From assembly GCA_030141605.1 (NCBI GenBank), contig JAQGDQ010000265.1, forward strand, positions 250,941 through 314,940: a stretch of DNA of 64,000 nt. The letters run 5' to 3'. Positions 1 through 64,000 of this stretch are shown here, in pieces. Both the position numbers and the translations under genes were made by a program. Position 1 is the first letter of the stretch; each line of letters begins with the position of its first letter. The stretch is from Tubiluchus corallicola. Its lineage: Eukaryota; Animalia; Priapulida. The notes beneath the pieces were generated by a model. The model worked only from the letters and a program-made list of their open reading frames with translations, was not told the origin of the DNA and did no database searches.

Positions 1-692
1 ACAGGTTCAGGCATTACAAGCAGCCCTTTAAAATATTTCAGAAAGTTTTCGTTATTGGCTATATCCTCAGGCTCGACAGAGAGTAGCTTCTCTCCAATAT
101 CATTATTTAAGCGTACCTGTACATTCTGTGAGATAGTCTGATTATTAGTTGAGTCTATTCTAAATTTAGGAACAAAGCTACCTGTTCCTATGCTATTGTT
201 CATATTGGCCATAGAAGATAGATCAAACGAAGAAAGGTATATTGCATTCGAGTTTAATGATTCTTCAAGTTCGTAAATATTAAATGTTTGTTGTGTTAAT
301 GTGTCTCCATAAATGCCGTTATATGTAAATGTAAATACAAGAGAGTCAACAACTGCTTCTTCTCCGAAATCGGGTTTGCTAGGCAGTCTTAACTGCGCTG
401 CAAAGCCAGCGTCTGTTCGCCCGAAAGCGGGGTCATAAAAGCTTCCAAATATGTTTGTGCTTGGGGATTCTACTGATACTCGACTGTCAGTAAATGTGAA
501 AGCAGAGTTTGTAGATAATTCAGTTTTAGCATGAGCACTCAACAAGTCTTTATCTGGCAATAAGTTAAGGGCAAGGGTACCATCTCCCTTTTTACATCCT
601 GTAAAGAAGGCTGGTAAAATTACAAAAAGAACGAAGGAGGTTTTGTTCCTCCAGGCAGAATAGCTATAGCGAGACAATCCAGCCATTATCAT
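1..692 (-). CDS. DUF4270-family lipoprotein, 5' part (runs off the window edge)
   Basis: Manual minus-strand translation gives MIMAGLSRY...FVILPAFFTGCKKGDG (lipobox-like). It lies directly downstream of the glycogen synthase-like gene, a common Bacteroidota arrangement. Confidence 0.65.
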   Translation of the reverse strand, partial: MIMAGLSRYSYSAWRNKTSFVLFVILPAFFTGCKKGDGTLALNLLPDKDLLSAHAKTELSTNSAFTFTDSRVSVESPSTNIFGSFYDPAFGRTDAGFAAQLRLPSKPDFGEEAVVDSLVFTFTYNGIYGDTLTQQTFNIYELEESLNSNAIYLSSFDLSSMANMNNSIGTGSFVPKFRIDSTNNQTISQNVQVRLNNDIGEKLLSVEPEDIANNENFLKYFKGLLVMPEP

Positions 693-705
693 ATAAAAAG
701 TAAAG

Positions 706-1509
706 TTACGTAAGGGTGTCGTAAAACTTAGAGTATGCATCAATATACGAACTTTTTGGTTGAAAATCTAAAAAAGGCTTTCTAGCTTCTTTTACATAGC
801 TTTCTACTTCATTATTGATGGTTTCACTCCCTTTTATGGTTGCATCTGAGTAGTCAATGGCCAGTTTGCAAAGGTTAACATAGCTTGGCTCTGAAAGTAC
901 TGATACATCGTCTGCAGGTATTCCGTCATAAGCAATTTTATTTACAACCTCTTTATCCAAAGGTGTCTCAAATTCTTCATCGTATATAGAGTATATGACT
1001 TGTGAGTTTTCGAACAAAGGGTTGTCTTTGTATATTTTTTTCACTAATAGCGGGACAAAGCCGGTAAACCATCCGTGGCAGTGTATTAAGTCAGGTGTCC
1101 ATCTAAGCTTTATGACTGTTTCCAAAACACCTTTTGCAAAAAACATAGCACGTTCGTCATTGTCTGCAAACCACTTTCCTCCTGAATCTTTCAGTACAGC
1201 TTTTCGCTGGAAGTAGTCTTCATTGTCGATGAAGTAAACCTGCATTCTGGCAGCTTGAATAGATGCTACTTTTATTATCAGCGGATGGTCGACATCATTT
1301 ATAACAAGGTTCATCCCTGAGAGGCGAATAACTTCATGTAGCTGATTTCTTCTTTCATTTACACATCCGTACCTAGGCATAAACGTTCGTATCTCTTTCC
1401 CACGCTCCTGAATTCCCTGCGGCAAAGATCTGCCTATATCTGAGACTTCCGAACTTGGAAGATAAGGCGATATTTCCTGAGAAATAAACAAAATCTTCTT
1501 TTTTTTCAT
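706..1509 (-). CDS. Glycogen/starch synthase catalytic-domain protein (Glyco_transf_5, short Bacteroidota type)
   Basis: ILFISQEISPY, RTFMPRYG, DNDERAMFF and PDLIHCHGW motifs; 267 aa. Confidence 0.9.
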   Translation of the reverse strand: MKKKKILFISQEISPYLPSSEVSDIGRSLPQGIQERGKEIRTFMPRYGCVNERRNQLHEVIRLSGMNLVINDVDHPLIIKVASIQAARMQVYFIDNEDYFQRKAVLKDSGGKWFADNDERAMFFAKGVLETVIKLRWTPDLIHCHGWFTGFVPLLVKKIYKDNPLFENSQVIYSIYDEEFETPLDKEVVNKIAYDGIPADDVSVLSEPSYVNLCKLAIDYSDATIKGSETINNEVESYVKEARKPFLDFQPKSSYIDAYSKFYDTLT

Positions 1510-2433
1510 TCGTAGAATGATTTAATCTTTTATACTACAATGAGGACTATTGCTAAATTTCAACTGTTTTAAAAAGTCTGCAGCAAATAGAATGCTCCAT
1601 ATCCCCTGTTCTTCTCTTTAACTATAAAAATATTTTACAAAGTTAAGTAAAACCACTCAATATTCAATACTAAAAAGTTCTATCGTTTAATTTGGCGCTA
1701 ATATGGCAGTTGTTAAGGAACTATTTTAGAGTGATTTGTTGGATTTGACCTGCAGGTTTTATGAAGTATAGCAGAATCAGTGATTATAAAGTAAAAAGAT
1801 TCACCAACTGCTTTTGTAGTGGTATTGATGCTACAAAAGCTGCTGAGGTTTTATCCTTAAATTGAAATAGTGTGTAAGGCGTTATTTTAGAATTTTCAGG
1901 AATGAAGTTTGTCAAAACAGATAAGAAATAAATAATTGTTTTTTGGTGATGTTAGCTGAAGTTTATTTTGGTACGAAAAGCTAGGGGGAGTAAATACGCC
2001 TCAAAAAATGGGAAGAGGTACTTAGAGGTAGCCCGTATTTGGAGTTTTACCGAAAGAAGGTTAGCTAACTTAATGGATAAATTTACATCTGTCCAGCACT
2101 TAAAAGAGTGTAAAAGGAGGTGGATAAAAGCCTTAAAGGTAAGGGAACCAGCAAAAAACACAGGTGTATTTTGCAAAGACAGAAGCATAATAGTTTTGAT
2201 AAAGTAGGTTTGTCTTTAGAGATTCTTTTTGAATGAAGGCCAAAAATCTCCTACTCTAGAGCTTTAATTATTACAGCTGGCAAAATAAGAGTTTATTTCT
2301 AAATAGGCATAATATTTTGTATATCAGGTCTGAATGCTTAGTGTGTCTCTGCTTTTATGATTGCAGATAAGTAATAGTTTTTACCGTATTGGTATATTTC
2401 TTTACTTTTGGAGCCTTAATTTTGAATTGTAGG

Positions 2434-3282
2434 ATGAAGTTTTATACGACAAAACAGCAGCTTATTGCAGCTATTAAGGCTGGGAGAAAGCAAGGGTCAT
2501 CAGTAGGATTTGTTCCAACTATGGGTGCTCTTCATAAAGGACATTTATCACTTGTGGAAAGGTCAGTCCGGGAGAATGAAACTACAGTAGTGTCTATATT
2601 TGTAAATCCTACACAGTTTAATGATTCGGATGATTATAGGAAGTACCCCCGAAGTATAAACGAAGACACTGCTCTGCTTTCCAGCTCCGGGTGTGAATAT
2701 GTTTATATCCCTGGAATAGAGGATGTGTACTCCCAGTCTGATACCCGACAGTTTCATTTTGGAGAGCTGGGAGAGGTGATGGAAGGGGTGTCCAGGCCTG
2801 GCCATTTTAATGGTGTAGCACAAGTTGTGAGCATTCTTTTTGATATTGTTGAGCCTGATAAAGCTTATTTCGGACTGAAAGATTTTCAGCAATTAAGTAT
2901 TATTAAGAGTCTTGTTACACAACTTGATCTTGATGTTGAGATAGTTCCCTGTGAGACTGTAAGGGAAAGTGATGGGCTTGCGATGAGTTCAAGAAATACG
3001 CTTTTGACAAATACACACAGGATGGCAGCCCCACTGATATATCACACTCTTAAGAAGGCCAAAGAGCTTGTTGGTAAAAGGAGTGTAAGCGAGCTAAAAG
3101 AGATGGTTGTTGAGACAATCAATAAGAATCCCTTTTTAGAGGTCGAATATTTTGATATAGTTGATAGTAATAATTTAAAATCTGTAATTTCGCACAGTGG
3201 GCATGAAACGATGGTCGGCTGTATTGCCGTTTTTGCAGGGGATGTTCGATTGATAGATAACGTATTTTTTGAAACGATTTAA
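2434..3282 (+). CDS. panC: Pantoate--beta-alanine ligase
   Basis: [38 protein letters not shown] and RLIDN motifs. ATG at 2434 preferred over the ORF-track start at 2389. Confidence 0.97.
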
Positions 3283-3293
3283 ACTTTTTTATA

Positions 3294-3644
3294 ATGTTTA
3301 TTGAAGTTTGCAAGTCAAAGATTCACAGGGTAACTGTTACCGGAGCAGATCTACAATATGTTGGGAGTGTTACCATTGATGAGGATATTATGGATGCTGC
3401 AGATCTTATTGAGAACGAGAAAGTACAAATAGTAAATATCAATAATGGGGAACGCCTTGAGACATATGTTATCAAGGGAGATCGTGGTTCGGGAGAGATA
3501 TGTTTAAATGGGCCGGCTGCCAGAAAGGTTGCTGTTGGGGATGTTGTTATCATTATTTCTTATGCTATGATGGACTTTGAAGATGCTAAAAGCTGGAAAC
3601 CCCACCTCGTCTTCCCCGATTCTGAGACAAACAGGTTGGTATAG
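3294..3644 (+). CDS. panD: Aspartate 1-decarboxylase
   Basis: [14 protein letters not shown] (G-S cleavage site), NGERLETY and NGPAAR motifs. Confidence 0.97.
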
Positions 3645-3746
3645 GATGCTTGTTTTTTGATCTTGTTTGGCTGGGGTGCTGGTTGTTTGCTAGTGGAGCT
3701 TGTCTATTGAGATCTATTATTGTTTTGATTTCCACTTTTTAGTTTT

Positions 3747-5096
3747 ATGCTTAAAACAAAAACCATTTTTATTTGCCAAAACTGCGGAGTACAGTCTCCT
3801 AAGTGGGTTGGGCGTTGTGTTTCGTGCAACGAGTGGAATACATATGTGGAGGAGGCTGTATTGAAAAAAAAGCCCGGACAGCCGTCTATTATTTCTAAAG
3901 GACTTTACCCTGTAAATTTACAGGATGTGGATTTATCAAAGCAAGAGCGTATTGACATGCTGAATGGTGAGTTTAACAGAGTTTTGGGGGGAGGTCTTGT
4001 TCCCGGTTCAGTTGTCCTTTTGGGAGGGGAGCCGGGAGTAGGTAAATCTACGCTAGTACTGCAGGTTGCACTTAGCTTAAAAGGGAAAAAAACGCTCTAT
4101 ATATCTGGAGAGGAAAGCCTTCAACAGCTTAAAATGAGGGCAAAACGTATTAGTAGGCAGAGTGAAGACTGTTACTTTTTGTGTGAGACCTCCGTAGAGA
4201 TAATTATTTCCCGTATTGAAGAGTTAAAGCCAAATATGGTAATAGTTGACTCTATCCAAACGCTGTCAACAGAGATGGTGGAGTCGTCTCCCGGTAGTGT
4301 TACACAAGTCCGTGAGTGTACAACAAGCATATTGAAATATGCAAAGATTAAGCATATACCGGTCATTTTGATAGGACATATAAATAAGGAGGGTAGCCTG
4401 GCCGGCCCTAAAGTTCTGGAACATATTGTTGATACAGTACTCCAGTTTGAGGGAGACAGGAACTACCTGTATAGAATATTACGTTCGATAAAAAACAGGT
4501 ATGGTTCTACTTCGGGTGTTTTTGAAATGTGTCAGGATGGGCTGCGAGAGGTGCCAAATCCGTCGGAGATACTACTTTCTCATAATAATAAGGGGCTGAG
4601 TGGCACGTCTATCGCTTCCTCTGTAGAGGGAATGAGAGTGTTCATGGTTGAGACCCAGGGGCTTGTAAGTTCTGCCGTTTATGGAACTCCCCAACGTTCG
4701 GCTACCGGATTCGATCTGCGTAGGATGAATATGTTATTGGCTGTTTTGGAAAAAAGGGCAGGTTTTAGGCTGATGACAAAAGATGTGTTTCTGAATATTG
4801 CGGGTGGCTTGAGAGTTGATGATCCAGCAATGGATTTGTCTGTTATTGCTGCTATTCTTTCATCTAATTTTGATGTTGCTATTAACAAGCAAATATGTTT
4901 TGCCGGTGAGGTGGGGTTAACTGGTGAGATTCGCCCTGTAAGCAGGATAGATCAACGAATCATGGAAGCTGAAAAGCTGGGTTTCGAAGAGATATATACT
5001 TCAAAATACAAAAATGGCAATAATTTTTCAAGGTTTAATATTAAGGTAACCCAAATTGAAAGGATAGAGAAGTTGATAAAGCTAATCTTTCGTTGA
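3747..5096 (+). CDS. radA: DNA repair protein RadA/Sms
   Basis: C4 zinc finger, GGEPGVGKST Walker A, IVDSIQT, KNRYG and a Lon-like C-terminus. Confidence 0.97.
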   Translation: MLKTKTIFICQNCGVQSPKWVGRCVSCNEWNTYVEEAVLKKKPGQPSIISKGLYPVNLQDVDLSKQERIDMLNGEFNRVLGGGLVPGSVVLLGGEPGVGKSTLVLQVALSLKGKKTLYISGEESLQQLKMRAKRISRQSEDCYFLCETSVEIIISRIEELKPNMVIVDSIQTLSTEMVESSPGSVTQVRECTTSILKYAKIKHIPVILIGHINKEGSLAGPKVLEHIVDTVLQFEGDRNYLYRILRSIKNRYGSTSGVFEMCQDGLREVPNPSEILLSHNNKGLSGTSIASSVEGMRVFMVETQGLVSSAVYGTPQRSATGFDLRRMNMLLAVLEKRAGFRLMTKDVFLNIAGGLRVDDPAMDLSVIAAILSSNFDVAINKQICFAGEVGLTGEIRPVSRIDQRIMEAEKLGFEEIYTSKYKNGNNFSRFNIKVTQIERIEKLIKLIFR

Positions 5097-5894
5097 TGGT
5101 ACGTGCCATACAGGTACAACCCTGCCATCTTTTAATTTCTTTGCTGTATCTACCAGTTTAAGGCTGTAATAAGCACTAGTGTGTTTAATGCCGGTTTTTT
5201 TAGTAGTAATTGCACTTCCAGGAAGTTCGAGAATCAGGTATTCATCTGCTCAGTCATCACTCAGGGTCATAATAAAGTCATGTTTTTGTTTTGGCGGAAA
5301 TTCAGTACAGAAATCCCTTTGTTTATGCCGGCAGTTTTTACTTCCACCACTTTGTTATCCTCCATAATTTCATCCATCTTTCGAGGTCTTCACAATCGTG
5401 ACCGCTTATTATGGCTATTATATTCTTGCTATCTGATTTTAAGGAGTTTAATAGGAAAATATTGCCTCAGGTCTGGCAATGATTGTAGCAGTTAACCTAT
5501 CTGAGGGAGCAGGAAGTGGTCATCCTTTAAGGGTCAATTTTTGTTGAGATAAAAATTTACTATTTGTATATTTTGATCTGATATACAATAAAGTCCTCTG
5601 GAGACTTAAAAAAGTGTACGATTCATATTGACGATTATACAGTTGTTTTTGAAGTAGTGCATTCTTGGAACAGAAGAGGCAAAGGTCAAGCTGGTAAAGG
5701 TTTTCTTTATGCTATTTTGTTTTGATGTAAAAGAGCCAAAAAAATCAAGTTTGTAAGTGTTTTTTACGTTCATTTTGTCTTAGTGCAAAAGAGCCCCAAG
5801 GTCAAGCGTGTAAGTGCTTTTGATGAGGAGAAAGGGTATGACTCAGGCTGAAAAAAAATTCTAGGAAATAGCAGCAGGGTGCTTAAGTAATAGG

Positions 5895-7508
5895 TCAAAA
5901 TGGGAACTCGTCGTCTTCCAGATCTATTTTTGCTTTCTCTGTTTTTGGCTTTTGAGCATCAGCATGCACGTAGTTGCCGTCAACATATATCGCTTTTATG
6001 CCTGCATCCAGAGGGCATGCGTGTTCACAGGCACCGCAACCAACACAAGTTTCAGTCGTAACTTCCGGAATAAATAGATCGCCATAAGGAACCATTGCAA
6101 CAGCTTTTGTTGGACAGTGTTCAGAGCACGCTCCACAGTCAGTGCCGTCAGTTTCAACGATACAGTTGTCTTTTACAAATTTAGCCTGTCCTACTTGCGT
6201 AATATGTTTTTGTTCCATTGTCAGCGGCTTTATTGCCCCTGTTGGGCACACGTCACCACATACAGTGCAGTCAAAGCTACACAGTCCTGAGACAAAATCC
6301 ATGTGAGGCTGCATAAACCCAATTAGTCCGTATTCACTAAAAGCAGGCTTCAGTACCTTTGTAGGACATGCACTGACGCACAGCGAGCATGCTGTACAAA
6401 TATTATTAAATCGCTCTATTCCTCCTGAGCCGGGTGGAGATACAGGGTGATTCTTATTCTCAGGAAGCATTTGGTTATTTGCGGAGCTGTGGTTGTGCTT
6501 CCCACCTTTACCTCTTTTCCTATGCTGTGCCAGCGCTTTTTCCCCTCCACAAAGGGAGACTATCCCTAATATCAAGAAAGCAATAAAGCTCCTTTTCTTT
6601 AAATCGGTAGTATCCACTTTCAGATCTGTTGTACTTAGTTCTGCACTTGTGCGTTTTTGCTTCATCCTATACAGCGCTCCACCCTCTTTGCATGCAGAAA
6701 TACAGTTGAAGCATAAAACGCAACGACTATAGTCCACCTTTTTGTGTTTTAGGTTAATGCACTCTGATTTGCAAGCACGCATACAGTTACCACATCGGGT
6801 ACACAACTCTTTATCTAATTCAATTTTTAGTATAGAGAATTTGGATAAAAACCCCAGAGCTGTGCCTACTGGACATATCATATTGCAGTACAGTCTTCCG
6901 CGAGTGAAAGACATGAGTGCTACTGCCGTAAGTGATAAAAGGGTTATTGCCATTATTCCCCAATGGATTAGCTGCAAGTCATAGCGATATAAAACAGAGT
7001 ATACTCCAGCTGAGATAAAAGCTTCTGCTCCAATATTGTTTAGCCAGATAACTACAGGTTTGAACAGGTATGATACAGTTCGGCCAAACAGGCTATACGG
7101 ATCAAGAAGAGAAAGGAAAGTAATTCCTCCCATTACCGCTGCTAACACTGTTATGCCCAAAATGGAATAGCGTGTTGCTGTCCACGTCTTTCGATATTTA
7201 TAGCGTACCTTTTTTACTCTTTTTGCTATTTGGGATATAATATCCTGTAATATTCCCAGGGGGCATATGGTTGAACAGTACACCCTCCCAAGCAGCAGAG
7301 TCAAAACCAGTATTACTATGAAACCTAGGTGCAGTATACCTAAAACAGAAATGCTTTTCAAAATAGAAGGCACAAATTGCAGATAAACGGCCCATTCATA
7401 GAACTGCTTGTCCAGTATACCCCTTAAGTCAATAAATAAAAATGTAATGGGTGCAAAAAACAACAGGGCTAAGATAACCCTGAGTTTTTTAAGTAGCGAT
7501 GGCTTCAT
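5895..7508 (-). CDS. Membrane 4Fe-4S binding polyferredoxin (NapH/NapF-like domains)
   Basis: TM helices, two GRxYCxxxCPxG motifs and several CxxCxxCxxxCP motifs. Confidence 0.88.
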   Translation of the reverse strand: MKPSLLKKLRVILALLFFAPITFLFIDLRGILDKQFYEWAVYLQFVPSILKSISVLGILHLGFIVILVLTLLLGRVYCSTICPLGILQDIISQIAKRVKKVRYKYRKTWTATRYSILGITVLAAVMGGITFLSLLDPYSLFGRTVSYLFKPVVIWLNNIGAEAFISAGVYSVLYRYDLQLIHWGIMAITLLSLTAVALMSFTRGRLYCNMICPVGTALGFLSKFSILKIELDKELCTRCGNCMRACKSECINLKHKKVDYSRCVLCFNCISACKEGGALYRMKQKRTSAELSTTDLKVDTTDLKKRSFIAFLILGIVSLCGGEKALAQHRKRGKGGKHNHSSANNQMLPENKNHPVSPPGSGGIERFNNICTACSLCVSACPTKVLKPAFSEYGLIGFMQPHMDFVSGLCSFDCTVCGDVCPTGAIKPLTMEQKHITQVGQAKFVKDNCIVETDGTDCGACSEHCPTKAVAMVPYGDLFIPEVTTETCVGCGACEHACPLDAGIKAIYVDGNYVHADAQKPKTEKAKIDLEDDEFPF

Positions 7509-7520
7509 GTTGAACGCAAT

Positions 7521-8435
7521 CTATATATTAATCCGATTGATTTTCAACTTATTCATATCCATGGTTCCAAAGCCTTCGTCATTACCACTTTTAATGTGCC
7601 CCACCTCTTCCGGTTCCATACCGAAAAACTTCGCAGCAGCAGCATCTGCTGCAACGATATCTGCAGATATTACCTGTGTTTTCATGTTTACAATATCATC
7701 AAGCGATACGCCCATTGGTCCATTTTGAGTCATAACATAATAGGCATCAATGATATTCAGGTCAGGTTTTCGCAGATTAAGAAAGTCTGTGATACACTGG
7801 TGTAAGTCATTTTTATGGTAGAAGCCACGATCCCATACACATCCCATAAGGTTTTTCATAGCTATAGTTAATTTAGTAGAGCTATGGTGTTTTAGTATGG
7901 GAATATTGATAAATACATCACTATCAAGTACCAATTCATGGACAGAGATCTCTTTGAGCCGCTTACCACTCTTTATTTCAACTTTTCGATACATCTTCTC
8001 ATCATTGCCTGGCACAATCTTCCCTCCTGCTTTTTTAACAGCGCTTTCAATCCCGGAGTTTTTATAGCACTTCGTCCACTCATGGCATGTGTGGTCAAAA
8101 ACAAGTACCTCTTTGGCTCCAGCCTGAAAGCAGTGCTCTGTAACCCTTTTTACCAGTAAAGGGTGAGTATTGCCTCCCCTTTCAGGGATTCTGTCCCATC
8201 CAATATTGGGCTTAAGTAGTACTTTATCTCCTTTTTTTACAAATTTCTCCATGCCCCCAAGCGAAGCGATTCCTTTATCAAACATCACATCCGGCTCACC
8301 ACCGCGAACAGCCACTAGGTCGTAGTTGCTATCAGCGCTTTTAGCAAAGATATTTTTCGCTCCTCCAAATGTTAGGGCTGTACTTGTTGCCACTCCTGCT
8401 CCTACACTTGTTCTAATAAAGTTTCTCCTTTTCAT
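7521..8435 (-). CDS. DUF362 domain protein with Tat signal
   Basis: MKRRNFI twin-arginine leader, VLLKPN, INIPILKHH and AMKNLMG motifs. Confidence 0.88.
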   Translation of the reverse strand: MKRRNFIRTSVGAGVATSTALTFGGAKNIFAKSADSNYDLVAVRGGEPDVMFDKGIASLGGMEKFVKKGDKVLLKPNIGWDRIPERGGNTHPLLVKRVTEHCFQAGAKEVLVFDHTCHEWTKCYKNSGIESAVKKAGGKIVPGNDEKMYRKVEIKSGKRLKEISVHELVLDSDVFINIPILKHHSSTKLTIAMKNLMGCVWDRGFYHKNDLHQCITDFLNLRKPDLNIIDAYYVMTQNGPMGVSLDDIVNMKTQVISADIVAADAAAAKFFGMEPEEVGHIKSGNDEGFGTMDMNKLKINRINI

Positions 8436-9005
8436 CTGTTTATAATTTAATTTTCTATTGTCAAAGTAATCATTTATTTGTGTGTGTCCAAAAGCGGTTA
8501 GCTTCAGAAGTACAAATTGGTAGCAGAGCTTTTGTGAGTAATTATATTTTTATTTCCCCTATTTAAATTGTTGCGGGCGTCCTCACTATTAGTTGTTTAA
8601 GCATTAGGAAGTCCGCGCCTTCTGAAGTTGAAGCTGCATTTACCACTGTACAGCATATCACAAATATAATTCTAAAATGAGAGTTTTCCAAAATAGAGAG
8701 AAAGCTGCTAGAGTGCCTGAGTATACTTTTAATAAAAAGGGAAACAGGCTGTTCAAAGGGGTGGTTTTTTGCAGGGTGCAAAATATTGATTCAGGCTGGT
8801 GAAAAGCTTGATAATAAATGTTTGTTTGCAGGTAAAAATGAAAATTTTGATAGGAATGTTAATTAAAAGGATGAGTTTTGCAAAGACTTCAAGCTGTATT
8901 AATTGTGTTCAAGTTTTAAATAGCTATTTTTATGGTCGAGGAAGGTTGTCAGCAAATTGATAGCAGGCGACTAGGTATTTATTATTTATAACAATATTTA
9001 AATTA

Positions 9006-10481
9006 ATGAAAAAGACAGCTTTATTATTATTACTAGGTTTTTACACGGTAAATATTTTTTCTCAGGCCATATACGAGGATGAGCGTTATGTGCCGGAGAC
9101 TGACCCTCTGGTGGTTGAAAAACTGAAAGATTGGCAAGATATTAAGTTTGGACTTTTAATGCATTGGGGAACATATAGCCAATGGGGCATTGTGGAGTCC
9201 TGGTCGTTGTGTCCTGAGGATTATGGTTGGTGCAAGCGAAGAAAAGGGGAAAATCCCGACAACTATTTTGCGTATAAGAGGGAGTATGAGGATTTACGAA
9301 AAACTTTTAATCCGGTTCATTTTGATCCTAATAAGTGGGCTGATGCTGCTAAGAATGCAGGTATGAAGTATGTTGTTTTTACAACCAAGCATCATGATGG
9401 GTTTTGTATGTTTGACAGCAAGTACACTGATTATAAAGTGACATCGAACGACTGCCCCTTTCATAAGAATGAAAAAGCCAATATAGCAAAAGAGGTGTTT
9501 GATGCTTTCAGGGCGGAGGGGCTATGGACAGGGGTCTATTTTTCCAAGCCGGACTGGAATCATCCATCGTATTGGGATCCATACTTCCCCCCTCTGGACA
9601 GAAATGTGAACTATGATCCTGATGAGTATCCTGATAAGTGGGAAGCGTTTGTTCAGTTTACGCATAATCAGATAGATGAGTTAATGACCGATTATGGGGA
9701 TATGGATATTTTGTGGTTGGATGGTGGATGGGTAGCAAAGGTGCCAGAAGAGAGGCTTCATAGGCATTATGAAGAGGCTAAAGAAAGTAAGAGTGGTTTT
9801 ATAAAGAGGCGGAGAGTAAACCAGGATATTCGTATGGATGAGCTGGTGGAAAAGATCAGGGTAAAGCAGCCTGGCCTTATAGTAGTTGACCGCGCGGTAT
9901 ATGGTAAGAATCAGAATTACCTTACACCCGAAAACAGAGTTCCTGAGAAGACGCTTCCTTATCCGTGGGAGTCATGCATTATTTCAGGTGGTGGCTGGTC
10001 TTTTAACCCCAATGCTAAATATATGAGTGGCAGGCAGGGTGTTCACACTCTGGTGGATATTGTTGCTAAAGGGGGTAACCTTCTGTTGAATGTTGCACCG
10101 AGTCCGGAAGGTAAATGGCAGGAAGGAGCTTATAAGCTGCTTGAAGAGTATGGAGAATGGATGGCAGTAAATAGTGAAGCCATTTACAATACTCAGCCGA
10201 TTTATCCATTTAAGGAGAATAATATTTGCATGACCCAAAGACCAGATGGTAGCGTTTATTTTATTTATATGGCTGAAGAGGGGGAGAGGATGCCAACTGA
10301 AATTAGTATTCAGTCATTAAAGCCTGCGAGGGGTGCAAAGATAAAAATGCTTGGTAGTAGTAAAAAACTTAAATGGAATAGGAAGGGAGATAGTTTTGTT
10401 GTGTCTATACCACATGAGCTACAAAATAATCCTCCATGTAACTATGCCTGGGTATTAAAGGTTTCTAAGGTTGCTCAATAG
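9006..10481 (+). CDS. Alpha-L-fucosidase (GH29)
   Basis: Signal peptide, KFGLLMHWG, TTKHHDGF, LWLDGG and GGNLLLNV motifs. Confidence 0.93.
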   Translation: MKKTALLLLLGFYTVNIFSQAIYEDERYVPETDPLVVEKLKDWQDIKFGLLMHWGTYSQWGIVESWSLCPEDYGWCKRRKGENPDNYFAYKREYEDLRKTFNPVHFDPNKWADAAKNAGMKYVVFTTKHHDGFCMFDSKYTDYKVTSNDCPFHKNEKANIAKEVFDAFRAEGLWTGVYFSKPDWNHPSYWDPYFPPLDRNVNYDPDEYPDKWEAFVQFTHNQIDELMTDYGDMDILWLDGGWVAKVPEERLHRHYEEAKESKSGFIKRRRVNQDIRMDELVEKIRVKQPGLIVVDRAVYGKNQNYLTPENRVPEKTLPYPWESCIISGGGWSFNPNAKYMSGRQGVHTLVDIVAKGGNLLLNVAPSPEGKWQEGAYKLLEEYGEWMAVNSEAIYNTQPIYPFKENNICMTQRPDGSVYFIYMAEEGERMPTEISIQSLKPARGAKIKMLGSSKKLKWNRKGDSFVVSIPHELQNNPPCNYAWVLKVSKVAQ

Positions 10482-10503
10482 TTGAGGTTTTGAAAAGCAA
10501 GTG

Positions 10504-10556
10504 GCAATAGCGGGCTTTAAGTACACTCTTTGAGCAAGTATAAAGCCCGCCATTGC
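10504..10556. terminator. Stem-loop between convergent fucosidase genes
   Basis: GCAATAGCGGGCTTTA ... TAAAGCCCGCCATTGC inverted repeat, followed by a T-rich stretch. Confidence 0.55.
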
Positions 10557-10821
10557 TTCTTTGTCTGTGTAATACAAAGAAGCAGGGGAGCGCAATAAGT
10601 TTAAAAAGGCCTTATAACAGGCGTTCTCTTTATGCGTGTGAAGAGAGGTGTCTTTGTGCAGAACGGATGGTTTAAGCCTGTCGCAATAGATTATCTAATT
10701 TAGTGTCAATCCAAAGTAGGAGACACCCGTATTATTTTATTTCCCGGCTAAAGTGGGTTTTCTTTCAAACTTTCCCTTAATAATCTGATAAGCCCTTTTG
10801 TCACGCGAAGGCTTCGTCCCT

Positions 10822-11946
10822 TTATTTAATTCTTTTGCCTGCTTCTTTTAGTGCTTTTATGTCCTCTTCAGGGAAAGAGCCGTCAGCTTTTGGCCCGACA
10901 TTTAGAAGTAGGTTTGCATTTATTTTTCTAGCATTTTCTAGCATTTTAATTATATCATCGGCCGTTTTATGATTCCCATCGTGTTTTTTACTGTACCCCC
11001 ACGCGTGAGGTTGTAATGTGTTGCATATTTCGCGTGGTTTACCCTCATTTTTTTTGTATACTGTTTTTGCTATTTCAAATTGCTGTCCAACCTTTGCATT
11101 CCCACCTCTTTCTGGTGCCATAAAATCTTCATCACCATTTGCTCCTTGTTTAAAAGATATCAAAGCGTGAGGGGACATGCTTCGTATCAGAGCATAGGTC
11201 GAGTCAATAGGGAATAGGCTGGGACGTGCATAGTAGCCCATGATAGGGTCAAACCATATTCCTGCAATGTCGGGGTATTGGTTTAGCAGCTCTTTTAGTT
11301 GTTGATGAACAAAGTCAATATAGATTTCAAAGTCTTCATCTTTTTTGAATTTATACTCGGGTTGGGGCTCAGTGTATGCAGGCCTTCCACTAGCCCAGCC
11401 CTTTTCTCTTGAATAAAAGTAGGGGTGCTTCCAGTCAGCTCCATAAGAGTAGTACAAAAATAGTCCAAGCCCTTTTCGTCTACAGGCATCGTAAAGCTCT
11501 TTTATTAGATCTCTCTTTGCGGGGGAGTTTAACACATTGAAATCGGTTGCTTTTGTATCAAACAGGCAGAAGCCATCATGGTGTTTTGTAGTGATTGTTA
11601 TATACTTCATCCCGGCATCAATTGCGATATCTGTTATTTTATCGGCATTGAAGTTTTCAGCAGTAAATCTGTCTTTTAGTTTTGCATATTCCGCCACAGG
11701 AATAGTGTCTCTTAATTGAACCCATTCTCCTTTTTCTAAAATACTGTATAGGCCATAGTGGATGAACAGCCCATATTGCGCATCTTTAAACCATTGCAGG
11801 TTTGCAGCTTTTGGGTTCTCCCTGTACTCTTTTTTATAGTTCTGCAAATAGGATGGTACTTTTTTTGAACATCCGGCTAGTAATAAGAGTATAACAGGTA
11901 TTAGAATAAGTTTTTTCATTATGTTTATATGTTTTATAAATATCAT
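10822..11946 (-). CDS. Alpha-L-fucosidase (GH29), lipoprotein
   Basis: LLAGC lipobox, GLFIHYG, TTKHHDGF, GIWFD and NLLLNVGP. The true start is probably the second Met (MKKLIL). Confidence 0.92.
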   Translation of the reverse strand: MIFIKHINIMKKLILIPVILLLLAGCSKKVPSYLQNYKKEYRENPKAANLQWFKDAQYGLFIHYGLYSILEKGEWVQLRDTIPVAEYAKLKDRFTAENFNADKITDIAIDAGMKYITITTKHHDGFCLFDTKATDFNVLNSPAKRDLIKELYDACRRKGLGLFLYYSYGADWKHPYFYSREKGWASGRPAYTEPQPEYKFKKDEDFEIYIDFVHQQLKELLNQYPDIAGIWFDPIMGYYARPSLFPIDSTYALIRSMSPHALISFKQGANGDEDFMAPERGGNAKVGQQFEIAKTVYKKNEGKPREICNTLQPHAWGYSKKHDGNHKTADDIIKMLENARKINANLLLNVGPKADGSFPEEDIKALKEAGKRIK

Positions 11947-12170
11947 CGTTTGTTTGCTATTTTGTAAAGTATAAGATTTAAAAGATATTCAATAATATAA
12001 AAAAATCATGCAATTTATTTTAAATTTGAAAATGGTTAAATTAAATGTAGTTTCGTCAAATATATTAAATGTATTTCTGGAAAGCAATAAGAAATGAAGG
12101 TGAGTTTTTGGAAAAATACTTAAATCTGCCGGAATGAAGATAGAGGATAAAATTATTAAATAGACTATAT

Positions 12171-13640
12171 ATGTTAAAAATTATGTTTAGTGGCTACCTG
12201 TTTTTTGCCGCACTTTTATTAGTGCCAACTTCAGTTATATCTATGTCATCCTCACAGTCTAAAAAAGAGAGAGAGCAACCGAATATTATATTTTTGTTTG
12301 CAGATGACCAGGCATATAATACGATTCATGTTTTAGGTAACCGTGAAGTGATAACGCCTAATCTAGATAAGCTGGTTGAAAGCGGAGTAACTTTTACCCA
12401 TGCTTATAATATGGGAGGGTGGAGTGGTGCGATTTGTGTAGCTTCACGAACAATGCTTAATACAGGGCGCACTATTTGGAATGCACGCAAGATAGAAAAG
12501 CATTTGTCCCAAAGAGATTCGGTTTATATGTCACAGATGTGGGGGAACGTTATGGCTAATGCCGGTTATGATACTTATATGGCAGGTAAGTGGCATATAA
12601 GAGCTAAGGTAGAAGACTGTTTTGAGTATATGGGCACCAAGCGGTCGGGAGGTATGCCTAATCAGACTCCTGAGGGATATAATAGGCCGCTTCATGAAAA
12701 CGATACAATCTGGCAACCGTGGCATAGGCAATATGGGGGATTCTGGAAAGGTGGTAAGCACTGGAGTGAAGTATTGGGAGACGAGGCGGTTGACTTTATT
12801 AGTACGTGTAGGGAGCGTAAGAATCCATTTTTTATGTATGTGGCCTTTAATGCTCCCCATGATCCGCGCCAGTCACCCAAGAGTTGTGTTGACATGTATC
12901 CTCTCGAAAATATTGAGGTGCCTAAAACATTCCTTCCTGAGTACCCTGATAAGGATGCGATAGGGTGTGATAGGGAGTTGCGTGATGAGAAGCTGGCTCC
13001 TTTTCCCAGGACTGAGCACGCCGTTAAAGTTAACCGTCAAGAGTATTATGCGATCATTACGCATATGGACAGGCAGATCGGGCGTATTATGGAAGCGTTA
13101 GAGAGTTCGGGACAAAAGGATAATACTTACATTTTTTATAGCGCAGATCACGGCTTGGCGTGTGGAGAGCATGGCTTAATGGGCAAGCAAAGTATGTACG
13201 ATCACAGCATGAGATCTCCATTGATTGTGATTGGGCCAGATTTACCTAAAAATAGGCGAATTGATTTGGATGTTTATATTCAGGATATTATGCCATCGAC
13301 AATAGAGCTAGCAGGCTTTGAAAAACCTTATTATGTGGAGTTTAATAGTTTGCTGCCTCTTGCAAAAGGGGTGCAAACCCGAAGCTCGTATAAGTCAATC
13401 TATGGAGCATATATGGACAAGCAGAGAATGATCAGAGCTGAAGGCTATAAGTTGATCGTGTATCCACAAATAGCAAAAATGAAGTTGTTTGATCTTACTA
13501 ATGATCCTTTAGAGATGAATAACCTGATCGGTAATGAAGAGTATTCAGCAAAAGCAAAAGAGCTGTTTGCCCGATTATTGATAAAACAGGATGAGATGGG
13601 AGATGGCCTGGACTTAAAAGGTATTTTTAAGGAGGATTAG
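12171..13640 (+). CDS. Formylglycine-dependent sulfatase (S1)
   Basis: PNIIFLFADD, CVASR (CxxxR), GKWH, APHDP and SADHG motifs. Confidence 0.92.
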   Translation: MLKIMFSGYLFFAALLLVPTSVISMSSSQSKKEREQPNIIFLFADDQAYNTIHVLGNREVITPNLDKLVESGVTFTHAYNMGGWSGAICVASRTMLNTGRTIWNARKIEKHLSQRDSVYMSQMWGNVMANAGYDTYMAGKWHIRAKVEDCFEYMGTKRSGGMPNQTPEGYNRPLHENDTIWQPWHRQYGGFWKGGKHWSEVLGDEAVDFISTCRERKNPFFMYVAFNAPHDPRQSPKSCVDMYPLENIEVPKTFLPEYPDKDAIGCDRELRDEKLAPFPRTEHAVKVNRQEYYAIITHMDRQIGRIMEALESSGQKDNTYIFYSADHGLACGEHGLMGKQSMYDHSMRSPLIVIGPDLPKNRRIDLDVYIQDIMPSTIELAGFEKPYYVEFNSLLPLAKGVQTRSSYKSIYGAYMDKQRMIRAEGYKLIVYPQIAKMKLFDLTNDPLEMNNLIGNEEYSAKAKELFARLLIKQDEMGDGLDLKGIFKED

Positions 13641-13814
13641 AACATACCTATAAAGCTACTATTTTCATAGTCTCAGACAATTATTGTTTTTGTAATTCAT
13701 CTTGAAAGCTTATCTAGCTGTTCGGTATTGTCCCGTCTGCTTTGAAGCTTTATCCCTGAGTTACCCCTGTATATAGAATAAAAGAGTAGTAAGTGTAATA
13801 GCACAAAAACTATA

Positions 13815-14924
13815 TTATTCGAATAGTAGTTCTACTTTAAGGTTTTCTGTTCCTCCGATAAACATATTTTCAACAATAAAGGGGACTCTCTTTCCGGCTT
13901 TTTGAGAAATCTGAGTTTCTGAATTTGCGGGAATTACTATTTTATTACTATTCTTTGTTGACAGTGTGAATTTTATGTCAGAGTTATTTTTAACGGAGTA
14001 AACGGCCTCTTCCCTTCTCGCTGACCTACTGGTGACTTTACCTTCTCCTACCACCACACAAGCTTCAAAAATAGCTTTTAAGAATTCCTCTTTACCGATG
14101 AGAGTGTTGGTGAAGAATGCAACCGTTCTTTGATCAAACATTGCCTCTTTTATAGCCTCTTCTGAGCGGTCTTTTGCAAATACTAGGGTCATGGGGCGAT
14201 GGTATTTATCCAGGTTATACATTTTTGACACCACACCGTGAATATCTGAGTTCCCTGTTACAGCAAGATTTTTTTCTATACACCAGTCCAGAGCTATAGG
14301 GTACCATTCTACTTCATTGAAGACTTCGATCCCATGTATCAACCCTTTTTCGTACAGTTCCTGGTGTATATTCCACCACATTGTAGTGTCGGGTTGTTGT
14401 GCTTTCCATCCCGGGTGGTTCCACTTAATAAAAGCACCCTGTCTGGCGGCCTCTTTAAAAGCGTCCATGTAGTCTTCAGTATTTAGAGGGTTTACATCAT
14501 TCACAAACAGGGCATTAAAGTGCCCGGGAGGCATGCCTCGTGAAATTTCACCGCCACGCACAAGAATGATATTCTTTTCCAAAGCTCTGCCCAAAGCAAT
14601 ATCGTATGGGGAGTTATGGTCTCCTCCTACAAATCTTTTGGAAGGGTTGTTTTCAATATGATCTGTTATAGAGATTGCATCCAGCCCCTCTTCCCATGCT
14701 TCATCAACTCTGAACGTGGGCCATACTGAGCCGTCGGAAAAGACCGTGTGCATATGAAAATCACATTTAAGCGTTTTATATCCAAGAATGTCCGGTACTC
14801 GTATCTCTTTTCTTCCTGTAGCTGGTCGCCTCAGCTCTTCAGACAGGCGTATATTGTTCATGTCCTGAGCAAAAGAGGAGACTACAAAAAGAGTGGTAAT
14901 GGCAATAACAGTAATACGTTTCAT
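13815..14924 (-). CDS. PHP-domain phosphodiesterase (Sb-PDE-like)
   Basis: CDFHMHTVFSDG, ITDH, WNHP and NSDIH motifs; signal peptide. Confidence 0.85.
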   Translation of the reverse strand: MKRITVIAITTLFVVSSFAQDMNNIRLSEELRRPATGRKEIRVPDILGYKTLKCDFHMHTVFSDGSVWPTFRVDEAWEEGLDAISITDHIENNPSKRFVGGDHNSPYDIALGRALEKNIILVRGGEISRGMPPGHFNALFVNDVNPLNTEDYMDAFKEAARQGAFIKWNHPGWKAQQPDTTMWWNIHQELYEKGLIHGIEVFNEVEWYPIALDWCIEKNLAVTGNSDIHGVVSKMYNLDKYHRPMTLVFAKDRSEEAIKEAMFDQRTVAFFTNTLIGKEEFLKAIFEACVVVGEGKVTSRSARREEAVYSVKNNSDIKFTLSTKNSNKIVIPANSETQISQKAGKRVPFIVENMFIGGTENLKVELLFE

Positions 14925-15104
14925 GATTTGTCGCGGTTTTATTGTTTTAAAATATTTTTTTGGTTATTAAATTATCAGTTTGTATTTGGGGTATATTAAA
15001 TTGTTTGGGCTGTATGGGAAATACCCATCCCCTCATTTTATATAGGTTGGATAGATGTGCAGCCATTAGTCTATTATTTATTATTATAAAGCTTCTTCAC
15101 GCTT

Positions 15105-15317
15105 TTAATTGTATGGGTTCTTCGGGATTATAATCCACATTACCAGATATGCAATTGTGGCGGGGATAAGAAAGCTGAATACTGCCGCAATAGCAAATAT
15201 AAGCCTGAAAATAGTTACATCTGCATTGAAGTACTCTGCAAGTCCTCCACATACACCACCAAGCTTAATCATGGTAGCTGAGCGACGAAGTTTTTTAGGT
15301 TCATTTTTTTGCTCCAT
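15105..15317 (-). CDS. PspC domain protein
   Basis: KLRRS...LGGVCGGLAEYF...YLVMWIIIP. Confidence 0.9.
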   Translation of the reverse strand: MEQKNEPKKLRRSATMIKLGGVCGGLAEYFNADVTIFRLIFAIAAVFSFLIPATIAYLVMWIIIPKNPYN

Positions 15318-15646
15318 TTATTTGGTTGTAGTTTATATATAGGGTTTCTGGTTGAATCTAAAGTGTTGACATGTTTTACAGGTTGTAGAGTGTTAATATT
15401 TTCTACATAGTTTTTGTTAAAAAGAGTTCTGTTCTGTTCTGACTTTCATCCGGTGTTTTAGCAGTTCCTAGTTACATACATGATAGCTAAGATGCACGTC
15501 AAAGCTATAAATTTTTTGAAGTTAAACAATATTAGCCGGTTGCAATTTTTGGCTGTTATAGCAAAAATCTTACGCTGATATAATGTTTGATGATTAGATG
15601 TGACTTGTTTAGTTTTCGTCTGTGTGGAAGCCCCTTGCAGGGAGCA

Positions 15647-16216
15647 TCAGTTCATAGTTAGCTTGCGAACTATTTCCCAAAGTGTAATTCCGACACAAAC
15701 AGATACATTGAGAGAGTGTTTTGTGCCATACTGGGGTATTTCAATAGCTTTGTCACACATGTCAATGATCTTTTGCTGAACCCCTTTTACTTCATTCCCA
15801 AAGATCAACGCCGATTTTTGTCCTTTTTTTGGGGTATATTCAGGTAGCGAGATGCTACCCTCTACCTGCTCTACAGCTATAATGGTGTACTCTTCTTCTT
15901 TTAGCTTTTTCACGGCGTCTTCTGTGAATTCAAAATATTCCCATGGGACAGAATCTTCTGCACCCAGTGCGGTTTTATGTATCTCTTTATTTGGGGGGGT
16001 AGCTGTAATGCCACAAAGGATAATTTTTTGTACCGATAAGGCGTCGGATGTTCTAAAGATAGAGCCTGTATTGTTGCCACTGCGAATATTGTCGATGATG
16101 ATAGTAACCGGGAGTCTTTCCGCACTTTTAAACTCTTCAGTGCTCATTCTTTTTAGTTCATCGTTTCGTAGTTTCCTCATATACTGTGTGCCTGTAGATT
16201 CAGGGTGATTATGCAA
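15647..16216 (-). CDS. SpoU/TrmH-family RNA methyltransferase
   Basis: DNIRSGNNTGSIFRT, IFGNEVKG and IPQYGTKHSLNVS. The true start is probably MRKLRNDEL. Confidence 0.92.
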   Translation of the reverse strand: MHNHPESTGTQYMRKLRNDELKRMSTEEFKSAERLPVTIIIDNIRSGNNTGSIFRTSDALSVQKIILCGITATPPNKEIHKTALGAEDSVPWEYFEFTEDAVKKLKEEEYTIIAVEQVEGSISLPEYTPKKGQKSALIFGNEVKGVQQKIIDMCDKAIEIPQYGTKHSLNVSVCVGITLWEIVRKLTMN

Positions 16217-16410
16217 CAGGCATGTCTGCTACTTTCCCCCGTCATAATAATAGTGAAGTTCTTATCTGCTTTTACCTGTTTTTTTGTCGAGAGCTATCTC
16301 AATGTCCTAATTTTACATCGCTTTTCTTAACCTTGGCCAAAGTCCTTAGAGTTGTAGTGGGCTTTGATATATAATATGTTGTTTGCGTTCGAGTTGTTGC
16401 CTATCATATT

Positions 16411-17385
16411 TTACTTTTTTCTGGATGTAATATAGTTGACATATTCTATAAGCGCTGTTTTATATTTTGATTCGGGATATGTGTCAAGAAGTTTTATTGC
16501 TTTATTCCTGTATAGCAGCATCATGCTTTTGGCATATTCCATTCCCCCTTTTTTCCTTACAAATTTGATGATTTTATCAATATCTTCAGATGATTTGTCA
16601 TGCTTTTTCAGAGTTTTTAATATGCTACTTTTCTCCTTTTTTTTCGATACGGAAAGTGCGTATATAAAAGGTAGTGTCATTTTTCTTTCACGAATATCGT
16701 TACCTGCTGGTTTTCCTGTAAGTTTATTCTTTTCAAAGTCGAAGAGGTCATCTTTAATTTGATATGCGATTCCGGCATGTTCGCCAAATTTGCGCATTAG
16801 CGATATTTTTTTCTCATCATTGGTTACAGAGCATGTTCCCACGGCAGCACTTGTTGACAGCAATGATGCAGTTTTTTTCTTTATTATTTCAAAATATGTC
16901 TCCTCTGTCACATTGAATTTTCGATTTTTTTCGATCTGGAGAATCTCTCCCTCACTCATGTCTTTTACAGCTACAGATATATGCTTAAGAAGGTCATAGT
17001 TGTCATGGTCAAGTGACCATAGCAATCCTTTTGCAAGAATATAGTCTCCCACAAGTACAGCTAGTTTATTTTTCCATATAGCATTAATTGAAAAGAAACC
17101 TCTGCGCTGATGCGCCTCATCTACTACGTCATCATGTAGTAATGTAGCTGTATGTAAAAGTTCAATTGTAATAGCTGCGTGGTAAGCTTTTTCATTAAAT
17201 TCTCCATTCAGTTTAGCTGAAAGAAACACTAAGATAGGGCGCATCTGTTTACCCTTTCTCCTCAGTATATAGTTGATTATGATGTCAAGAATGGGGATTT
17301 TCGTTTTTGTAGCGCGCCGATAATATGGCTCAAACCCTTTTAGCTCCGATTTTATTGGTGATTTAATATCTTGCTTTGATGCCAT
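16411..17385 (-). CDS. Polyprenyl diphosphate synthase (IspB-like)
   Basis: GKQMRP, LLHDDVVD (FARM), KKKTA and QIKDD (SARM) motifs. Confidence 0.93.
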   Translation of the reverse strand: MASKQDIKSPIKSELKGFEPYYRRATKTKIPILDIIINYILRRKGKQMRPILVFLSAKLNGEFNEKAYHAAITIELLHTATLLHDDVVDEAHQRRGFFSINAIWKNKLAVLVGDYILAKGLLWSLDHDNYDLLKHISVAVKDMSEGEILQIEKNRKFNVTEETYFEIIKKKTASLLSTSAAVGTCSVTNDEKKISLMRKFGEHAGIAYQIKDDLFDFEKNKLTGKPAGNDIRERKMTLPFIYALSVSKKKEKSSILKTLKKHDKSSEDIDKIIKFVRKKGGMEYAKSMMLLYRNKAIKLLDTYPESKYKTALIEYVNYITSRKK

Positions 17386-17555
17386 AAACGGTTAACATTA
17401 ACTTTAAAGCATTCCAAAGGTAAAACTAAATGTTTTAAGGATGGAATAAATTATTAAATTTGAGCTATTAATACTTTAATTGTGATCAAAATATACTGTA
17501 AGTAGCGTTAATGTTCGACATTCACATTGCTGCTATTTTTACAGTCTCAGCATAA

Positions 17556-19679
17556 ATGTTATTTCTTCATATAAGAGTGAGTATGTATAATATAATGAAA
17601 TGTTTTAGAGCCAGTTTGTTTATGCCGTTTTTTGTACTGGCAACGGTTACTTCATGTAGGCAGGCTGCTCCTCCTAACCCGTTTGGTCCCATTCCGTCAG
17701 AGAGGCAACTTGCGTGGCACGAGATGGAGTTTTACGCTTTTGTTCATTTTAATATGAACACTTTTACCAATATGGAGTGGGGTTATGGTGATGAGTCGCC
17801 TGAGATCTTTAATCCGTCTGATTTGGATTGTCGCCAATGGTGTCGCATATTTAAGGAGGCTGGCATGACAGGAGTTATATTGACTGCCAAGCATCATGAT
17901 GGTTTCTGTCTGTGGCCTACTAAAACAACTGAGCATTCTGTTAAGAATTCCCCCTATCGCAACGGAGAGGGTGATATAGTAGAAGAGTTGGCGGAGGCAT
18001 GCAAAGAGTATGGGTTAAAGCTGGGGGTCTATCTCTCTCCCTGGGATCGTAATAGTCAGTATTATGGTAGGCCTGAGTATATAGAAATAATGCGTGAACA
18101 GTTGCGTGAATTGCTATCCAACTATGGAGAGATTTTTGAGGTGTGGTTTGACGGGGCAAATGGGGGGGTAGGTTATTATGGAGGGGCAAGAGAGAGAAGA
18201 GAAATAGATAGAAAGAGTTATTATGATTGGCCAAATACTTACAAGATAGTGCGAAACTTGCAGCCTAGTGCAGTTCTTTTTAGTGATGCGGGGCCTGATG
18301 TTCGTTGGATTGGCAATGAGGAGGGGTGGTCACCAGAAACAAACTGGTCACTGTTACGCAGGGATGAGGTCTGGCCGGGTTATCCACATTATAAAGAGCT
18401 ACGTGAAGGGCATGATGATGGGACGCACTGGGTTCCGGCAGAGGCAGATGTATCAATAAGGCCGGGCTGGTATTATCATGAGTCGGAAGATCATAAAGTA
18501 AAAGATATTCCCTGGCTACTTAATATTTATTACAATTCGATAGGTAGAAATGCATCGCTACTACTAAATTTCCCAGTTGATAGAAGGGGGCTTGTTCATG
18601 AGAATGATTCAGCAGCTCTTATGGGATTGGCAAAGACAATAAAAGCGGATTTTGCTCATAATATTGCAAAGGGAAAAAGGGTAACTGCTACATCGGATAG
18701 AGGACGTGGGTATAGTGCAAAGAATGTAGTTGATGGGAATAAAAAAACATACTGGGCAACGGATGATAATATTACCGAAGCGTCGCTGATTATAGATTTA
18801 AAGAGAGCGACAACAGTAAATCGTTTTCTGGTACAGGAGTATATTGCTTTGGGACAGAGAGTACAAGAGTTCACACTTGAAGCGATGGCCAATGGAGAGT
18901 GGGTAGAGCTGGCATCTGAAACAACTATTGGTTATAAGCGCATTTTACGGTTTGACCCGATAACGGCTACGAAGGTGCGGTTTAGCATAAAGAGGTCTAA
19001 AGCCTGCCCTACTATATCAAATATTGAGATATATAATGCCCCCAAAGTATTGCTAGCTCCTGATATTAGCAGGGATAAGGTCGGACGTGTGAGCATGACT
19101 ACTTTTGAGCGCACCAGCGAAATAAGATATACGACAGATGGTTCAGAGCCAAATGCCGGTTCTTCTCTCTATAAAGAGCCGTTTATGCAAAAAAGGAAAG
19201 GGGTGGTCAAAGCAGTTTCTTTCGATCCAGAAACCGAAGAATCAGGCCCTGTGACAACTACTCTGTTTGATGTCTGCAAGGCCAAGTGGAAACTTCATGA
19301 CACTCAAAGTAAGCATGCGAATAAGGCAATTGATGATGATCCTTCTTCAACTTATTTTACTAATGCAGAGGATTTTCCTGTTGATATTATTGTTGATTTA
19401 GGCGAAGAGTTGGATATTGAGGGTTTTACCTATCTGCCTGATCAGAGTAGAGGTGAGAAGGGCCTTATTTTTAATTATAACTTTTATGTAAGCATGGATG
19501 GGAAAAGGTGGGGAACCCCGGTGTCTAAGGGAGAATTTTCAAATATAAAGAGTAATCCGATATGGCAAAAGAGGCTGTTTAAGGCCGAGAGAGGGCGATT
19601 TGTCAAGCTTCGTGCTTTATCGGTAGTAGATGAAAATGGTGTAGTAGGGATAGCGGAGTTAGGGGTAGTTACTAAATAA
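17556..19679 (+). CDS. Alpha-L-fucosidase (GH29) with F5/8 type C and FN3-associated domains, lipoprotein
   Basis: AFVHFNMNTF, TAKHHDGF, VWFDGA and SIRPGWYYH motifs, plus two discoidin-like domains. Confidence 0.93.
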   Translation: MLFLHIRVSMYNIMKCFRASLFMPFFVLATVTSCRQAAPPNPFGPIPSERQLAWHEMEFYAFVHFNMNTFTNMEWGYGDESPEIFNPSDLDCRQWCRIFKEAGMTGVILTAKHHDGFCLWPTKTTEHSVKNSPYRNGEGDIVEELAEACKEYGLKLGVYLSPWDRNSQYYGRPEYIEIMREQLRELLSNYGEIFEVWFDGANGGVGYYGGARERREIDRKSYYDWPNTYKIVRNLQPSAVLFSDAGPDVRWIGNEEGWSPETNWSLLRRDEVWPGYPHYKELREGHDDGTHWVPAEADVSIRPGWYYHESEDHKVKDIPWLLNIYYNSIGRNASLLLNFPVDRRGLVHENDSAALMGLAKTIKADFAHNIAKGKRVTATSDRGRGYSAKNVVDGNKKTYWATDDNITEASLIIDLKRATTVNRFLVQEYIALGQRVQEFTLEAMANGEWVELASETTIGYKRILRFDPITATKVRFSIKRSKACPTISNIEIYNAPKVLLAPDISRDKVGRVSMTTFERTSEIRYTTDGSEPNAGSSLYKEPFMQKRKGVVKAVSFDPETEESGPVTTTLFDVCKAKWKLHDTQSKHANKAIDDDPSSTYFTNAEDFPVDIIVDLGEELDIEGFTYLPDQSRGEKGLIFNYNFYVSMDGKRWGTPVSKGEFSNIKSNPIWQKRLFKAERGRFVKLRALSVVDENGVVGIAELGVVTK

Positions 19680-19716
19680 GGAGTTGCCTCAATATAGCAG
19701 ATATTAAAGCCTTTGC

Positions 19717-19829
19717 GGGGCTTGTCTCTCTATTAATATTTTTGTCAAAACTCTCATTTAACTGACAAGTTAAGGTTTTTTTGACTCCTCAACGTGGAAG
19801 CCAGTAAGTTAAGCTTCTTTACATGTTTT
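19717..19829 (+). repeat. 113-bp direct repeat, left flank of IS1634-like copy 1
   Basis: Identical to 21477-21589; abuts the TIR exactly. Confidence 0.95.
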
Positions 19830-21476
19830 CCTGTTTTGTGCACCACAACGACGCCCCAAGAATGCACTACTGATTATCAGCAAGATAGGAATTTCAAATT
19901 TGCATTTTGGGTGCTGCATGCTTAATTTTATGCATGTTTGTCCGAAAAAATAAGAATCGGAGTGGTTCTGTGAGTGTACAGATAATCTCAAAAAATCATG
20001 GTAAATATAAGGTTGTAAAAACCGTAGGTTGCGCAAAAACAAAGCGGGAAGAAGAATTGCTTTTATTGCTTGCCAACACAGAGATAGAGCGGCTTAGGGA
20101 CATGCAATCGCTTTTTGTTGAACACGATGATTTGGTGGTTGAAAACTTTGTGGGCAGCATTGCAAACAATCATTTACAAGTTGTAGGAAGTGAATTAATT
20201 TTAGGCAAAATTTATCAAGTCTTTAACTTTCCGGATGATGGGTGCTGCAATTATTTTCGCAACCTGGTATTATGTCGGTTAGTGTACCCGGGAAGCAAAT
20301 TAAAAACCGTTGACTATTTTAGACAGCACCTGAATACAGATGTTAGCGTACACACTATTTATCGTTTCCTTGACGAGCTAAATACAAGTTTAAAGCCACA
20401 AATTGAACAACTTACCTTTAAGCACACCAGGAAGCTACTAAAAGGAAAGATAAGTGTCGCATTTTATGATATGACCACATTGTATTTTGAGGCATCAGAA
20501 GAAGATGACTACCGTATTCCCGGATTCAACAAAGATGGCAAGCATCAACAACCGCAAATAATGATAGGTTTACTGGTGGGTAAATATGGATACCCGATTG
20601 GCTATCAAATATTCGAGGGAAACACCTCTGAAACAAAAACACTAATCCCTGTTCTGGAAGCCTTTCAAAATAAATTTAATATCGAAAGGCCTATTGTAGT
20701 TGCCGATGCAGCTTTACTCTCGCAGAAGAACATAAATGCCTTGATTGAAAACAAATACGAGTACATACTTGGAGGACGGATAAAGAATGAAAGTCAAAAA
20801 ATAAAAGAAAAAATTATAGCTCTTGATATTAAAGAAAACAAGCCAGTTGAGTTGAAAAACAAGAATGGAAGGTTGATTATCAGCTTCTCAGAAAAAAGAG
20901 CCTTCAACGATAAAAAAAACAGAGAGAAGGGCTTAAAAAGACTTGAAAAACGTGTTGCTTCCGGCAAGCTAACAAAGAATCACATAAATAATCGCGGGTA
21001 TAATAAATATCTGAATCTGTCGGGGGAGATTGCCGTTAAAATCGACTACGATAAGTTCCAGTCAGATAGAGTTTGGGATGGGTTGAAGGGTTATGTAACC
21101 AATACCCATTTACCGAGAAAAGATGTTATCGGGAATTATAGTCAGTTGTGGCAAGTGGAAAAAGCTTTTCGTATATCAAAAACTGATTTACGAATACGGC
21201 CAGTTTATCACCGCTTAAAAGAACGCATTGAAGCCCATATCTGTATTTGTTTCACAGCCTATGCCATTTACAAAGAGCTGGAAAGGTTATTGAGGGCAAA
21301 TAATATTGATATCTCTGCTGAAAAAGCCTTGGAACAAATCCGGCAGATCAGGCAGCTGCAATACACTCTGCCCAAATCGAAACAAGTCAGAACAAAAATA
21401 TTACAGCCAACTGAAATGCAAAAAAAGTTGTTAAATATGAAATTATAAACTTGGGTGCTGCAATGCACAAAACAGG
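19830..21476 (+). mobile_element. IS1634-like element, copy 1 (1647 bp)
   Basis: TIR CCTGTTTTGTGCA...TGCACAAAACAGG; single DDE transposase; near-identical copies at 35639 and 62327. Confidence 0.93.
19934..21448 (+). CDS. IS1634-family transposase
   Basis: MFVRKNKNRSG start, FYDMTTLYFE, GFNKDGK, VVADAAL and WQVEKAFRISKTDLRIRPVYH motifs. The ORF track starts at 19907. Confidence 0.92.
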   Translation: MFVRKNKNRSGSVSVQIISKNHGKYKVVKTVGCAKTKREEELLLLLANTEIERLRDMQSLFVEHDDLVVENFVGSIANNHLQVVGSELILGKIYQVFNFPDDGCCNYFRNLVLCRLVYPGSKLKTVDYFRQHLNTDVSVHTIYRFLDELNTSLKPQIEQLTFKHTRKLLKGKISVAFYDMTTLYFEASEEDDYRIPGFNKDGKHQQPQIMIGLLVGKYGYPIGYQIFEGNTSETKTLIPVLEAFQNKFNIERPIVVADAALLSQKNINALIENKYEYILGGRIKNESQKIKEKIIALDIKENKPVELKNKNGRLIISFSEKRAFNDKKNREKGLKRLEKRVASGKLTKNHINNRGYNKYLNLSGEIAVKIDYDKFQSDRVWDGLKGYVTNTHLPRKDVIGNYSQLWQVEKAFRISKTDLRIRPVYHRLKERIEAHICICFTAYAIYKELERLLRANNIDISAEKALEQIRQIRQLQYTLPKSKQVRTKILQPTEMQKKLLNMKL

Positions 21477-21589
21477 GGGGCTTGTCTCTCTATTAATATT
21501 TTTGTCAAAACTCTCATTTAACTGACAAGTTAAGGTTTTTTTGACTCCTCAACGTGGAAGCCAGTAAGTTAAGCTTCTTTACATGTTTT
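21477..21589 (+). repeat. 113-bp direct repeat, right flank of IS1634-like copy 1
   Basis: Identical to 19717-19829. Confidence 0.95.
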
Positions 21590-21634
21590 TATGCTGAAGT
21601 TTACCTTCTTTAAAAATTAAAGATGTAAATTCGC

Positions 21635-21840
21635 ACTGTATGGTGGAATTTTCCTTTTCAGGGAAATCCGTAATATGGGAATCCGGTGGCTTGTTATTTT
21701 AACAGGGAGTCCGGAGCTGTACCCGCAGCTGTAAGTCCGCCCTTTTTTGGGAAGCGGTTTTTCTATACCCTGCCACTGTCTGTAAGTTATGTAGATGGGA
21801 AGGCGCTGAAAACCGGGACGAGCCAGAAGACCTGCCATAT
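21635..21840 (+). ncRNA. Cobalamin (B12) riboswitch
   Basis: GGGAATCCGGTG, CCGGAGCTGTACCCGCAGCTGTAA, GCCACTG, GGGAAGG and B12-box GAGCCAGAAGACCTGCC, upstream of btu genes. Ends are approximate. Confidence 0.93.
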
Positions 21841-21932
21841 TTGCTTTAAAAAATCGAGCTTCGGGAGGTTAAGATTCGTGATAGGCTGTTAAATACATGT
21901 AGTGTTTCCGAAGGTTAAAATTAATGTAGTGT

Positions 21933-22781
21933 ATGAAAAAGAGCAGCTATTATAACATTGCTATATTCACACTTTTCGTTGTGTCATTTTTTGTTACGAG
22001 GGCTAAGGGCCAAGTTAACTGCATTGTTTCTTTGTCTCCATCATTAACAAAAAGTATATGCGTGTTGGGGTCTGAGGATAAACTTTTCGGATATACAAAG
22101 TACTGTGGGATTGTGCACCCAGACAAGGGAAGGATAGTTGCTTCAGGGATGAATGTGAGTGTAGAGAGAGTAATATCTATGAGGCCGGATGTGGTTGTTG
22201 CTTCATTGTTAACAAAACCTGAAGTTATTGCAGTACTTAAAAGTTCCGGAGTAAGGGTTGAGGTATATCCTTTGCCGAAGTCGTACAAGGAAATATGTAG
22301 TCAGTTTATTGATATAGGAAAGCTTGTTGGTGAGGAACAGCTGGCCAAAGCTATTGTTGAGAGAGAGAATATCAGGTTGAAAGAGATAAGGAGTGCCATC
22401 CCTTCGGAAGATTCTCTCAGGATATTTTTTGAGATAGGAGCGAGGCCATTGTTTACAGCTATTCCAAACAGTTTCTCGGACGATTATATACGCTACGCTA
22501 ATGGTGTAAATATAGCATCGGACTTGACAATGGGAGCTATTACACGGGAGTGGGTTTTAGTAAAAGATCCTGATGTTATTATTATCGCAGTTATGGGTGC
22601 TGCCGGGGAAGATGAGAAGTTGGAGTGGGAGAGGTATCCAAACTTGTCGGCAGTAAGAGAGAATAGGGTATTTACTATAGATACTGATGATGCTTGCAGT
22701 CCAACACCCGGGCTATTTGTGAACATGGTAGAGCAAATGGTCAATTTTATTTACCGAAAGTCAGGTGCGGCTCTTAAATAA
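21933..22781 (+). CDS. btuF: Cobalamin ABC transporter substrate-binding protein (BtuF-like)
   Basis: IVSLSPSLT, ERVISMRPDVV, DPDVII and AVRENRV helical-backbone motifs; downstream of the riboswitch. Confidence 0.8.
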   Translation: MKKSSYYNIAIFTLFVVSFFVTRAKGQVNCIVSLSPSLTKSICVLGSEDKLFGYTKYCGIVHPDKGRIVASGMNVSVERVISMRPDVVVASLLTKPEVIAVLKSSGVRVEVYPLPKSYKEICSQFIDIGKLVGEEQLAKAIVERENIRLKEIRSAIPSEDSLRIFFEIGARPLFTAIPNSFSDDYIRYANGVNIASDLTMGAITREWVLVKDPDVIIIAVMGAAGEDEKLEWERYPNLSAVRENRVFTIDTDDACSPTPGLFVNMVEQMVNFIYRKSGAALK

Positions 22782-23829
22782 TAAACATATTTCAATGAAA
22801 AAACGTATGGGGAGAAAACGGCTTATTGTTTGGGGTGGGTGGCTTATTGCATTTTGTATTGTGTCATTTGTTGTGTTTGTACATTCGGCATCAACGGGAG
22901 AGTTAAATATTCCATTTTTCAGTATTCCGAAAATACTTATACATGGGGAGGGAAGTATGGAGTACACTATTTTAACAAAGCTTAGGCTTCCACGCATCTG
23001 TTTGGGGATGGCAGTTGGTGGAGGGTTGAGCATTGCGGGAGTAATTTTGCAGGGAGTGTACCGAAATCCATTGGTGGAGCCATATACACTTGGTATTTCA
23101 GGAGGTGCCGGCCTGGGTGTTACATTAATCATTGTTTTAGGGTTACATCACATAATAAGTGTTTATATGTTGCCGGCAGCAGGCTTTGCCGGCTCTGTAT
23201 TAGCTATTTTTTTAGTGTACGTTCTAAGCACTAAAAAGGGTGGGATAAATGCCCACAATATGCTGCTGATTGGTGTGATGATAAGTTTTATGTCTTCTGC
23301 TATGATGATGCTTTTAATGTCCATTACCACATCTGAAAGCCTTTACAGTATAATTTTTTGGATAATGGGGTCATTGGATGAGCCCAATCCGCTACTTGTA
23401 AATAGTGTGGTTGTTATATCACTGTTGGGGCTGGCCTTTTCATATATGTTTGTGAAACCATTAAATGCATTGAGGCTTAGTGAGAATGAAGCCCGGCATC
23501 TGGGTATAGATACAGAGAGATCGATACGTGTTCTCTTTATAGTTGCATCATTGCTTACAGGGGTGTGTGTTTCGGTAACAGGTGTTATAGGCTTTGTAGG
23601 GTTGGTTATTCCTCACCTGGTAAGGCAGCTTGTTGGTAACGACCACCGAATATTGCTGCCGGGGTCGTTTATTATTGGGGGAAGTTTTCTTGTATTATGC
23701 AATACAGTAGCTCATACTATTGTGGCACCCAATGTTTTACCTGTAGGTGTGATAACAGGTATAGTAGGGGGTGTAGCTTTTATTGTAATGATATGCAGAC
23801 ACAAAATGAGTATTAACAGAAGGAGATGA
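22765..23829 (+). CDS. btuC: FecCD/BtuC ABC permease
   Basis: LRLPR, RNPLVEPYTLGIS, EARHLG and GVIGFVGLVIPH motifs. The start may be slightly downstream. Confidence 0.85.
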   Translation: MRLLNNKHISMKKRMGRKRLIVWGGWLIAFCIVSFVVFVHSASTGELNIPFFSIPKILIHGEGSMEYTILTKLRLPRICLGMAVGGGLSIAGVILQGVYRNPLVEPYTLGISGGAGLGVTLIIVLGLHHIISVYMLPAAGFAGSVLAIFLVYVLSTKKGGINAHNMLLIGVMISFMSSAMMMLLMSITTSESLYSIIFWIMGSLDEPNPLLVNSVVVISLLGLAFSYMFVKPLNALRLSENEARHLGIDTERSIRVLFIVASLLTGVCVSVTGVIGFVGLVIPHLVRQLVGNDHRILLPGSFIIGGSFLVLCNTVAHTIVAPNVLPVGVITGIVGGVAFIVMICRHKMSINRRR

Positions 23830-24641
23830 AAGGATTTTTAAATATTGAAAGTTTTACGTGCGGGTATGGGAAAGGGTTTCATATTAGTAACGTCTGTTTG
23901 TCTATTAATAGGGGAAGCTTTACTGGGATCATAGGTCCCAACGGTTCTGGAAAGACAACTCTTTTTAAGGGAGTGACCAATGAGCTAAAGGCTAAATCAG
24001 GCTCGGTAAGTATTGATGGTAAGGATTTGGGGCTTATGTCTTTTAGAGAAAGAGCCAGAAATATAGCTGTCGTTTCTCAGTTTATTGAGCCTGCAGCTAT
24101 TACAGTTACGGACTATGTTTTAATGGGAAGGATATCTTACTCCCGGAGGTTTCAGTTTTTAGAAAGAGACAGTGATTTTGATATTGCTTATAAGTATATG
24201 AAGTTGACAGGTGTTTACCAGTTAAGGGATAAGTATATGTCAGAGTTGAGCGGAGGGGAGCAGCAGTTGGCAGGAATAGCAAAGGCTCTAGCGCAGGAGC
24301 CTAGTCTGCTGCTACTTGATGAGCCAACATCTCATCTTGATATATCGCACCAGACAATGATTCTGGATCTTATTCACAGGCTTAATACAGAATTGGAACT
24401 TACAGTATTGATGATTATACATGATCTGAATATGGCAGGAGAGTACTGTAGTTATCTTGTAATGATGAATGATGGTTGTGTACACTCTCACGGAGCTCCT
24501 GATGAGGTGTTGACCTATAAGAACATTGAGGATGTGTATAAGACAGTTGTTATAACACAGCAAAACCCGTTGTCGGGTAAGCCTGTTGTTTTTCCCATTT
24601 CAGGTAGGGTGTGTAAGCCGACGGATACACTGTCAATATAA
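23826..24641 (+). CDS. btuD: ABC transporter ATPase (BtuD/FecE-like)
   Basis: GPNGSGKT, LSGGEQQ, LLLDEPT and HDLN motifs. Confidence 0.85.
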   Translation: MKGFLNIESFTCGYGKGFHISNVCLSINRGSFTGIIGPNGSGKTTLFKGVTNELKAKSGSVSIDGKDLGLMSFRERARNIAVVSQFIEPAAITVTDYVLMGRISYSRRFQFLERDSDFDIAYKYMKLTGVYQLRDKYMSELSGGEQQLAGIAKALAQEPSLLLLDEPTSHLDISHQTMILDLIHRLNTELELTVLMIIHDLNMAGEYCSYLVMMNDGCVHSHGAPDEVLTYKNIEDVYKTVVITQQNPLSGKPVVFPISGRVCKPTDTLSI

Positions 24642-24828
24642 CTATGGTGATGAGATTTATAACTGGCAGTTACTACATAGAGCAGCTTTTTAGGCACCGA
24701 TGATCAGGTTTTGAGATTTTTTGCGGGACAAAATATTTTGGTGCAGGTTAAGGAGATGTTCGATGAGAAGCCATAGTTTGCCGGTGTGAATGAGGATTTT
24801 GAAGAAAATATTAATAAAAAGATGAGTT

Positions 24829-27021
24829 TTGCAAAGGTCTCATATTTTAACAATTAAAATTAAGAGAAGCATTTTATATAAAGTGCATAGGTGTGCTTGG
24901 TTGTTTTTACTATTACATGCTGTTTTTGATGTAGCCGCCACCACAGGAAGCGATACACTTAAAAATTATGATATAGAGGAAGTGGTTGTAGAAGCAACCC
25001 GCATTAATAGTAAGTTGAGAAGTATTCCGCAAAAGGTGGAGGTTATTACTTCTCAGCTTATAGAAAGTATTCCTTCTGAAAACCTCGCTGAGGCGTTAAA
25101 GCGATCTTCAAATCTTGATATTCTTCAGTATCCCGGGTTAATTGCAACTGTTGGTATGAGGGGGTTCTCTCCTGCAGCATTAACCAGAGGATATACTCTT
25201 ATTCTCATCAATGGCAGTCCGGCCGGAACAACCAATATAGCATCTATTAGCATGGATAATGTTGAGCGGGTAGAGGTTGTGAAGGGGGCATATTCTGTTT
25301 TGTACGGTTCCGATGCCATGGGTGGAGTAATAAATATTATTACTCAGCGGGGGAAAAGAGAGCCTCATGGAAGTTTTTCTTTAGAAGGAGGGAGTTTTGG
25401 TAGTTTTGGGATTAAAGCCTCTGCTGGCGGAAGTTTATCAAAGGACCTTATGTTTGCACTGGGTTTTTCACAACAAGAGCAGAGAAAGAACTATCGCATT
25501 GGGAAAAGAAATCTACTAGAAGTGTCTGCGCAGGAGGTGCTTATGCTTGATAAAAATTCGTATGGTGACATAATGCAGAACTCAGCTTTTGAGCTAAAGA
25601 GTGTAAACGGGATGCTTGATTGGCAGGTAAGCAGTTATTGGAGAGTTGGCACAGAGGTTATGTATACCTTTGCGGAAGATGTAGGTGTCCCAGGTAATTA
25701 TTGGGGAGGGTACGAGCAAACAAAGAAGGATATTGACAATCTGAATATTTATGGGCATATTGAGCGGAAGCGTGGTAGTAATCTATTTATGCTCGCACCT
25801 TATTATACAAGGGTAGAAGATCCGAACTATTCAGATAATTCGGATGCTGGGTTTATCAATTTTGAGAGCTGTATAACAAAGTATGGCTTTAGGCTGCAGG
25901 ATAGTTTTGAACTCCCAGACATGAAAGTAGCTGTTGGAGTTGATTATGGTATTGACAGATATAAGTCGGAGAGATTTGGGGCAGATGGCACTCCTGAATC
26001 TCCATATGTGCCCGACAACCAAAATAGTAATGTAGGAGGCTTTATGCAGCTCACCTATTCAAACAACAGTTTTGATATAAATGGAGGGGTGCGCTATGAC
26101 CATTTTTCTTACCATATAGTGCAAAGCGACTTGATGAGTGCACTGGGAGCCAGTGAGAGTTATAATACCTTTAATCCTGGGGTTGGGGTACAGTATAGGC
26201 CTTTGGAAGGGTTCAGGATACACTCTTCATTTGGAACGGCATTTGTTGTTCCTGACGCTTATAAAGTTGCCGGTGAGTATAAGGTTTCAATGCCGGAATG
26301 GGGTTGGGAGCAATTATATGTTGGCAATCCTGCCCTGAGGCCCGAGAGGTCCCGCTCGTACGATATAGGAGCGAAATACACTCTTGCAGGAAAGGGTCTG
26401 AGTGTTGATATAACCTGGTTTCAAACAAAACATTATGATAAAATTGTAGAGAGAGGGCTAAGTACCGGAGAGAAGACATATATTAATGCAGATGAGTCGG
26501 ATATGAGTGGTATTGAAGTGGTTTCGGTTGTAAATTTGGGCTGTTTTTTTGATAATAGATTTATATTGGAGTTATACTCAAACTGGACGTTTATGGTTAA
26601 TGCAAGTGTTGTACAGACGCTGAGATCAAGTACAGAAAGAGATAGTATCGTTGTTCAGTATATGAGACATGTCCAGCAGCTCAGTGGAAATTTTGGGATA
26701 TATTACAAAAACAAAAATGGGTTTTCAACCAGGCTGCATGGTAGGTATATTGGACGCCGCCTGGGAGAGGATGATTTCAGTTATTTTCGTCCGGACATCA
26801 CTCCTGGAGATTATTATACAGGGGGAGGGTATGTTGAGAGTGATATGATTTTGAGATATCCCGTATCTTTAGTTTTTGACTATTCGATAGCATACGCTTT
26901 TAACAGTAACTGGGCATTAAAGTTAGCTATCTCTAATTTACTGGACGAAAACTACGCAGAAAAAGATGGGTATAATATGCCTGGTCGACAAGTAAAAGGT
27001 TGTATAGAGTACAGGCTTTAA
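24829..27021 (+). CDS. btuB: TonB-dependent receptor (BtuB-like)
   Basis: EEVVVEATR TonB-box region, VERVEVVKGAYSVLYGSDAMGGVINIIT plug motif, GNPALRPE and NLLDENY; riboswitch operon context. Start uncertain. Confidence 0.8.
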   Translation: MQRSHILTIKIKRSILYKVHRCAWLFLLLHAVFDVAATTGSDTLKNYDIEEVVVEATRINSKLRSIPQKVEVITSQLIESIPSENLAEALKRSSNLDILQYPGLIATVGMRGFSPAALTRGYTLILINGSPAGTTNIASISMDNVERVEVVKGAYSVLYGSDAMGGVINIITQRGKREPHGSFSLEGGSFGSFGIKASAGGSLSKDLMFALGFSQQEQRKNYRIGKRNLLEVSAQEVLMLDKNSYGDIMQNSAFELKSVNGMLDWQVSSYWRVGTEVMYTFAEDVGVPGNYWGGYEQTKKDIDNLNIYGHIERKRGSNLFMLAPYYTRVEDPNYSDNSDAGFINFESCITKYGFRLQDSFELPDMKVAVGVDYGIDRYKSERFGADGTPESPYVPDNQNSNVGGFMQLTYSNNSFDINGGVRYDHFSYHIVQSDLMSALGASESYNTFNPGVGVQYRPLEGFRIHSSFGTAFVVPDAYKVAGEYKVSMPEWGWEQLYVGNPALRPERSRSYDIGAKYTLAGKGLSVDITWFQTKHYDKIVERGLSTGEKTYINADESDMSGIEVVSVVNLGCFFDNRFILELYSNWTFMVNASVVQTLRSSTERDSIVVQYMRHVQQLSGNFGIYYKNKNGFSTRLHGRYIGRRLGEDDFSYFRPDITPGDYYTGGGYVESDMILRYPVSLVFDYSIAYAFNSNWALKLAISNLLDENYAEKDGYNMPGRQVKGCIEYRL

Positions 27022-27035
27022 GTTATCGGTTCAAG

Positions 27036-28403
27036 CTATATTTGAATGTGAAGCCAGTTGCTGTTTTTACCTGTATAACTGAAGTTTACATGTACTACCA
27101 TCCAAGGGACTGTAGGAATCATAAGTTGTAGCCCGGTGCCAACACCAACGATTGGTTTTGTTGTATAAATGCTGAGGTAGTTGTCGTTTCCATTACCCCA
27201 GTTTACATATACGGAATGTTCTATTGCGCCCCAGTTTTTATTGAGATAGGTGAAGTGCCCTCCTATATATGCTGAGTAAAAAGCCTTTCCCGAAATTTCC
27301 CCAGTCCTTATACCAAGGACATCGGATGCACCCCTGTAGTAGATTAGTGAAGGAAGATTGCTGGTTGTATAGGAGCTATTGAAAGATGAGCTAAATTGTA
27401 CTACTTTATTGAAAAGTTTATGATACTGCGCTTCAAAGTCCAGCGAGTAGTAGAAAAGGCTCTCGTTATTTAACCCTATTCCAAAGGTGTGGCTCATACT
27501 CGCCAAAGCTCCGTATTGTTGGTGGCGCATCTTATTTACTATGCCAATAGATTCACTAACAGAGATGCTCAGGTAGCTCACATTATAATCATCACATGTT
27601 GCAACTCCTTCAGTTATTAGGGAGCTGTTCGTTTTATGCTGAAATAGTGATAATCCAATGTCAGGGGAAAATGTATAGTAAAAGTCCTCATGGTAAGGGT
27701 TCCCAATATCCAAAGAAAGCAGGTCTGCAGAGTATCCAACTCCTGATATTTTTTCACCTTCTGAATAGCGATAGTTTTGAAACTTTCCTACAGATGCTGT
27801 GAATGATAAGGTCATATTACCATACAGCATTTGCCTGGGTAAAGCGAAATTTAAATCATAATTATTTCTAAGTGTTCCAAACTTACTTTCAATTCTGAAG
27901 TTAATATTTCTCCCAAGAAAATTACTATCATAAATTCCCAATTCTTTAACGTTATCTTCATTGCTGCCGCTAAAACCTACAATAGGCATGATGGTAAAGG
28001 CATCCCTTGCTAATATTCTCATTACAACTGATTTGTCTTCGAGAGTGTCAATGTTATATCCGACATCAACAAAGTTGCCGATATTCCAGATTCTTACGAC
28101 AGCAGTCTCCATCTGTTGTTTTGAAACAGTTTCTTTTGCTGTAAAATCCAGTTCTCTGAGTATAATTTTATCTCGAGTGTACCAGTTTTTTTCAATTGCG
28201 ATAGAATCAATATAAATATTATCAGAACTTTCGTGCTGAGAGAGAGCAACCTGCATACTAATGAGAAAAATACTTACTCCGGCAAGAAGACGCCTAAGAT
28301 AGAGCTTGCTTAACGGGTATTTATCAAAGTTGCAGGTTGTATGAGCTTTTTTACTTCTGCAAGCAGCAAGCATAAAATACATTAAAAATAGTTCTCTGGC
28401 CAT
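27036..28403 (-). CDS. POTRA-domain outer-membrane beta-barrel protein (Omp85/BamA-TamA-like)
   Basis: NWYTRDKIILREL POTRA-like motif, DSNFLGRN and an aromatic-rich barrel. The true start is probably downstream of 28403. Confidence 0.65.
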   Translation of the reverse strand: MARELFLMYFMLAACRSKKAHTTCNFDKYPLSKLYLRRLLAGVSIFLISMQVALSQHESSDNIYIDSIAIEKNWYTRDKIILRELDFTAKETVSKQQMETAVVRIWNIGNFVDVGYNIDTLEDKSVVMRILARDAFTIMPIVGFSGSNEDNVKELGIYDSNFLGRNINFRIESKFGTLRNNYDLNFALPRQMLYGNMTLSFTASVGKFQNYRYSEGEKISGVGYSADLLSLDIGNPYHEDFYYTFSPDIGLSLFQHKTNSSLITEGVATCDDYNVSYLSISVSESIGIVNKMRHQQYGALASMSHTFGIGLNNESLFYYSLDFEAQYHKLFNKVVQFSSSFNSSYTTSNLPSLIYYRGASDVLGIRTGEISGKAFYSAYIGGHFTYLNKNWGAIEHSVYVNWGNGNDNYLSIYTTKPIVGVGTGLQLMIPTVPWMVVHVNFSYTGKNSNWLHIQI

Positions 28404-28572
28404 TGATTATTTTCAAATGGGAATTTTTGTGTAAAATTAGCAGACTTTCTTGGGTAATCAAATCAAAAGATTTTAAACAGCAAAGTATAACTGTTGCAAT
28501 CTCAAATATAAAATTGTGGAATATCATTCAAAGTTTTACTTTTGTAGAAGTATTTTAATGTGATCATATTTT

Positions 28573-30396
28573 ATGTCAAAAAGTATTTCAAGCATATTAC
28601 TGGGGTGTGGATTACTACTTTTTTCCCTAAGTATTTCTCAAGTAGGATATTCTCAAAGTAGAGTTGAGAAGAAAGACTATAAGGAGACCTTTGATACTTT
28701 GAGGTGGAGTATGGGAGTAGTGGGAAGGCTCCTGTATTCAGGTGGTGAGTGGTATGTTACTGACAGTGCCTACCAAAAACCAATAAAAGGTATACTGGAT
28801 CATGCAGAGAATGCACCCATTGATACTATTGCTATAGATATGAACAGGTTATTGGATGACAATAGCGTAGTGTTTATTTTTGATCGTAACCCACAGGATA
28901 TAAAAGACTTTGAGCCTGTTTCGGGTTACATTATGCCTGACGAGCTAGATAAAATGGTTAAGGAGAGAGCTTCTGTTGTTACTGACAGTCTCCAAAAGAT
29001 ACATATCCCTGTTCCCGATGAACTATTTGACGATATTGAGTTGAAAGCGGGTCTAATGCCTGTGTTTGATTTTTATCCACACTTAAAAATGTATAATGAT
29101 TCACTAGAGGCAGTTTTTCGGGATTCTGTATCACAGAAATTTCGTGAAAGCTATATAGACTCTATTGTGGGTGTTGATGCAAAGCGATATGAAGCAGCTG
29201 TTGAGTGGCAAAATTTTGAACTGCTTTGTAGTTATAACGATCAGGCTGTAGAGAATATTAATGATTCTGTGCGGTTTGCACTGGATTATCTTACTCGCTA
29301 TGCTGAAGCTGATTCGGTACTTTTAAGAGTCAGTAATATTTCTGGAGATACTTCTGAGGTATGGACGGCCAACATGGATAAAAAACCAGTCCGTTTTTAT
29401 TTGAAGAATGAGCAGAATGATTCTTTGGGCGTTGTTTTAAGGAATACAGGAAAAGGAGATGTTCAAATAATAATTGACGATGGAGTGCGACTTGCGCGTT
29501 TTTCAAAAACTCAATTCAAAGGAGCACGGCTTAAGGAGAGGACGGTTGACAGGTCTTTAAAGGAGATAAAGCTTGAGACACCGAAAGCTTATCCGTGGGA
29601 TATGGGAGGGGAGGTCTCTGTCGGGATTAGCCAGGTGGCGATGGCCAATTGGGCACGAGGGGGTGAGCCATCAGGCTCTTGCTTGCTGGTAGGTAAGTAT
29701 AAGGTTTATCATTTGAGTGATAATGTAAAGTGGGAGAATGATTTTGAGGTTCGCTATGGAGGCTATCTTTCCGGAGGTTTCTTCAATAAAAGCGATGATA
29801 AAATGGAGGTGCAGTCAAGGTTTGGTTATTCTGCATTTAAAAAGTGGTATTATTCGGCGGAGAGTAATTTTCGCACTCAGTGGGGGCTTGGTTACAAAAA
29901 TGTTGAGGATGAAGTACCAATATCTGCATTTATGTCTCCCGGCTATTTGACATTTTCTATTGGGCTGGATTATAATCCGAACAAGGATTTTTCTCTGTTT
30001 ATATCTCCTATTACTACAAAAGTAACATATGTAAGCAATAGCAATATTGATCCTACTAGGTATGGCTTGGAGCCCGGAACAACACTACTGCGGCAGCCGG
30101 GTATGATTATGAAGTGTAATTATAAGAGGCAGTTTCGTGAAAATATAAGGTATGAGACGAAAGCCGAAATATTTAGAGGCTACGTGAAGTCAGATAAAAA
30201 CTTAAATGTAATATGGGATCAGCTATTGGTTATACAGGCTACCCAATATATTGATGTCAGGCTTGCAGTCAATATCATTTTTGATGAGAATGTTAAGTTT
30301 CCCATACTTGATAGTGAAGGGAACGAGACGGGAGATACAACAACAAAGTGGCAGCTTATGGAGGTGATGAATATAGGGTTTAATTATAAGTTTTGA
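28573..30396 (+). CDS. DUF3078-domain outer-membrane protein
   Basis: C-terminal SQVAMANWARGG, KSDD, FRTQW and FMSPGYL motifs; terminal YKF. Confidence 0.8.
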   Translation: MSKSISSILLGCGLLLFSLSISQVGYSQSRVEKKDYKETFDTLRWSMGVVGRLLYSGGEWYVTDSAYQKPIKGILDHAENAPIDTIAIDMNRLLDDNSVVFIFDRNPQDIKDFEPVSGYIMPDELDKMVKERASVVTDSLQKIHIPVPDELFDDIELKAGLMPVFDFYPHLKMYNDSLEAVFRDSVSQKFRESYIDSIVGVDAKRYEAAVEWQNFELLCSYNDQAVENINDSVRFALDYLTRYAEADSVLLRVSNISGDTSEVWTANMDKKPVRFYLKNEQNDSLGVVLRNTGKGDVQIIIDDGVRLARFSKTQFKGARLKERTVDRSLKEIKLETPKAYPWDMGGEVSVGISQVAMANWARGGEPSGSCLLVGKYKVYHLSDNVKWENDFEVRYGGYLSGGFFNKSDDKMEVQSRFGYSAFKKWYYSAESNFRTQWGLGYKNVEDEVPISAFMSPGYLTFSIGLDYNPNKDFSLFISPITTKVTYVSNSNIDPTRYGLEPGTTLLRQPGMIMKCNYKRQFRENIRYETKAEIFRGYVKSDKNLNVIWDQLLVIQATQYIDVRLAVNIIFDENVKFPILDSEGNETGDTTTKWQLMEVMNIGFNYKF

Positions 30397-30408
30397 TAAG
30401 CGTAGCCG

Positions 30409-31275
30409 CTATTTTATATATAGCGAGGCAATAACAAAGGCAGCAAATAAAGAACCTGCAGTGCCGTTAATTATTCCAAAGGTTTGTCCTACACTGTTTA
30501 AGCTCTGTTTTTTTATGGTGCTGTGCTGGTAATAAAGCAGCACAGCAAATAGCAGTGCTCCAATCCAGTATAGTGCTCCAGATGCAACAATAAATCCGGC
30601 GATTAGAGTAAAAATAATAGTTAATGAGTGCATTAGGGCAGACAGGGAGAGTGATTTGCTTACGCCAATAAGGGTGGGAACACTTTTTAACCCGTTCTGT
30701 TTGTCGAAGCTTATATCCATGCATGAGTAAATAATATCAAAGCCACTTACCCAGAAAAGCACGATGAGTGAAAAAAGTAAAGGTAGAGTGTTAAATTCTC
30801 CTGTGACAGCGAGGTATGCGCCAACCGGAGCGAGTGCCAGCCCTGCACTAAGGACAAAATGGCATAAAGGCGTAAATCTTTTCGTGTAGCTGTATCCAAG
30901 AATCACAATAAGAGCTACGGGAGAAAGCATGAAGCATAGAAGATTAATATACCACGTTACAAAGATGAATAGTGCTAGGTTTATAAGAACAAAATATAGT
31001 GCGCTTCTTGGCGCTATTCGCCCGGCAGGGATTTCGCGTCCTGAGGTTCGTGGGTTAGCTGCATCAATTTTCCGATCCAGATAACGGTTGAATCCCATTG
31101 CTGAGTTGCGTGCAAAAAACATACATAAAAGGACCTTTAACAGTGTGTCCCATGTAAATACACTATCTGTTCTGGTGATAGCCAGGAAAAAACCTATTAA
31201 TGCGAAAGGTAGTGCAAATACAGTATGTCCAAGCTTAACCAGGTTGGCATAGTTAACAATAAATTGTTTCATCAT
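30409..31275 (-). CDS. UbiA-like polyprenyltransferase (MqnP type)
   Basis: HTVFALPFA, ARNSAMGFNRYLDRKIDAANPRT, YSYTKRFT and GFDIIY motifs. Confidence 0.88.
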   Translation of the reverse strand: MMKQFIVNYANLVKLGHTVFALPFALIGFFLAITRTDSVFTWDTLLKVLLCMFFARNSAMGFNRYLDRKIDAANPRTSGREIPAGRIAPRSALYFVLINLALFIFVTWYINLLCFMLSPVALIVILGYSYTKRFTPLCHFVLSAGLALAPVGAYLAVTGEFNTLPLLFSLIVLFWVSGFDIIYSCMDISFDKQNGLKSVPTLIGVSKSLSLSALMHSLTIIFTLIAGFIVASGALYWIGALLFAVLLYYQHSTIKKQSLNSVGQTFGIINGTAGSLFAAFVIASLYIK

Positions 31276-31367
31276 GTTTTTTCTTACCTGGCAAAAGTAG
31301 GAAAGTTTTAGGGTTAAATAATTTTATTAGTTTATATTTTCCCTCCTGTTTATTTAGCTTGAAATAT

Positions 31368-32417
31368 TTATTTTAATTCTACAGTTCGCCCCTCTTCATT
31401 GCTTTGCAGACAAGCTTCAAGTAAAGATATTACATCTCTTGCCTCCTCGGGTTTTACCATTAGCTCTTTTTTACTTCTAATTGCATCGTAAAGGTTATCG
31501 TAAAATGCAGAATAGTTGCCTGGCACTGTCTCTATCACTCCTTCTATGTGCAGGTCGTCAGTTGTGGTGTTTATGATACCCCACTTATCTTTAGTTTCCT
31601 TTCCCCAGCCTTCTTCGTTAGGTAGGCGACCGATCTTTAGCATCTCTTCCTGAGGGTCAATACCCCACTTTATGAATGAGCCATTTGTACCATGCAAAGC
31701 GTATCTAGGTCCAGCCTCTCTTACAAGGTATGAGCATTTTATAAGTGCGTTAAAATCACCATAGTGGAGGCGTATGTCATAATAATCCGTTATGGTGCTA
31801 CCGGGGCGGTTGACCTGAAGGTGTGAGGTTACCGCTGAGGGCTTCCCAAATAGCACCAACGCCTGATCAACCATATGTGAGCCAAGGTTAAAGAGAACAC
31901 CCGCATATTTATTGCCTTTCTCTTTCCATGTGTTGGCCTGTATAAAGTTGCGGTAACGGTCATAGTGTGATTCGAATTCAACCAGTTGTCCAAGTTTTCC
32001 TGATTCAATAATTTTCTTCACAGTCATAAAATCGCCATCAAGTCTTCTGTTTTGATAAACGGTAAGCAGTACTCTTCTGGATTCTGCTAAGTTTATCAAT
32101 TCTGTAGCTTCCTTTGTTGTGTGGGTAAAAGGCTTTTCTATTACTACGTGCTTTCCGGCATCAAGAGCCTGTTTTGCCATTTCAAAGTGCAGGTGGTCCG
32201 GTGTGTTTACTATTACCAGCTCAACATTTTTATCATTTAATATGTCATTATATGACCTGACTATTTTAGAGTCCGGATACCTCTCCTTTGATAGGTTTTT
32301 TGTTCTCTCAAGTATTTTGTCGATTTTGAATTTGTTGTCTACAGCCAGAAAAGGGGCGTGAAATACCTGGCCGGACATTCCATATGATGCAAGTGCTGTT
32401 ATTATAGGTTTTTTCAT
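31368..32417 (-). CDS. Gfo/Idh/MocA-family oxidoreductase
   Basis: YGMSGQVFHAP, GKHVVIEKP, YQNRR and LGSHMVDQ motifs. Confidence 0.92.
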   Translation of the reverse strand: MKKPIITALASYGMSGQVFHAPFLAVDNKFKIDKILERTKNLSKERYPDSKIVRSYNDILNDKNVELVIVNTPDHLHFEMAKQALDAGKHVVIEKPFTHTTKEATELINLAESRRVLLTVYQNRRLDGDFMTVKKIIESGKLGQLVEFESHYDRYRNFIQANTWKEKGNKYAGVLFNLGSHMVDQALVLFGKPSAVTSHLQVNRPGSTITDYYDIRLHYGDFNALIKCSYLVREAGPRYALHGTNGSFIKWGIDPQEEMLKIGRLPNEEGWGKETKDKWGIINTTTDDLHIEGVIETVPGNYSAFYDNLYDAIRSKKELMVKPEEARDVISLLEACLQSNEEGRTVELK

Positions 32418-32936
32418 TTAAAGTATATTTTGGTGTTGGAAGTATAATGAGCAGGTATGTCCTGAGCTCTTTATAAGACTTATATTTTATTGATTATTTT
32501 TTTCAAAACTCTTATTTATACCAGCAAATTTAAATCTTATCTCCATCCGAGTCAAAGGTTTTTTGCTTTGCAGAGGTGCCTCGTTTTACATATTTATGTG
32601 CAAAGTGTGCAAATGAAGGGCGACTCTTTTTACAAATTTATTGAAAATATAGTGAGACTTATGCAAAACTTATCTTTTTATTGATGTTTTATTGGTTGTC
32701 CTCTTCAAGCCCCTTATTTGTAATCAGTAAATTGCTATTTCTTATCAAGTTTTATCTTATTCTGCCTCAAAGATTTTTCGCTTTGCATAGGTCCCAGAGG
32801 AGTATTATTGAGTAATTTCTTGTAAATTGTCATCTTAATTTATTCGGGGCCTAATGTAGAAATGTACTGCTGTCTGGCAATAGACAGGCAGAGAGTACCT
32901 CTTTAAGCCTGATTTAGGAACTAAACTTACATTCGA

Positions 32937-34394
32937 ATGATAAAAAGATTATACCTGCAATCTGTTTCAGCATGTTTATTTGCATTGTTTTTTACTAGTT
33001 GTTTTTCGTGTCCCGAGACAGGGAAGTCCACATCTGTTGGAGGGAGTGATGCCCGCAAGTACTGGAAGTTGTCAGAGGTGCAGTCCGGAGACGAAGGTCT
33101 TTTGTTTGGAGATAAAGCATCTAAAATAGTATCCAGGTTTACGTTGAAAAATTTTGAAGTTTCAGCGAAGATTAAGTCTTCTGGAGGGGCATCAGGTGTT
33201 ATAGGGTTTCACTATAAAGGTGGTGTTTCACCAAGTGGGTATAGAGTGTATATAAATAACAGTGATTATGGTACAGGGTGCAGGCAGAAGACCGGCAGCC
33301 TCTGTAATATAAGGAATAATTATGTAAGTACAGCTTTTGAAGATGAGTGGTTTAAGCTGAATATATCCGTTCGTGGAAATCATATAAAGGCGTCTGTTAA
33401 TGATAAAGTTATAAGCGAGTATTTTGAGCCTAAGACACCTGTAAGGCGGAGTAAGTTTGCGAAGATGCTGCTTTCACAAGGGAAGTTGTTTGTTGAAAAA
33501 GTAACAGGAGAGGGGGAGATAGTTGTGGGGGAGTTACTTGTTTATCCGCTGGAAGATGATGTTGTGGCTTGTGGTGCTCTTGATGCAAAGGAGGATGAGG
33601 TGCAACAGGTGTTGACACTTCTCAACCAGGATGGGTTTCCTTTAATTGATTATCACGGGCACCTGAAAGGAGGTCTTACTGCGGAGCAGGCCCGGCGGCA
33701 TGGTAGGAGTCATGGGTTTAATTATGGAATAGCTGTTAACTGCGGGTTGAAGTTTCCTGTAACCAGAGATGAGTCGCTTAATAAGTATATAGATAGTATT
33801 CGAGATGAGCCTGTCTTCAAAGCTATGCAGTGTGAGGGGCGTGAGTGGGTTACACTTTTCTCTCCTGAAGCGGTAGCAAAGTTCGACTATATTTTTACAG
33901 ATGCTATGACATGGACAGATCATAAGGGAAGGCGGATGCGCCTTTGGCTACCGGATGAGGTTGTTGTGGAAGATGAGCAGCAGTTTATGGATATGCTTGT
34001 TGAGAAGATTGAGTCTATACTAAAGTATGAGCCGATTGATATTTATGTAAATCCCACATATCTGCCGGAAGTGATAGATAAAGATTATGACAGGTTATGG
34101 ACGCCTGAAAGGATAGATCGTGTTGTAAAGGCATTGAAAAGCAATGATGTAGCGTTGGAGATCAATGCGCGCTTCAGGTTGCCAGGTATAGCTCTTGCCA
34201 AAAAAGCAAAAGAGGCGGGTGTTAAGTTTTCATTTGGCACTAACAACGGAAGTAATGATGATCTGGGAAGGCTTGAGTATTGCTTAGAAGTAATAAAAGA
34301 GGTAGGGATAGAGCCGGATGATATTTTTACGCCTCGTCCCAAAAATGATAAAAAAGTCATGGTGATGGGAATACCTTCAGAAGTAACCGGATAG
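32937..34394 (+). CDS. DUF1080 (3-keto-disaccharide hydrolase-like) plus PHP-like domain lipoprotein
   Basis: Lipobox, KTGSL...WFKLNISVRGNHI (DUF1080-like), DYHGHLKGG and ALEIN...FSFGTN motifs. Confidence 0.7.
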   Translation: MIKRLYLQSVSACLFALFFTSCFSCPETGKSTSVGGSDARKYWKLSEVQSGDEGLLFGDKASKIVSRFTLKNFEVSAKIKSSGGASGVIGFHYKGGVSPSGYRVYINNSDYGTGCRQKTGSLCNIRNNYVSTAFEDEWFKLNISVRGNHIKASVNDKVISEYFEPKTPVRRSKFAKMLLSQGKLFVEKVTGEGEIVVGELLVYPLEDDVVACGALDAKEDEVQQVLTLLNQDGFPLIDYHGHLKGGLTAEQARRHGRSHGFNYGIAVNCGLKFPVTRDESLNKYIDSIRDEPVFKAMQCEGREWVTLFSPEAVAKFDYIFTDAMTWTDHKGRRMRLWLPDEVVVEDEQQFMDMLVEKIESILKYEPIDIYVNPTYLPEVIDKDYDRLWTPERIDRVVKALKSNDVALEINARFRLPGIALAKKAKEAGVKFSFGTNNGSNDDLGRLEYCLEVIKEVGIEPDDIFTPRPKNDKKVMVMGIPSEVTG

Positions 34395-35638
34395 ATACAG
34401 TAGATGAAAAAGGGGGATCTTCTTTGTAAGCAGGCCTGGAGGGCTAGAGAGCCCGTTTTGATAAAGGTGTCAGCTAAAAAGATGAGCTTTATAGAAGGCT
34501 TAGCTTTTTTTATTACTTTTGTTGGTAAGGTTGTGAGGTGAAAGAGTCAATATAATTTCGGTTACAGCTTTTAGAGTGTAGTAGATTCCAGTATTACAAT
34601 TTAAAATATTAAAAGCATGAAAAAATTTGTTCTCTGTTTTGTAGTTTCTGTATTTATTGCTTGTAGCAGCTTCGCTCAGACAATTGACCTTGGAGTAAAA
34701 GCGGGACTGAACACTTCGTGGTTTTCAACTGCTGCAACTGGGCTGGATTTAAGTGAGCTTTCTTTTTCCGATTTTAGTACTGATAAGACCAAGTCTGGCT
34801 ATAGTTTTGGTCTCTTTGCTCGTGTTGGTAAGAAGCTTTATCTTCAACCCGAGCTTTTGTATTCTAAAAAAAGCGGGATTACAAATTTTCAAAGTGGTGA
34901 GGTGTCTGCCGAGCAAATCCAGTATAATCAGGATATCTCCGTTACTTCTTTGGATATTCCCCTGTTGCTTGGGTACAAAGTTTTAGACCTCAAACTTCTT
35001 TCTGTACATGCCTTTGCCGGTCCTGCTGCTTCTATTGTTCTTGATAAAGAGTCCAGCCTTTTGGATATTGACAGTAACACAATAGTTGATGCGGGAAACA
35101 ACTATAATTCCCTCATATGGGATCTCCAGTTCGGAGCGGGTATTGATATAGCTAAATTTACTTTTGATGTAAGGTATTCAATGGGGATAACAAATATCAG
35201 TGACGCTAGTTACGACAGTATCATAGATGAATTTAATTTTGAAAATAAAGCGAACTACCTCACATTCTCTTTAGGGTTTAAGCTATTCTAGTGAGTTTTA
35301 ATGTGAGGAGTTATATTCTACTATAACAGAAGGTTGTGGTGTAAAATATAGAGCCCTTGAAAGTCAGTTGGCTCTTGAGGTTTTTAAGTCTGTGTTTTTC
35401 ATTTTTTCGATTTTCCTTGAAAGTCAGTTAGCTCTTGAGGGCTTCTCTATTTTATAGATATAGGCCATCACCTTTGGAGCCGTAAAGCTTTTATGAGATA
35501 GGCCTTTTGCCTGCTTTTTGCAAAGAATCTTTAAAATCCCTGCTTACTACTTCGGGTTCGTATCAAATTTTCTCTCGAGTTAAGTTTTAAATACTTCTCT
35601 TTAAAGGAACTTCATTGTTATTAAAAATATATTAACTT
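34081..35638 (+). repeat. 1558-bp direct repeat, left flank of IS1634-like copy 2
   Basis: Matches 37285-38833 with at least 8 substitutions and 3 indels; ends exactly at the TIR. Confidence 0.95.
34617..35291 (+). CDS. Outer-membrane beta-barrel (porin family, OMP_b-brl_2-like) protein, copy A
   Basis: Signal peptide, LGVKAGLN, YLQPELLYS, LDIPLLLGYK, FDVRY and terminal F. Confidence 0.85.
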   Translation: MKKFVLCFVVSVFIACSSFAQTIDLGVKAGLNTSWFSTAATGLDLSELSFSDFSTDKTKSGYSFGLFARVGKKLYLQPELLYSKKSGITNFQSGEVSAEQIQYNQDISVTSLDIPLLLGYKVLDLKLLSVHAFAGPAASIVLDKESSLLDIDSNTIVDAGNNYNSLIWDLQFGAGIDIAKFTFDVRYSMGITNISDASYDSIIDEFNFENKANYLTFSLGFKLF

Positions 35639-37284
35639 CCTGTTTTGTGCATTGCAGCACCCAAGTTTATAATTTCATATTTAACAACTTTTTTTGCATT
35701 TCAGTTGGCTGTAATATTTTTGTTCTGACTTGTTTCGATTTGGGCAGAGTGTATTGCAGCTGCCTGATCTGCCGGATTTGTTCCAAGGCTTTTTCAGCAG
35801 AGATATCAATATTATTTGCCTTCAATAACCTTTCCAGCTCTTTGTAAATGGCATAGGCTGTGAAACAAATACAGATATGGGCTTCAATGCGTTCTTTTAA
35901 GCGGTGATAAACTGGCCGTATTCGTAAATCAGTTTTTGATATACGAAAAGCTTTTTCCACTTGCCACAACTGACTATAATTCCCGATAACATCTTTTCTC
36001 GGTAAATGGGTATTGGTTACATAACCCTTCAACCCATCCCAAACTCTATCTGACTGGAACTTATCGTAGTCGATTTTAACGGCAATCTCCCCCGACAGAT
36101 TCAGATATTTATTATACCCGCGATTATTTATGTGATTCTTTGTTAGCTTGCCGGAAGCAACACGTTTTTCAAGTCTTTTTAAGCCCTTCTCTCTGTTTTT
36201 TTATCGTTGAAGGCTCTTTTTTCTGAGAAGCTGATAATCAACCTTCCATTCTTGTTTTTCAACTCAACTGGCTTGTTTTCTTTAATATCAAGAGCTATAA
36301 TTTTTTCTTTTATTTTTTGACTTTCATTCTTTATCCGTCCTCCAAGTATGTACTCGTATTTGTTTTCAATCAAGGCATTTATGTTCTTCTGCGAGAGTAA
36401 AGCTGCATCGGCAACTACAATAGGCCTTTCGATATTAAATTTATTTTGAAAGGCTTCCAGAACAGGGATTAGTGTTTTTGTTTCAGAGGTGTTTCCCTCG
36501 AATATTTGATAGCCAATCGGGTATCCATATTTACCCACCAGTAAACCTATCATTATTTGCGGTTGTTGAAGCTTGCCATCTTTGTTGAATCCGGGAATAC
36601 GGTAGTCATCTTCTTCTGATGCCTCAAAATACAATGTGGTCATATCATAAAATGCGATACTTATCTTTCCTTTTAGTAGCTTCCTGGTGTGCTTAAAGGT
36701 AAGTTGTTCAATTTGTGGCTTTAAACTTGTATTTAGCTCGTCAAGGAAACGATAAATAGTGTGTACGCTAACATCTGTATTCAGGTGCTGTCTAAAATAG
36801 TCAACGGTTTTTAATTTGCTTCCCGGGTACACTAACCGACATAATACCAGGTTGCGAAAATAATTGCAGCACCCATCATCCGGAAAGTTAAAGACTTGAT
36901 AAATTTTGCCTAAAATTAATTCACTTCCTACAACTTGTAAATGATTGTTTGCAATGCTGTCCACAAAGTTTTCAACCACCAAATCATCGTGTTCAACAAA
37001 AAGCGATTGCATGCCCCTAAGCCGCTCTATCTCTGTGTTGGTAAGCAATAAAAGCAATTCTTCTTCCCGCTTTGTTTTTGCGCAACCTACGGTTTTTACA
37101 ACCTTATATTTACCATGATTTTTTGAGATTATCTGTACACTCACAGAACCACTCCGATTCTTATTTTTTCGGACAAACATGCATAAAATTAAGCATGCAG
37201 CACCCAAAATGCAAATTTGAAATTCCTATCTTGCTGATAATCAGTAGTGCATTCTTGGGGCGTCGTTGTGGTGCACAAAACAGG
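35639..37284 (-). mobile_element. IS1634-like element, copy 2 (1646 bp)
   Basis: Same TIRs as copy 1, inverted orientation. Confidence 0.93.
35667..37180 (-). pseudogene. IS1634-family transposase, frameshifted
   Basis: T7 at 36196-36202 versus an 8-nt run in the other copies splits the ORF into 342-aa and 121-aa pieces. Confidence 0.85.
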
Positions 37285-37598
37285 AAGATTATGACAGGTT
37301 ATGGACGCCTGAAAGGACAGATCGTGTTGTAAAGGCATTGAAAAGCAATGATGTAGCGTTGGAGATCAATGCGCGCTTCAGGTTGCCAGGTATAGCTCTT
37401 GCCAAAAAAGCAAAAGAGGCAGGTGTTAAGTTTTCATTTGGCACTAACAACGGAAGTAATGATGATCTGGGAAGGCTTGAGTATTGCTTAGAAGTAATAA
37501 AAGAGGTAGGGATAGAGCCGGATGATATTTTTACGCCTCGTCCCAAAAATGATAAAAAAGTCATGGTGATGGGAATACCTTCAGAAGTAACCGGATAG
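37285..37598 (+). pseudogene. Duplicated 3' fragment of the DUF1080/PHP-like gene
   Basis: Matches the last ~103 codons of 32937-34394. Confidence 0.9.
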
Positions 37599-37820
37599 AT
37601 ACAGTAGATGAAAAAGGGGGATCTTCTTTGTAAGCAGGCCTGGAGGGCTAGAGAGCCCGTTTTGATAAAGGTGTCAGCTAAAAAGATGAGCTTTATAGAA
37701 GGCTTAGCTTTTTTTATTACTTTTGTTGGTAAGGTTGTGAGGTGAAAGAGTCAATATAATTTCGGTTACAGCTTTTAGAGTGCAGTAGATTCCAGTACTA
37801 CAATTTAAAATATTAAAAGC

Positions 37821-38486
37821 ATGAAAAAATTTGTTCTCTGTTTTGTAGTTTCTGTATTTATTGCTTGTAGCAGCTTCGCTCAGACAATTGACCTTGGAGT
37901 AAAAGCGTGGTTTTCAACTGCTGTAACTGGGCTGGATTTAAGTGAGCTTTCTTTTTCCGATTTTTTTAGTACTGATAAGACCAAGTCTGGCTATAGTTTT
38001 GGTCTCTTTGCTCGTGTTGGTAAGAAGCTTTATCTTCAACCCGAGTTTTTGTATTCTAAAAAAAGCGGGATTACAAATTTTCAAAGTGGTGAGGTGTCTG
38101 CCGAGCAAATCCAGTATAATCAGTATATCTCCGTTACTTCTTTGGATATTCCCCTGTTGCTTGGGTACAAAGTTTTAGACCTCAAACTTCTTTCTGTACA
38201 TGCCTTTGCCGGTCCTGCTGCTTCTATTGTTCTTGATAAAGAGTCCAGCCTTTTGGATATTGACAGTAACACAATAGTTGATGCGGGAAACAACTATAAT
38301 TCCCTCATATGGGATCTCCAGTTCGGAGCGGGTATTGATATAGCTAAATTTACTTTTGATGTAAGGTATTCAATAGCGGGGATAACAAATATCAGTGACG
38401 CTAGTTACGACAGTATCATAGATGAATTTAATTTTGAAAATAAAGCGAACTACCTCACATTCTCTTTAGGGTTTAAGCTATTCTAG
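37821..38486 (+). CDS. Outer-membrane beta-barrel protein, copy B (diverged duplicate)
   Basis: 221 aa versus 224 aa for copy A; reading frame intact. Confidence 0.85.
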   Translation: MKKFVLCFVVSVFIACSSFAQTIDLGVKAWFSTAVTGLDLSELSFSDFFSTDKTKSGYSFGLFARVGKKLYLQPEFLYSKKSGITNFQSGEVSAEQIQYNQYISVTSLDIPLLLGYKVLDLKLLSVHAFAGPAASIVLDKESSLLDIDSNTIVDAGNNYNSLIWDLQFGAGIDIAKFTFDVRYSIAGITNISDASYDSIIDEFNFENKANYLTFSLGFKLF

Positions 38487-38865
38487 TGAGTTTTAATGTG
38501 AGGAGTTATATTCTACTATAACAGAAGGTTGTGGTGTAAAATATAGAGCCCTTGAAAGTCAGTTGGCTCTTGAGGTTTTTAAGTCTGTGTTTTTCATTTT
38601 TTCGATTTTCCTTGAAAGTCAGTTAGCTCTTGAGGGCTTCTCTATTTTATAGATATAGGCCATCACCTTTAGAGCCGTAAAGCTTTTATGAGATAGGCCT
38701 TTTGCCTGCTTTTTGCAAAGAATCTTTAAAATCCCTGCTTACTACTTCGGGTTCGTATCAAATTTTCTCTCGAGTTAAGTTTTAAATACTTCTCTTTAAA
38801 GGAACTTCATTGTTATTAAAAATATATTAACTTCACTCTCTCATTTTAAAAATGATAGGAAAACC

Positions 38866-40644
38866 TTGAGTATTGATGTTATTATAGTATTTGCAGTGCT
38901 CGCCTTTATTCTTATTTCTCTCTATTTTGAAATACTGGGGCCGGCTTTTACTTTCGTTATCGCAGTTGGGGTGCTGGGTATTACAGAGATACTCTCTCCA
39001 GTAGAAATACTTAGCGGATTTGCTAACGAGCAGCTGGTGGTAATTTTACTGCTGCTTATTTTGGGTGATATTATTCGCCAAGCATCGGTGGTGGATAGGA
39101 TATTTGAAAAGCTCTTTAGTGGGACAAAGAGTTACAGAAGTTTTATTGTCAAAATTATGTCCATTGTTGCCACCTCTTCTGCTTTTCTTAATAACACTCC
39201 ACTTGTTGCTATTATAATGCCGTATATTCACAGTTGGGGTAAAAGAAATAATATTTCTCCATCTAAACTGCTAATACCGCTTTCTTATGCGGCTATTTTG
39301 GGTGGTTGTGTAACACTTATAGGTACATCTACCAACCTCATGATAAACGGTATGGTAACAGAGCAGGAGATAGTCCCGGATCTTCCCCAGCTGAATATAT
39401 TTACCTTTTTCCCAATTGGTGCAACTATGGCCTTAATAGGGATCTGCTACATCACTTTTGCGGGGAAGAGGTTTTTGCCCGACAGAAAAGATGCGATGAA
39501 TGAGTTTCGCTCAAAAAATCGCGAGTATATTTTGCAGGCACAAATTACCAAAGGTTCTCCACTGGCAGGGCAGGAGATAATGAACAGGGAGCTCAGCAGC
39601 CTGAAAGGATTATATCTCATAGAGGTGATTAGAGAGGGAGAGCATATCTCCGCTATTTCTGTGCAGACCAAGCTGCGGGAAGGGGATTTTGTCGTATTTG
39701 CAGGAGATACTAATACAATAGCTGATATTATAACAAAAAGTGATTCAGGCTTATCATTTCCGGCTATAGGCACAATAAGTAAACAGAGGGCCACCGAGGT
39801 GGTTGAGGTTGTTATATCACACAACTCTTCATTAATAGGCAAAACTGTGATAGATGCCGGCTTCAGGAGCAAGTTTGATGCTGCAATTATCGCAATACAC
39901 CGAAACGGGGAGAGGATATCAGGTAAGATCACCTACCAAAAGTTGAGGGCAGGCGATGTACTTCTTCTCTTTGCAGGTAGCAATTTTACAGCTCTTTCGT
40001 CCGGCACTCTGGATTTTTACCATATTTCCAAGGTGAAGTCTCACTGCAAAATAAATACTTGGCAAATAGCTGTCATTTTTGGGGGTGTCGGGGCTGCTAT
40101 TTTGCTATCTGCCCTCCACCTTGTTCCACTCTTCACATCACTTTTGGTGCTTATCATCCTTATTAGTATGCTCAGGATATATCCGTCGAAGGATATTCCT
40201 AAAAGTGTTGATTATGAGCTAGCTATGATAATAGCGTTATCATTATCATTAGGTACAGCTATGCTAAAGACAGGAGTTGCTGAAATGATTGCCGAAGGCA
40301 TAATATCTGTCTGCGAGCCATTTGGGAATATTGCACTGCTTACTGGTATCTACCTTATCACATCAATATTGGCCAATTTAATCACAAATAAGGCCGCTGT
40401 GGCTATAATATTTCCCATATCGTTAACTATGGCATTAAATCTGGAGTTGTCGACAACTCCTTTTATCCTTGTTGTCGCTTTTGCCGCTGCCGCCAACTTT
40501 ATGACTCCCATAGGCTATCAAACAAACCTTATGGTGTATGGCCCTGGAGGGTATTCTTTTAAAGATTTTTTTAAGTTTGGGTTCCCGCTTACGCTTATTT
40601 ATATGGCCGTTACTGTTACCATTTTGGGGTTGGCTTATTTATAG
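38866..40644 (+). CDS. SLC13-family permease with TrkA-C domains
   Basis: SAFLNNTP, TLIGTSTNL, two TrkA-C repeats and TPIGYQTNLMVYGPGGY. Confidence 0.92.
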   Translation: MSIDVIIVFAVLAFILISLYFEILGPAFTFVIAVGVLGITEILSPVEILSGFANEQLVVILLLLILGDIIRQASVVDRIFEKLFSGTKSYRSFIVKIMSIVATSSAFLNNTPLVAIIMPYIHSWGKRNNISPSKLLIPLSYAAILGGCVTLIGTSTNLMINGMVTEQEIVPDLPQLNIFTFFPIGATMALIGICYITFAGKRFLPDRKDAMNEFRSKNREYILQAQITKGSPLAGQEIMNRELSSLKGLYLIEVIREGEHISAISVQTKLREGDFVVFAGDTNTIADIITKSDSGLSFPAIGTISKQRATEVVEVVISHNSSLIGKTVIDAGFRSKFDAAIIAIHRNGERISGKITYQKLRAGDVLLLFAGSNFTALSSGTLDFYHISKVKSHCKINTWQIAVIFGGVGAAILLSALHLVPLFTSLLVLIILISMLRIYPSKDIPKSVDYELAMIIALSLSLGTAMLKTGVAEMIAEGIISVCEPFGNIALLTGIYLITSILANLITNKAAVAIIFPISLTMALNLELSTTPFILVVAFAAAANFMTPIGYQTNLMVYGPGGYSFKDFFKFGFPLTLIYMAVTVTILGLAYL

Positions 40645-40737
40645 CGTAAAAGAGAGTATATAGTTGCGCCTTTATTAGGGCTTATAATTTGGTGCCGGCC
40701 AAAGAATAATCCTTGTAAAGGTTTTGTGTTTTGCACT

Positions 40738-42663
40738 TTATGATGCGCTCCCTCTTTTTGAGTTATATTTGACGGAGATCATCGATATATCATCCTTTTG
40801 GTTGGAGTGCTCGCCTCTGTGTTGCTTTACCGCCTCAATAGTTGCTTCAATAATCTGTTTGGGCTCTTTTACGCTAACGTTTTGAATTTCATTCTGTAAT
40901 CTTTGCTGTCCAAAAAGTTGCCCGCTGCTATTATACTCTTCTGTTATCCCATCGGAATAGCCAATAAAAATATCTCCAAGTTTTAGCGCCACCTCTGTTT
41001 CATCAAATTTTTGATCTTCTATAATACCTACAGGAGTGCCGTGAGAGTGAGGTAAGTCTTCTAGTTTACCATTACGTTTTAATATAAATGGGTGCTGATG
41101 TCCGGCATTACAGTAGGTAAGTTTTCCGGTAGAAAGGTTAAGGATGCCTAGAAATACTGTTACAAACATATCCGAGCTGTTATCTCTGCTCAGCTCCTCA
41201 TTCAAAAGCGTAACAATTTTACTTGCGGAATGGTTTCTACTTGCAATACTTCTGAGCATTGTTTGAGTCATTACGGAGAACATTGCAGCAGGTATTCCTT
41301 TTCCCAGGGTATCGCATATTGATATAAACAACTGGTTGTCGTCCAGTAAATAAATATCATAAAAGTCTCCACCAACTGATTTTGCAGGAATAAGTACGCC
41401 GTAACAATCGAAGTCAGTTCTGTTTGGGTAAAGAGGAAACTTGGAAGGGACCATACTCATCTCTATATCACGTGCAAGCTCCAGCTCTCTGTTCAGGCTT
41501 TCCTGGTCACGTTGGCTTTTATCCCACCTGGAGTGGTATGTCTCTATTTGCTGTTTTAATACATTTAATCCTTCTGTCAGTATGCTTATGTCGTCCCGGG
41601 GCTCCGGCAATGTGTCCTCTTCTTCTATAAGCTTGCGTACGCTACTGGCTAGTCGTGAGATAGGGGAAAATATTACTTTCGAGAGATATATTACAACTGC
41701 TACCAGGAGTGCTATGCTGATAATCAATAGTGTTAGCAGCCACATGGAAGCTTTGTTCAGCCCGGCAAGTATCTCTGTTCTTGGGACAAAAGCTAAAGTC
41801 ATCAGTCCCTTTTCAGAGACAGACCAGGATACAGCAGCGCTTTTTCTGTTTTCATGGCATATGTCTCTAATTTTTATTATAACACCACTTTCCCTCTCTC
41901 TTAACGCACTCGTTATTGAGCTAAATGCGTTATTGTCAAAGCAACCGCTAATGGCCTCAATTTTTTGTCCTCTGTATTTTCTTTCCGGGTGGTATACTAT
42001 CTGCCCGCCATCTGCAACAAGAAGCAGATAGCCGCTGTTATATATGTCTGTATTTTCTAGTTCATTGATAATGTCCTTTATGGAGATGATACAGTTAATA
42101 ATGCGCCATTTTTGTATACCACCTTCATGTACTCGGAGCGCTGTTGCATAAGCAAGCATCGGTTCTCCGGTTTCATCTATATAGAGCGGGGTGCTTCGGT
42201 TCGTCTCTTTTTCTTCAATTATGTTTTTGTACCAGTTGTCGAGTAGGTGCCTTTTTTTTATAAGTGTATGGTCCTTTGTGTCAATGCGCCCTATATTATT
42301 CACCACGAGAATATCTTTTAGATGACCGGTGCTCCACTCATCGTCATACTCTTTGATATGAATAGCGTAAAATCCATTTTTAAATTTCATGGTGGTGGAC
42401 AGAAAGTTTTCAGTCTCTTTTTCTTCTTTGCTGTATTTGTAAACGTTGTTTTCCAGAAAAGAGACTGTTTCATTGGCCTGGTTTGCTATGTATCCAAGTT
42501 TTTCAGTGGAGCGCAGGCTACTTATTTTGACCTCACTTTCCATGTTCTTTAGGACTACTATTTTAGCAAAGTTGTATATTATAAAGGTTACAGTTATTAG
42601 GATGACGCTTCCTCCTAGTATCACTAGTGTTCCAAAGCGGGATATTAGATTACGATTTTTCAT
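40738..42663 (-). CDS. SpoIIE/RsbU PP2C phosphatase with Cache and HAMP-like domains
   Basis: Two TM segments, VGGDFYD, DTLGKGIPAA, NAGH, SDGITE and DDIS motifs. Confidence 0.9.
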   Translation of the reverse strand: MKNRNLISRFGTLVILGGSVILITVTFIIYNFAKIVVLKNMESEVKISSLRSTEKLGYIANQANETVSFLENNVYKYSKEEKETENFLSTTMKFKNGFYAIHIKEYDDEWSTGHLKDILVVNNIGRIDTKDHTLIKKRHLLDNWYKNIIEEKETNRSTPLYIDETGEPMLAYATALRVHEGGIQKWRIINCIISIKDIINELENTDIYNSGYLLLVADGGQIVYHPERKYRGQKIEAISGCFDNNAFSSITSALRERESGVIIKIRDICHENRKSAAVSWSVSEKGLMTLAFVPRTEILAGLNKASMWLLTLLIISIALLVAVVIYLSKVIFSPISRLASSVRKLIEEEDTLPEPRDDISILTEGLNVLKQQIETYHSRWDKSQRDQESLNRELELARDIEMSMVPSKFPLYPNRTDFDCYGVLIPAKSVGGDFYDIYLLDDNQLFISICDTLGKGIPAAMFSVMTQTMLRSIASRNHSASKIVTLLNEELSRDNSSDMFVTVFLGILNLSTGKLTYCNAGHQHPFILKRNGKLEDLPHSHGTPVGIIEDQKFDETEVALKLGDIFIGYSDGITEEYNSSGQLFGQQRLQNEIQNVSVKEPKQIIEATIEAVKQHRGEHSNQKDDISMISVKYNSKRGSAS

Positions 42664-42790
42664 AGGCGCACTAGGTGATAGTCTATAGAGCTACGTTTGG
42701 GTGGTTAGTTTGTCAAAGTAAAGTGTTTTGCTTTTAGTTTTAAGGATAAAGCGGTTATGCAATTAGTTTTTAAGACGTTTTTTTTATAAG

Positions 42791-43537
42791 TCAGGTGTTC
42801 ATTGCTCCACAAACAGTTATGACCTGTCCCGATATGTATGAAGAGAGGTCAGAGGCGAAAAATAGAGCTGTATTAGCTACCTCTTCAGGTGTTCCACCAC
42901 GTTTTAATGGTATTGAGGCCTCCCATGCTTTGCGCGCATCTTCGGGTATTTTATCTGTCATTTCTGTGATAATAAAACCCGGAGCAATTGCGTTTGAGCG
43001 AATGCCCCTCGAGCCTACCTCTTTTGCGATGGATTTTGTGAAGCCTATAATACCGGCTTTTGATGCTGAATAGTTAGCCTGCCCGGCATTACCACTAACA
43101 CCCACGACTGAGCTTATATTTACAATTGATCCGCTTCGCTGTTTCATCATAACAGGCAAGGCAGCACTGGTGTAGTTAAAGACCGATTTTAAGTTTACAT
43201 TGATTACGGTATCCCATTGCTGTTCAGTCATACGCATCATAAGTGTATCCATTGTTATCCCCGCATTATTCACCAATGCATCAACTCCATCGAACTCTTC
43301 AGCAATTTCGCTCATAAGCTTTTTTGCATCTTCAAAGTTAGCAGCGTTAGAGGCGTATGCTTTGACCTTCACACCAAGTGAAGCGATCTCTTTTTCAGTG
43401 TCTTTTGCAGCGTCATCGTAGTTGAGGTCTGTGAAAGCGATATTGCATCCCTCCTCGGCAAATTTCACAGCTATAGCTTTGCCAATACCTCTTGATGCAC
43501 CGGTTATAATAGCACTCTTTCCTTCAAGTAGTTTCAT
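42791..43537 (-). CDS. fabG: 3-oxoacyl-ACP reductase
   Basis: TGASRGIG, NNAGIT, YSASK and GNAGQANY motifs. Confidence 0.93.
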   Translation of the reverse strand: MKLLEGKSAIITGASRGIGKAIAVKFAEEGCNIAFTDLNYDDAAKDTEKEIASLGVKVKAYASNAANFEDAKKLMSEIAEEFDGVDALVNNAGITMDTLMMRMTEQQWDTVINVNLKSVFNYTSAALPVMMKQRSGSIVNISSVVGVSGNAGQANYSASKAGIIGFTKSIAKEVGSRGIRSNAIAPGFIITEMTDKIPEDARKAWEASIPLKRGGTPEEVANTALFFASDLSSYISGQVITVCGAMNT

Positions 43538-43925
43538 TATGTGTAAAATTTAATTTTTGTCAAAGTGTTTTTCTTCATTAACAGCCATGTTTGCCAAAGG
43601 TACGGATATCTTGTGGCAAGCAAGCCCCACAGCTAATTAAGGCAAAAATAAAAATCTTTCTTATGGTAACAAAAAACCCCCTTTATCTCTTTAGAGGGCT
43701 TAATATTTTTGTTAAAGTCCGCCTTAAAGTCTTTATCTGCCTGGATAAGGAGCGGCTTATATCGAATTTTCCTTAAATCTGAGTCAAAGTCTTTTGTTTT
43801 GAATAGGTCTTCCTGTCGGTATAGCTGCCTGCGTCTTCGCCTGCATCCACCGGCACCTCCTTTTATGCGCCAAAAAACATAGATTCAACTATCTTTGCAA
43901 GCTACGTTTTTATGTTATTTAAGTT

Positions 43926-45323
43926 ATGATTGCCCAACCTACGATCTGCGCTATATCTACCCCCCCCGGAGTGGGGGCTCTCGCTATTGTGCGCCTTTCA
44001 GGAAAAAGTGCGATAGTTATTGCCGATGAAATATTTGTTTCGCCCGATAAAAGTAAGAAACTGGTAGGGCAGAGGGCTAACTCTACACATTTTGGGGCCA
44101 TTGTTGATGGAGGAGTAGTCGTCGATGAAGTGGTTGTGGTTCTATTCAGAGCCCCTCACTCTTCTACAGGTGAGGATGTTGTGGAGATATCATGCCATGG
44201 TTCTTCATATATACAGCAGTCTGTTTTACAACTTCTGATATCAAAAGGTGCCCAGATGGCGCAGCCGGGGGAGTTTACGAAAAGGGCTTTTCTGAATGGC
44301 AAAATAGATATGGCACAAGCTGAGTCTGTTGCCGACCTTATAGCTTCCGATTCGGCAGCATCGCATAGATTGGCTATAACCCAGATGAGAGGGGGTTTCT
44401 CCAGTGAGTTGGCCGGTTTGCGCACACGATTGCTGAATTTTGTATCCCTTATAGAGCTTGAGCTGGATTTTAGCGAAGAGGATGTTGAGTTTGCAGATTG
44501 CGGCAAGCTCAGCGAGATGGCTGCCACTATAGAGAATATAATCGGGAAGCTGGCTAGGTCGTTTCAGGTAGGTAATGCTATAAAGAAAGGTGTTCCTGTA
44601 GTCATCGCTGGAGAGACCAATGTGGGTAAGTCTACATTATTAAACGCCCTTTTAAATGAGGATAAGGCCATTGTCTCTGATATACACGGAACAACTCGTG
44701 ATGTTATAGAAGAGGTCATTAGTATAGACGGTGTAACATTTCGGCTCTTCGATACAGCAGGAATAAGGGACACAGATGACAAAGTTGAGAGTCTGGGCAT
44801 TGAACGAACTTATAGTAAGCTGCGACAGGCTGGTATAGTGCTCTTTGTTATAGATGTAACAATGCCTGTTGCCCATAGTAATAGAAGGCTGCAAAAGATA
44901 TGCTCGGGAATAGATAATCAGCAGTTAATAGTGGTAGGCAATAAAGTGGATATGGTGGATAACGAAACTGTAAGTAAAATAACCTCAACCATAGAACTAC
45001 CCAAAATAGGGAAGCTTGTCTTTATTTCTGCCAAAAAGCTGCTAAATATTGGTAAGCTTACCTCTATGCTGTCTGAAGTAGCGGGAGTGTCAAATATTGA
45101 CACCGGTGATGTGATAGTGGCTAATATACGCCACTATGAGGCTCTTACCCATGCTAGCAAATCAATTGCCCGTGTGCGGGAGGGGCTGCAATCATGTGTG
45201 TCAGGCGACTTCCTGGCGCAGGATATTCGAGAGTGTATGCATTACCTGGGAGAGATAACAGGCGAGGTGTCTACAGACGAAATACTAAATAATATTTTTA
45301 AGAATTTCTGTATCGGGAAGTAA
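43926..45323 (+). CDS. mnmE: tRNA modification GTPase MnmE
   Basis: TGEDVVEISCHG, GETNVGKS, GTTRD, DTAG, NKVD and C-terminal FCIGK. Confidence 0.97.
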   Translation: MIAQPTICAISTPPGVGALAIVRLSGKSAIVIADEIFVSPDKSKKLVGQRANSTHFGAIVDGGVVVDEVVVVLFRAPHSSTGEDVVEISCHGSSYIQQSVLQLLISKGAQMAQPGEFTKRAFLNGKIDMAQAESVADLIASDSAASHRLAITQMRGGFSSELAGLRTRLLNFVSLIELELDFSEEDVEFADCGKLSEMAATIENIIGKLARSFQVGNAIKKGVPVVIAGETNVGKSTLLNALLNEDKAIVSDIHGTTRDVIEEVISIDGVTFRLFDTAGIRDTDDKVESLGIERTYSKLRQAGIVLFVIDVTMPVAHSNRRLQKICSGIDNQQLIVVGNKVDMVDNETVSKITSTIELPKIGKLVFISAKKLLNIGKLTSMLSEVAGVSNIDTGDVIVANIRHYEALTHASKSIARVREGLQSCVSGDFLAQDIRECMHYLGEITGEVSTDEILNNIFKNFCIGK

Positions 45324-45519
45324 TTACTTTTCTTTTTCTTAGCTAAATGCTTCTTTTAGTGCATTTTAAGCAGTTTTTACTTCCTTTGTTTATTGCTAAT
45401 TTTCCTTTATTTTCCGTATATTTGTTGCTAATCGGTTGCTAATAGAAACAAATTTGTTGGTAGCAACAAGATTTTAGAGCAAAGGAGAAATGATGCTATA
45501 TAGAGCTACAACCAGCTAC

Positions 45520-45862
45520 ATGTAGCTACATCAGAATCGAAAAGACTTGCATGTATTGTGGTGAAATCTTCATCGCAAAGACTACTGTAACCAAGTATTG
45601 CTCGGATAACTGCGCTAAACGTGCCTACAAGAAACGTAAGCGACAGGAAAAGCTCCAGACCGTTGATACCTCCTCCTCTTCAACTTCAGTTAACGGCATT
45701 CAATCAAAAGACTTTCTAAGTATTCAGGACGCTTGTAAGCTATTAGGTACAAGCCGCTGGACAATCTATCGCATGATAGATAGAAAGCAATTGACTGCCG
45801 CTAAACTTGGCAGACGCACCATAATAAGGAGAACGGAAATCGATAAACTGTTTCAGGCATGA
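45520..45862 (+). pseudogene. Zn-ribbon plus HTH excisionase-like protein with a probably disrupted start
   Basis: The frame reads SYIRIEKTCMYC...YCSDNC...LSIQDACKLLGTSRWTIYR, but the upstream ATG (45520) is out of frame (ATG TAG). Confidence 0.6.
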
Positions 45863-46953
45863 AAGTAACACTAAGACAAAGGAACCAAGGCGGTAAGACC
45901 AGCCTCTACCTTGATTACTACAACAAGGGAAAACGCAAAACGGAATACCTCCAGCTATACCTTGATCCCAACCCGAAAACCAAAGAGCAGAAGGAAGTCA
46001 ACAAAAAGACACTTCAATTAGCTGAAACCATCAGAGCACAGCGACAGATTGAAATTCAAAACGGCACTTATGGCTTCCGTGACAATGAGAAACTAATAGG
46101 CAGTGAAACTGCCTATTTAGAATTACTTGCCAACAAGCGACAAGACAGTGCGGGTAATTACGGAAATTGGGATAGTATGATAAAGCATTTCAAGAAGTTC
46201 ATGCCACAGGATATTGCCTTTGAGTTTGTTGATCGTCAGATTGTCCAGGACTTCAAAGAATACCTCGACAAGAAAGCAATCACTCACGGCACAAATAAGC
46301 TATCGCAAAACTCCAAATACTCTTACTTCAACAAGCTTAGAGCTGCACTAAAGCAAGCAGTGAAGGACGGCATAATTCCACACTATCCTGCGGAAGGCGT
46401 AGATGCCTTCAAGCAAGGAGATCCGGAAAGAGAGTTCCTCACACTTGAAGAGCTGCAAGCTGCTGCCAATACCGAATGCGAAAACGAGCAACTCAAAACT
46501 GCATTCATATTCTCATGCCTTACTGGATTGCGCTGGTCAGACATTCAAAAACTTGTATGGTCCGAAGTACAGCATTCCAATGACAGGGGTTACTACATCC
46601 GTTTCAGGCAGAAGAAAACCAAAGGAGCTGAAACCTTACCCATTTCTGATCAAGCCTTTGGCTTGCTCGGTGAAAGGGATGATAAAGACGAAAGAGTATT
46701 CAAAGGATTGAAATACTCGGCTTGGCACAACTTGAAATTGCAACAGTGGATGATGAAAGCAGGCATCTCCAAGACCATTACTTTTCACTGTGCCCGTCAC
46801 ACCTACGCTACTTTACAGCTCACGGCAGGAACGGACATTTACACGGTCTCTAAGCTCTTAGGGCATAAGGAATTGAAAACTACTCAAGTCTATGCCAAGA
46901 TCATTGACGACAAGAAGAAAGAAGCTGCCAGCAAAATTAAACTTGATCTATAG
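45859..46953 (+). CDS. Tyrosine site-specific integrase (Bacteroidota type)
   Basis: SLYLDYY arm-binding N-terminus, TGLRWSD, TFHCARHTYAT, LLGH and TTQVY catalytic residues. Confidence 0.95.
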   Translation: MKVTLRQRNQGGKTSLYLDYYNKGKRKTEYLQLYLDPNPKTKEQKEVNKKTLQLAETIRAQRQIEIQNGTYGFRDNEKLIGSETAYLELLANKRQDSAGNYGNWDSMIKHFKKFMPQDIAFEFVDRQIVQDFKEYLDKKAITHGTNKLSQNSKYSYFNKLRAALKQAVKDGIIPHYPAEGVDAFKQGDPEREFLTLEELQAAANTECENEQLKTAFIFSCLTGLRWSDIQKLVWSEVQHSNDRGYYIRFRQKKTKGAETLPISDQAFGLLGERDDKDERVFKGLKYSAWHNLKLQQWMMKAGISKTITFHCARHTYATLQLTAGTDIYTVSKLLGHKELKTTQVYAKIIDDKKKEAASKIKLDL

Positions 46954-48562
46954 ATGGAACTGAAAATATTCAATAGCATCCTGTTTGGAGAGCTTCAGCC
47001 ATTCACAGGAAACAATCGTGAAGAAAAGTACTTCACATCAAAGCTCAACCCAACATTTAAAGTGCCTGGCACAATGGAAGAGTTTGAAGCTGAGTTAAAG
47101 AAAGCACTGGCAGAACATCCTTTCCTTTTAAATAAAGAAGAGTACTATGTAAACCTCAACCCTGAAGAAGGAAAAATTGAAATCAGTGGAATAAGAGATG
47201 AAGTCTTTGAACCGGGCATTGATATTGACATTCCACCATATTTCAACTCCACTACCGAGTACTACTATTACCTTATCAAAAATGAAGGCACACGAATCAT
47301 TCATGAGCTTGCTCATGAAATACAGGCTATGGGAACCCATGCTGATGGTAGATTCCTGCTTCAAAAGGTCTTACTACAAACTGAATACTTACTTAAAGAA
47401 TACTGCTAAAGAATTAAAATTTCTTCCAAACACTGATACTCCATTCTATCAACCAACCAATGAAGAAACCGATACCGAGCGTATTCAGATGAATACACAT
47501 TTTGTGTACTACACTTTACAAATCACCTTGATAAGGGTTTACTATGAGATCCTTTCAACTTTTTCCTCTTTCGTTGGCGACTTGGGAAAGACCGCATCAG
47601 AACTTTATGCCCAGGTATTAGGGAAAACACCTCCCGAAATCACTTACCAAAAAGTCTCGAAGGGACTAGCGATACGCAGAGCACAGAATATTGCGGATAC
47701 TCAGGATTTTAAGGAAGACAAAGCACATTCAGTTCTAAAAGAACTTCATGACCTCCTGATCAGCGATACAAGTAACTCAAAGTTAATTCAAGCCATTACC
47801 GCAATTGAGAATCGACTTTTCATTGAAGCTCAATTGGAAGACCCGAAGCAACATTCATTTGAAGACCTATACGCTCCTTCATTTGCAGATAGCCTATTTA
47901 AAACCATTAAGGCTCAATACAAAGCAGAGATTGAACAGTTTGTTTTTGGACATGAACGATTTGAGCAGATAGAAGAAATTCAGGATGCGTCTAATATCGT
48001 GCCTGAGCTTCCTAAAGTAGCAGATTCTACCTTGAAGCATAGTGTATGTCGTAAGTTGAACCACTGGCTGGAAACCCAAAAGGAATTATATCGAAATCAC
48101 TTTACCCAGACATTTACAGCTACGCAAATTGGGAAAGGATCAAATGAACAAAAAGCAACACCAAAGGCTAAGCGTGAGCGGCCTGATTTTGCTTCGCAAA
48201 AAGGCACTGCTAGGAATTTCCTCAATTTCTTATCTGGCAACAATCCACAGCAGGATAAGATCATGAAAGATGATGATTACAATCGCTTGTTGCAGATGGT
48301 GGATTTTCTGATTGAAAATGAAAAGCTCCCTGACAAAATCAACAAGATTTCTCAAATCAACATTAGTACGGGTATGATCCGCTATACCTTTTACCTAATC
48401 CATAAAGAGCTATACACCACAAAAACCATCAAACCTGAATGGATTGATTTTTTACATGCGGTATTTGAACAATTCAAGAATATTGAATGGAATACCACCA
48501 AAACAAAATTTAGTGTTAAACCCTCTAGCTATCAGCATGATATGAAATCTATGGAAGGGTAA
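46954..48562 (+). pseudogene. Island hypothetical protein split by a frameshift
   Basis: ORFs 46954-47409 and 47198-48562 overlap in different frames; protein-like sequence switches frame near 47400. Confidence 0.65.
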
Positions 48563-48704
48563 TATTGGTAAGGTAGCGTTACCTCTTTCCTTCCCTTCTC
48601 TTACCTCCTCTCTTTGTTACGAAGTTCATTGAAAGCACGTGCCTTGCTTTCGGTGAGCGAAAGGCACAACAATCCATTTGTTGAACTTTTAACACGTAAC
48701 AAAG

Positions 48705-49013
48705 ATGTTAGATCAAAATCGAATAATCGAAAAGCTCGATAATATCGAGCGTATGCTCACCGAGCAAAATATACTTCAAAAGGAAGTCTTAAACTTCAAT
48801 GAAGCATGTCAGTACTTGGATCTCAGCCAAAGTCACTTATACAAGCTGACGAGCAGCAAATCCATTCCGCACTTCTGTCCACAGGGGAAGCGACTTTATT
48901 TCAAACGACTTGAGTTAGATGAGTGGTTGCTACGCAACCGCACATCAACTAATGATGAAATTCAGCAACAAGCTGCTGATTACTTAATCAAAAAAGGGAG
49001 AGTAAAGCTATGA
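48705..49013 (+). CDS. HTH_17 excisionase-family DNA-binding protein
   Basis: VLNFNEACQYLDLSQSHLYKLTS...IPHFCPQGKRLYF motif. Confidence 0.88.
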   Translation: MLDQNRIIEKLDNIERMLTEQNILQKEVLNFNEACQYLDLSQSHLYKLTSSKSIPHFCPQGKRLYFKRLELDEWLLRNRTSTNDEIQQQAADYLIKKGRVKL

Positions 49014-49115
49014 CAGAGATTATTGAACTAATCCTGTCACTCTCTCAGGAGATTAAAACCATAAAGGCATATCTGCAACAATTCCAGAAATCACGCTTAG
49101 AGAGATTCAGTGAAG
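49010..49115 (+). pseudogene. 5' stub of a second small island gene, truncated by IS3
   Basis: ATGA overlap with the previous stop; reads MTEIIELILSLSQEIK...RFSE, then the IS3 TIR begins. Confidence 0.6.
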
Positions 49116-50548
49116 TGTAAATCTTCAGCTTAATTCGGACAAATTGGTTTAAAAATTAAGAGAGACATTTCTTAAATTATAACCAATAAAAACGAATAAG
49201 ATTAAGGCAAAAAAACAGACTACCGAACAAAAGGTAAAAGAGATTAAGAGACACACGAGGAAGAAGTAATCAGCTGAAGAAAAAATCAGGATTTTACTAG
49301 AGGGCATGCGTGGCGAATATAGCATTGCCGAGTTATGCCTAAAAGAAGGCATCAACGCGAACCTTTATTACAAGTGGAGTAAAGATTTTATGGAAGCTGG
49401 CAAAAAACGCCTTGCAGGTGACATTAAACGGGAAGCTACATCGGGCGAAGTAAACGGTTTAAAGAACGAGAACCACGACCTAAAGCAGCTTGTAGCAGAG
49501 CTGAGTTTGGAAGTACGCATGCTTAAAAAAAGCTTAACTGGAACCGAGTAACTTATAAATATATGAGACGAAGCGCCAGTGAAAAGATGGAAATTATCCG
49601 TATTGTTCAAGATTCGGAATTCGGAGTTAAGCGCACACTTGAAGAACTTGACATCAGCCGAAGTACCTTTTACGAGTGGTACAAACGCTTCCTTGAGGGA
49701 GGATATGATGCACTCAAGCCCAAGCCGGTAAAACGCAAAAAGTTCTGGGACAAGATATCCAACAAAGAACGAGAACTGGTTTTAGACACCGCTTTGTAAC
49801 GTACAGACTTATCGCCTAGGGAACTAGCCCACCACATCACCGACCATCAAAAGTGGTTTATCAGCGAAACCAGCGTATATCGGATTCTCAAAGAGCAAGT
49901 GCTAATCACATCTCCTGCGTGGCTTTTAATGGCTGCATCCGATGATTTTAAAGATAAGACCACGCGTGTGCACCAGCAATGGCAAACCGATTTCACCTAC
50001 TTTAAAATCATTGGATGGGGCTGGTATTATTTGGCTACCGTAATGGACGATTATTCAAGGTATATCGTCACCTGGGAGCTTTGCCAAAGCATTGAGTCGG
50101 CCGATGCCAAGCATGTTATTCAAAAGGCTTTATACGGCCAAAATACCTGCAGACGATTGTCCCAGGTTACTCTCCGATAATGGAGCGTGCTACATATCAA
50201 ACGAGTTTCAAAGCTTTTTAAAAGACACCAAAATGGGACATTTACGTGGAGCCCCATACCACCCTCAAACACAAGGGAAAATTGAGCGTTACCACCGCAC
50301 CATGAAAAATCAGGTAAAGTTGGATAACTACTACTTTCCTGATGAACTAATGACGGTTCTACAGGAGTTTGTATATAATTACAACAACCACCGGTATCAT
50401 GAATCACTCAAGAATGTTACACCTGCCGACGTGTATTTTGGAAGGCAAAAACAGTTACTGGGCAATCGTGAAAACATTAAAATAAAAACGCTAAATGAAA
50501 AAAGAAAAAGGAATCAGAAAATCGCAGTGTAGCACTTTTGATTTATTG
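49116..50548 (+). mobile_element. IS3-family element, degenerate, right end missing
   Basis: Left end TGTAAATCTTCAGCTTAATTCGGACA; orfA HTH and orfB rve motifs (WQTDFTY, LSDNG, GKIERYH); premature stops and a frameshift; abuts IS256. Confidence 0.85.
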
Positions 50549-51886
50549 GACACTGTTTCACAAAGTGTGTAAACTAAAAAAATACCGAGGGTTTGGCTAT
50601 TTATAGCTGGACCCTTTTTTCAAATATAACTAAGAACTGATTCAAGACAATGCCCCAGTTTCTGATTGGCATTGACCATTTTTTAGTTGCTTCTCTGGTT
50701 GCCAAAAATACAGATTTCATTACAGCCTGGTCTGACGGGAATGAAAGTTTGTTTTTTGTGTATTTTCTGATTTTTCCGTTGAGATTCTCAATCAGGTTGG
50801 TTGTATAAATTATCTTTCTGATTTCCAGCGGAAACTCAAAGAATACTGTTAGGTCTTCCCAGTTGTCTCGCCAGCTTTTAATTGCGTAAGAGTATTTATC
50901 CTCCCAAGCTGCTGCAAAATCTTCTAAAGCTGCTTTTGCAGCCTCTTTTGTAGGGGCATTATAGATTTGCTTCATATCTTTTGTAAATGCCTTTTTATCT
51001 TTCCAAACCACGTATCTGCTTGCGTTACGGATTTGATGAACAACACATATTTGTGTTTTAGATTCAGGGAAAACAGTTCGGATAGTATCTGTAAAACCAT
51101 TCAAGTTATCTGTTGCCGTAATCAGAATATCGTTAACTCCACGGGCTTTCATATCGGTAAGTACGTTCATCCAAAAGGCAGCGGACTCACTCTTGCCCAA
51201 CCATAAGCCAAGAACCTCTTTTTTCCCATCTCTGCGAAGTCCTACGGCAATGTAAACGGTTTTGTTGACGACCTTAGAGTTCTCCCGCACTTTAAATACA
51301 ATGCCATCCATCCAAACAATTAGGTATACAGTTTCCAGAGGTCGGTTCTGCCACGCTACAATGTCGTTGGTGACTGAATCGGTAATCCTTGATATGGTGG
51401 ATGTGGAAACTTCAAAACCGTATAGCTCCCGAATTTGCTCTTCAATATCGCTATTACTCATTCCTTTAGCATAAAACGAAACAATGATATTCTCTAAGCC
51501 ATCGACCATGTTCCCTCCTTTGGGTACAATCATCGGATTAAACGAAGAATCACGGTCTCGGGGAACCTGAATGTTGGATTCTCCCAGAGTGGTTCGGACT
51601 CTCTTCTCTGAATAGCCATTGCGGGCATTCTGATTATCCGATTTTTGATTCTTATCATAGCCTAAATGACCATCGAGTTCTCCTTCAAGCATCTTTTCAA
51701 TGCCTCGTTTTTGGAGCTCTTGTAAAAAACCATTGAGCTCTTCCCCTGAATTAAACTGTTCAAGGAAATCATCATTTAATAAATCTTCTTTTTTCATTAC
51801 TGTCTAAAGTTTTAAAATTAAACAAAAAAATGCCGAGGGTTGCAACCCTCGGCATTTTCTATTTACACAGTTTATGAGATAGTGCT
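50549..51886 (-). mobile_element. IS256-family element, copy 1
   Basis: Imperfect ~25-bp TIR (GACACTGTTTCACAAAGTGTGTAAA / TTTACACAGTTTATGAGATAGTGCT); no matching target duplication. Confidence 0.9.
50601..51797 (-). CDS. IS256-family (mutator) transposase
   Basis: [26 protein letters not shown] and IYTTNLIE motifs. Confidence 0.95.
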
Positions 51887-51917
51887 TAAACTTGGGTGCT
51901 GCAATGCACAAAACAGG
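51887..51917 (+). mobile_element. 31-bp right-end remnant of the IS1634-like element
   Basis: TAAACTTGGGTGCTGCAATGCACAAAACAGG is identical to 21446-21476. Confidence 0.92.
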
Positions 51918-53106
51918 ACGTAGACGAGATTGTCCGCGACCATGGCGTTAGCAGAGCCTCGTTTTATAAATGGAGGCAACGTTTTGGAGGCATGGAAGCA
52001 TCCGAGTTAAAAAGGCTCAAAGAGCTTGAAGAGGAGAATCGCAAGTTAAAAATGATGTATGCCGAACAATCTCTGGATTTAAAACTCGCCAAAGAGATTA
52101 TCGAAAAAAAGCTTTAAATCCTTGTGAAAAACGAGAGATTGCAAAAGAAGTTTGCAAAGTTCCTAAAGTAGGCATCCGCAGGGCTTGCCGAGTACTAAAT
52201 ATGAGTCGTTCGGTTTATTATTATGAATCGATAAAAGATGATGCAGGGATAATTGAGGCGCTTACCAAAAAAGCGTAAGACCATCCTACAGAAGGATTCT
52301 GTAAAGCCTATGGGCGATTGCGTCTGGAAGGTTACGATTGGAACCACAAGCGAGTATATCGGGTTTACTGCCTGATGAAACTAAATATCCGCAGGAAAGT
52401 AAAGAAGAGGCTTCCTGTCAGAGTTAAGGTTCCTTTGGTAATTCCAGAAAACATCAATCAGTGCTGGTCAATTGATTTTATGCACGATGCTCTTGAAAAC
52501 GGACGGAAGATAAAGAGTTTCAATATAATGGACGATTTTAACCGAGAAGCACTTCATGTTGAACTTGACCATTCGATTCGAAGTAACAAAGTAGTTTATG
52601 TTTTGAACCACTTGATAAAGCGTAGAGGTAAACCAACAAAAATAAGGATGGATAATGGCCCTGAGTTTATTGCAGAACTTTTAAAAGAATGGAGTGAGCT
52701 TCAAGGGATAGAACTGTTATATATTCAGCCAGGCAAGCCAACACAGAATGCTTTTGTAGAACGCCTGAACGGAACATACCGCAGGGCTGTATTGGATGCC
52801 TACCTGTTTCAGTCGCTGGATGAAGCCAGGGATGAAACAGATAAATGGATATTTGATTACAACTATAAAAGGCCGCATGATTCATTGGGAGGAATGACCC
52901 CCATAGGTTATGCCAATAAAATGAAAAACCAAAAGCTGAAAAGCAAAGTAAATGTGATTCATGAACCTGTCAAGGGTATATAAACGACTTCGCTCACTCA
53001 GTCGCCCTTGACAGAACCAAAAATCACACTGAAAAAGCTTTCAGAATTTGGTTATGAAAAAGAAAATAATCTATTTTTAAGTAGTCCTAAAAAGGGGAAG
53101 CTTACA
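51918..53106 (+). mobile_element. IS3-family element (IS407-like), 5'-truncated
   Basis: orfA tail, A7G slippery site near 52104, orfB ([21 protein letters not shown]) with a premature TAA at 52276; right end ...AAAGGGGAAGCTTACA. Confidence 0.85.
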
Positions 53107-53470
53107 GAGCTTTTTAATACGCCAGATCAAAATAGACAAATAGCAGCTTTTTATCTCGATAAAAACCAATTCTTAAGGGACGACTGATAACTATCATAGA
53201 AGATAATTAACTTTGGCACAGATAAGAATTAGACTTGGGCGGATTTTGCAGCAAACTAGCAAGTAAGAAATTTAAAAATACTTAGCAAAAGCCGGTTCAG
53301 TTTTGAGACAGAAGCATGATTATGATGGTTTGAGTCTTTAGGAAGAATTTGTTGAAGTAACAGTAGTATTGTAAGAAGTTTTATATAAGATTTTAGAAGA
53401 AGGAATAAATTCATGCTGATTTTATTTTTGTTTTGTGAATAGAAGTGATCATAAGTAGAGTTAACAATAT

Positions 53471-54460
53471 ATGGAAAATAATAAACAAGTTTTAGTTACA
53501 GGAGCTGATGGCTTTATTGGATCTCATTTAACAGAATTGTTATTAGAAAAGGGAGCTCATGTAAAGGCTCTTTCTTTGTATAACTCATTCAATTACTGGG
53601 GATGGTTGGAAGATGTAAAAGAAAATGATAAGCTTGAAGTAGTATCAGGAGATATTCGTGATCCTCACTTTTGTAAACACCTAACAAAAGACATTGATGT
53701 GATTTATCACTTAGGAGCATTAATAGCAATTCCGTACTCTTATTTAGCGCCTGATTCTTATGTAGATACAAATATAAAAGGAACCTTAAATATTTGTCAA
53801 GCAGCAATAGAAAACGGATGTAAACGTGTGATACATACCTCTACATCAGAAGTATATGGGACAGCTCAATATATTCCTATAGATGAAAAACATCCCAAAC
53901 AACCACAGTCTCCTTACTCTGCTTCTAAAATTGGAGCAGATGCAATGGCAATGAGCTTTTATAATGCCTTTAACCTACCAGTAACGATAGTTCGCCCTTT
54001 CAATACTTATGGTCCCAGACAATCAGCCAGAGCTATTATCCCTACAATCATTACACAAATTGCAAATGGAGTAGAAGAAATTAAACTAGGAGATCTTTCC
54101 CCAACAAGGGATTTTAACTTTGTAGAAGATACTGCTGCTGGATTTATAGCTGTTTCAGAGTGTGATTCCTTAATAGGAGAAGAAGTTAATATCTGTTCTA
54201 ACTTTGAAATATCAATGAAAGATACTTTAGAGCTGATAAAGAAAATTATGAACTCTAATGTTAGATTTGTAACAGAACAGCAACGTATCAGACCAGAAAA
54301 ATCAGAAGTGTTTAGACTTTGGGGAGACAATACAAAACTATTAAAACACACTGGGTTTAAAACAAAATATTCTATTGAAGAAGGACTGAAAAAAACCTGT
54401 GAGTGGTTTGCAGATTTGGATAACCTGAAAAAGTATAAAGCTAGCATTTATAATGTATAA
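53471..54460 (+). CDS. legB: NAD-dependent 4,6-dehydratase, LegB-like
   Basis: VTGADGFIGSHL, ALIAIPYSY, STSEVYG, YSASK and RPFNTYGPRQSARA motifs. Confidence 0.85.
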   Translation: MENNKQVLVTGADGFIGSHLTELLLEKGAHVKALSLYNSFNYWGWLEDVKENDKLEVVSGDIRDPHFCKHLTKDIDVIYHLGALIAIPYSYLAPDSYVDTNIKGTLNICQAAIENGCKRVIHTSTSEVYGTAQYIPIDEKHPKQPQSPYSASKIGADAMAMSFYNAFNLPVTIVRPFNTYGPRQSARAIIPTIITQIANGVEEIKLGDLSPTRDFNFVEDTAAGFIAVSECDSLIGEEVNICSNFEISMKDTLELIKKIMNSNVRFVTEQQRIRPEKSEVFRLWGDNTKLLKHTGFKTKYSIEEGLKKTCEWFADLDNLKKYKASIYNV

Positions 54461-55598
54461 AGATATTGTAACCTATATAAGAAAACTCTATAACACAGAA
54501 AGCTTTATTCCTCTTCACGAACCGAGATTCTATGGCAATGAGCGAAAGTATGTTATGGATGCAATTGACTCAACATTTGTTTCTTCAGTAGGAGAATATG
54601 TGAACCGTTTCGAAACCATGATGGCAGAAGTAGCAGGAACACGTTATGCTGTGGCAACTGTAAACGGAACAGCCTCTTTGCATATTGCACTGATACTTTC
54701 CGGAGTGAAAAAAGGCACAGAAGTCATCACCCAGCCATTAACCTTTGTGGCTACTGCTAATGCAATTACTTATACAGGTGCTGTTCCCGTGTTTGTAGAT
54801 GTTGATAAAACAACACTTGGCCTTTCTCCAGATGCGTTGAGAGATTTCTTAGAAAACAAAACAGAACAAAGAGGAGGTTTCTGTATTAACAAAAATACCG
54901 GAAGACAAGTTACAGCATGTGTGCCGATGCACACTTTTGGTTTTCCCTGTAGGATTGATAAAATAGTAGAAATATGCAATACCCATAACATTCAAGTGGT
55001 TGAGGACGCAGCAGAATCAATAGGAAGTAAATACAAAGGACAAGCAACAGGGAGTTTTGGAAATCTGGGGATCTTTAGTTTTAATGGAAATAAAACCGTT
55101 ACTTGTGGGGGAGGTGGAGCAATTACCACAAATGACGAAAAACTAGCTAAACTGGCAAAACACATTACAACAACAGCAAAAGTCCCTCATAAATGGGAGT
55201 ATATACATGATATGCCAGCCTACAATTATCGAATGCCTAACTTGAATGCAGCAATGGCTTGCGCACAGCTGGAACAACTGGATGATTTTATAAAACGAAA
55301 AAGAACTCAGGCGCGTAAGTATGCTGATCTTTTTGAAAAAACCAACATCCGATTCTTGACAGAAGAAAAAGATGCATTTGCAAACTACTGGTTAATGTCT
55401 ATTGTCTTCAATAACTTTGAAGAAAGAGAAAAGTTTTTGACATATACAAACGAAAAGGGAGTTATGACACGTCCAATTTGGAAGTTAATGCATAAGCTGG
55501 CTATGTATAAAGATTGTGAGGTAGCTTCTTCAGATAATGCAGAGTGGTTAGAAGAAAAAGTTGTAAATATACCTAGTAGTGTAATTAGTAATGGATAA
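54453..55598 (+). CDS. legC: LegC-family aminotransferase
   Basis: IPLHEP, NGTASLH, EDAAES, SFNGNK and YNYRMPNLNAA motifs. Confidence 0.88.
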   Translation: MYKDIVTYIRKLYNTESFIPLHEPRFYGNERKYVMDAIDSTFVSSVGEYVNRFETMMAEVAGTRYAVATVNGTASLHIALILSGVKKGTEVITQPLTFVATANAITYTGAVPVFVDVDKTTLGLSPDALRDFLENKTEQRGGFCINKNTGRQVTACVPMHTFGFPCRIDKIVEICNTHNIQVVEDAAESIGSKYKGQATGSFGNLGIFSFNGNKTVTCGGGGAITTNDEKLAKLAKHITTTAKVPHKWEYIHDMPAYNYRMPNLNAAMACAQLEQLDDFIKRKRTQARKYADLFEKTNIRFLTEEKDAFANYWLMSIVFNNFEEREKFLTYTNEKGVMTRPIWKLMHKLAMYKDCEVASSDNAEWLEEKVVNIPSSVISNG

Positions 55599-56220
55599 AA
55601 AAGAAATTATTCTTGTTGGTGGTGGTGGGCACTGTAAGTCTTGTATAGATGTAATTGAACAAGAAAATAAATATACAATTGCAGGAATTGTTGATTTGCC
55701 CGAGAAAATTGGGGAAAAAGTACTAGGATATCCAATTATTGCTTCTGATGAAGATTTAACACTTCTTGCCCAAAAGTATAACTACTTTCTAATAACTGTC
55801 GGGCAGATTAAAAACGCGAACTTGAGAAAGAAATTTTTTAACAGATTGAAAAAATTAGGTGTAGAATTACCTATAATAAAATCGCCTTTAGCCTATGTAA
55901 GTGAATATGCACAAGTTGGAGCTGGTAGTATCATTATGCATAGAACCACTGTAAATGCAGAAGCTGTTGTTGGACACAACTGTATCTTGAACACAGGATG
56001 CTTGCTTGAGCATGAAGTGGTAGTGGGAGACCATTGTCATATTTCTACGAACGCAGTCATTAATGGTCAAACGCATTTAGGGAATGAATGCTTTGTGGGA
56101 AGTAATACTGTACTCGCAAATAATATTAATGTTGCTGATAATTCAATAATTTCAGCTGGGAGTAATGTAACCAATAAACCAACCAGGGATATATTCAGGA
56201 GAGCCCATAAGAAAAATTAA
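55591..56220 (+). CDS. NeuD/PglD-family hexapeptide acetyltransferase
   Basis: GGGGHCKSCIDVI, left-handed beta-helix repeats and LEHE. The C-terminus looks frameshifted. Confidence 0.85.
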   Translation: MDKKEIILVGGGGHCKSCIDVIEQENKYTIAGIVDLPEKIGEKVLGYPIIASDEDLTLLAQKYNYFLITVGQIKNANLRKKFFNRLKKLGVELPIIKSPLAYVSEYAQVGAGSIIMHRTTVNAEAVVGHNCILNTGCLLEHEVVVGDHCHISTNAVINGQTHLGNECFVGSNTVLANNINVADNSIISAGSNVTNKPTRDIFRRAHKKN

Positions 56221-56226
56221 ATAATT

Positions 56227-57234
56227 GTGAAAACGTTAATAATTGCAGAAGCAGGAGTAAACCATAACGGAAACCTTCAAATTGCTAAGAAGCTAATAAT
56301 TGAAGCAGCTAAAGCTGGAGCTGACTATGTAAAATTTCAAGTCTTTATAGCAGAATTAAATATAGTAGAAACCGCAGAGAAAGCAGTATACCAAAAAAAG
56401 AATACAAGTGATAGTTCAGAAACGCAGTTAGAGATGGTGCGGAAATTAGAACTAAGCTTTGAACAGTTTGAGCAACTTCAGCAAATTTGCAGAAATAATC
56501 ACATAGGTTTTCTTGCAACAGGTTTTGATCATCCAAGTATAGACTTTCTTGCAGAGCTCAACATCCCCTTTTTTAAAATTCCTTCTGGAGAGATTACCAA
56601 TAAACCATACCTACAACATATTGCTAAAAAAGGGAAACCACTTATTGTAAGTACAGGTATGGCAAATATGGAAGAAATAAAGAAGGTGTTAGATGTTTTT
56701 ACAGAAGAAGGGATAAGTAAAAACGACATAACTGTATTGCACTGTAATACAGAATACCCCACTCCAATGCGAGATGTAAATTTAAAAGCCATGAATACTA
56801 TCAAAGAAAACCTTGGAGTTACTATAGGCTACTCAGATCATACTTTAGGAATTGAAGTGTCTATAGCAGCAGTAGCCCTTGGAGCAAAGGTAATAGAAAA
56901 GCATTTTACACTTGATAGAAACATGGATGGCCCGGATCATAGAGCATCTCTAGAGCCTGGTGAGTTGAAAACAATGATCGAAGCAATTCGAAATGTAGAA
57001 TTAGCTATTTCTGGATCAGGCATAAAAGAACCAAGCCCGAGCGAACAAAAAAATATAAATATTGCTCGAAAAAGTATTGTAGCAGCAAAGAAAATAACGA
57101 AAGGCGAGGTATTTACTGACGAAAACCTGACTGTTAAACGTCCGGGAAAAGGAATGAGCCCAATGAAGTGGAATGAAATACTGGGAAAGGTAGCTAAAAG
57201 ATCATTTGAAAAAGACGAATTGATTGAAATATAG
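56227..57234 (+). CDS. neuB: Nonulosonate synthase (NeuB/LegI)
   Basis: IIAEAGVNHNG, KIPSGEITN, GYSDHT, IEKHFTLD and a SAF domain. Confidence 0.92.
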   Translation: MKTLIIAEAGVNHNGNLQIAKKLIIEAAKAGADYVKFQVFIAELNIVETAEKAVYQKKNTSDSSETQLEMVRKLELSFEQFEQLQQICRNNHIGFLATGFDHPSIDFLAELNIPFFKIPSGEITNKPYLQHIAKKGKPLIVSTGMANMEEIKKVLDVFTEEGISKNDITVLHCNTEYPTPMRDVNLKAMNTIKENLGVTIGYSDHTLGIEVSIAAVALGAKVIEKHFTLDRNMDGPDHRASLEPGELKTMIEAIRNVELAISGSGIKEPSPSEQKNINIARKSIVAAKKITKGEVFTDENLTVKRPGKGMSPMKWNEILGKVAKRSFEKDELIEI

Positions 57235-57262
57235 GAAATAGATTAATAATTACAATTATAAT

Positions 57263-58015
57263 ATGAAGATTGTTTTTATAGGAACAGTTTTGTTTAGTGA
57301 AAAGATTCTGTCAAAACTGATAGAGCTAAAAGCAAATATTGTTGGAGTCATAACTAAAGAAGAATCAGACTTTAATTCAGACTTTGTTGATCTGTCAGAA
57401 ATAGCTACAAAAAACGAACTTCCTTTTAAATATGTAGACAATATAAACAAAGAGGAGAATATAAACTGGATAAAAGAAAAAACCCCAGATATTATCTTTT
57501 GCTTTGGGTGGTCTCAACTATTAAAAAAAGAAGTTTTGAATACTCCTAAAATGGGAGTTGTTGGCTTCCATCCAGCGAAACTACCTATGAATAGAGGGAG
57601 GCATCTCCTGATCTGGACCTTGGCATTAGGTTTAGAGGTATCTACTTCTACTTTCTTCTTCATGTCCGAAGGAGCTGATGATGGAGATATCCTATCACAA
57701 TCCGAGGTTGATGTATCAAGTTCAGATGATGCTTATAGTTTATACAACAAAATAGTGAGAACAGGAGTAGAGCAAGTAGAAAAGGTTTATCCAGAATTAT
57801 GTAATGGTACGTACAAAAGAGAAAAACAGAATCATAGTTTGGCTAATTATTGGAGGAAAAGAAATAAAAATGACGGATTAATTGATTTTAGAATGAATGC
57901 AAGTACCATATATAATCAAGTAAGAGCACTTACCAGATCTTATGTTGGAACCCGTATATTCTCTTTAGTAAACAGAATAGTAATCCCTATTCTATATAAA
58001 CGATATAAAATATGA
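57263..58015 (+). CDS. Sugar N-formyltransferase (Fmt-like), possibly C-truncated
   Basis: MKIVFIGT, FCFGWSQLL, GFHPAKLPMNRGRH and ADDGDILSQ motifs. Confidence 0.8.
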   Translation: MKIVFIGTVLFSEKILSKLIELKANIVGVITKEESDFNSDFVDLSEIATKNELPFKYVDNINKEENINWIKEKTPDIIFCFGWSQLLKKEVLNTPKMGVVGFHPAKLPMNRGRHLLIWTLALGLEVSTSTFFFMSEGADDGDILSQSEVDVSSSDDAYSLYNKIVRTGVEQVEKVYPELCNGTYKREKQNHSLANYWRKRNKNDGLIDFRMNASTIYNQVRALTRSYVGTRIFSLVNRIVIPILYKRYKI

Positions 58016-59172
58016 AAAAAATATGCGTATTTACTGGTACACGGGCAGAATATGGTTTGCTTTTTCAGCTAATAAAAAAACTCAAACATGATGACCAGTT
58101 AAAACTGCAGCTAATAGCAACAGGTATGCATTTATCACCTGAGTTTGGATTGACTTATAAGGAGATAGAAAAAGATGGGTTCTCGATAGACAAAAAAATT
58201 GAAATATTGCTTTCTTCTGATACAGCAGTAGGAATTTCTAAAACAATAGGACTGGCACAAATCTCATTCGCAGAAGCTTTAGAAGGTCTAGAGCCAGACT
58301 TACTCATAATATTGGGAGACAGAACAGAGGCTTTTGCAGTAGCCAGCTCCGCGTTAATCGCAGGAATTCCCATTGCTCACATACATGGGGGAGAATTAAC
58401 AGAAGGTGTTTATGATGATGCGATAAGACATTCAATAACAAAAATGAGTCATCTACACTTTACCTCAACAGAAGATTATCGTAAAAGAGTTATCCAATTG
58501 GGAGAACAGCCCTCTACTGTTTTCAATGTAGGAGCAATAGGCCTAGATAACATAAAACACCTAAAATTATTAAATAAAAAGGATCTTGAAAAAGCAATTG
58601 GTTTTAAACTAGGGAAAAAGAACATCTTGGCCACCTTCCATCCTGTAACATTGGAAAATTTGACAGCACAAGAACAGTTTAATGAACTGTTAAAGGTTTT
58701 TGAAGAATTACCGGATACTCATATTATTTTTACAAAGCCAAACTCTGATAAAGGAGGGAGAATCATAACTCATATGATAGATACTTTTGTAAAAAAATAT
58801 CCTGAAAGATCTGTTGAATTTGAATCTTTAGGGCAATTAAGATACCTTTCTACTATGAAACATGTAGATATTGTTATAGGTAACTCTTCGAGTGGAATTC
58901 TTGAAGCACCCGCTTTTAATATGCCTACTGTTAATATTGGAGACAGACAAAAAGGACGAATCATGGGAGAAACCATTTTAAACTGTGAGCCTAATAAAAA
59001 TAGCATCAGGAAATCAATAGAAAAGGCCTTTCAGTTTAATCGGAATATCAAAAGAGGATATCCTTATGGAAACGGAACTGCTTCAGAAAAAATATTGAAA
59101 ATCCTAAAAGAAACAAGCTCAATAGATATTAAGAAAATTTTCTACGATTGTAAAATATCAGGAGATGAATGA
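58012..59172 (+). CDS. neuC: Hydrolysing NDP-sugar 2-epimerase (NeuC/LegG)
   Basis: TGTRAEYG, TGMHLS, LGDR, HIHGGE and GNSSSG motifs. Confidence 0.92.
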   Translation: MKKICVFTGTRAEYGLLFQLIKKLKHDDQLKLQLIATGMHLSPEFGLTYKEIEKDGFSIDKKIEILLSSDTAVGISKTIGLAQISFAEALEGLEPDLLIILGDRTEAFAVASSALIAGIPIAHIHGGELTEGVYDDAIRHSITKMSHLHFTSTEDYRKRVIQLGEQPSTVFNVGAIGLDNIKHLKLLNKKDLEKAIGFKLGKKNILATFHPVTLENLTAQEQFNELLKVFEELPDTHIIFTKPNSDKGGRIITHMIDTFVKKYPERSVEFESLGQLRYLSTMKHVDIVIGNSSSGILEAPAFNMPTVNIGDRQKGRIMGETILNCEPNKNSIRKSIEKAFQFNRNIKRGYPYGNGTASEKILKILKETSSIDIKKIFYDCKISGDE

Positions 59173-60205
59173 TTTCTCTAAAAGTATAATATACCATTCA
59201 GAAAGTGCTCTAGAAGCCTTGAAGAAATTAAATAAAGTTCCAAAAACTTTGACACTATTTGTTCTAGATGAAAATAAATGTTTAACAGGAACACTTACTG
59301 ATGGTGATATTCGCAGGGGGTTGATTAACGGTTTATCTGTGAATGATATGGTTACGGCATTTATGTCAACTAGATTTCATAAAATAGAAAATGGCTTTTC
59401 AGTATGGGATCTTAGAAGAGTACGTGATTTAGGCATAAGGTTACTTCCTCTTCTTGATGAGCACCAGCGCATAATAAAGGTTTATGATCTGAAGAAGCGA
59501 AAAAGTATCCTTCCGCTTGAGTGTATGATTATGGCTGGAGGAAAAGGAAAACGATTACGACCACTTACAGAAATCAAGCCAAAGCCCATGTTACCATTGG
59601 GGAATAAGCCCATTATTGAACACAATATTGATCGGTTAGTCAGGTATGGAATTGAAAAATTTTATATATCTGTTAAATATCTGGGGCAGCAAATTGTAGA
59701 TTATCTTGGAGATGGATCTTCAAAAGGAGTTTCAATTGAATATGTTTGGGAAGACAAACCTTTAGGTACTGCAGGAGCATTATCTTTGGTGACTAATTTT
59801 CAGTCTGATCACATTCTGGTAATGAATAGTGACTTATTTACTGATGTTGACTTTGAGGATTTATACCTGAATACTTTGAATGCTTACGCCGAAATAGGAA
59901 TTTCGTCAGTACCCTACACAGTAAATATTCCATATGCTATTTTTGATGGAGATGGTAATAGAGTATTGTCCTTTAAAGAAAAACCTAATAATACATACTA
60001 TGCTAATGCAGGCATATATATTCTAAAAAAAGAAATAGTTAAGCGAGTTCCTTATAATGAGTTTTATAATATTACAGACTTAATTCAGGATGTATTGGAT
60101 AGTGGAGGCAATGTTATACAAAATCCAATTTTTGGTTATTGGATTGATATTGGAAGACATGAAGATTATAATAAAGCACAAGAAATCGAAAAACATATTA
60201 GATAA
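59165..60205 (+). CDS. CBS-domain nucleotidyltransferase (PtmE-like)
   Basis: GTLTDGDIRR CBS motif, MAGGKGKRLRPLT and PLGTAGAL motifs. Confidence 0.88.
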   Translation: MNDFSKSIIYHSESALEALKKLNKVPKTLTLFVLDENKCLTGTLTDGDIRRGLINGLSVNDMVTAFMSTRFHKIENGFSVWDLRRVRDLGIRLLPLLDEHQRIIKVYDLKKRKSILPLECMIMAGGKGKRLRPLTEIKPKPMLPLGNKPIIEHNIDRLVRYGIEKFYISVKYLGQQIVDYLGDGSSKGVSIEYVWEDKPLGTAGALSLVTNFQSDHILVMNSDLFTDVDFEDLYLNTLNAYAEIGISSVPYTVNIPYAIFDGDGNRVLSFKEKPNNTYYANAGIYILKKEIVKRVPYNEFYNITDLIQDVLDSGGNVIQNPIFGYWIDIGRHEDYNKAQEIEKHIR

Positions 60206-60931
60206 ATGAAAATATTAATAACCGTATGCGCACGAGGGGGATCTAAAGGAATTCCTAAAAAAAACATAAAAAAAATTTTAGGGAAACCACTTTTGCATTA
60301 TTCTCTTGAGCAGGCAATTGAGTTAAAAAAAAGATGGAAATATGAAGTTGAAATTATAGTATCCACAGATTGTAATGAAATTTTAGACTGTGCGAGACAA
60401 GCGGGTATAGAGTGTCCATATATACGTCCGGATTTTTTAGCAACAGATACTATAGGAAAAGTAGATGTGTTATATGATGCACTTTTCTTCTCTGAAGACC
60501 ATTTTAAGTGTGAGTTTGACTATTTGTTAGATTTGGATGTAAGCTCTCCGTTGAGGACCTTGAAAGATATTCAGGATGCTTTAGATTTAATAGAGTCTGA
60601 CGCTAATGCTTTAAATTTATTTTCAGTCAGTCTCGCAAATAGAAATCCCTACTTTAATATGGTAGAAAAAAAGAATAATGGATATTATTCATTGATTTGC
60701 AAGCCCGAAAATGATGTCCTTTCAAGACAAACCGCACCAAGTGTTTATGACTTAAATGGATCTTTTTATATTTACCGTAAAGAATTTTTTGATTTAAGAT
60801 TAAAAACAGCTGCTACAGAAAGGTCTATGATTTATGTAGTACCTCATATTTGTTTTGACTTGGATCATCCTATTGATTTTGACTTTATGACTTATCTTAT
60901 AGAGAATAAGAAACTAGACTTTAAGTTATGA
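60206..60931 (+). CDS. Acylneuraminate cytidylyltransferase (NeuA/LegF/PtmB-like)
   Basis: CARGGSKGIPKKN, STD, SPLR and RQTAP motifs. Confidence 0.9.
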   Translation: MKILITVCARGGSKGIPKKNIKKILGKPLLHYSLEQAIELKKRWKYEVEIIVSTDCNEILDCARQAGIECPYIRPDFLATDTIGKVDVLYDALFFSEDHFKCEFDYLLDLDVSSPLRTLKDIQDALDLIESDANALNLFSVSLANRNPYFNMVEKKNNGYYSLICKPENDVLSRQTAPSVYDLNGSFYIYRKEFFDLRLKTAATERSMIYVVPHICFDLDHPIDFDFMTYLIENKKLDFKL

Positions 60932-60934
60932 TCA

Positions 60935-61084
60935 TGAATATTCCGGTGAAAGTGTACACCCAATCCGGAGTAAAGAGTACAATCTGATTTTAGATAGTGC
61001 TAACTGACTAAAAATATTGTATTACTGTAGCATCTTTCAAAGTGGCACTGTTTGACCGAAAAGAGTGGCACGGTCACACCGAAA
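60935..61084. mobile_element. Short IS21-like end/MITE remnant
   Basis: Begins TGAATATTCCGGTGAAAGTGTACACC with a second subrepeat; inverted subrepeats AGTGGCAC...ACCGAAA at the far end, cut by IS256. Confidence 0.55.
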
Positions 61085-62326
61085 GACACTGTTTCACAAA
61101 GTGTGTAAACTAAAAAAATACCGAGGGTTTGGCTATTTATAGCTGGACCCTTTTTTCAAATATAACTAAGAACTGATTCAAGACAATGCCCCAGTTTCTG
61201 ATTGGCATTGACCATTTTTTAGTTGCTTCTCTGGTTGCCAAAAATACAGATTTCATTACAGCCTGGTCTGACGGGAATGAAAGTTTGTTTTTTGTGTATT
61301 TTCTGATTTTTCCGTTGAGATTCTCAATCAGGTTGGTTGTATAAATTATCTTTCTGATTTCCAGCGGAAACTCAAAGAATACTGTTAGGTCTTCCCAGTT
61401 GTCTCGCCAGCTTTTAATTGCGTAAGAGTATTTATCCTCCCAAGCTGCTGCAAAATCTTCTAAAGCTGCTTTTGCAGCCTCTTTTGTAGGGGCGTTATAG
61501 ATTTGCTTCATATCTTTTGTAAATGCCTTTTTATCTTTCCAAACCACGTATCTGCTTGCGTTACGGATTTGATGAACAACACATATTTGTGTTTTAGATT
61601 CAGGGAAAACAGTTCGGATAGTATCTGTAAAGCCATTCAAGTTATCTGTTGCCGTAATCAGGATATCGTTAACTCCACGGGCTTTCATATCGGTAAGTAC
61701 GTTCATCCAAAAGGCAGCGGACTCACTCTTGCCCAACCATAAGCCAAGAACCTCTTTTTTCCCATCTCTGCGAAGTCCTACGGCAATGTAAACGGTTTTG
61801 TTGACGACCTTAGAGTTCTCCCGCACTTTAAATACAATGCCATCCATCCAAACAATTAGGTATACAATTTCCAGAGGTCGGTTCTGCCACGCTACAATGT
61901 CGTTGGTGACTGAATCGGTAATCCTTGATATGGTGGATGTAGAAACTTCAAAACCGTATAGCTCCCGAATTTGCTCTTCAATATCGCTATTACTCATTCC
62001 TTTAGCATAAAACGAAACAATGATATTCTCTAAGCCATCGACCATGTTCCCTCCTTTGGGTACAATCATCGGATTAAACGAAGCATCACGGTCTCGGGGA
62101 ACCTGAATGTTGGATTCTCCCAGAGTGGTTCGGACTCTCTTCTCTGAATAGCCATTGCGGACATTCTGATTATCCGATTTTTGATTCTTATCATAGCCTA
62201 AATGACCATCGAGTTCTCCTTCAAGCATCTTTTCAATGCCTCGTTTTTGGAGCTCTTGTAAAAAACCATTGAGCTCTTCCCCTGAATTAAACTGTTCAAG
62301 GAAATCATCATTTAATAAATCTTCTT
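61085..62326 (-). mobile_element. IS256-family element, copy 2, interrupted at the transposase 5' end by IS1634-like copy 3
   Basis: Near-identical to 50549 onward; breaks within the first few codons of the transposase. Confidence 0.92.
62272..62326 (+). repeat. Inferred 55-bp direct repeat flanking IS1634-like copy 3
   Basis: 63974-64000 (27 bp visible) repeats 62272-62298; the remainder lies beyond the window. Confidence 0.8.
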
Positions 62327-63973
62327 CCTGTTTTGTGCATTGCAGCACCCAAGTTTATAATTTCATATTTAACAACTTTTTTTGCATTTCAGTTGGCTGT
62401 AATATTTTTGTTCTGACTTGTTTCGATTTGGGCAGAGTGTATTGCAGCTGCCTGATCTGCCGGATTTGTTCCAAGGCTTTTTCAGCAGAGATATCAATAT
62501 TATTTGCCTTCAATAACCTTTCCAGCTCTTTGTAAATGGCATAGGCTGTGAAACAAATACAGATATGGGCTTCAATGCGTTCTTTTAAGCGGTGATAAAC
62601 TGGCCGTATTCGTAAATCAGTTTTTGATATACGAAAAGCTTTTTCCACTTGCCACAACTGACTATAATTCCCGATAACATCTTTTCTCGGTAAATGGGTA
62701 TTGGTTACATAACCCTTCAACCCATCCCAAACTCTATCTGACTGGAACTTATCGTAGTCGATTTTAACGGCAATCTCCCCCGACAGATTCAGATATTTAT
62801 TATACCCGCGATTATTTATGTGATTCTTTGTTAGCTTGCCGGAAGCAACACGTTTTTCAAGTCTTTTTAAGCCCTTCTCTCTGTTTTTTTTATCGTTGAA
62901 GGCTCTTTTTTCTGAGAAGCTGATAATCAACCTTCCATTCTTGTTTTTCAACTCAACTGGCTTGTTTTCTTTAATATCAAGAGCTATAATTTTTTCTTTT
63001 ATTTTTTGACTTTCATTCTTTATCCGTCCTCCAAGTATGTACTCGTATTTGTTTTCAATCAAGGCATTTATGTTCTTCTGCGAGAGTAAAGCTGCATCGG
63101 CAACTACAATAGGCCTTTCGATATTAAATTTATTTTGAAAGGCTTCCAGAACAGGGATTAGTGTTTTTGTTTCAGAGGTGTTTCCCTCGAATATTTGATA
63201 GCCAATCGGGTATCCATATTTACCCACCAGTAAACCTATCATTATTTGCGGTTGTTGATGCTTGCCATCTTTGTTGAATCCGGGAATACGGTAGTCATCT
63301 TCTTCTGATACCTCAAAATACAATGTGGTCATATCATAAAATGCGACACTTATCTTTCCTTTTAGTAGCTTCCTGGTGTGCTTAAAGGTAAGTTGTTCAA
63401 TTTGTGGCTTTAAACTTGTATTTAGCTCGTCAAGGAAACGATAAATAGTGTGTACGCTAACATCTGTATTCAGGTGCTGTCTAAAATAGTCAACGGTTTT
63501 TAATTTGCTTCCCGGGTACACTAACCGACATAATACCAGGTTGCGAAAATAATTGCAGCACCCATCATCCGGAAAGTTAAAGACTTGATAAATTTTGCCT
63601 AAAATTAATTCACTTCCTACAACTTGTAAATGATTGTTTGCAATGCTGTCCACAAAGTTTTCAACCACCAAATCATCGTGTTCAACAAAAAGCGATTGCA
63701 TGCCCCTAAGCCGCTCTATCTCTGTGTTGGTAAGCAATAAAAGCAATTCTTCTTCCCGCTTTGTTTTTGCGCAACCTACGGTTTTTACAACCTTATATTT
63801 ACCATGATTTTTTGAGATTATCTGTACACTCACAGAACCACTCCGATTCTTATTTTTTCGGACAAACATGCATAAAATTAAGCATGCAGCACCCAAAATG
63901 CAAATTTGAAATTCCTATCTTACTGATAATCAGTAGTGCATTCTTGGGGCGTCGTTGTGGTGCACAAAACAGG
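62327..63973 (-). mobile_element. IS1634-like element, copy 3 (1647 bp)
   Basis: Same TIRs as copies 1 and 2; intact transposase ORF. Confidence 0.93.
62355..63869 (-). CDS. IS1634-family transposase
   Basis: Nearly identical to copy 1 (a few amino-acid differences). Confidence 0.92.
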   Translation of the reverse strand: MFVRKNKNRSGSVSVQIISKNHGKYKVVKTVGCAKTKREEELLLLLTNTEIERLRGMQSLFVEHDDLVVENFVDSIANNHLQVVGSELILGKIYQVFNFPDDGCCNYFRNLVLCRLVYPGSKLKTVDYFRQHLNTDVSVHTIYRFLDELNTSLKPQIEQLTFKHTRKLLKGKISVAFYDMTTLYFEVSEEDDYRIPGFNKDGKHQQPQIMIGLLVGKYGYPIGYQIFEGNTSETKTLIPVLEAFQNKFNIERPIVVADAALLSQKNINALIENKYEYILGGRIKNESQKIKEKIIALDIKENKPVELKNKNGRLIISFSEKRAFNDKKNREKGLKRLEKRVASGKLTKNHINNRGYNKYLNLSGEIAVKIDYDKFQSDRVWDGLKGYVTNTHLPRKDVIGNYSQLWQVEKAFRISKTDLRIRPVYHRLKERIEAHICICFTAYAIYKELERLLKANNIDISAEKALEQIRQIRQLQYTLPKSKQVRTKILQPTEMQKKLLNMKL

Positions 63974-64000
63974 AGCTCTTCCCCTGAATTAAACTGTTCA

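Follow-up and report, generated by a model that had tools for sequence, protein, structure and literature searches.

DDE transposases normally leave a short target duplication of fixed length. The 64-kb window considered here (the whole stretch of DNA that was analysed) holds three insertion-sequence copies lying between direct repeats of host DNA of 113 bp, about 1.56 kb and an inferred 55 bp, which raises the question of whether these repeats are true target duplications and, if so, how one type of element can produce them over such a range. Within the IS1634 family, repeats of 8–514 bp are described for IS1549 and IS1634, against 5–6 bp in the rest of the family, three clusters are distinguished, and the accessible part of the same report offers no model, as of 2008, for how the long repeats of IS1549 and IS1634 arise (PMC2266710). 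IS1634 repeat lengths are not given in the accessible parts of PMC3053259 and PMC11004492, and a literature search covering papers available without subscription returned nothing on kilobase repeats, end preference or mechanism in the IS1634 family. Long variable repeats are an already published oddity of this family; what we add is an end preference, a length distribution, a sparing of genes and a split between clades.

Three IS1634-family copies and their flanking repeats

Self-BLAST of the window and direct comparison resolved three copies of 1646–1647 bp that are 99.6–99.7% alike, all with perfect 13-bp terminal inverted repeats that carry T at positions 7 and 8 and match the family pattern C-----YT. 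Copy 1 (19830..21476, + strand, 1647 bp) is intact and encodes an uninterrupted 504-aa transposase (19934-21448, + strand), whereas copy 2 (35639..37284, − strand, 1646 bp) has its transposase split by a frameshifting 1-bp deletion. Copy 3 (62327..63973, − strand, 1647 bp) retains an intact transposase ORF (62355-63896, − strand) and interrupts an IS256 transposase gene close to the 5′ end of that gene. A fourth copy is represented by a 31-bp right end alone (51887..51917, + strand), which lies between the end of an IS256 element and the remnant of an IS3-family gene. Neither this remnant, nor the frameshift in copy 2, nor the IS256 empty allele described below figured in the initial annotation of this DNA.

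That annotation had called the elements IS1634-like, and the transposase scored 363.6 bits against the NCBIfam IS1634 model NF033559 (cut-off 100). Each element has a single ORF and a length within the 1500–2000 bp range given for the family (PMC2266710), the DDE triad (D179, D258, E409) is conserved with a D2–E spacer of 151 aa, and a YREK-type motif is present without its Arg (Y402-x2-L-x3-E-x6-K). On these sequence features we assign the window elements to the IS1634 family, in which they depart from the majority type: in place of its AT-rich 5–6 bp duplication they have repeats of 113, 1558 and an inferred 55 bp, and 80 repeats from relatives span 8–704 bp. Relatives of the transposase, and of a porin beside copy 2, are mostly Bacteroidota, so the host of the window DNA is likely a member of the Bacteroidota too. 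A phage search gave two distant matches. Sequencing depth over the element in run X1 (one of three runs, X1–X3, of a single sample that is probably the source itself, so that they are not independent) was about 14 times that of its flanks (about 900 versus 65), which suggests that many copies are present.

In all three copies the host repeats stop exactly at the element termini, and every position previously assigned to the copies and their repeats held on self-BLAST and direct comparison. Copy 1 lies within a 113-bp duplication whose left copy (19717..19829) is intergenic, after a fucosidase gene, and whose right copy (21477..21589) is identical to it (BLAST E 8e-53); this repeat folds no better than shuffled sequence (z −1.25). 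To the left of copy 2, a 1558-bp repeat (34081..35638) contains the 3′ end of the gene at 32937-34394 and an intact porin-type gene (34617-35291); the 1549-bp right copy (37285..38833) carries an orphan fragment of gene, to 37598, and a decaying porin duplicate (37821-38486), with a transporter gene (38866-40644) just after it. For copy 3, the left copy of the inferred 55-bp duplication (62272..62326) is matched on the right by its first 27 bp (63974..64000, equal to 62272-62298), where the window end cuts off the rest. The same 55-bp target is present once (51736-51790) in the intact IS256 sister (50549..51886, − strand) of the IS256 element hit by copy 3, which thus provides an empty allele inside the window. 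A 1242-bp repeat (50549-51790/61085-62326) was rejected as a target duplication, being this IS256 pair.

Long duplications across relatives

Relatives' loci gathered from genome collections and plasmids yielded 119 transposase matches, 102 of them with both element ends and 83 with at least 1 kb of flank on both sides. An anchored repeat of at least 8 bp bounded 70 of the 83 long-flank elements (71 of the 102 when one short-flank locus is included). Among the 13 misses, four are two same-genome pairs whose flanks cross-match (320 and 129 bp, in one direction each), one is bounded by a 131-bp repeat that lies 5 bp out of register, and the other eight (8/83) simply lack a repeat. A second, later set gave both ends at 17 of 20 loci and long flanks at 13, of which 11 carry repeats of 49–402 bp and the other two form a reciprocal swap (281/156 bp). 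Cross-matching flanks in three same-genome pairs account for 6 of the 15 misses in both sets, a sequence pattern by which we take the copies to recombine with each other.

The 80 non-window repeats range from 8 to 704 bp with a median of 128 bp, only three being 14 bp or shorter; they come from natural insertions, their lengths all filtered by selection, and many rows of the survey are copies from the same genome, that is, separate insertions and not separate transposases. If the repeats are target duplications, empty sites should hold a single repeat copy, as the initial annotation had anticipated, and this is what we found for relatives at three IS-free orthologous sites, collinear with one repeat copy of 438 bp (L219), 407 bp (L221/L223) and 518 bp (L212). 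Candidate empty alleles for two further repeats (506 bp at L044 and 680 bp at L112) were collinear on one side only. The proposal that these elements make long, variable target duplications is thereby borne out in relatives (70/83 and 11/13), and judged from these sequences the trait belongs to the whole clade.

Junction preference and length distribution

Against a background of 0.31, T is the base beside the element at 63/71 junctions on the left and 64/71 on the right, with pyrimidines at the next two target positions, and the second set repeats the preference for T (10/11 left, 10/11 right). Since this T lies inside the duplicated sequence, it is derived from the target. The preference is alike in the short, medium and long repeat classes, covering spacings from 8 to about 1,550 bp, and both junctions of the 1.56-kb repeat fit it, from which both ends likely use the same chemistry regardless of the distance between them. 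The two ends of a repeat have no mutual similarity or microhomology (z 0.2).

Repeat lengths fit an exponential distribution with a mean of about 150 bp (KS p 0.88, n=80), with AIC 967 versus 973 for a lognormal (6 units worse); a heavy-tailed alternative (Lomax) reduced to the exponential when fitted, and short lengths are not under-represented. A memoryless search would yield exponential lengths, whereas looping of stiff naked DNA would not. The scale of the repeats differs among elements (Kruskal p 0.03). A weak helical-phasing peak near 10.1–10.2 bp failed a jitter null (p 0.09–0.23), and the complementarity expected of a hairpin or cruciform target was not in excess inside the repeat (z −2.65). 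Just outside the repeat there is an excess of complementarity (z +3.27, the largest of 26 tests), which may be compositional. Element orientation relative to GC skew (48:30, p 0.054) gave no significant replication-direction bias.

A clade split in the transposase

In a midpoint-rooted tree of 37 proteins (19 from the survey and 18 from distant plasmid elements, IS1549 and IS1634 themselves being absent from alignments and tree), 11 proteins with D-R-G at the second Asp separate from 26 with D-[AS]-[GA] (bootstrap 100/95). On the D-R-G side, 7 of 11 elements have 5–6 bp repeats, one has no repeat and three have no clear ends. The other side includes Rhodococcus elements with repeats of 95, 61 and 27 bp and a Carnobacterium element with about 300–430 bp and a damaged end, both grouping with the window type, as well as L230, which is D-A-G with a 5-bp repeat, L228, with no repeat, and L237, with no clear ends. 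End calls there favoured pairs with a repeat and are therefore less safe. The Arg after the second Asp is absent from the 118 parsed of 120 close homologues and the 55 parsed of 56 locus proteins; as the Arg split coincides with one branch, it counts as one evolutionary event and is a lead only. The clade split may already be displayed in Additional file 10 of PMC2266710.

A model of the window transposase (pLDDT 79.6) has the Tn5 and piggyBac transposases as its best structural matches, with Tn5/IS50 at the top of the Foldseek results (E 4e-6, TM about 0.32). In Tn5, R189 adjoins the active-site D188 and contacts target DNA, and Tn5/IS50, which keeps this residue, differs from the window type in that a pair of linked active sites holds its repeat at a fixed 9 bp (PMC2229646). 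Residues 57–61 of the window protein form a putative Q-L-x-L-F-like clamp motif in a low-confidence loop of the model; the motif is canonical in some relatives and weak in the window protein, and a loose pattern matched only 33 of 56 proteins. The published clamp-binding motif of IS1634, described for an Acidiphilium element, is C-terminal (PMC4549789). Since both Acidiphilium elements that we sampled belong to the short-repeat clade, clamp binding would not by itself account for long repeats.

Set beside known systems, the window type most resembles IS1549 of Mycobacterium smegmatis and IS1634 of Mycoplasma mycoides, which likewise have a single DDE transposase, long variable repeats and short inverted ends whose first base is C (PMC2266710); it differs in its repeat lengths, which reach 704 bp among relatives and 1558 bp within the window, and in hosts that are mostly Bacteroidota. 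Short-repeat members such as ISGka5 (Geobacillus, 6 bp) have the same family annotation and similar ends (PMC8024623), yet as a group they have 5–6 bp repeats, a length of about 1.9 kb, D-R-G and a separate clade. The IS1202 group is likewise a subgroup with unusually long duplications and a clade of its own, but these reach only 16–28 bp and are made by another, TnsB-like transposase (PMC10132070). Insertions of restriction–modification genes also leave duplications that are long and vary in length, reaching about 420 bp, without a transposase or inverted ends (PMC2853133).

Origin of the long duplications

The explanation that we consider probable is that these IS1634-family elements generate long duplications when each end carries out its own strand transfer on one duplex. 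Each transposon end would join at a separate short half-site, on opposite strands, and the DNA between the two half-sites would then be copied by strand-displacement synthesis. The two active sites would not be locked on one bent target, and the ends may be uncoupled with the help of a lost residue, the Arg that follows the second Asp and binds the target. The second end could find its site by a memoryless one-way search, either by tracking (perhaps with a sliding-clamp tether) or by nick extension. Weighing against this reading are the 8/83 elements without a repeat, the outlying length of the 1.56-kb repeat, the 5-bp repeat of the D-A-G element L230, the single branch of the Arg split, the weak clamp-like motif, the lack of a significant replication-direction bias, and lengths that have been filtered by selection.

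The initial annotation had proposed that the two ends attack target positions far apart, possibly on sister chromatids at a replication fork. Attack at distant positions is supported by the shared end preference at all lengths; the sister-chromatid version, in which the ends insert into two sisters behind the fork and a crossover joins the staggered positions, fares less well, and we regard it as unlikely. It would explain independent site choice at both ends, and IS1634 transposases bind the replication clamp (PMC4549789). However, it predicts deletions as often as duplications, together with broken ends, whereas duplications dominate (70/83 and 11/13) and prevail also among the short repeats, a range in which a deletion would often do no harm; nor is there a significant orientation bias here or, in the accessible part of PMC3971601, for IS1634. 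With duplications dominant, one duplex repaired from free 3′ ends would fit better than two sisters. Joining of one end only by the transposase, with host repair or microhomology making the other junction, would also give variable lengths and would accommodate the elements without a repeat and the one offset by 5 bp; the symmetric preference at the two junctions (63/71, 64/71), the exact anchoring at both termini and the dissimilar repeat ends already disfavour it, and we hold it to be very improbable.

Separate strand transfer by each end on one duplex leaves the 1.56-kb repeat as a case to be weighed by itself. At 1549 bp it is more than twice as long as the next of the 80 repeats (704 bp), and the probability of one repeat of at least 1549 bp among 82 is 0.003 under the exponential, 0.025 at the upper limit of its mean and 0.24 under a lognormal; it is a statistical outlier under the exponential fit. 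Eleven events separate its two copies: 8 substitutions, and 3 indels of 15, 3 and 3 bp. All three indels preserve the reading frame. The left porin copy agrees with 11 homologues at all three indels and at L80, whereas the right copy no longer has an Asn and a Leu that are nearly invariant, which identifies the right copy as a decaying duplicate. The best relatives of this porin are 46% identical, and a search for an empty allele found the porin or the transporter gene in 0 of 90 loci reached through the upstream gene.

We see an even chance that this repeat arose in a single insertion event. Somewhat less probable, and still a serious contender, is that true target duplications are limited to the repeats of short and medium length and that the 1.56-kb repeat is a two-step product, formed either by recombination across chromosomes between two insertions lying in the same orientation about 1.5 kb from each other, or by later loss of outer copies via their own repeats. 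Such a route would likewise leave transposase-type junctions at both ends, and it draws on the outlying length, the recombination between copies seen in three same-genome pairs and the many copies suggested by the X1 depth. Against it, several steps and two insertions close together are needed, self-comparison of the window found no element remnant at either outer end of the repeat, and the scale of repeats varies among elements, as given above. That the structure is an assembly or strain chimera formed via the repeated element seems improbable to us. No listed sequence record spans the repeat–element–repeat stretch, one X1 contig traverses the left copy at flat depth and shows letters of the right copy at two sites, and flank depths are unequal in X2 and X3. 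Yet contig breaks fall 30 bases inward of the repeat edges (at 34110 in X2 and at 38805 in X1, X2 and X3), a pattern that the presence of both junction types would produce, X2 depth is 37–50 in the repeat versus 21–34 in the flanks, and the 11 differences include damage to conserved residues in one copy. Runs with a small share (X4–X17) were excluded from this evidence; X5 covers only pieces of the element.

A fuller synthesis would join these points: one clade, spanning Bacteroidota, Actinomycetota and others, whose active sites are uncoupled (Arg to Ala/Ser, with an N-terminal clamp motif) and whose second end tracks a memoryless distance, able to copy an entire gene (1.56 kb) in a single step that needs no recombination, with most surviving insertions non-disruptive and one residue able to switch between 5-bp and long repeats. 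We regard it as doubtful that all of these parts hold together. The survey nonetheless predicts that half-sites are chosen symmetrically, that their spacing is exponential and that polarity is one-way, and it points to a candidate residue; the window offers two intact transposases for study. It is this quantitative pattern, with the tests that follow from it, that gives the work its value, and not the 1.56-kb case by itself.

Insertions relative to genes

Under a preference-matched null, 39.1 of 67 repeats would be expected to lie wholly inside an ORF of at least 150 aa (ORFs being called mechanically, and repeat lengths being shaped by selection), against 11 observed. Of 34 insertions with a junction in an ORF, 23 extend across a gene boundary, keeping a copy of the gene intact. 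Surviving insertions seldom break genes. Because long repeats often span a gene boundary and so keep one intact gene copy, insertions that carry them likely survive selection. Long repeats would in this way explain how elements build up with few broken genes, and would also explain why pipelines that seek short repeats miss the boundaries of such elements.

The element had earlier been described as a gene-duplicating device, which overstates the case: a whole ORF of at least 150 aa lies inside just 1 of 67 repeats tested, the 1.56-kb repeat of the window, and its porin duplicate is decaying. Evidence for the element as a source of lasting new genes is thin, amounting to this one case. In the 680-bp repeat at L112, the duplicated portion of a Crp/Fnr gene is limited to its 3′ part.

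Flanking repeats and diversity among related elements

Among the surveyed loci that carry relatives of the IS1634-family element, three pairs (L003/L036, L028/L029 and L245/L248) are inverted, each within a single genome, and have cross-matching flanks, such that the long flanking repeats can be used like barcodes by which these inversions are traced. On an Aliarcobacter plasmid (locus L112, 5206-8302), a 680-bp repeat duplicates the 3' portion of a Crp/Fnr gene; of the two resulting copies, one is intact and the other truncated. Within the window, the decaying porin duplicate in the right-hand repeat beside copy 2 (37821-38486) contains three indels, all of them in-frame, and three substitutions, every one of which alters a residue.

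One source genome, G001, harbours, in addition to a close relative, a second IS1634-family element (L054-L064; approximately 32% identical), whose flanking repeats measure 20-312 bp and whose clamp-like motif is of canonical form. In another (G079:C1), transposase matches are split in 11 of 12 copies, invariably at residue 272-273, a common break that could reflect either the spread of a frameshifted copy or programmed frameshifting.

The IS256-bracketed segment

The two IS256 copies lie in the same orientation and, with the DNA they enclose (50549-62326), look like a composite transposon. Between them lie what remains of an IS3 element and, at 53471-60931, a 7.5-kb cluster of sugar-synthesis genes that encode an epimerase, a DegT aminotransferase, NeuB, a formyltransferase, a UDP-GlcNAc 2-epimerase and a cytidylyltransferase. 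The segment sits in an island headed by an integrase, after mnmE; a 454-aa open reading frame in this island (47198-48562) had no match in Pfam or NCBIfam. A solitary right end of the IS1634-family element (51887-51917) adjoins an IS3-family gene, with an IS256 end in place of the absent element body, possibly resulting from an IS256 adjacent deletion.
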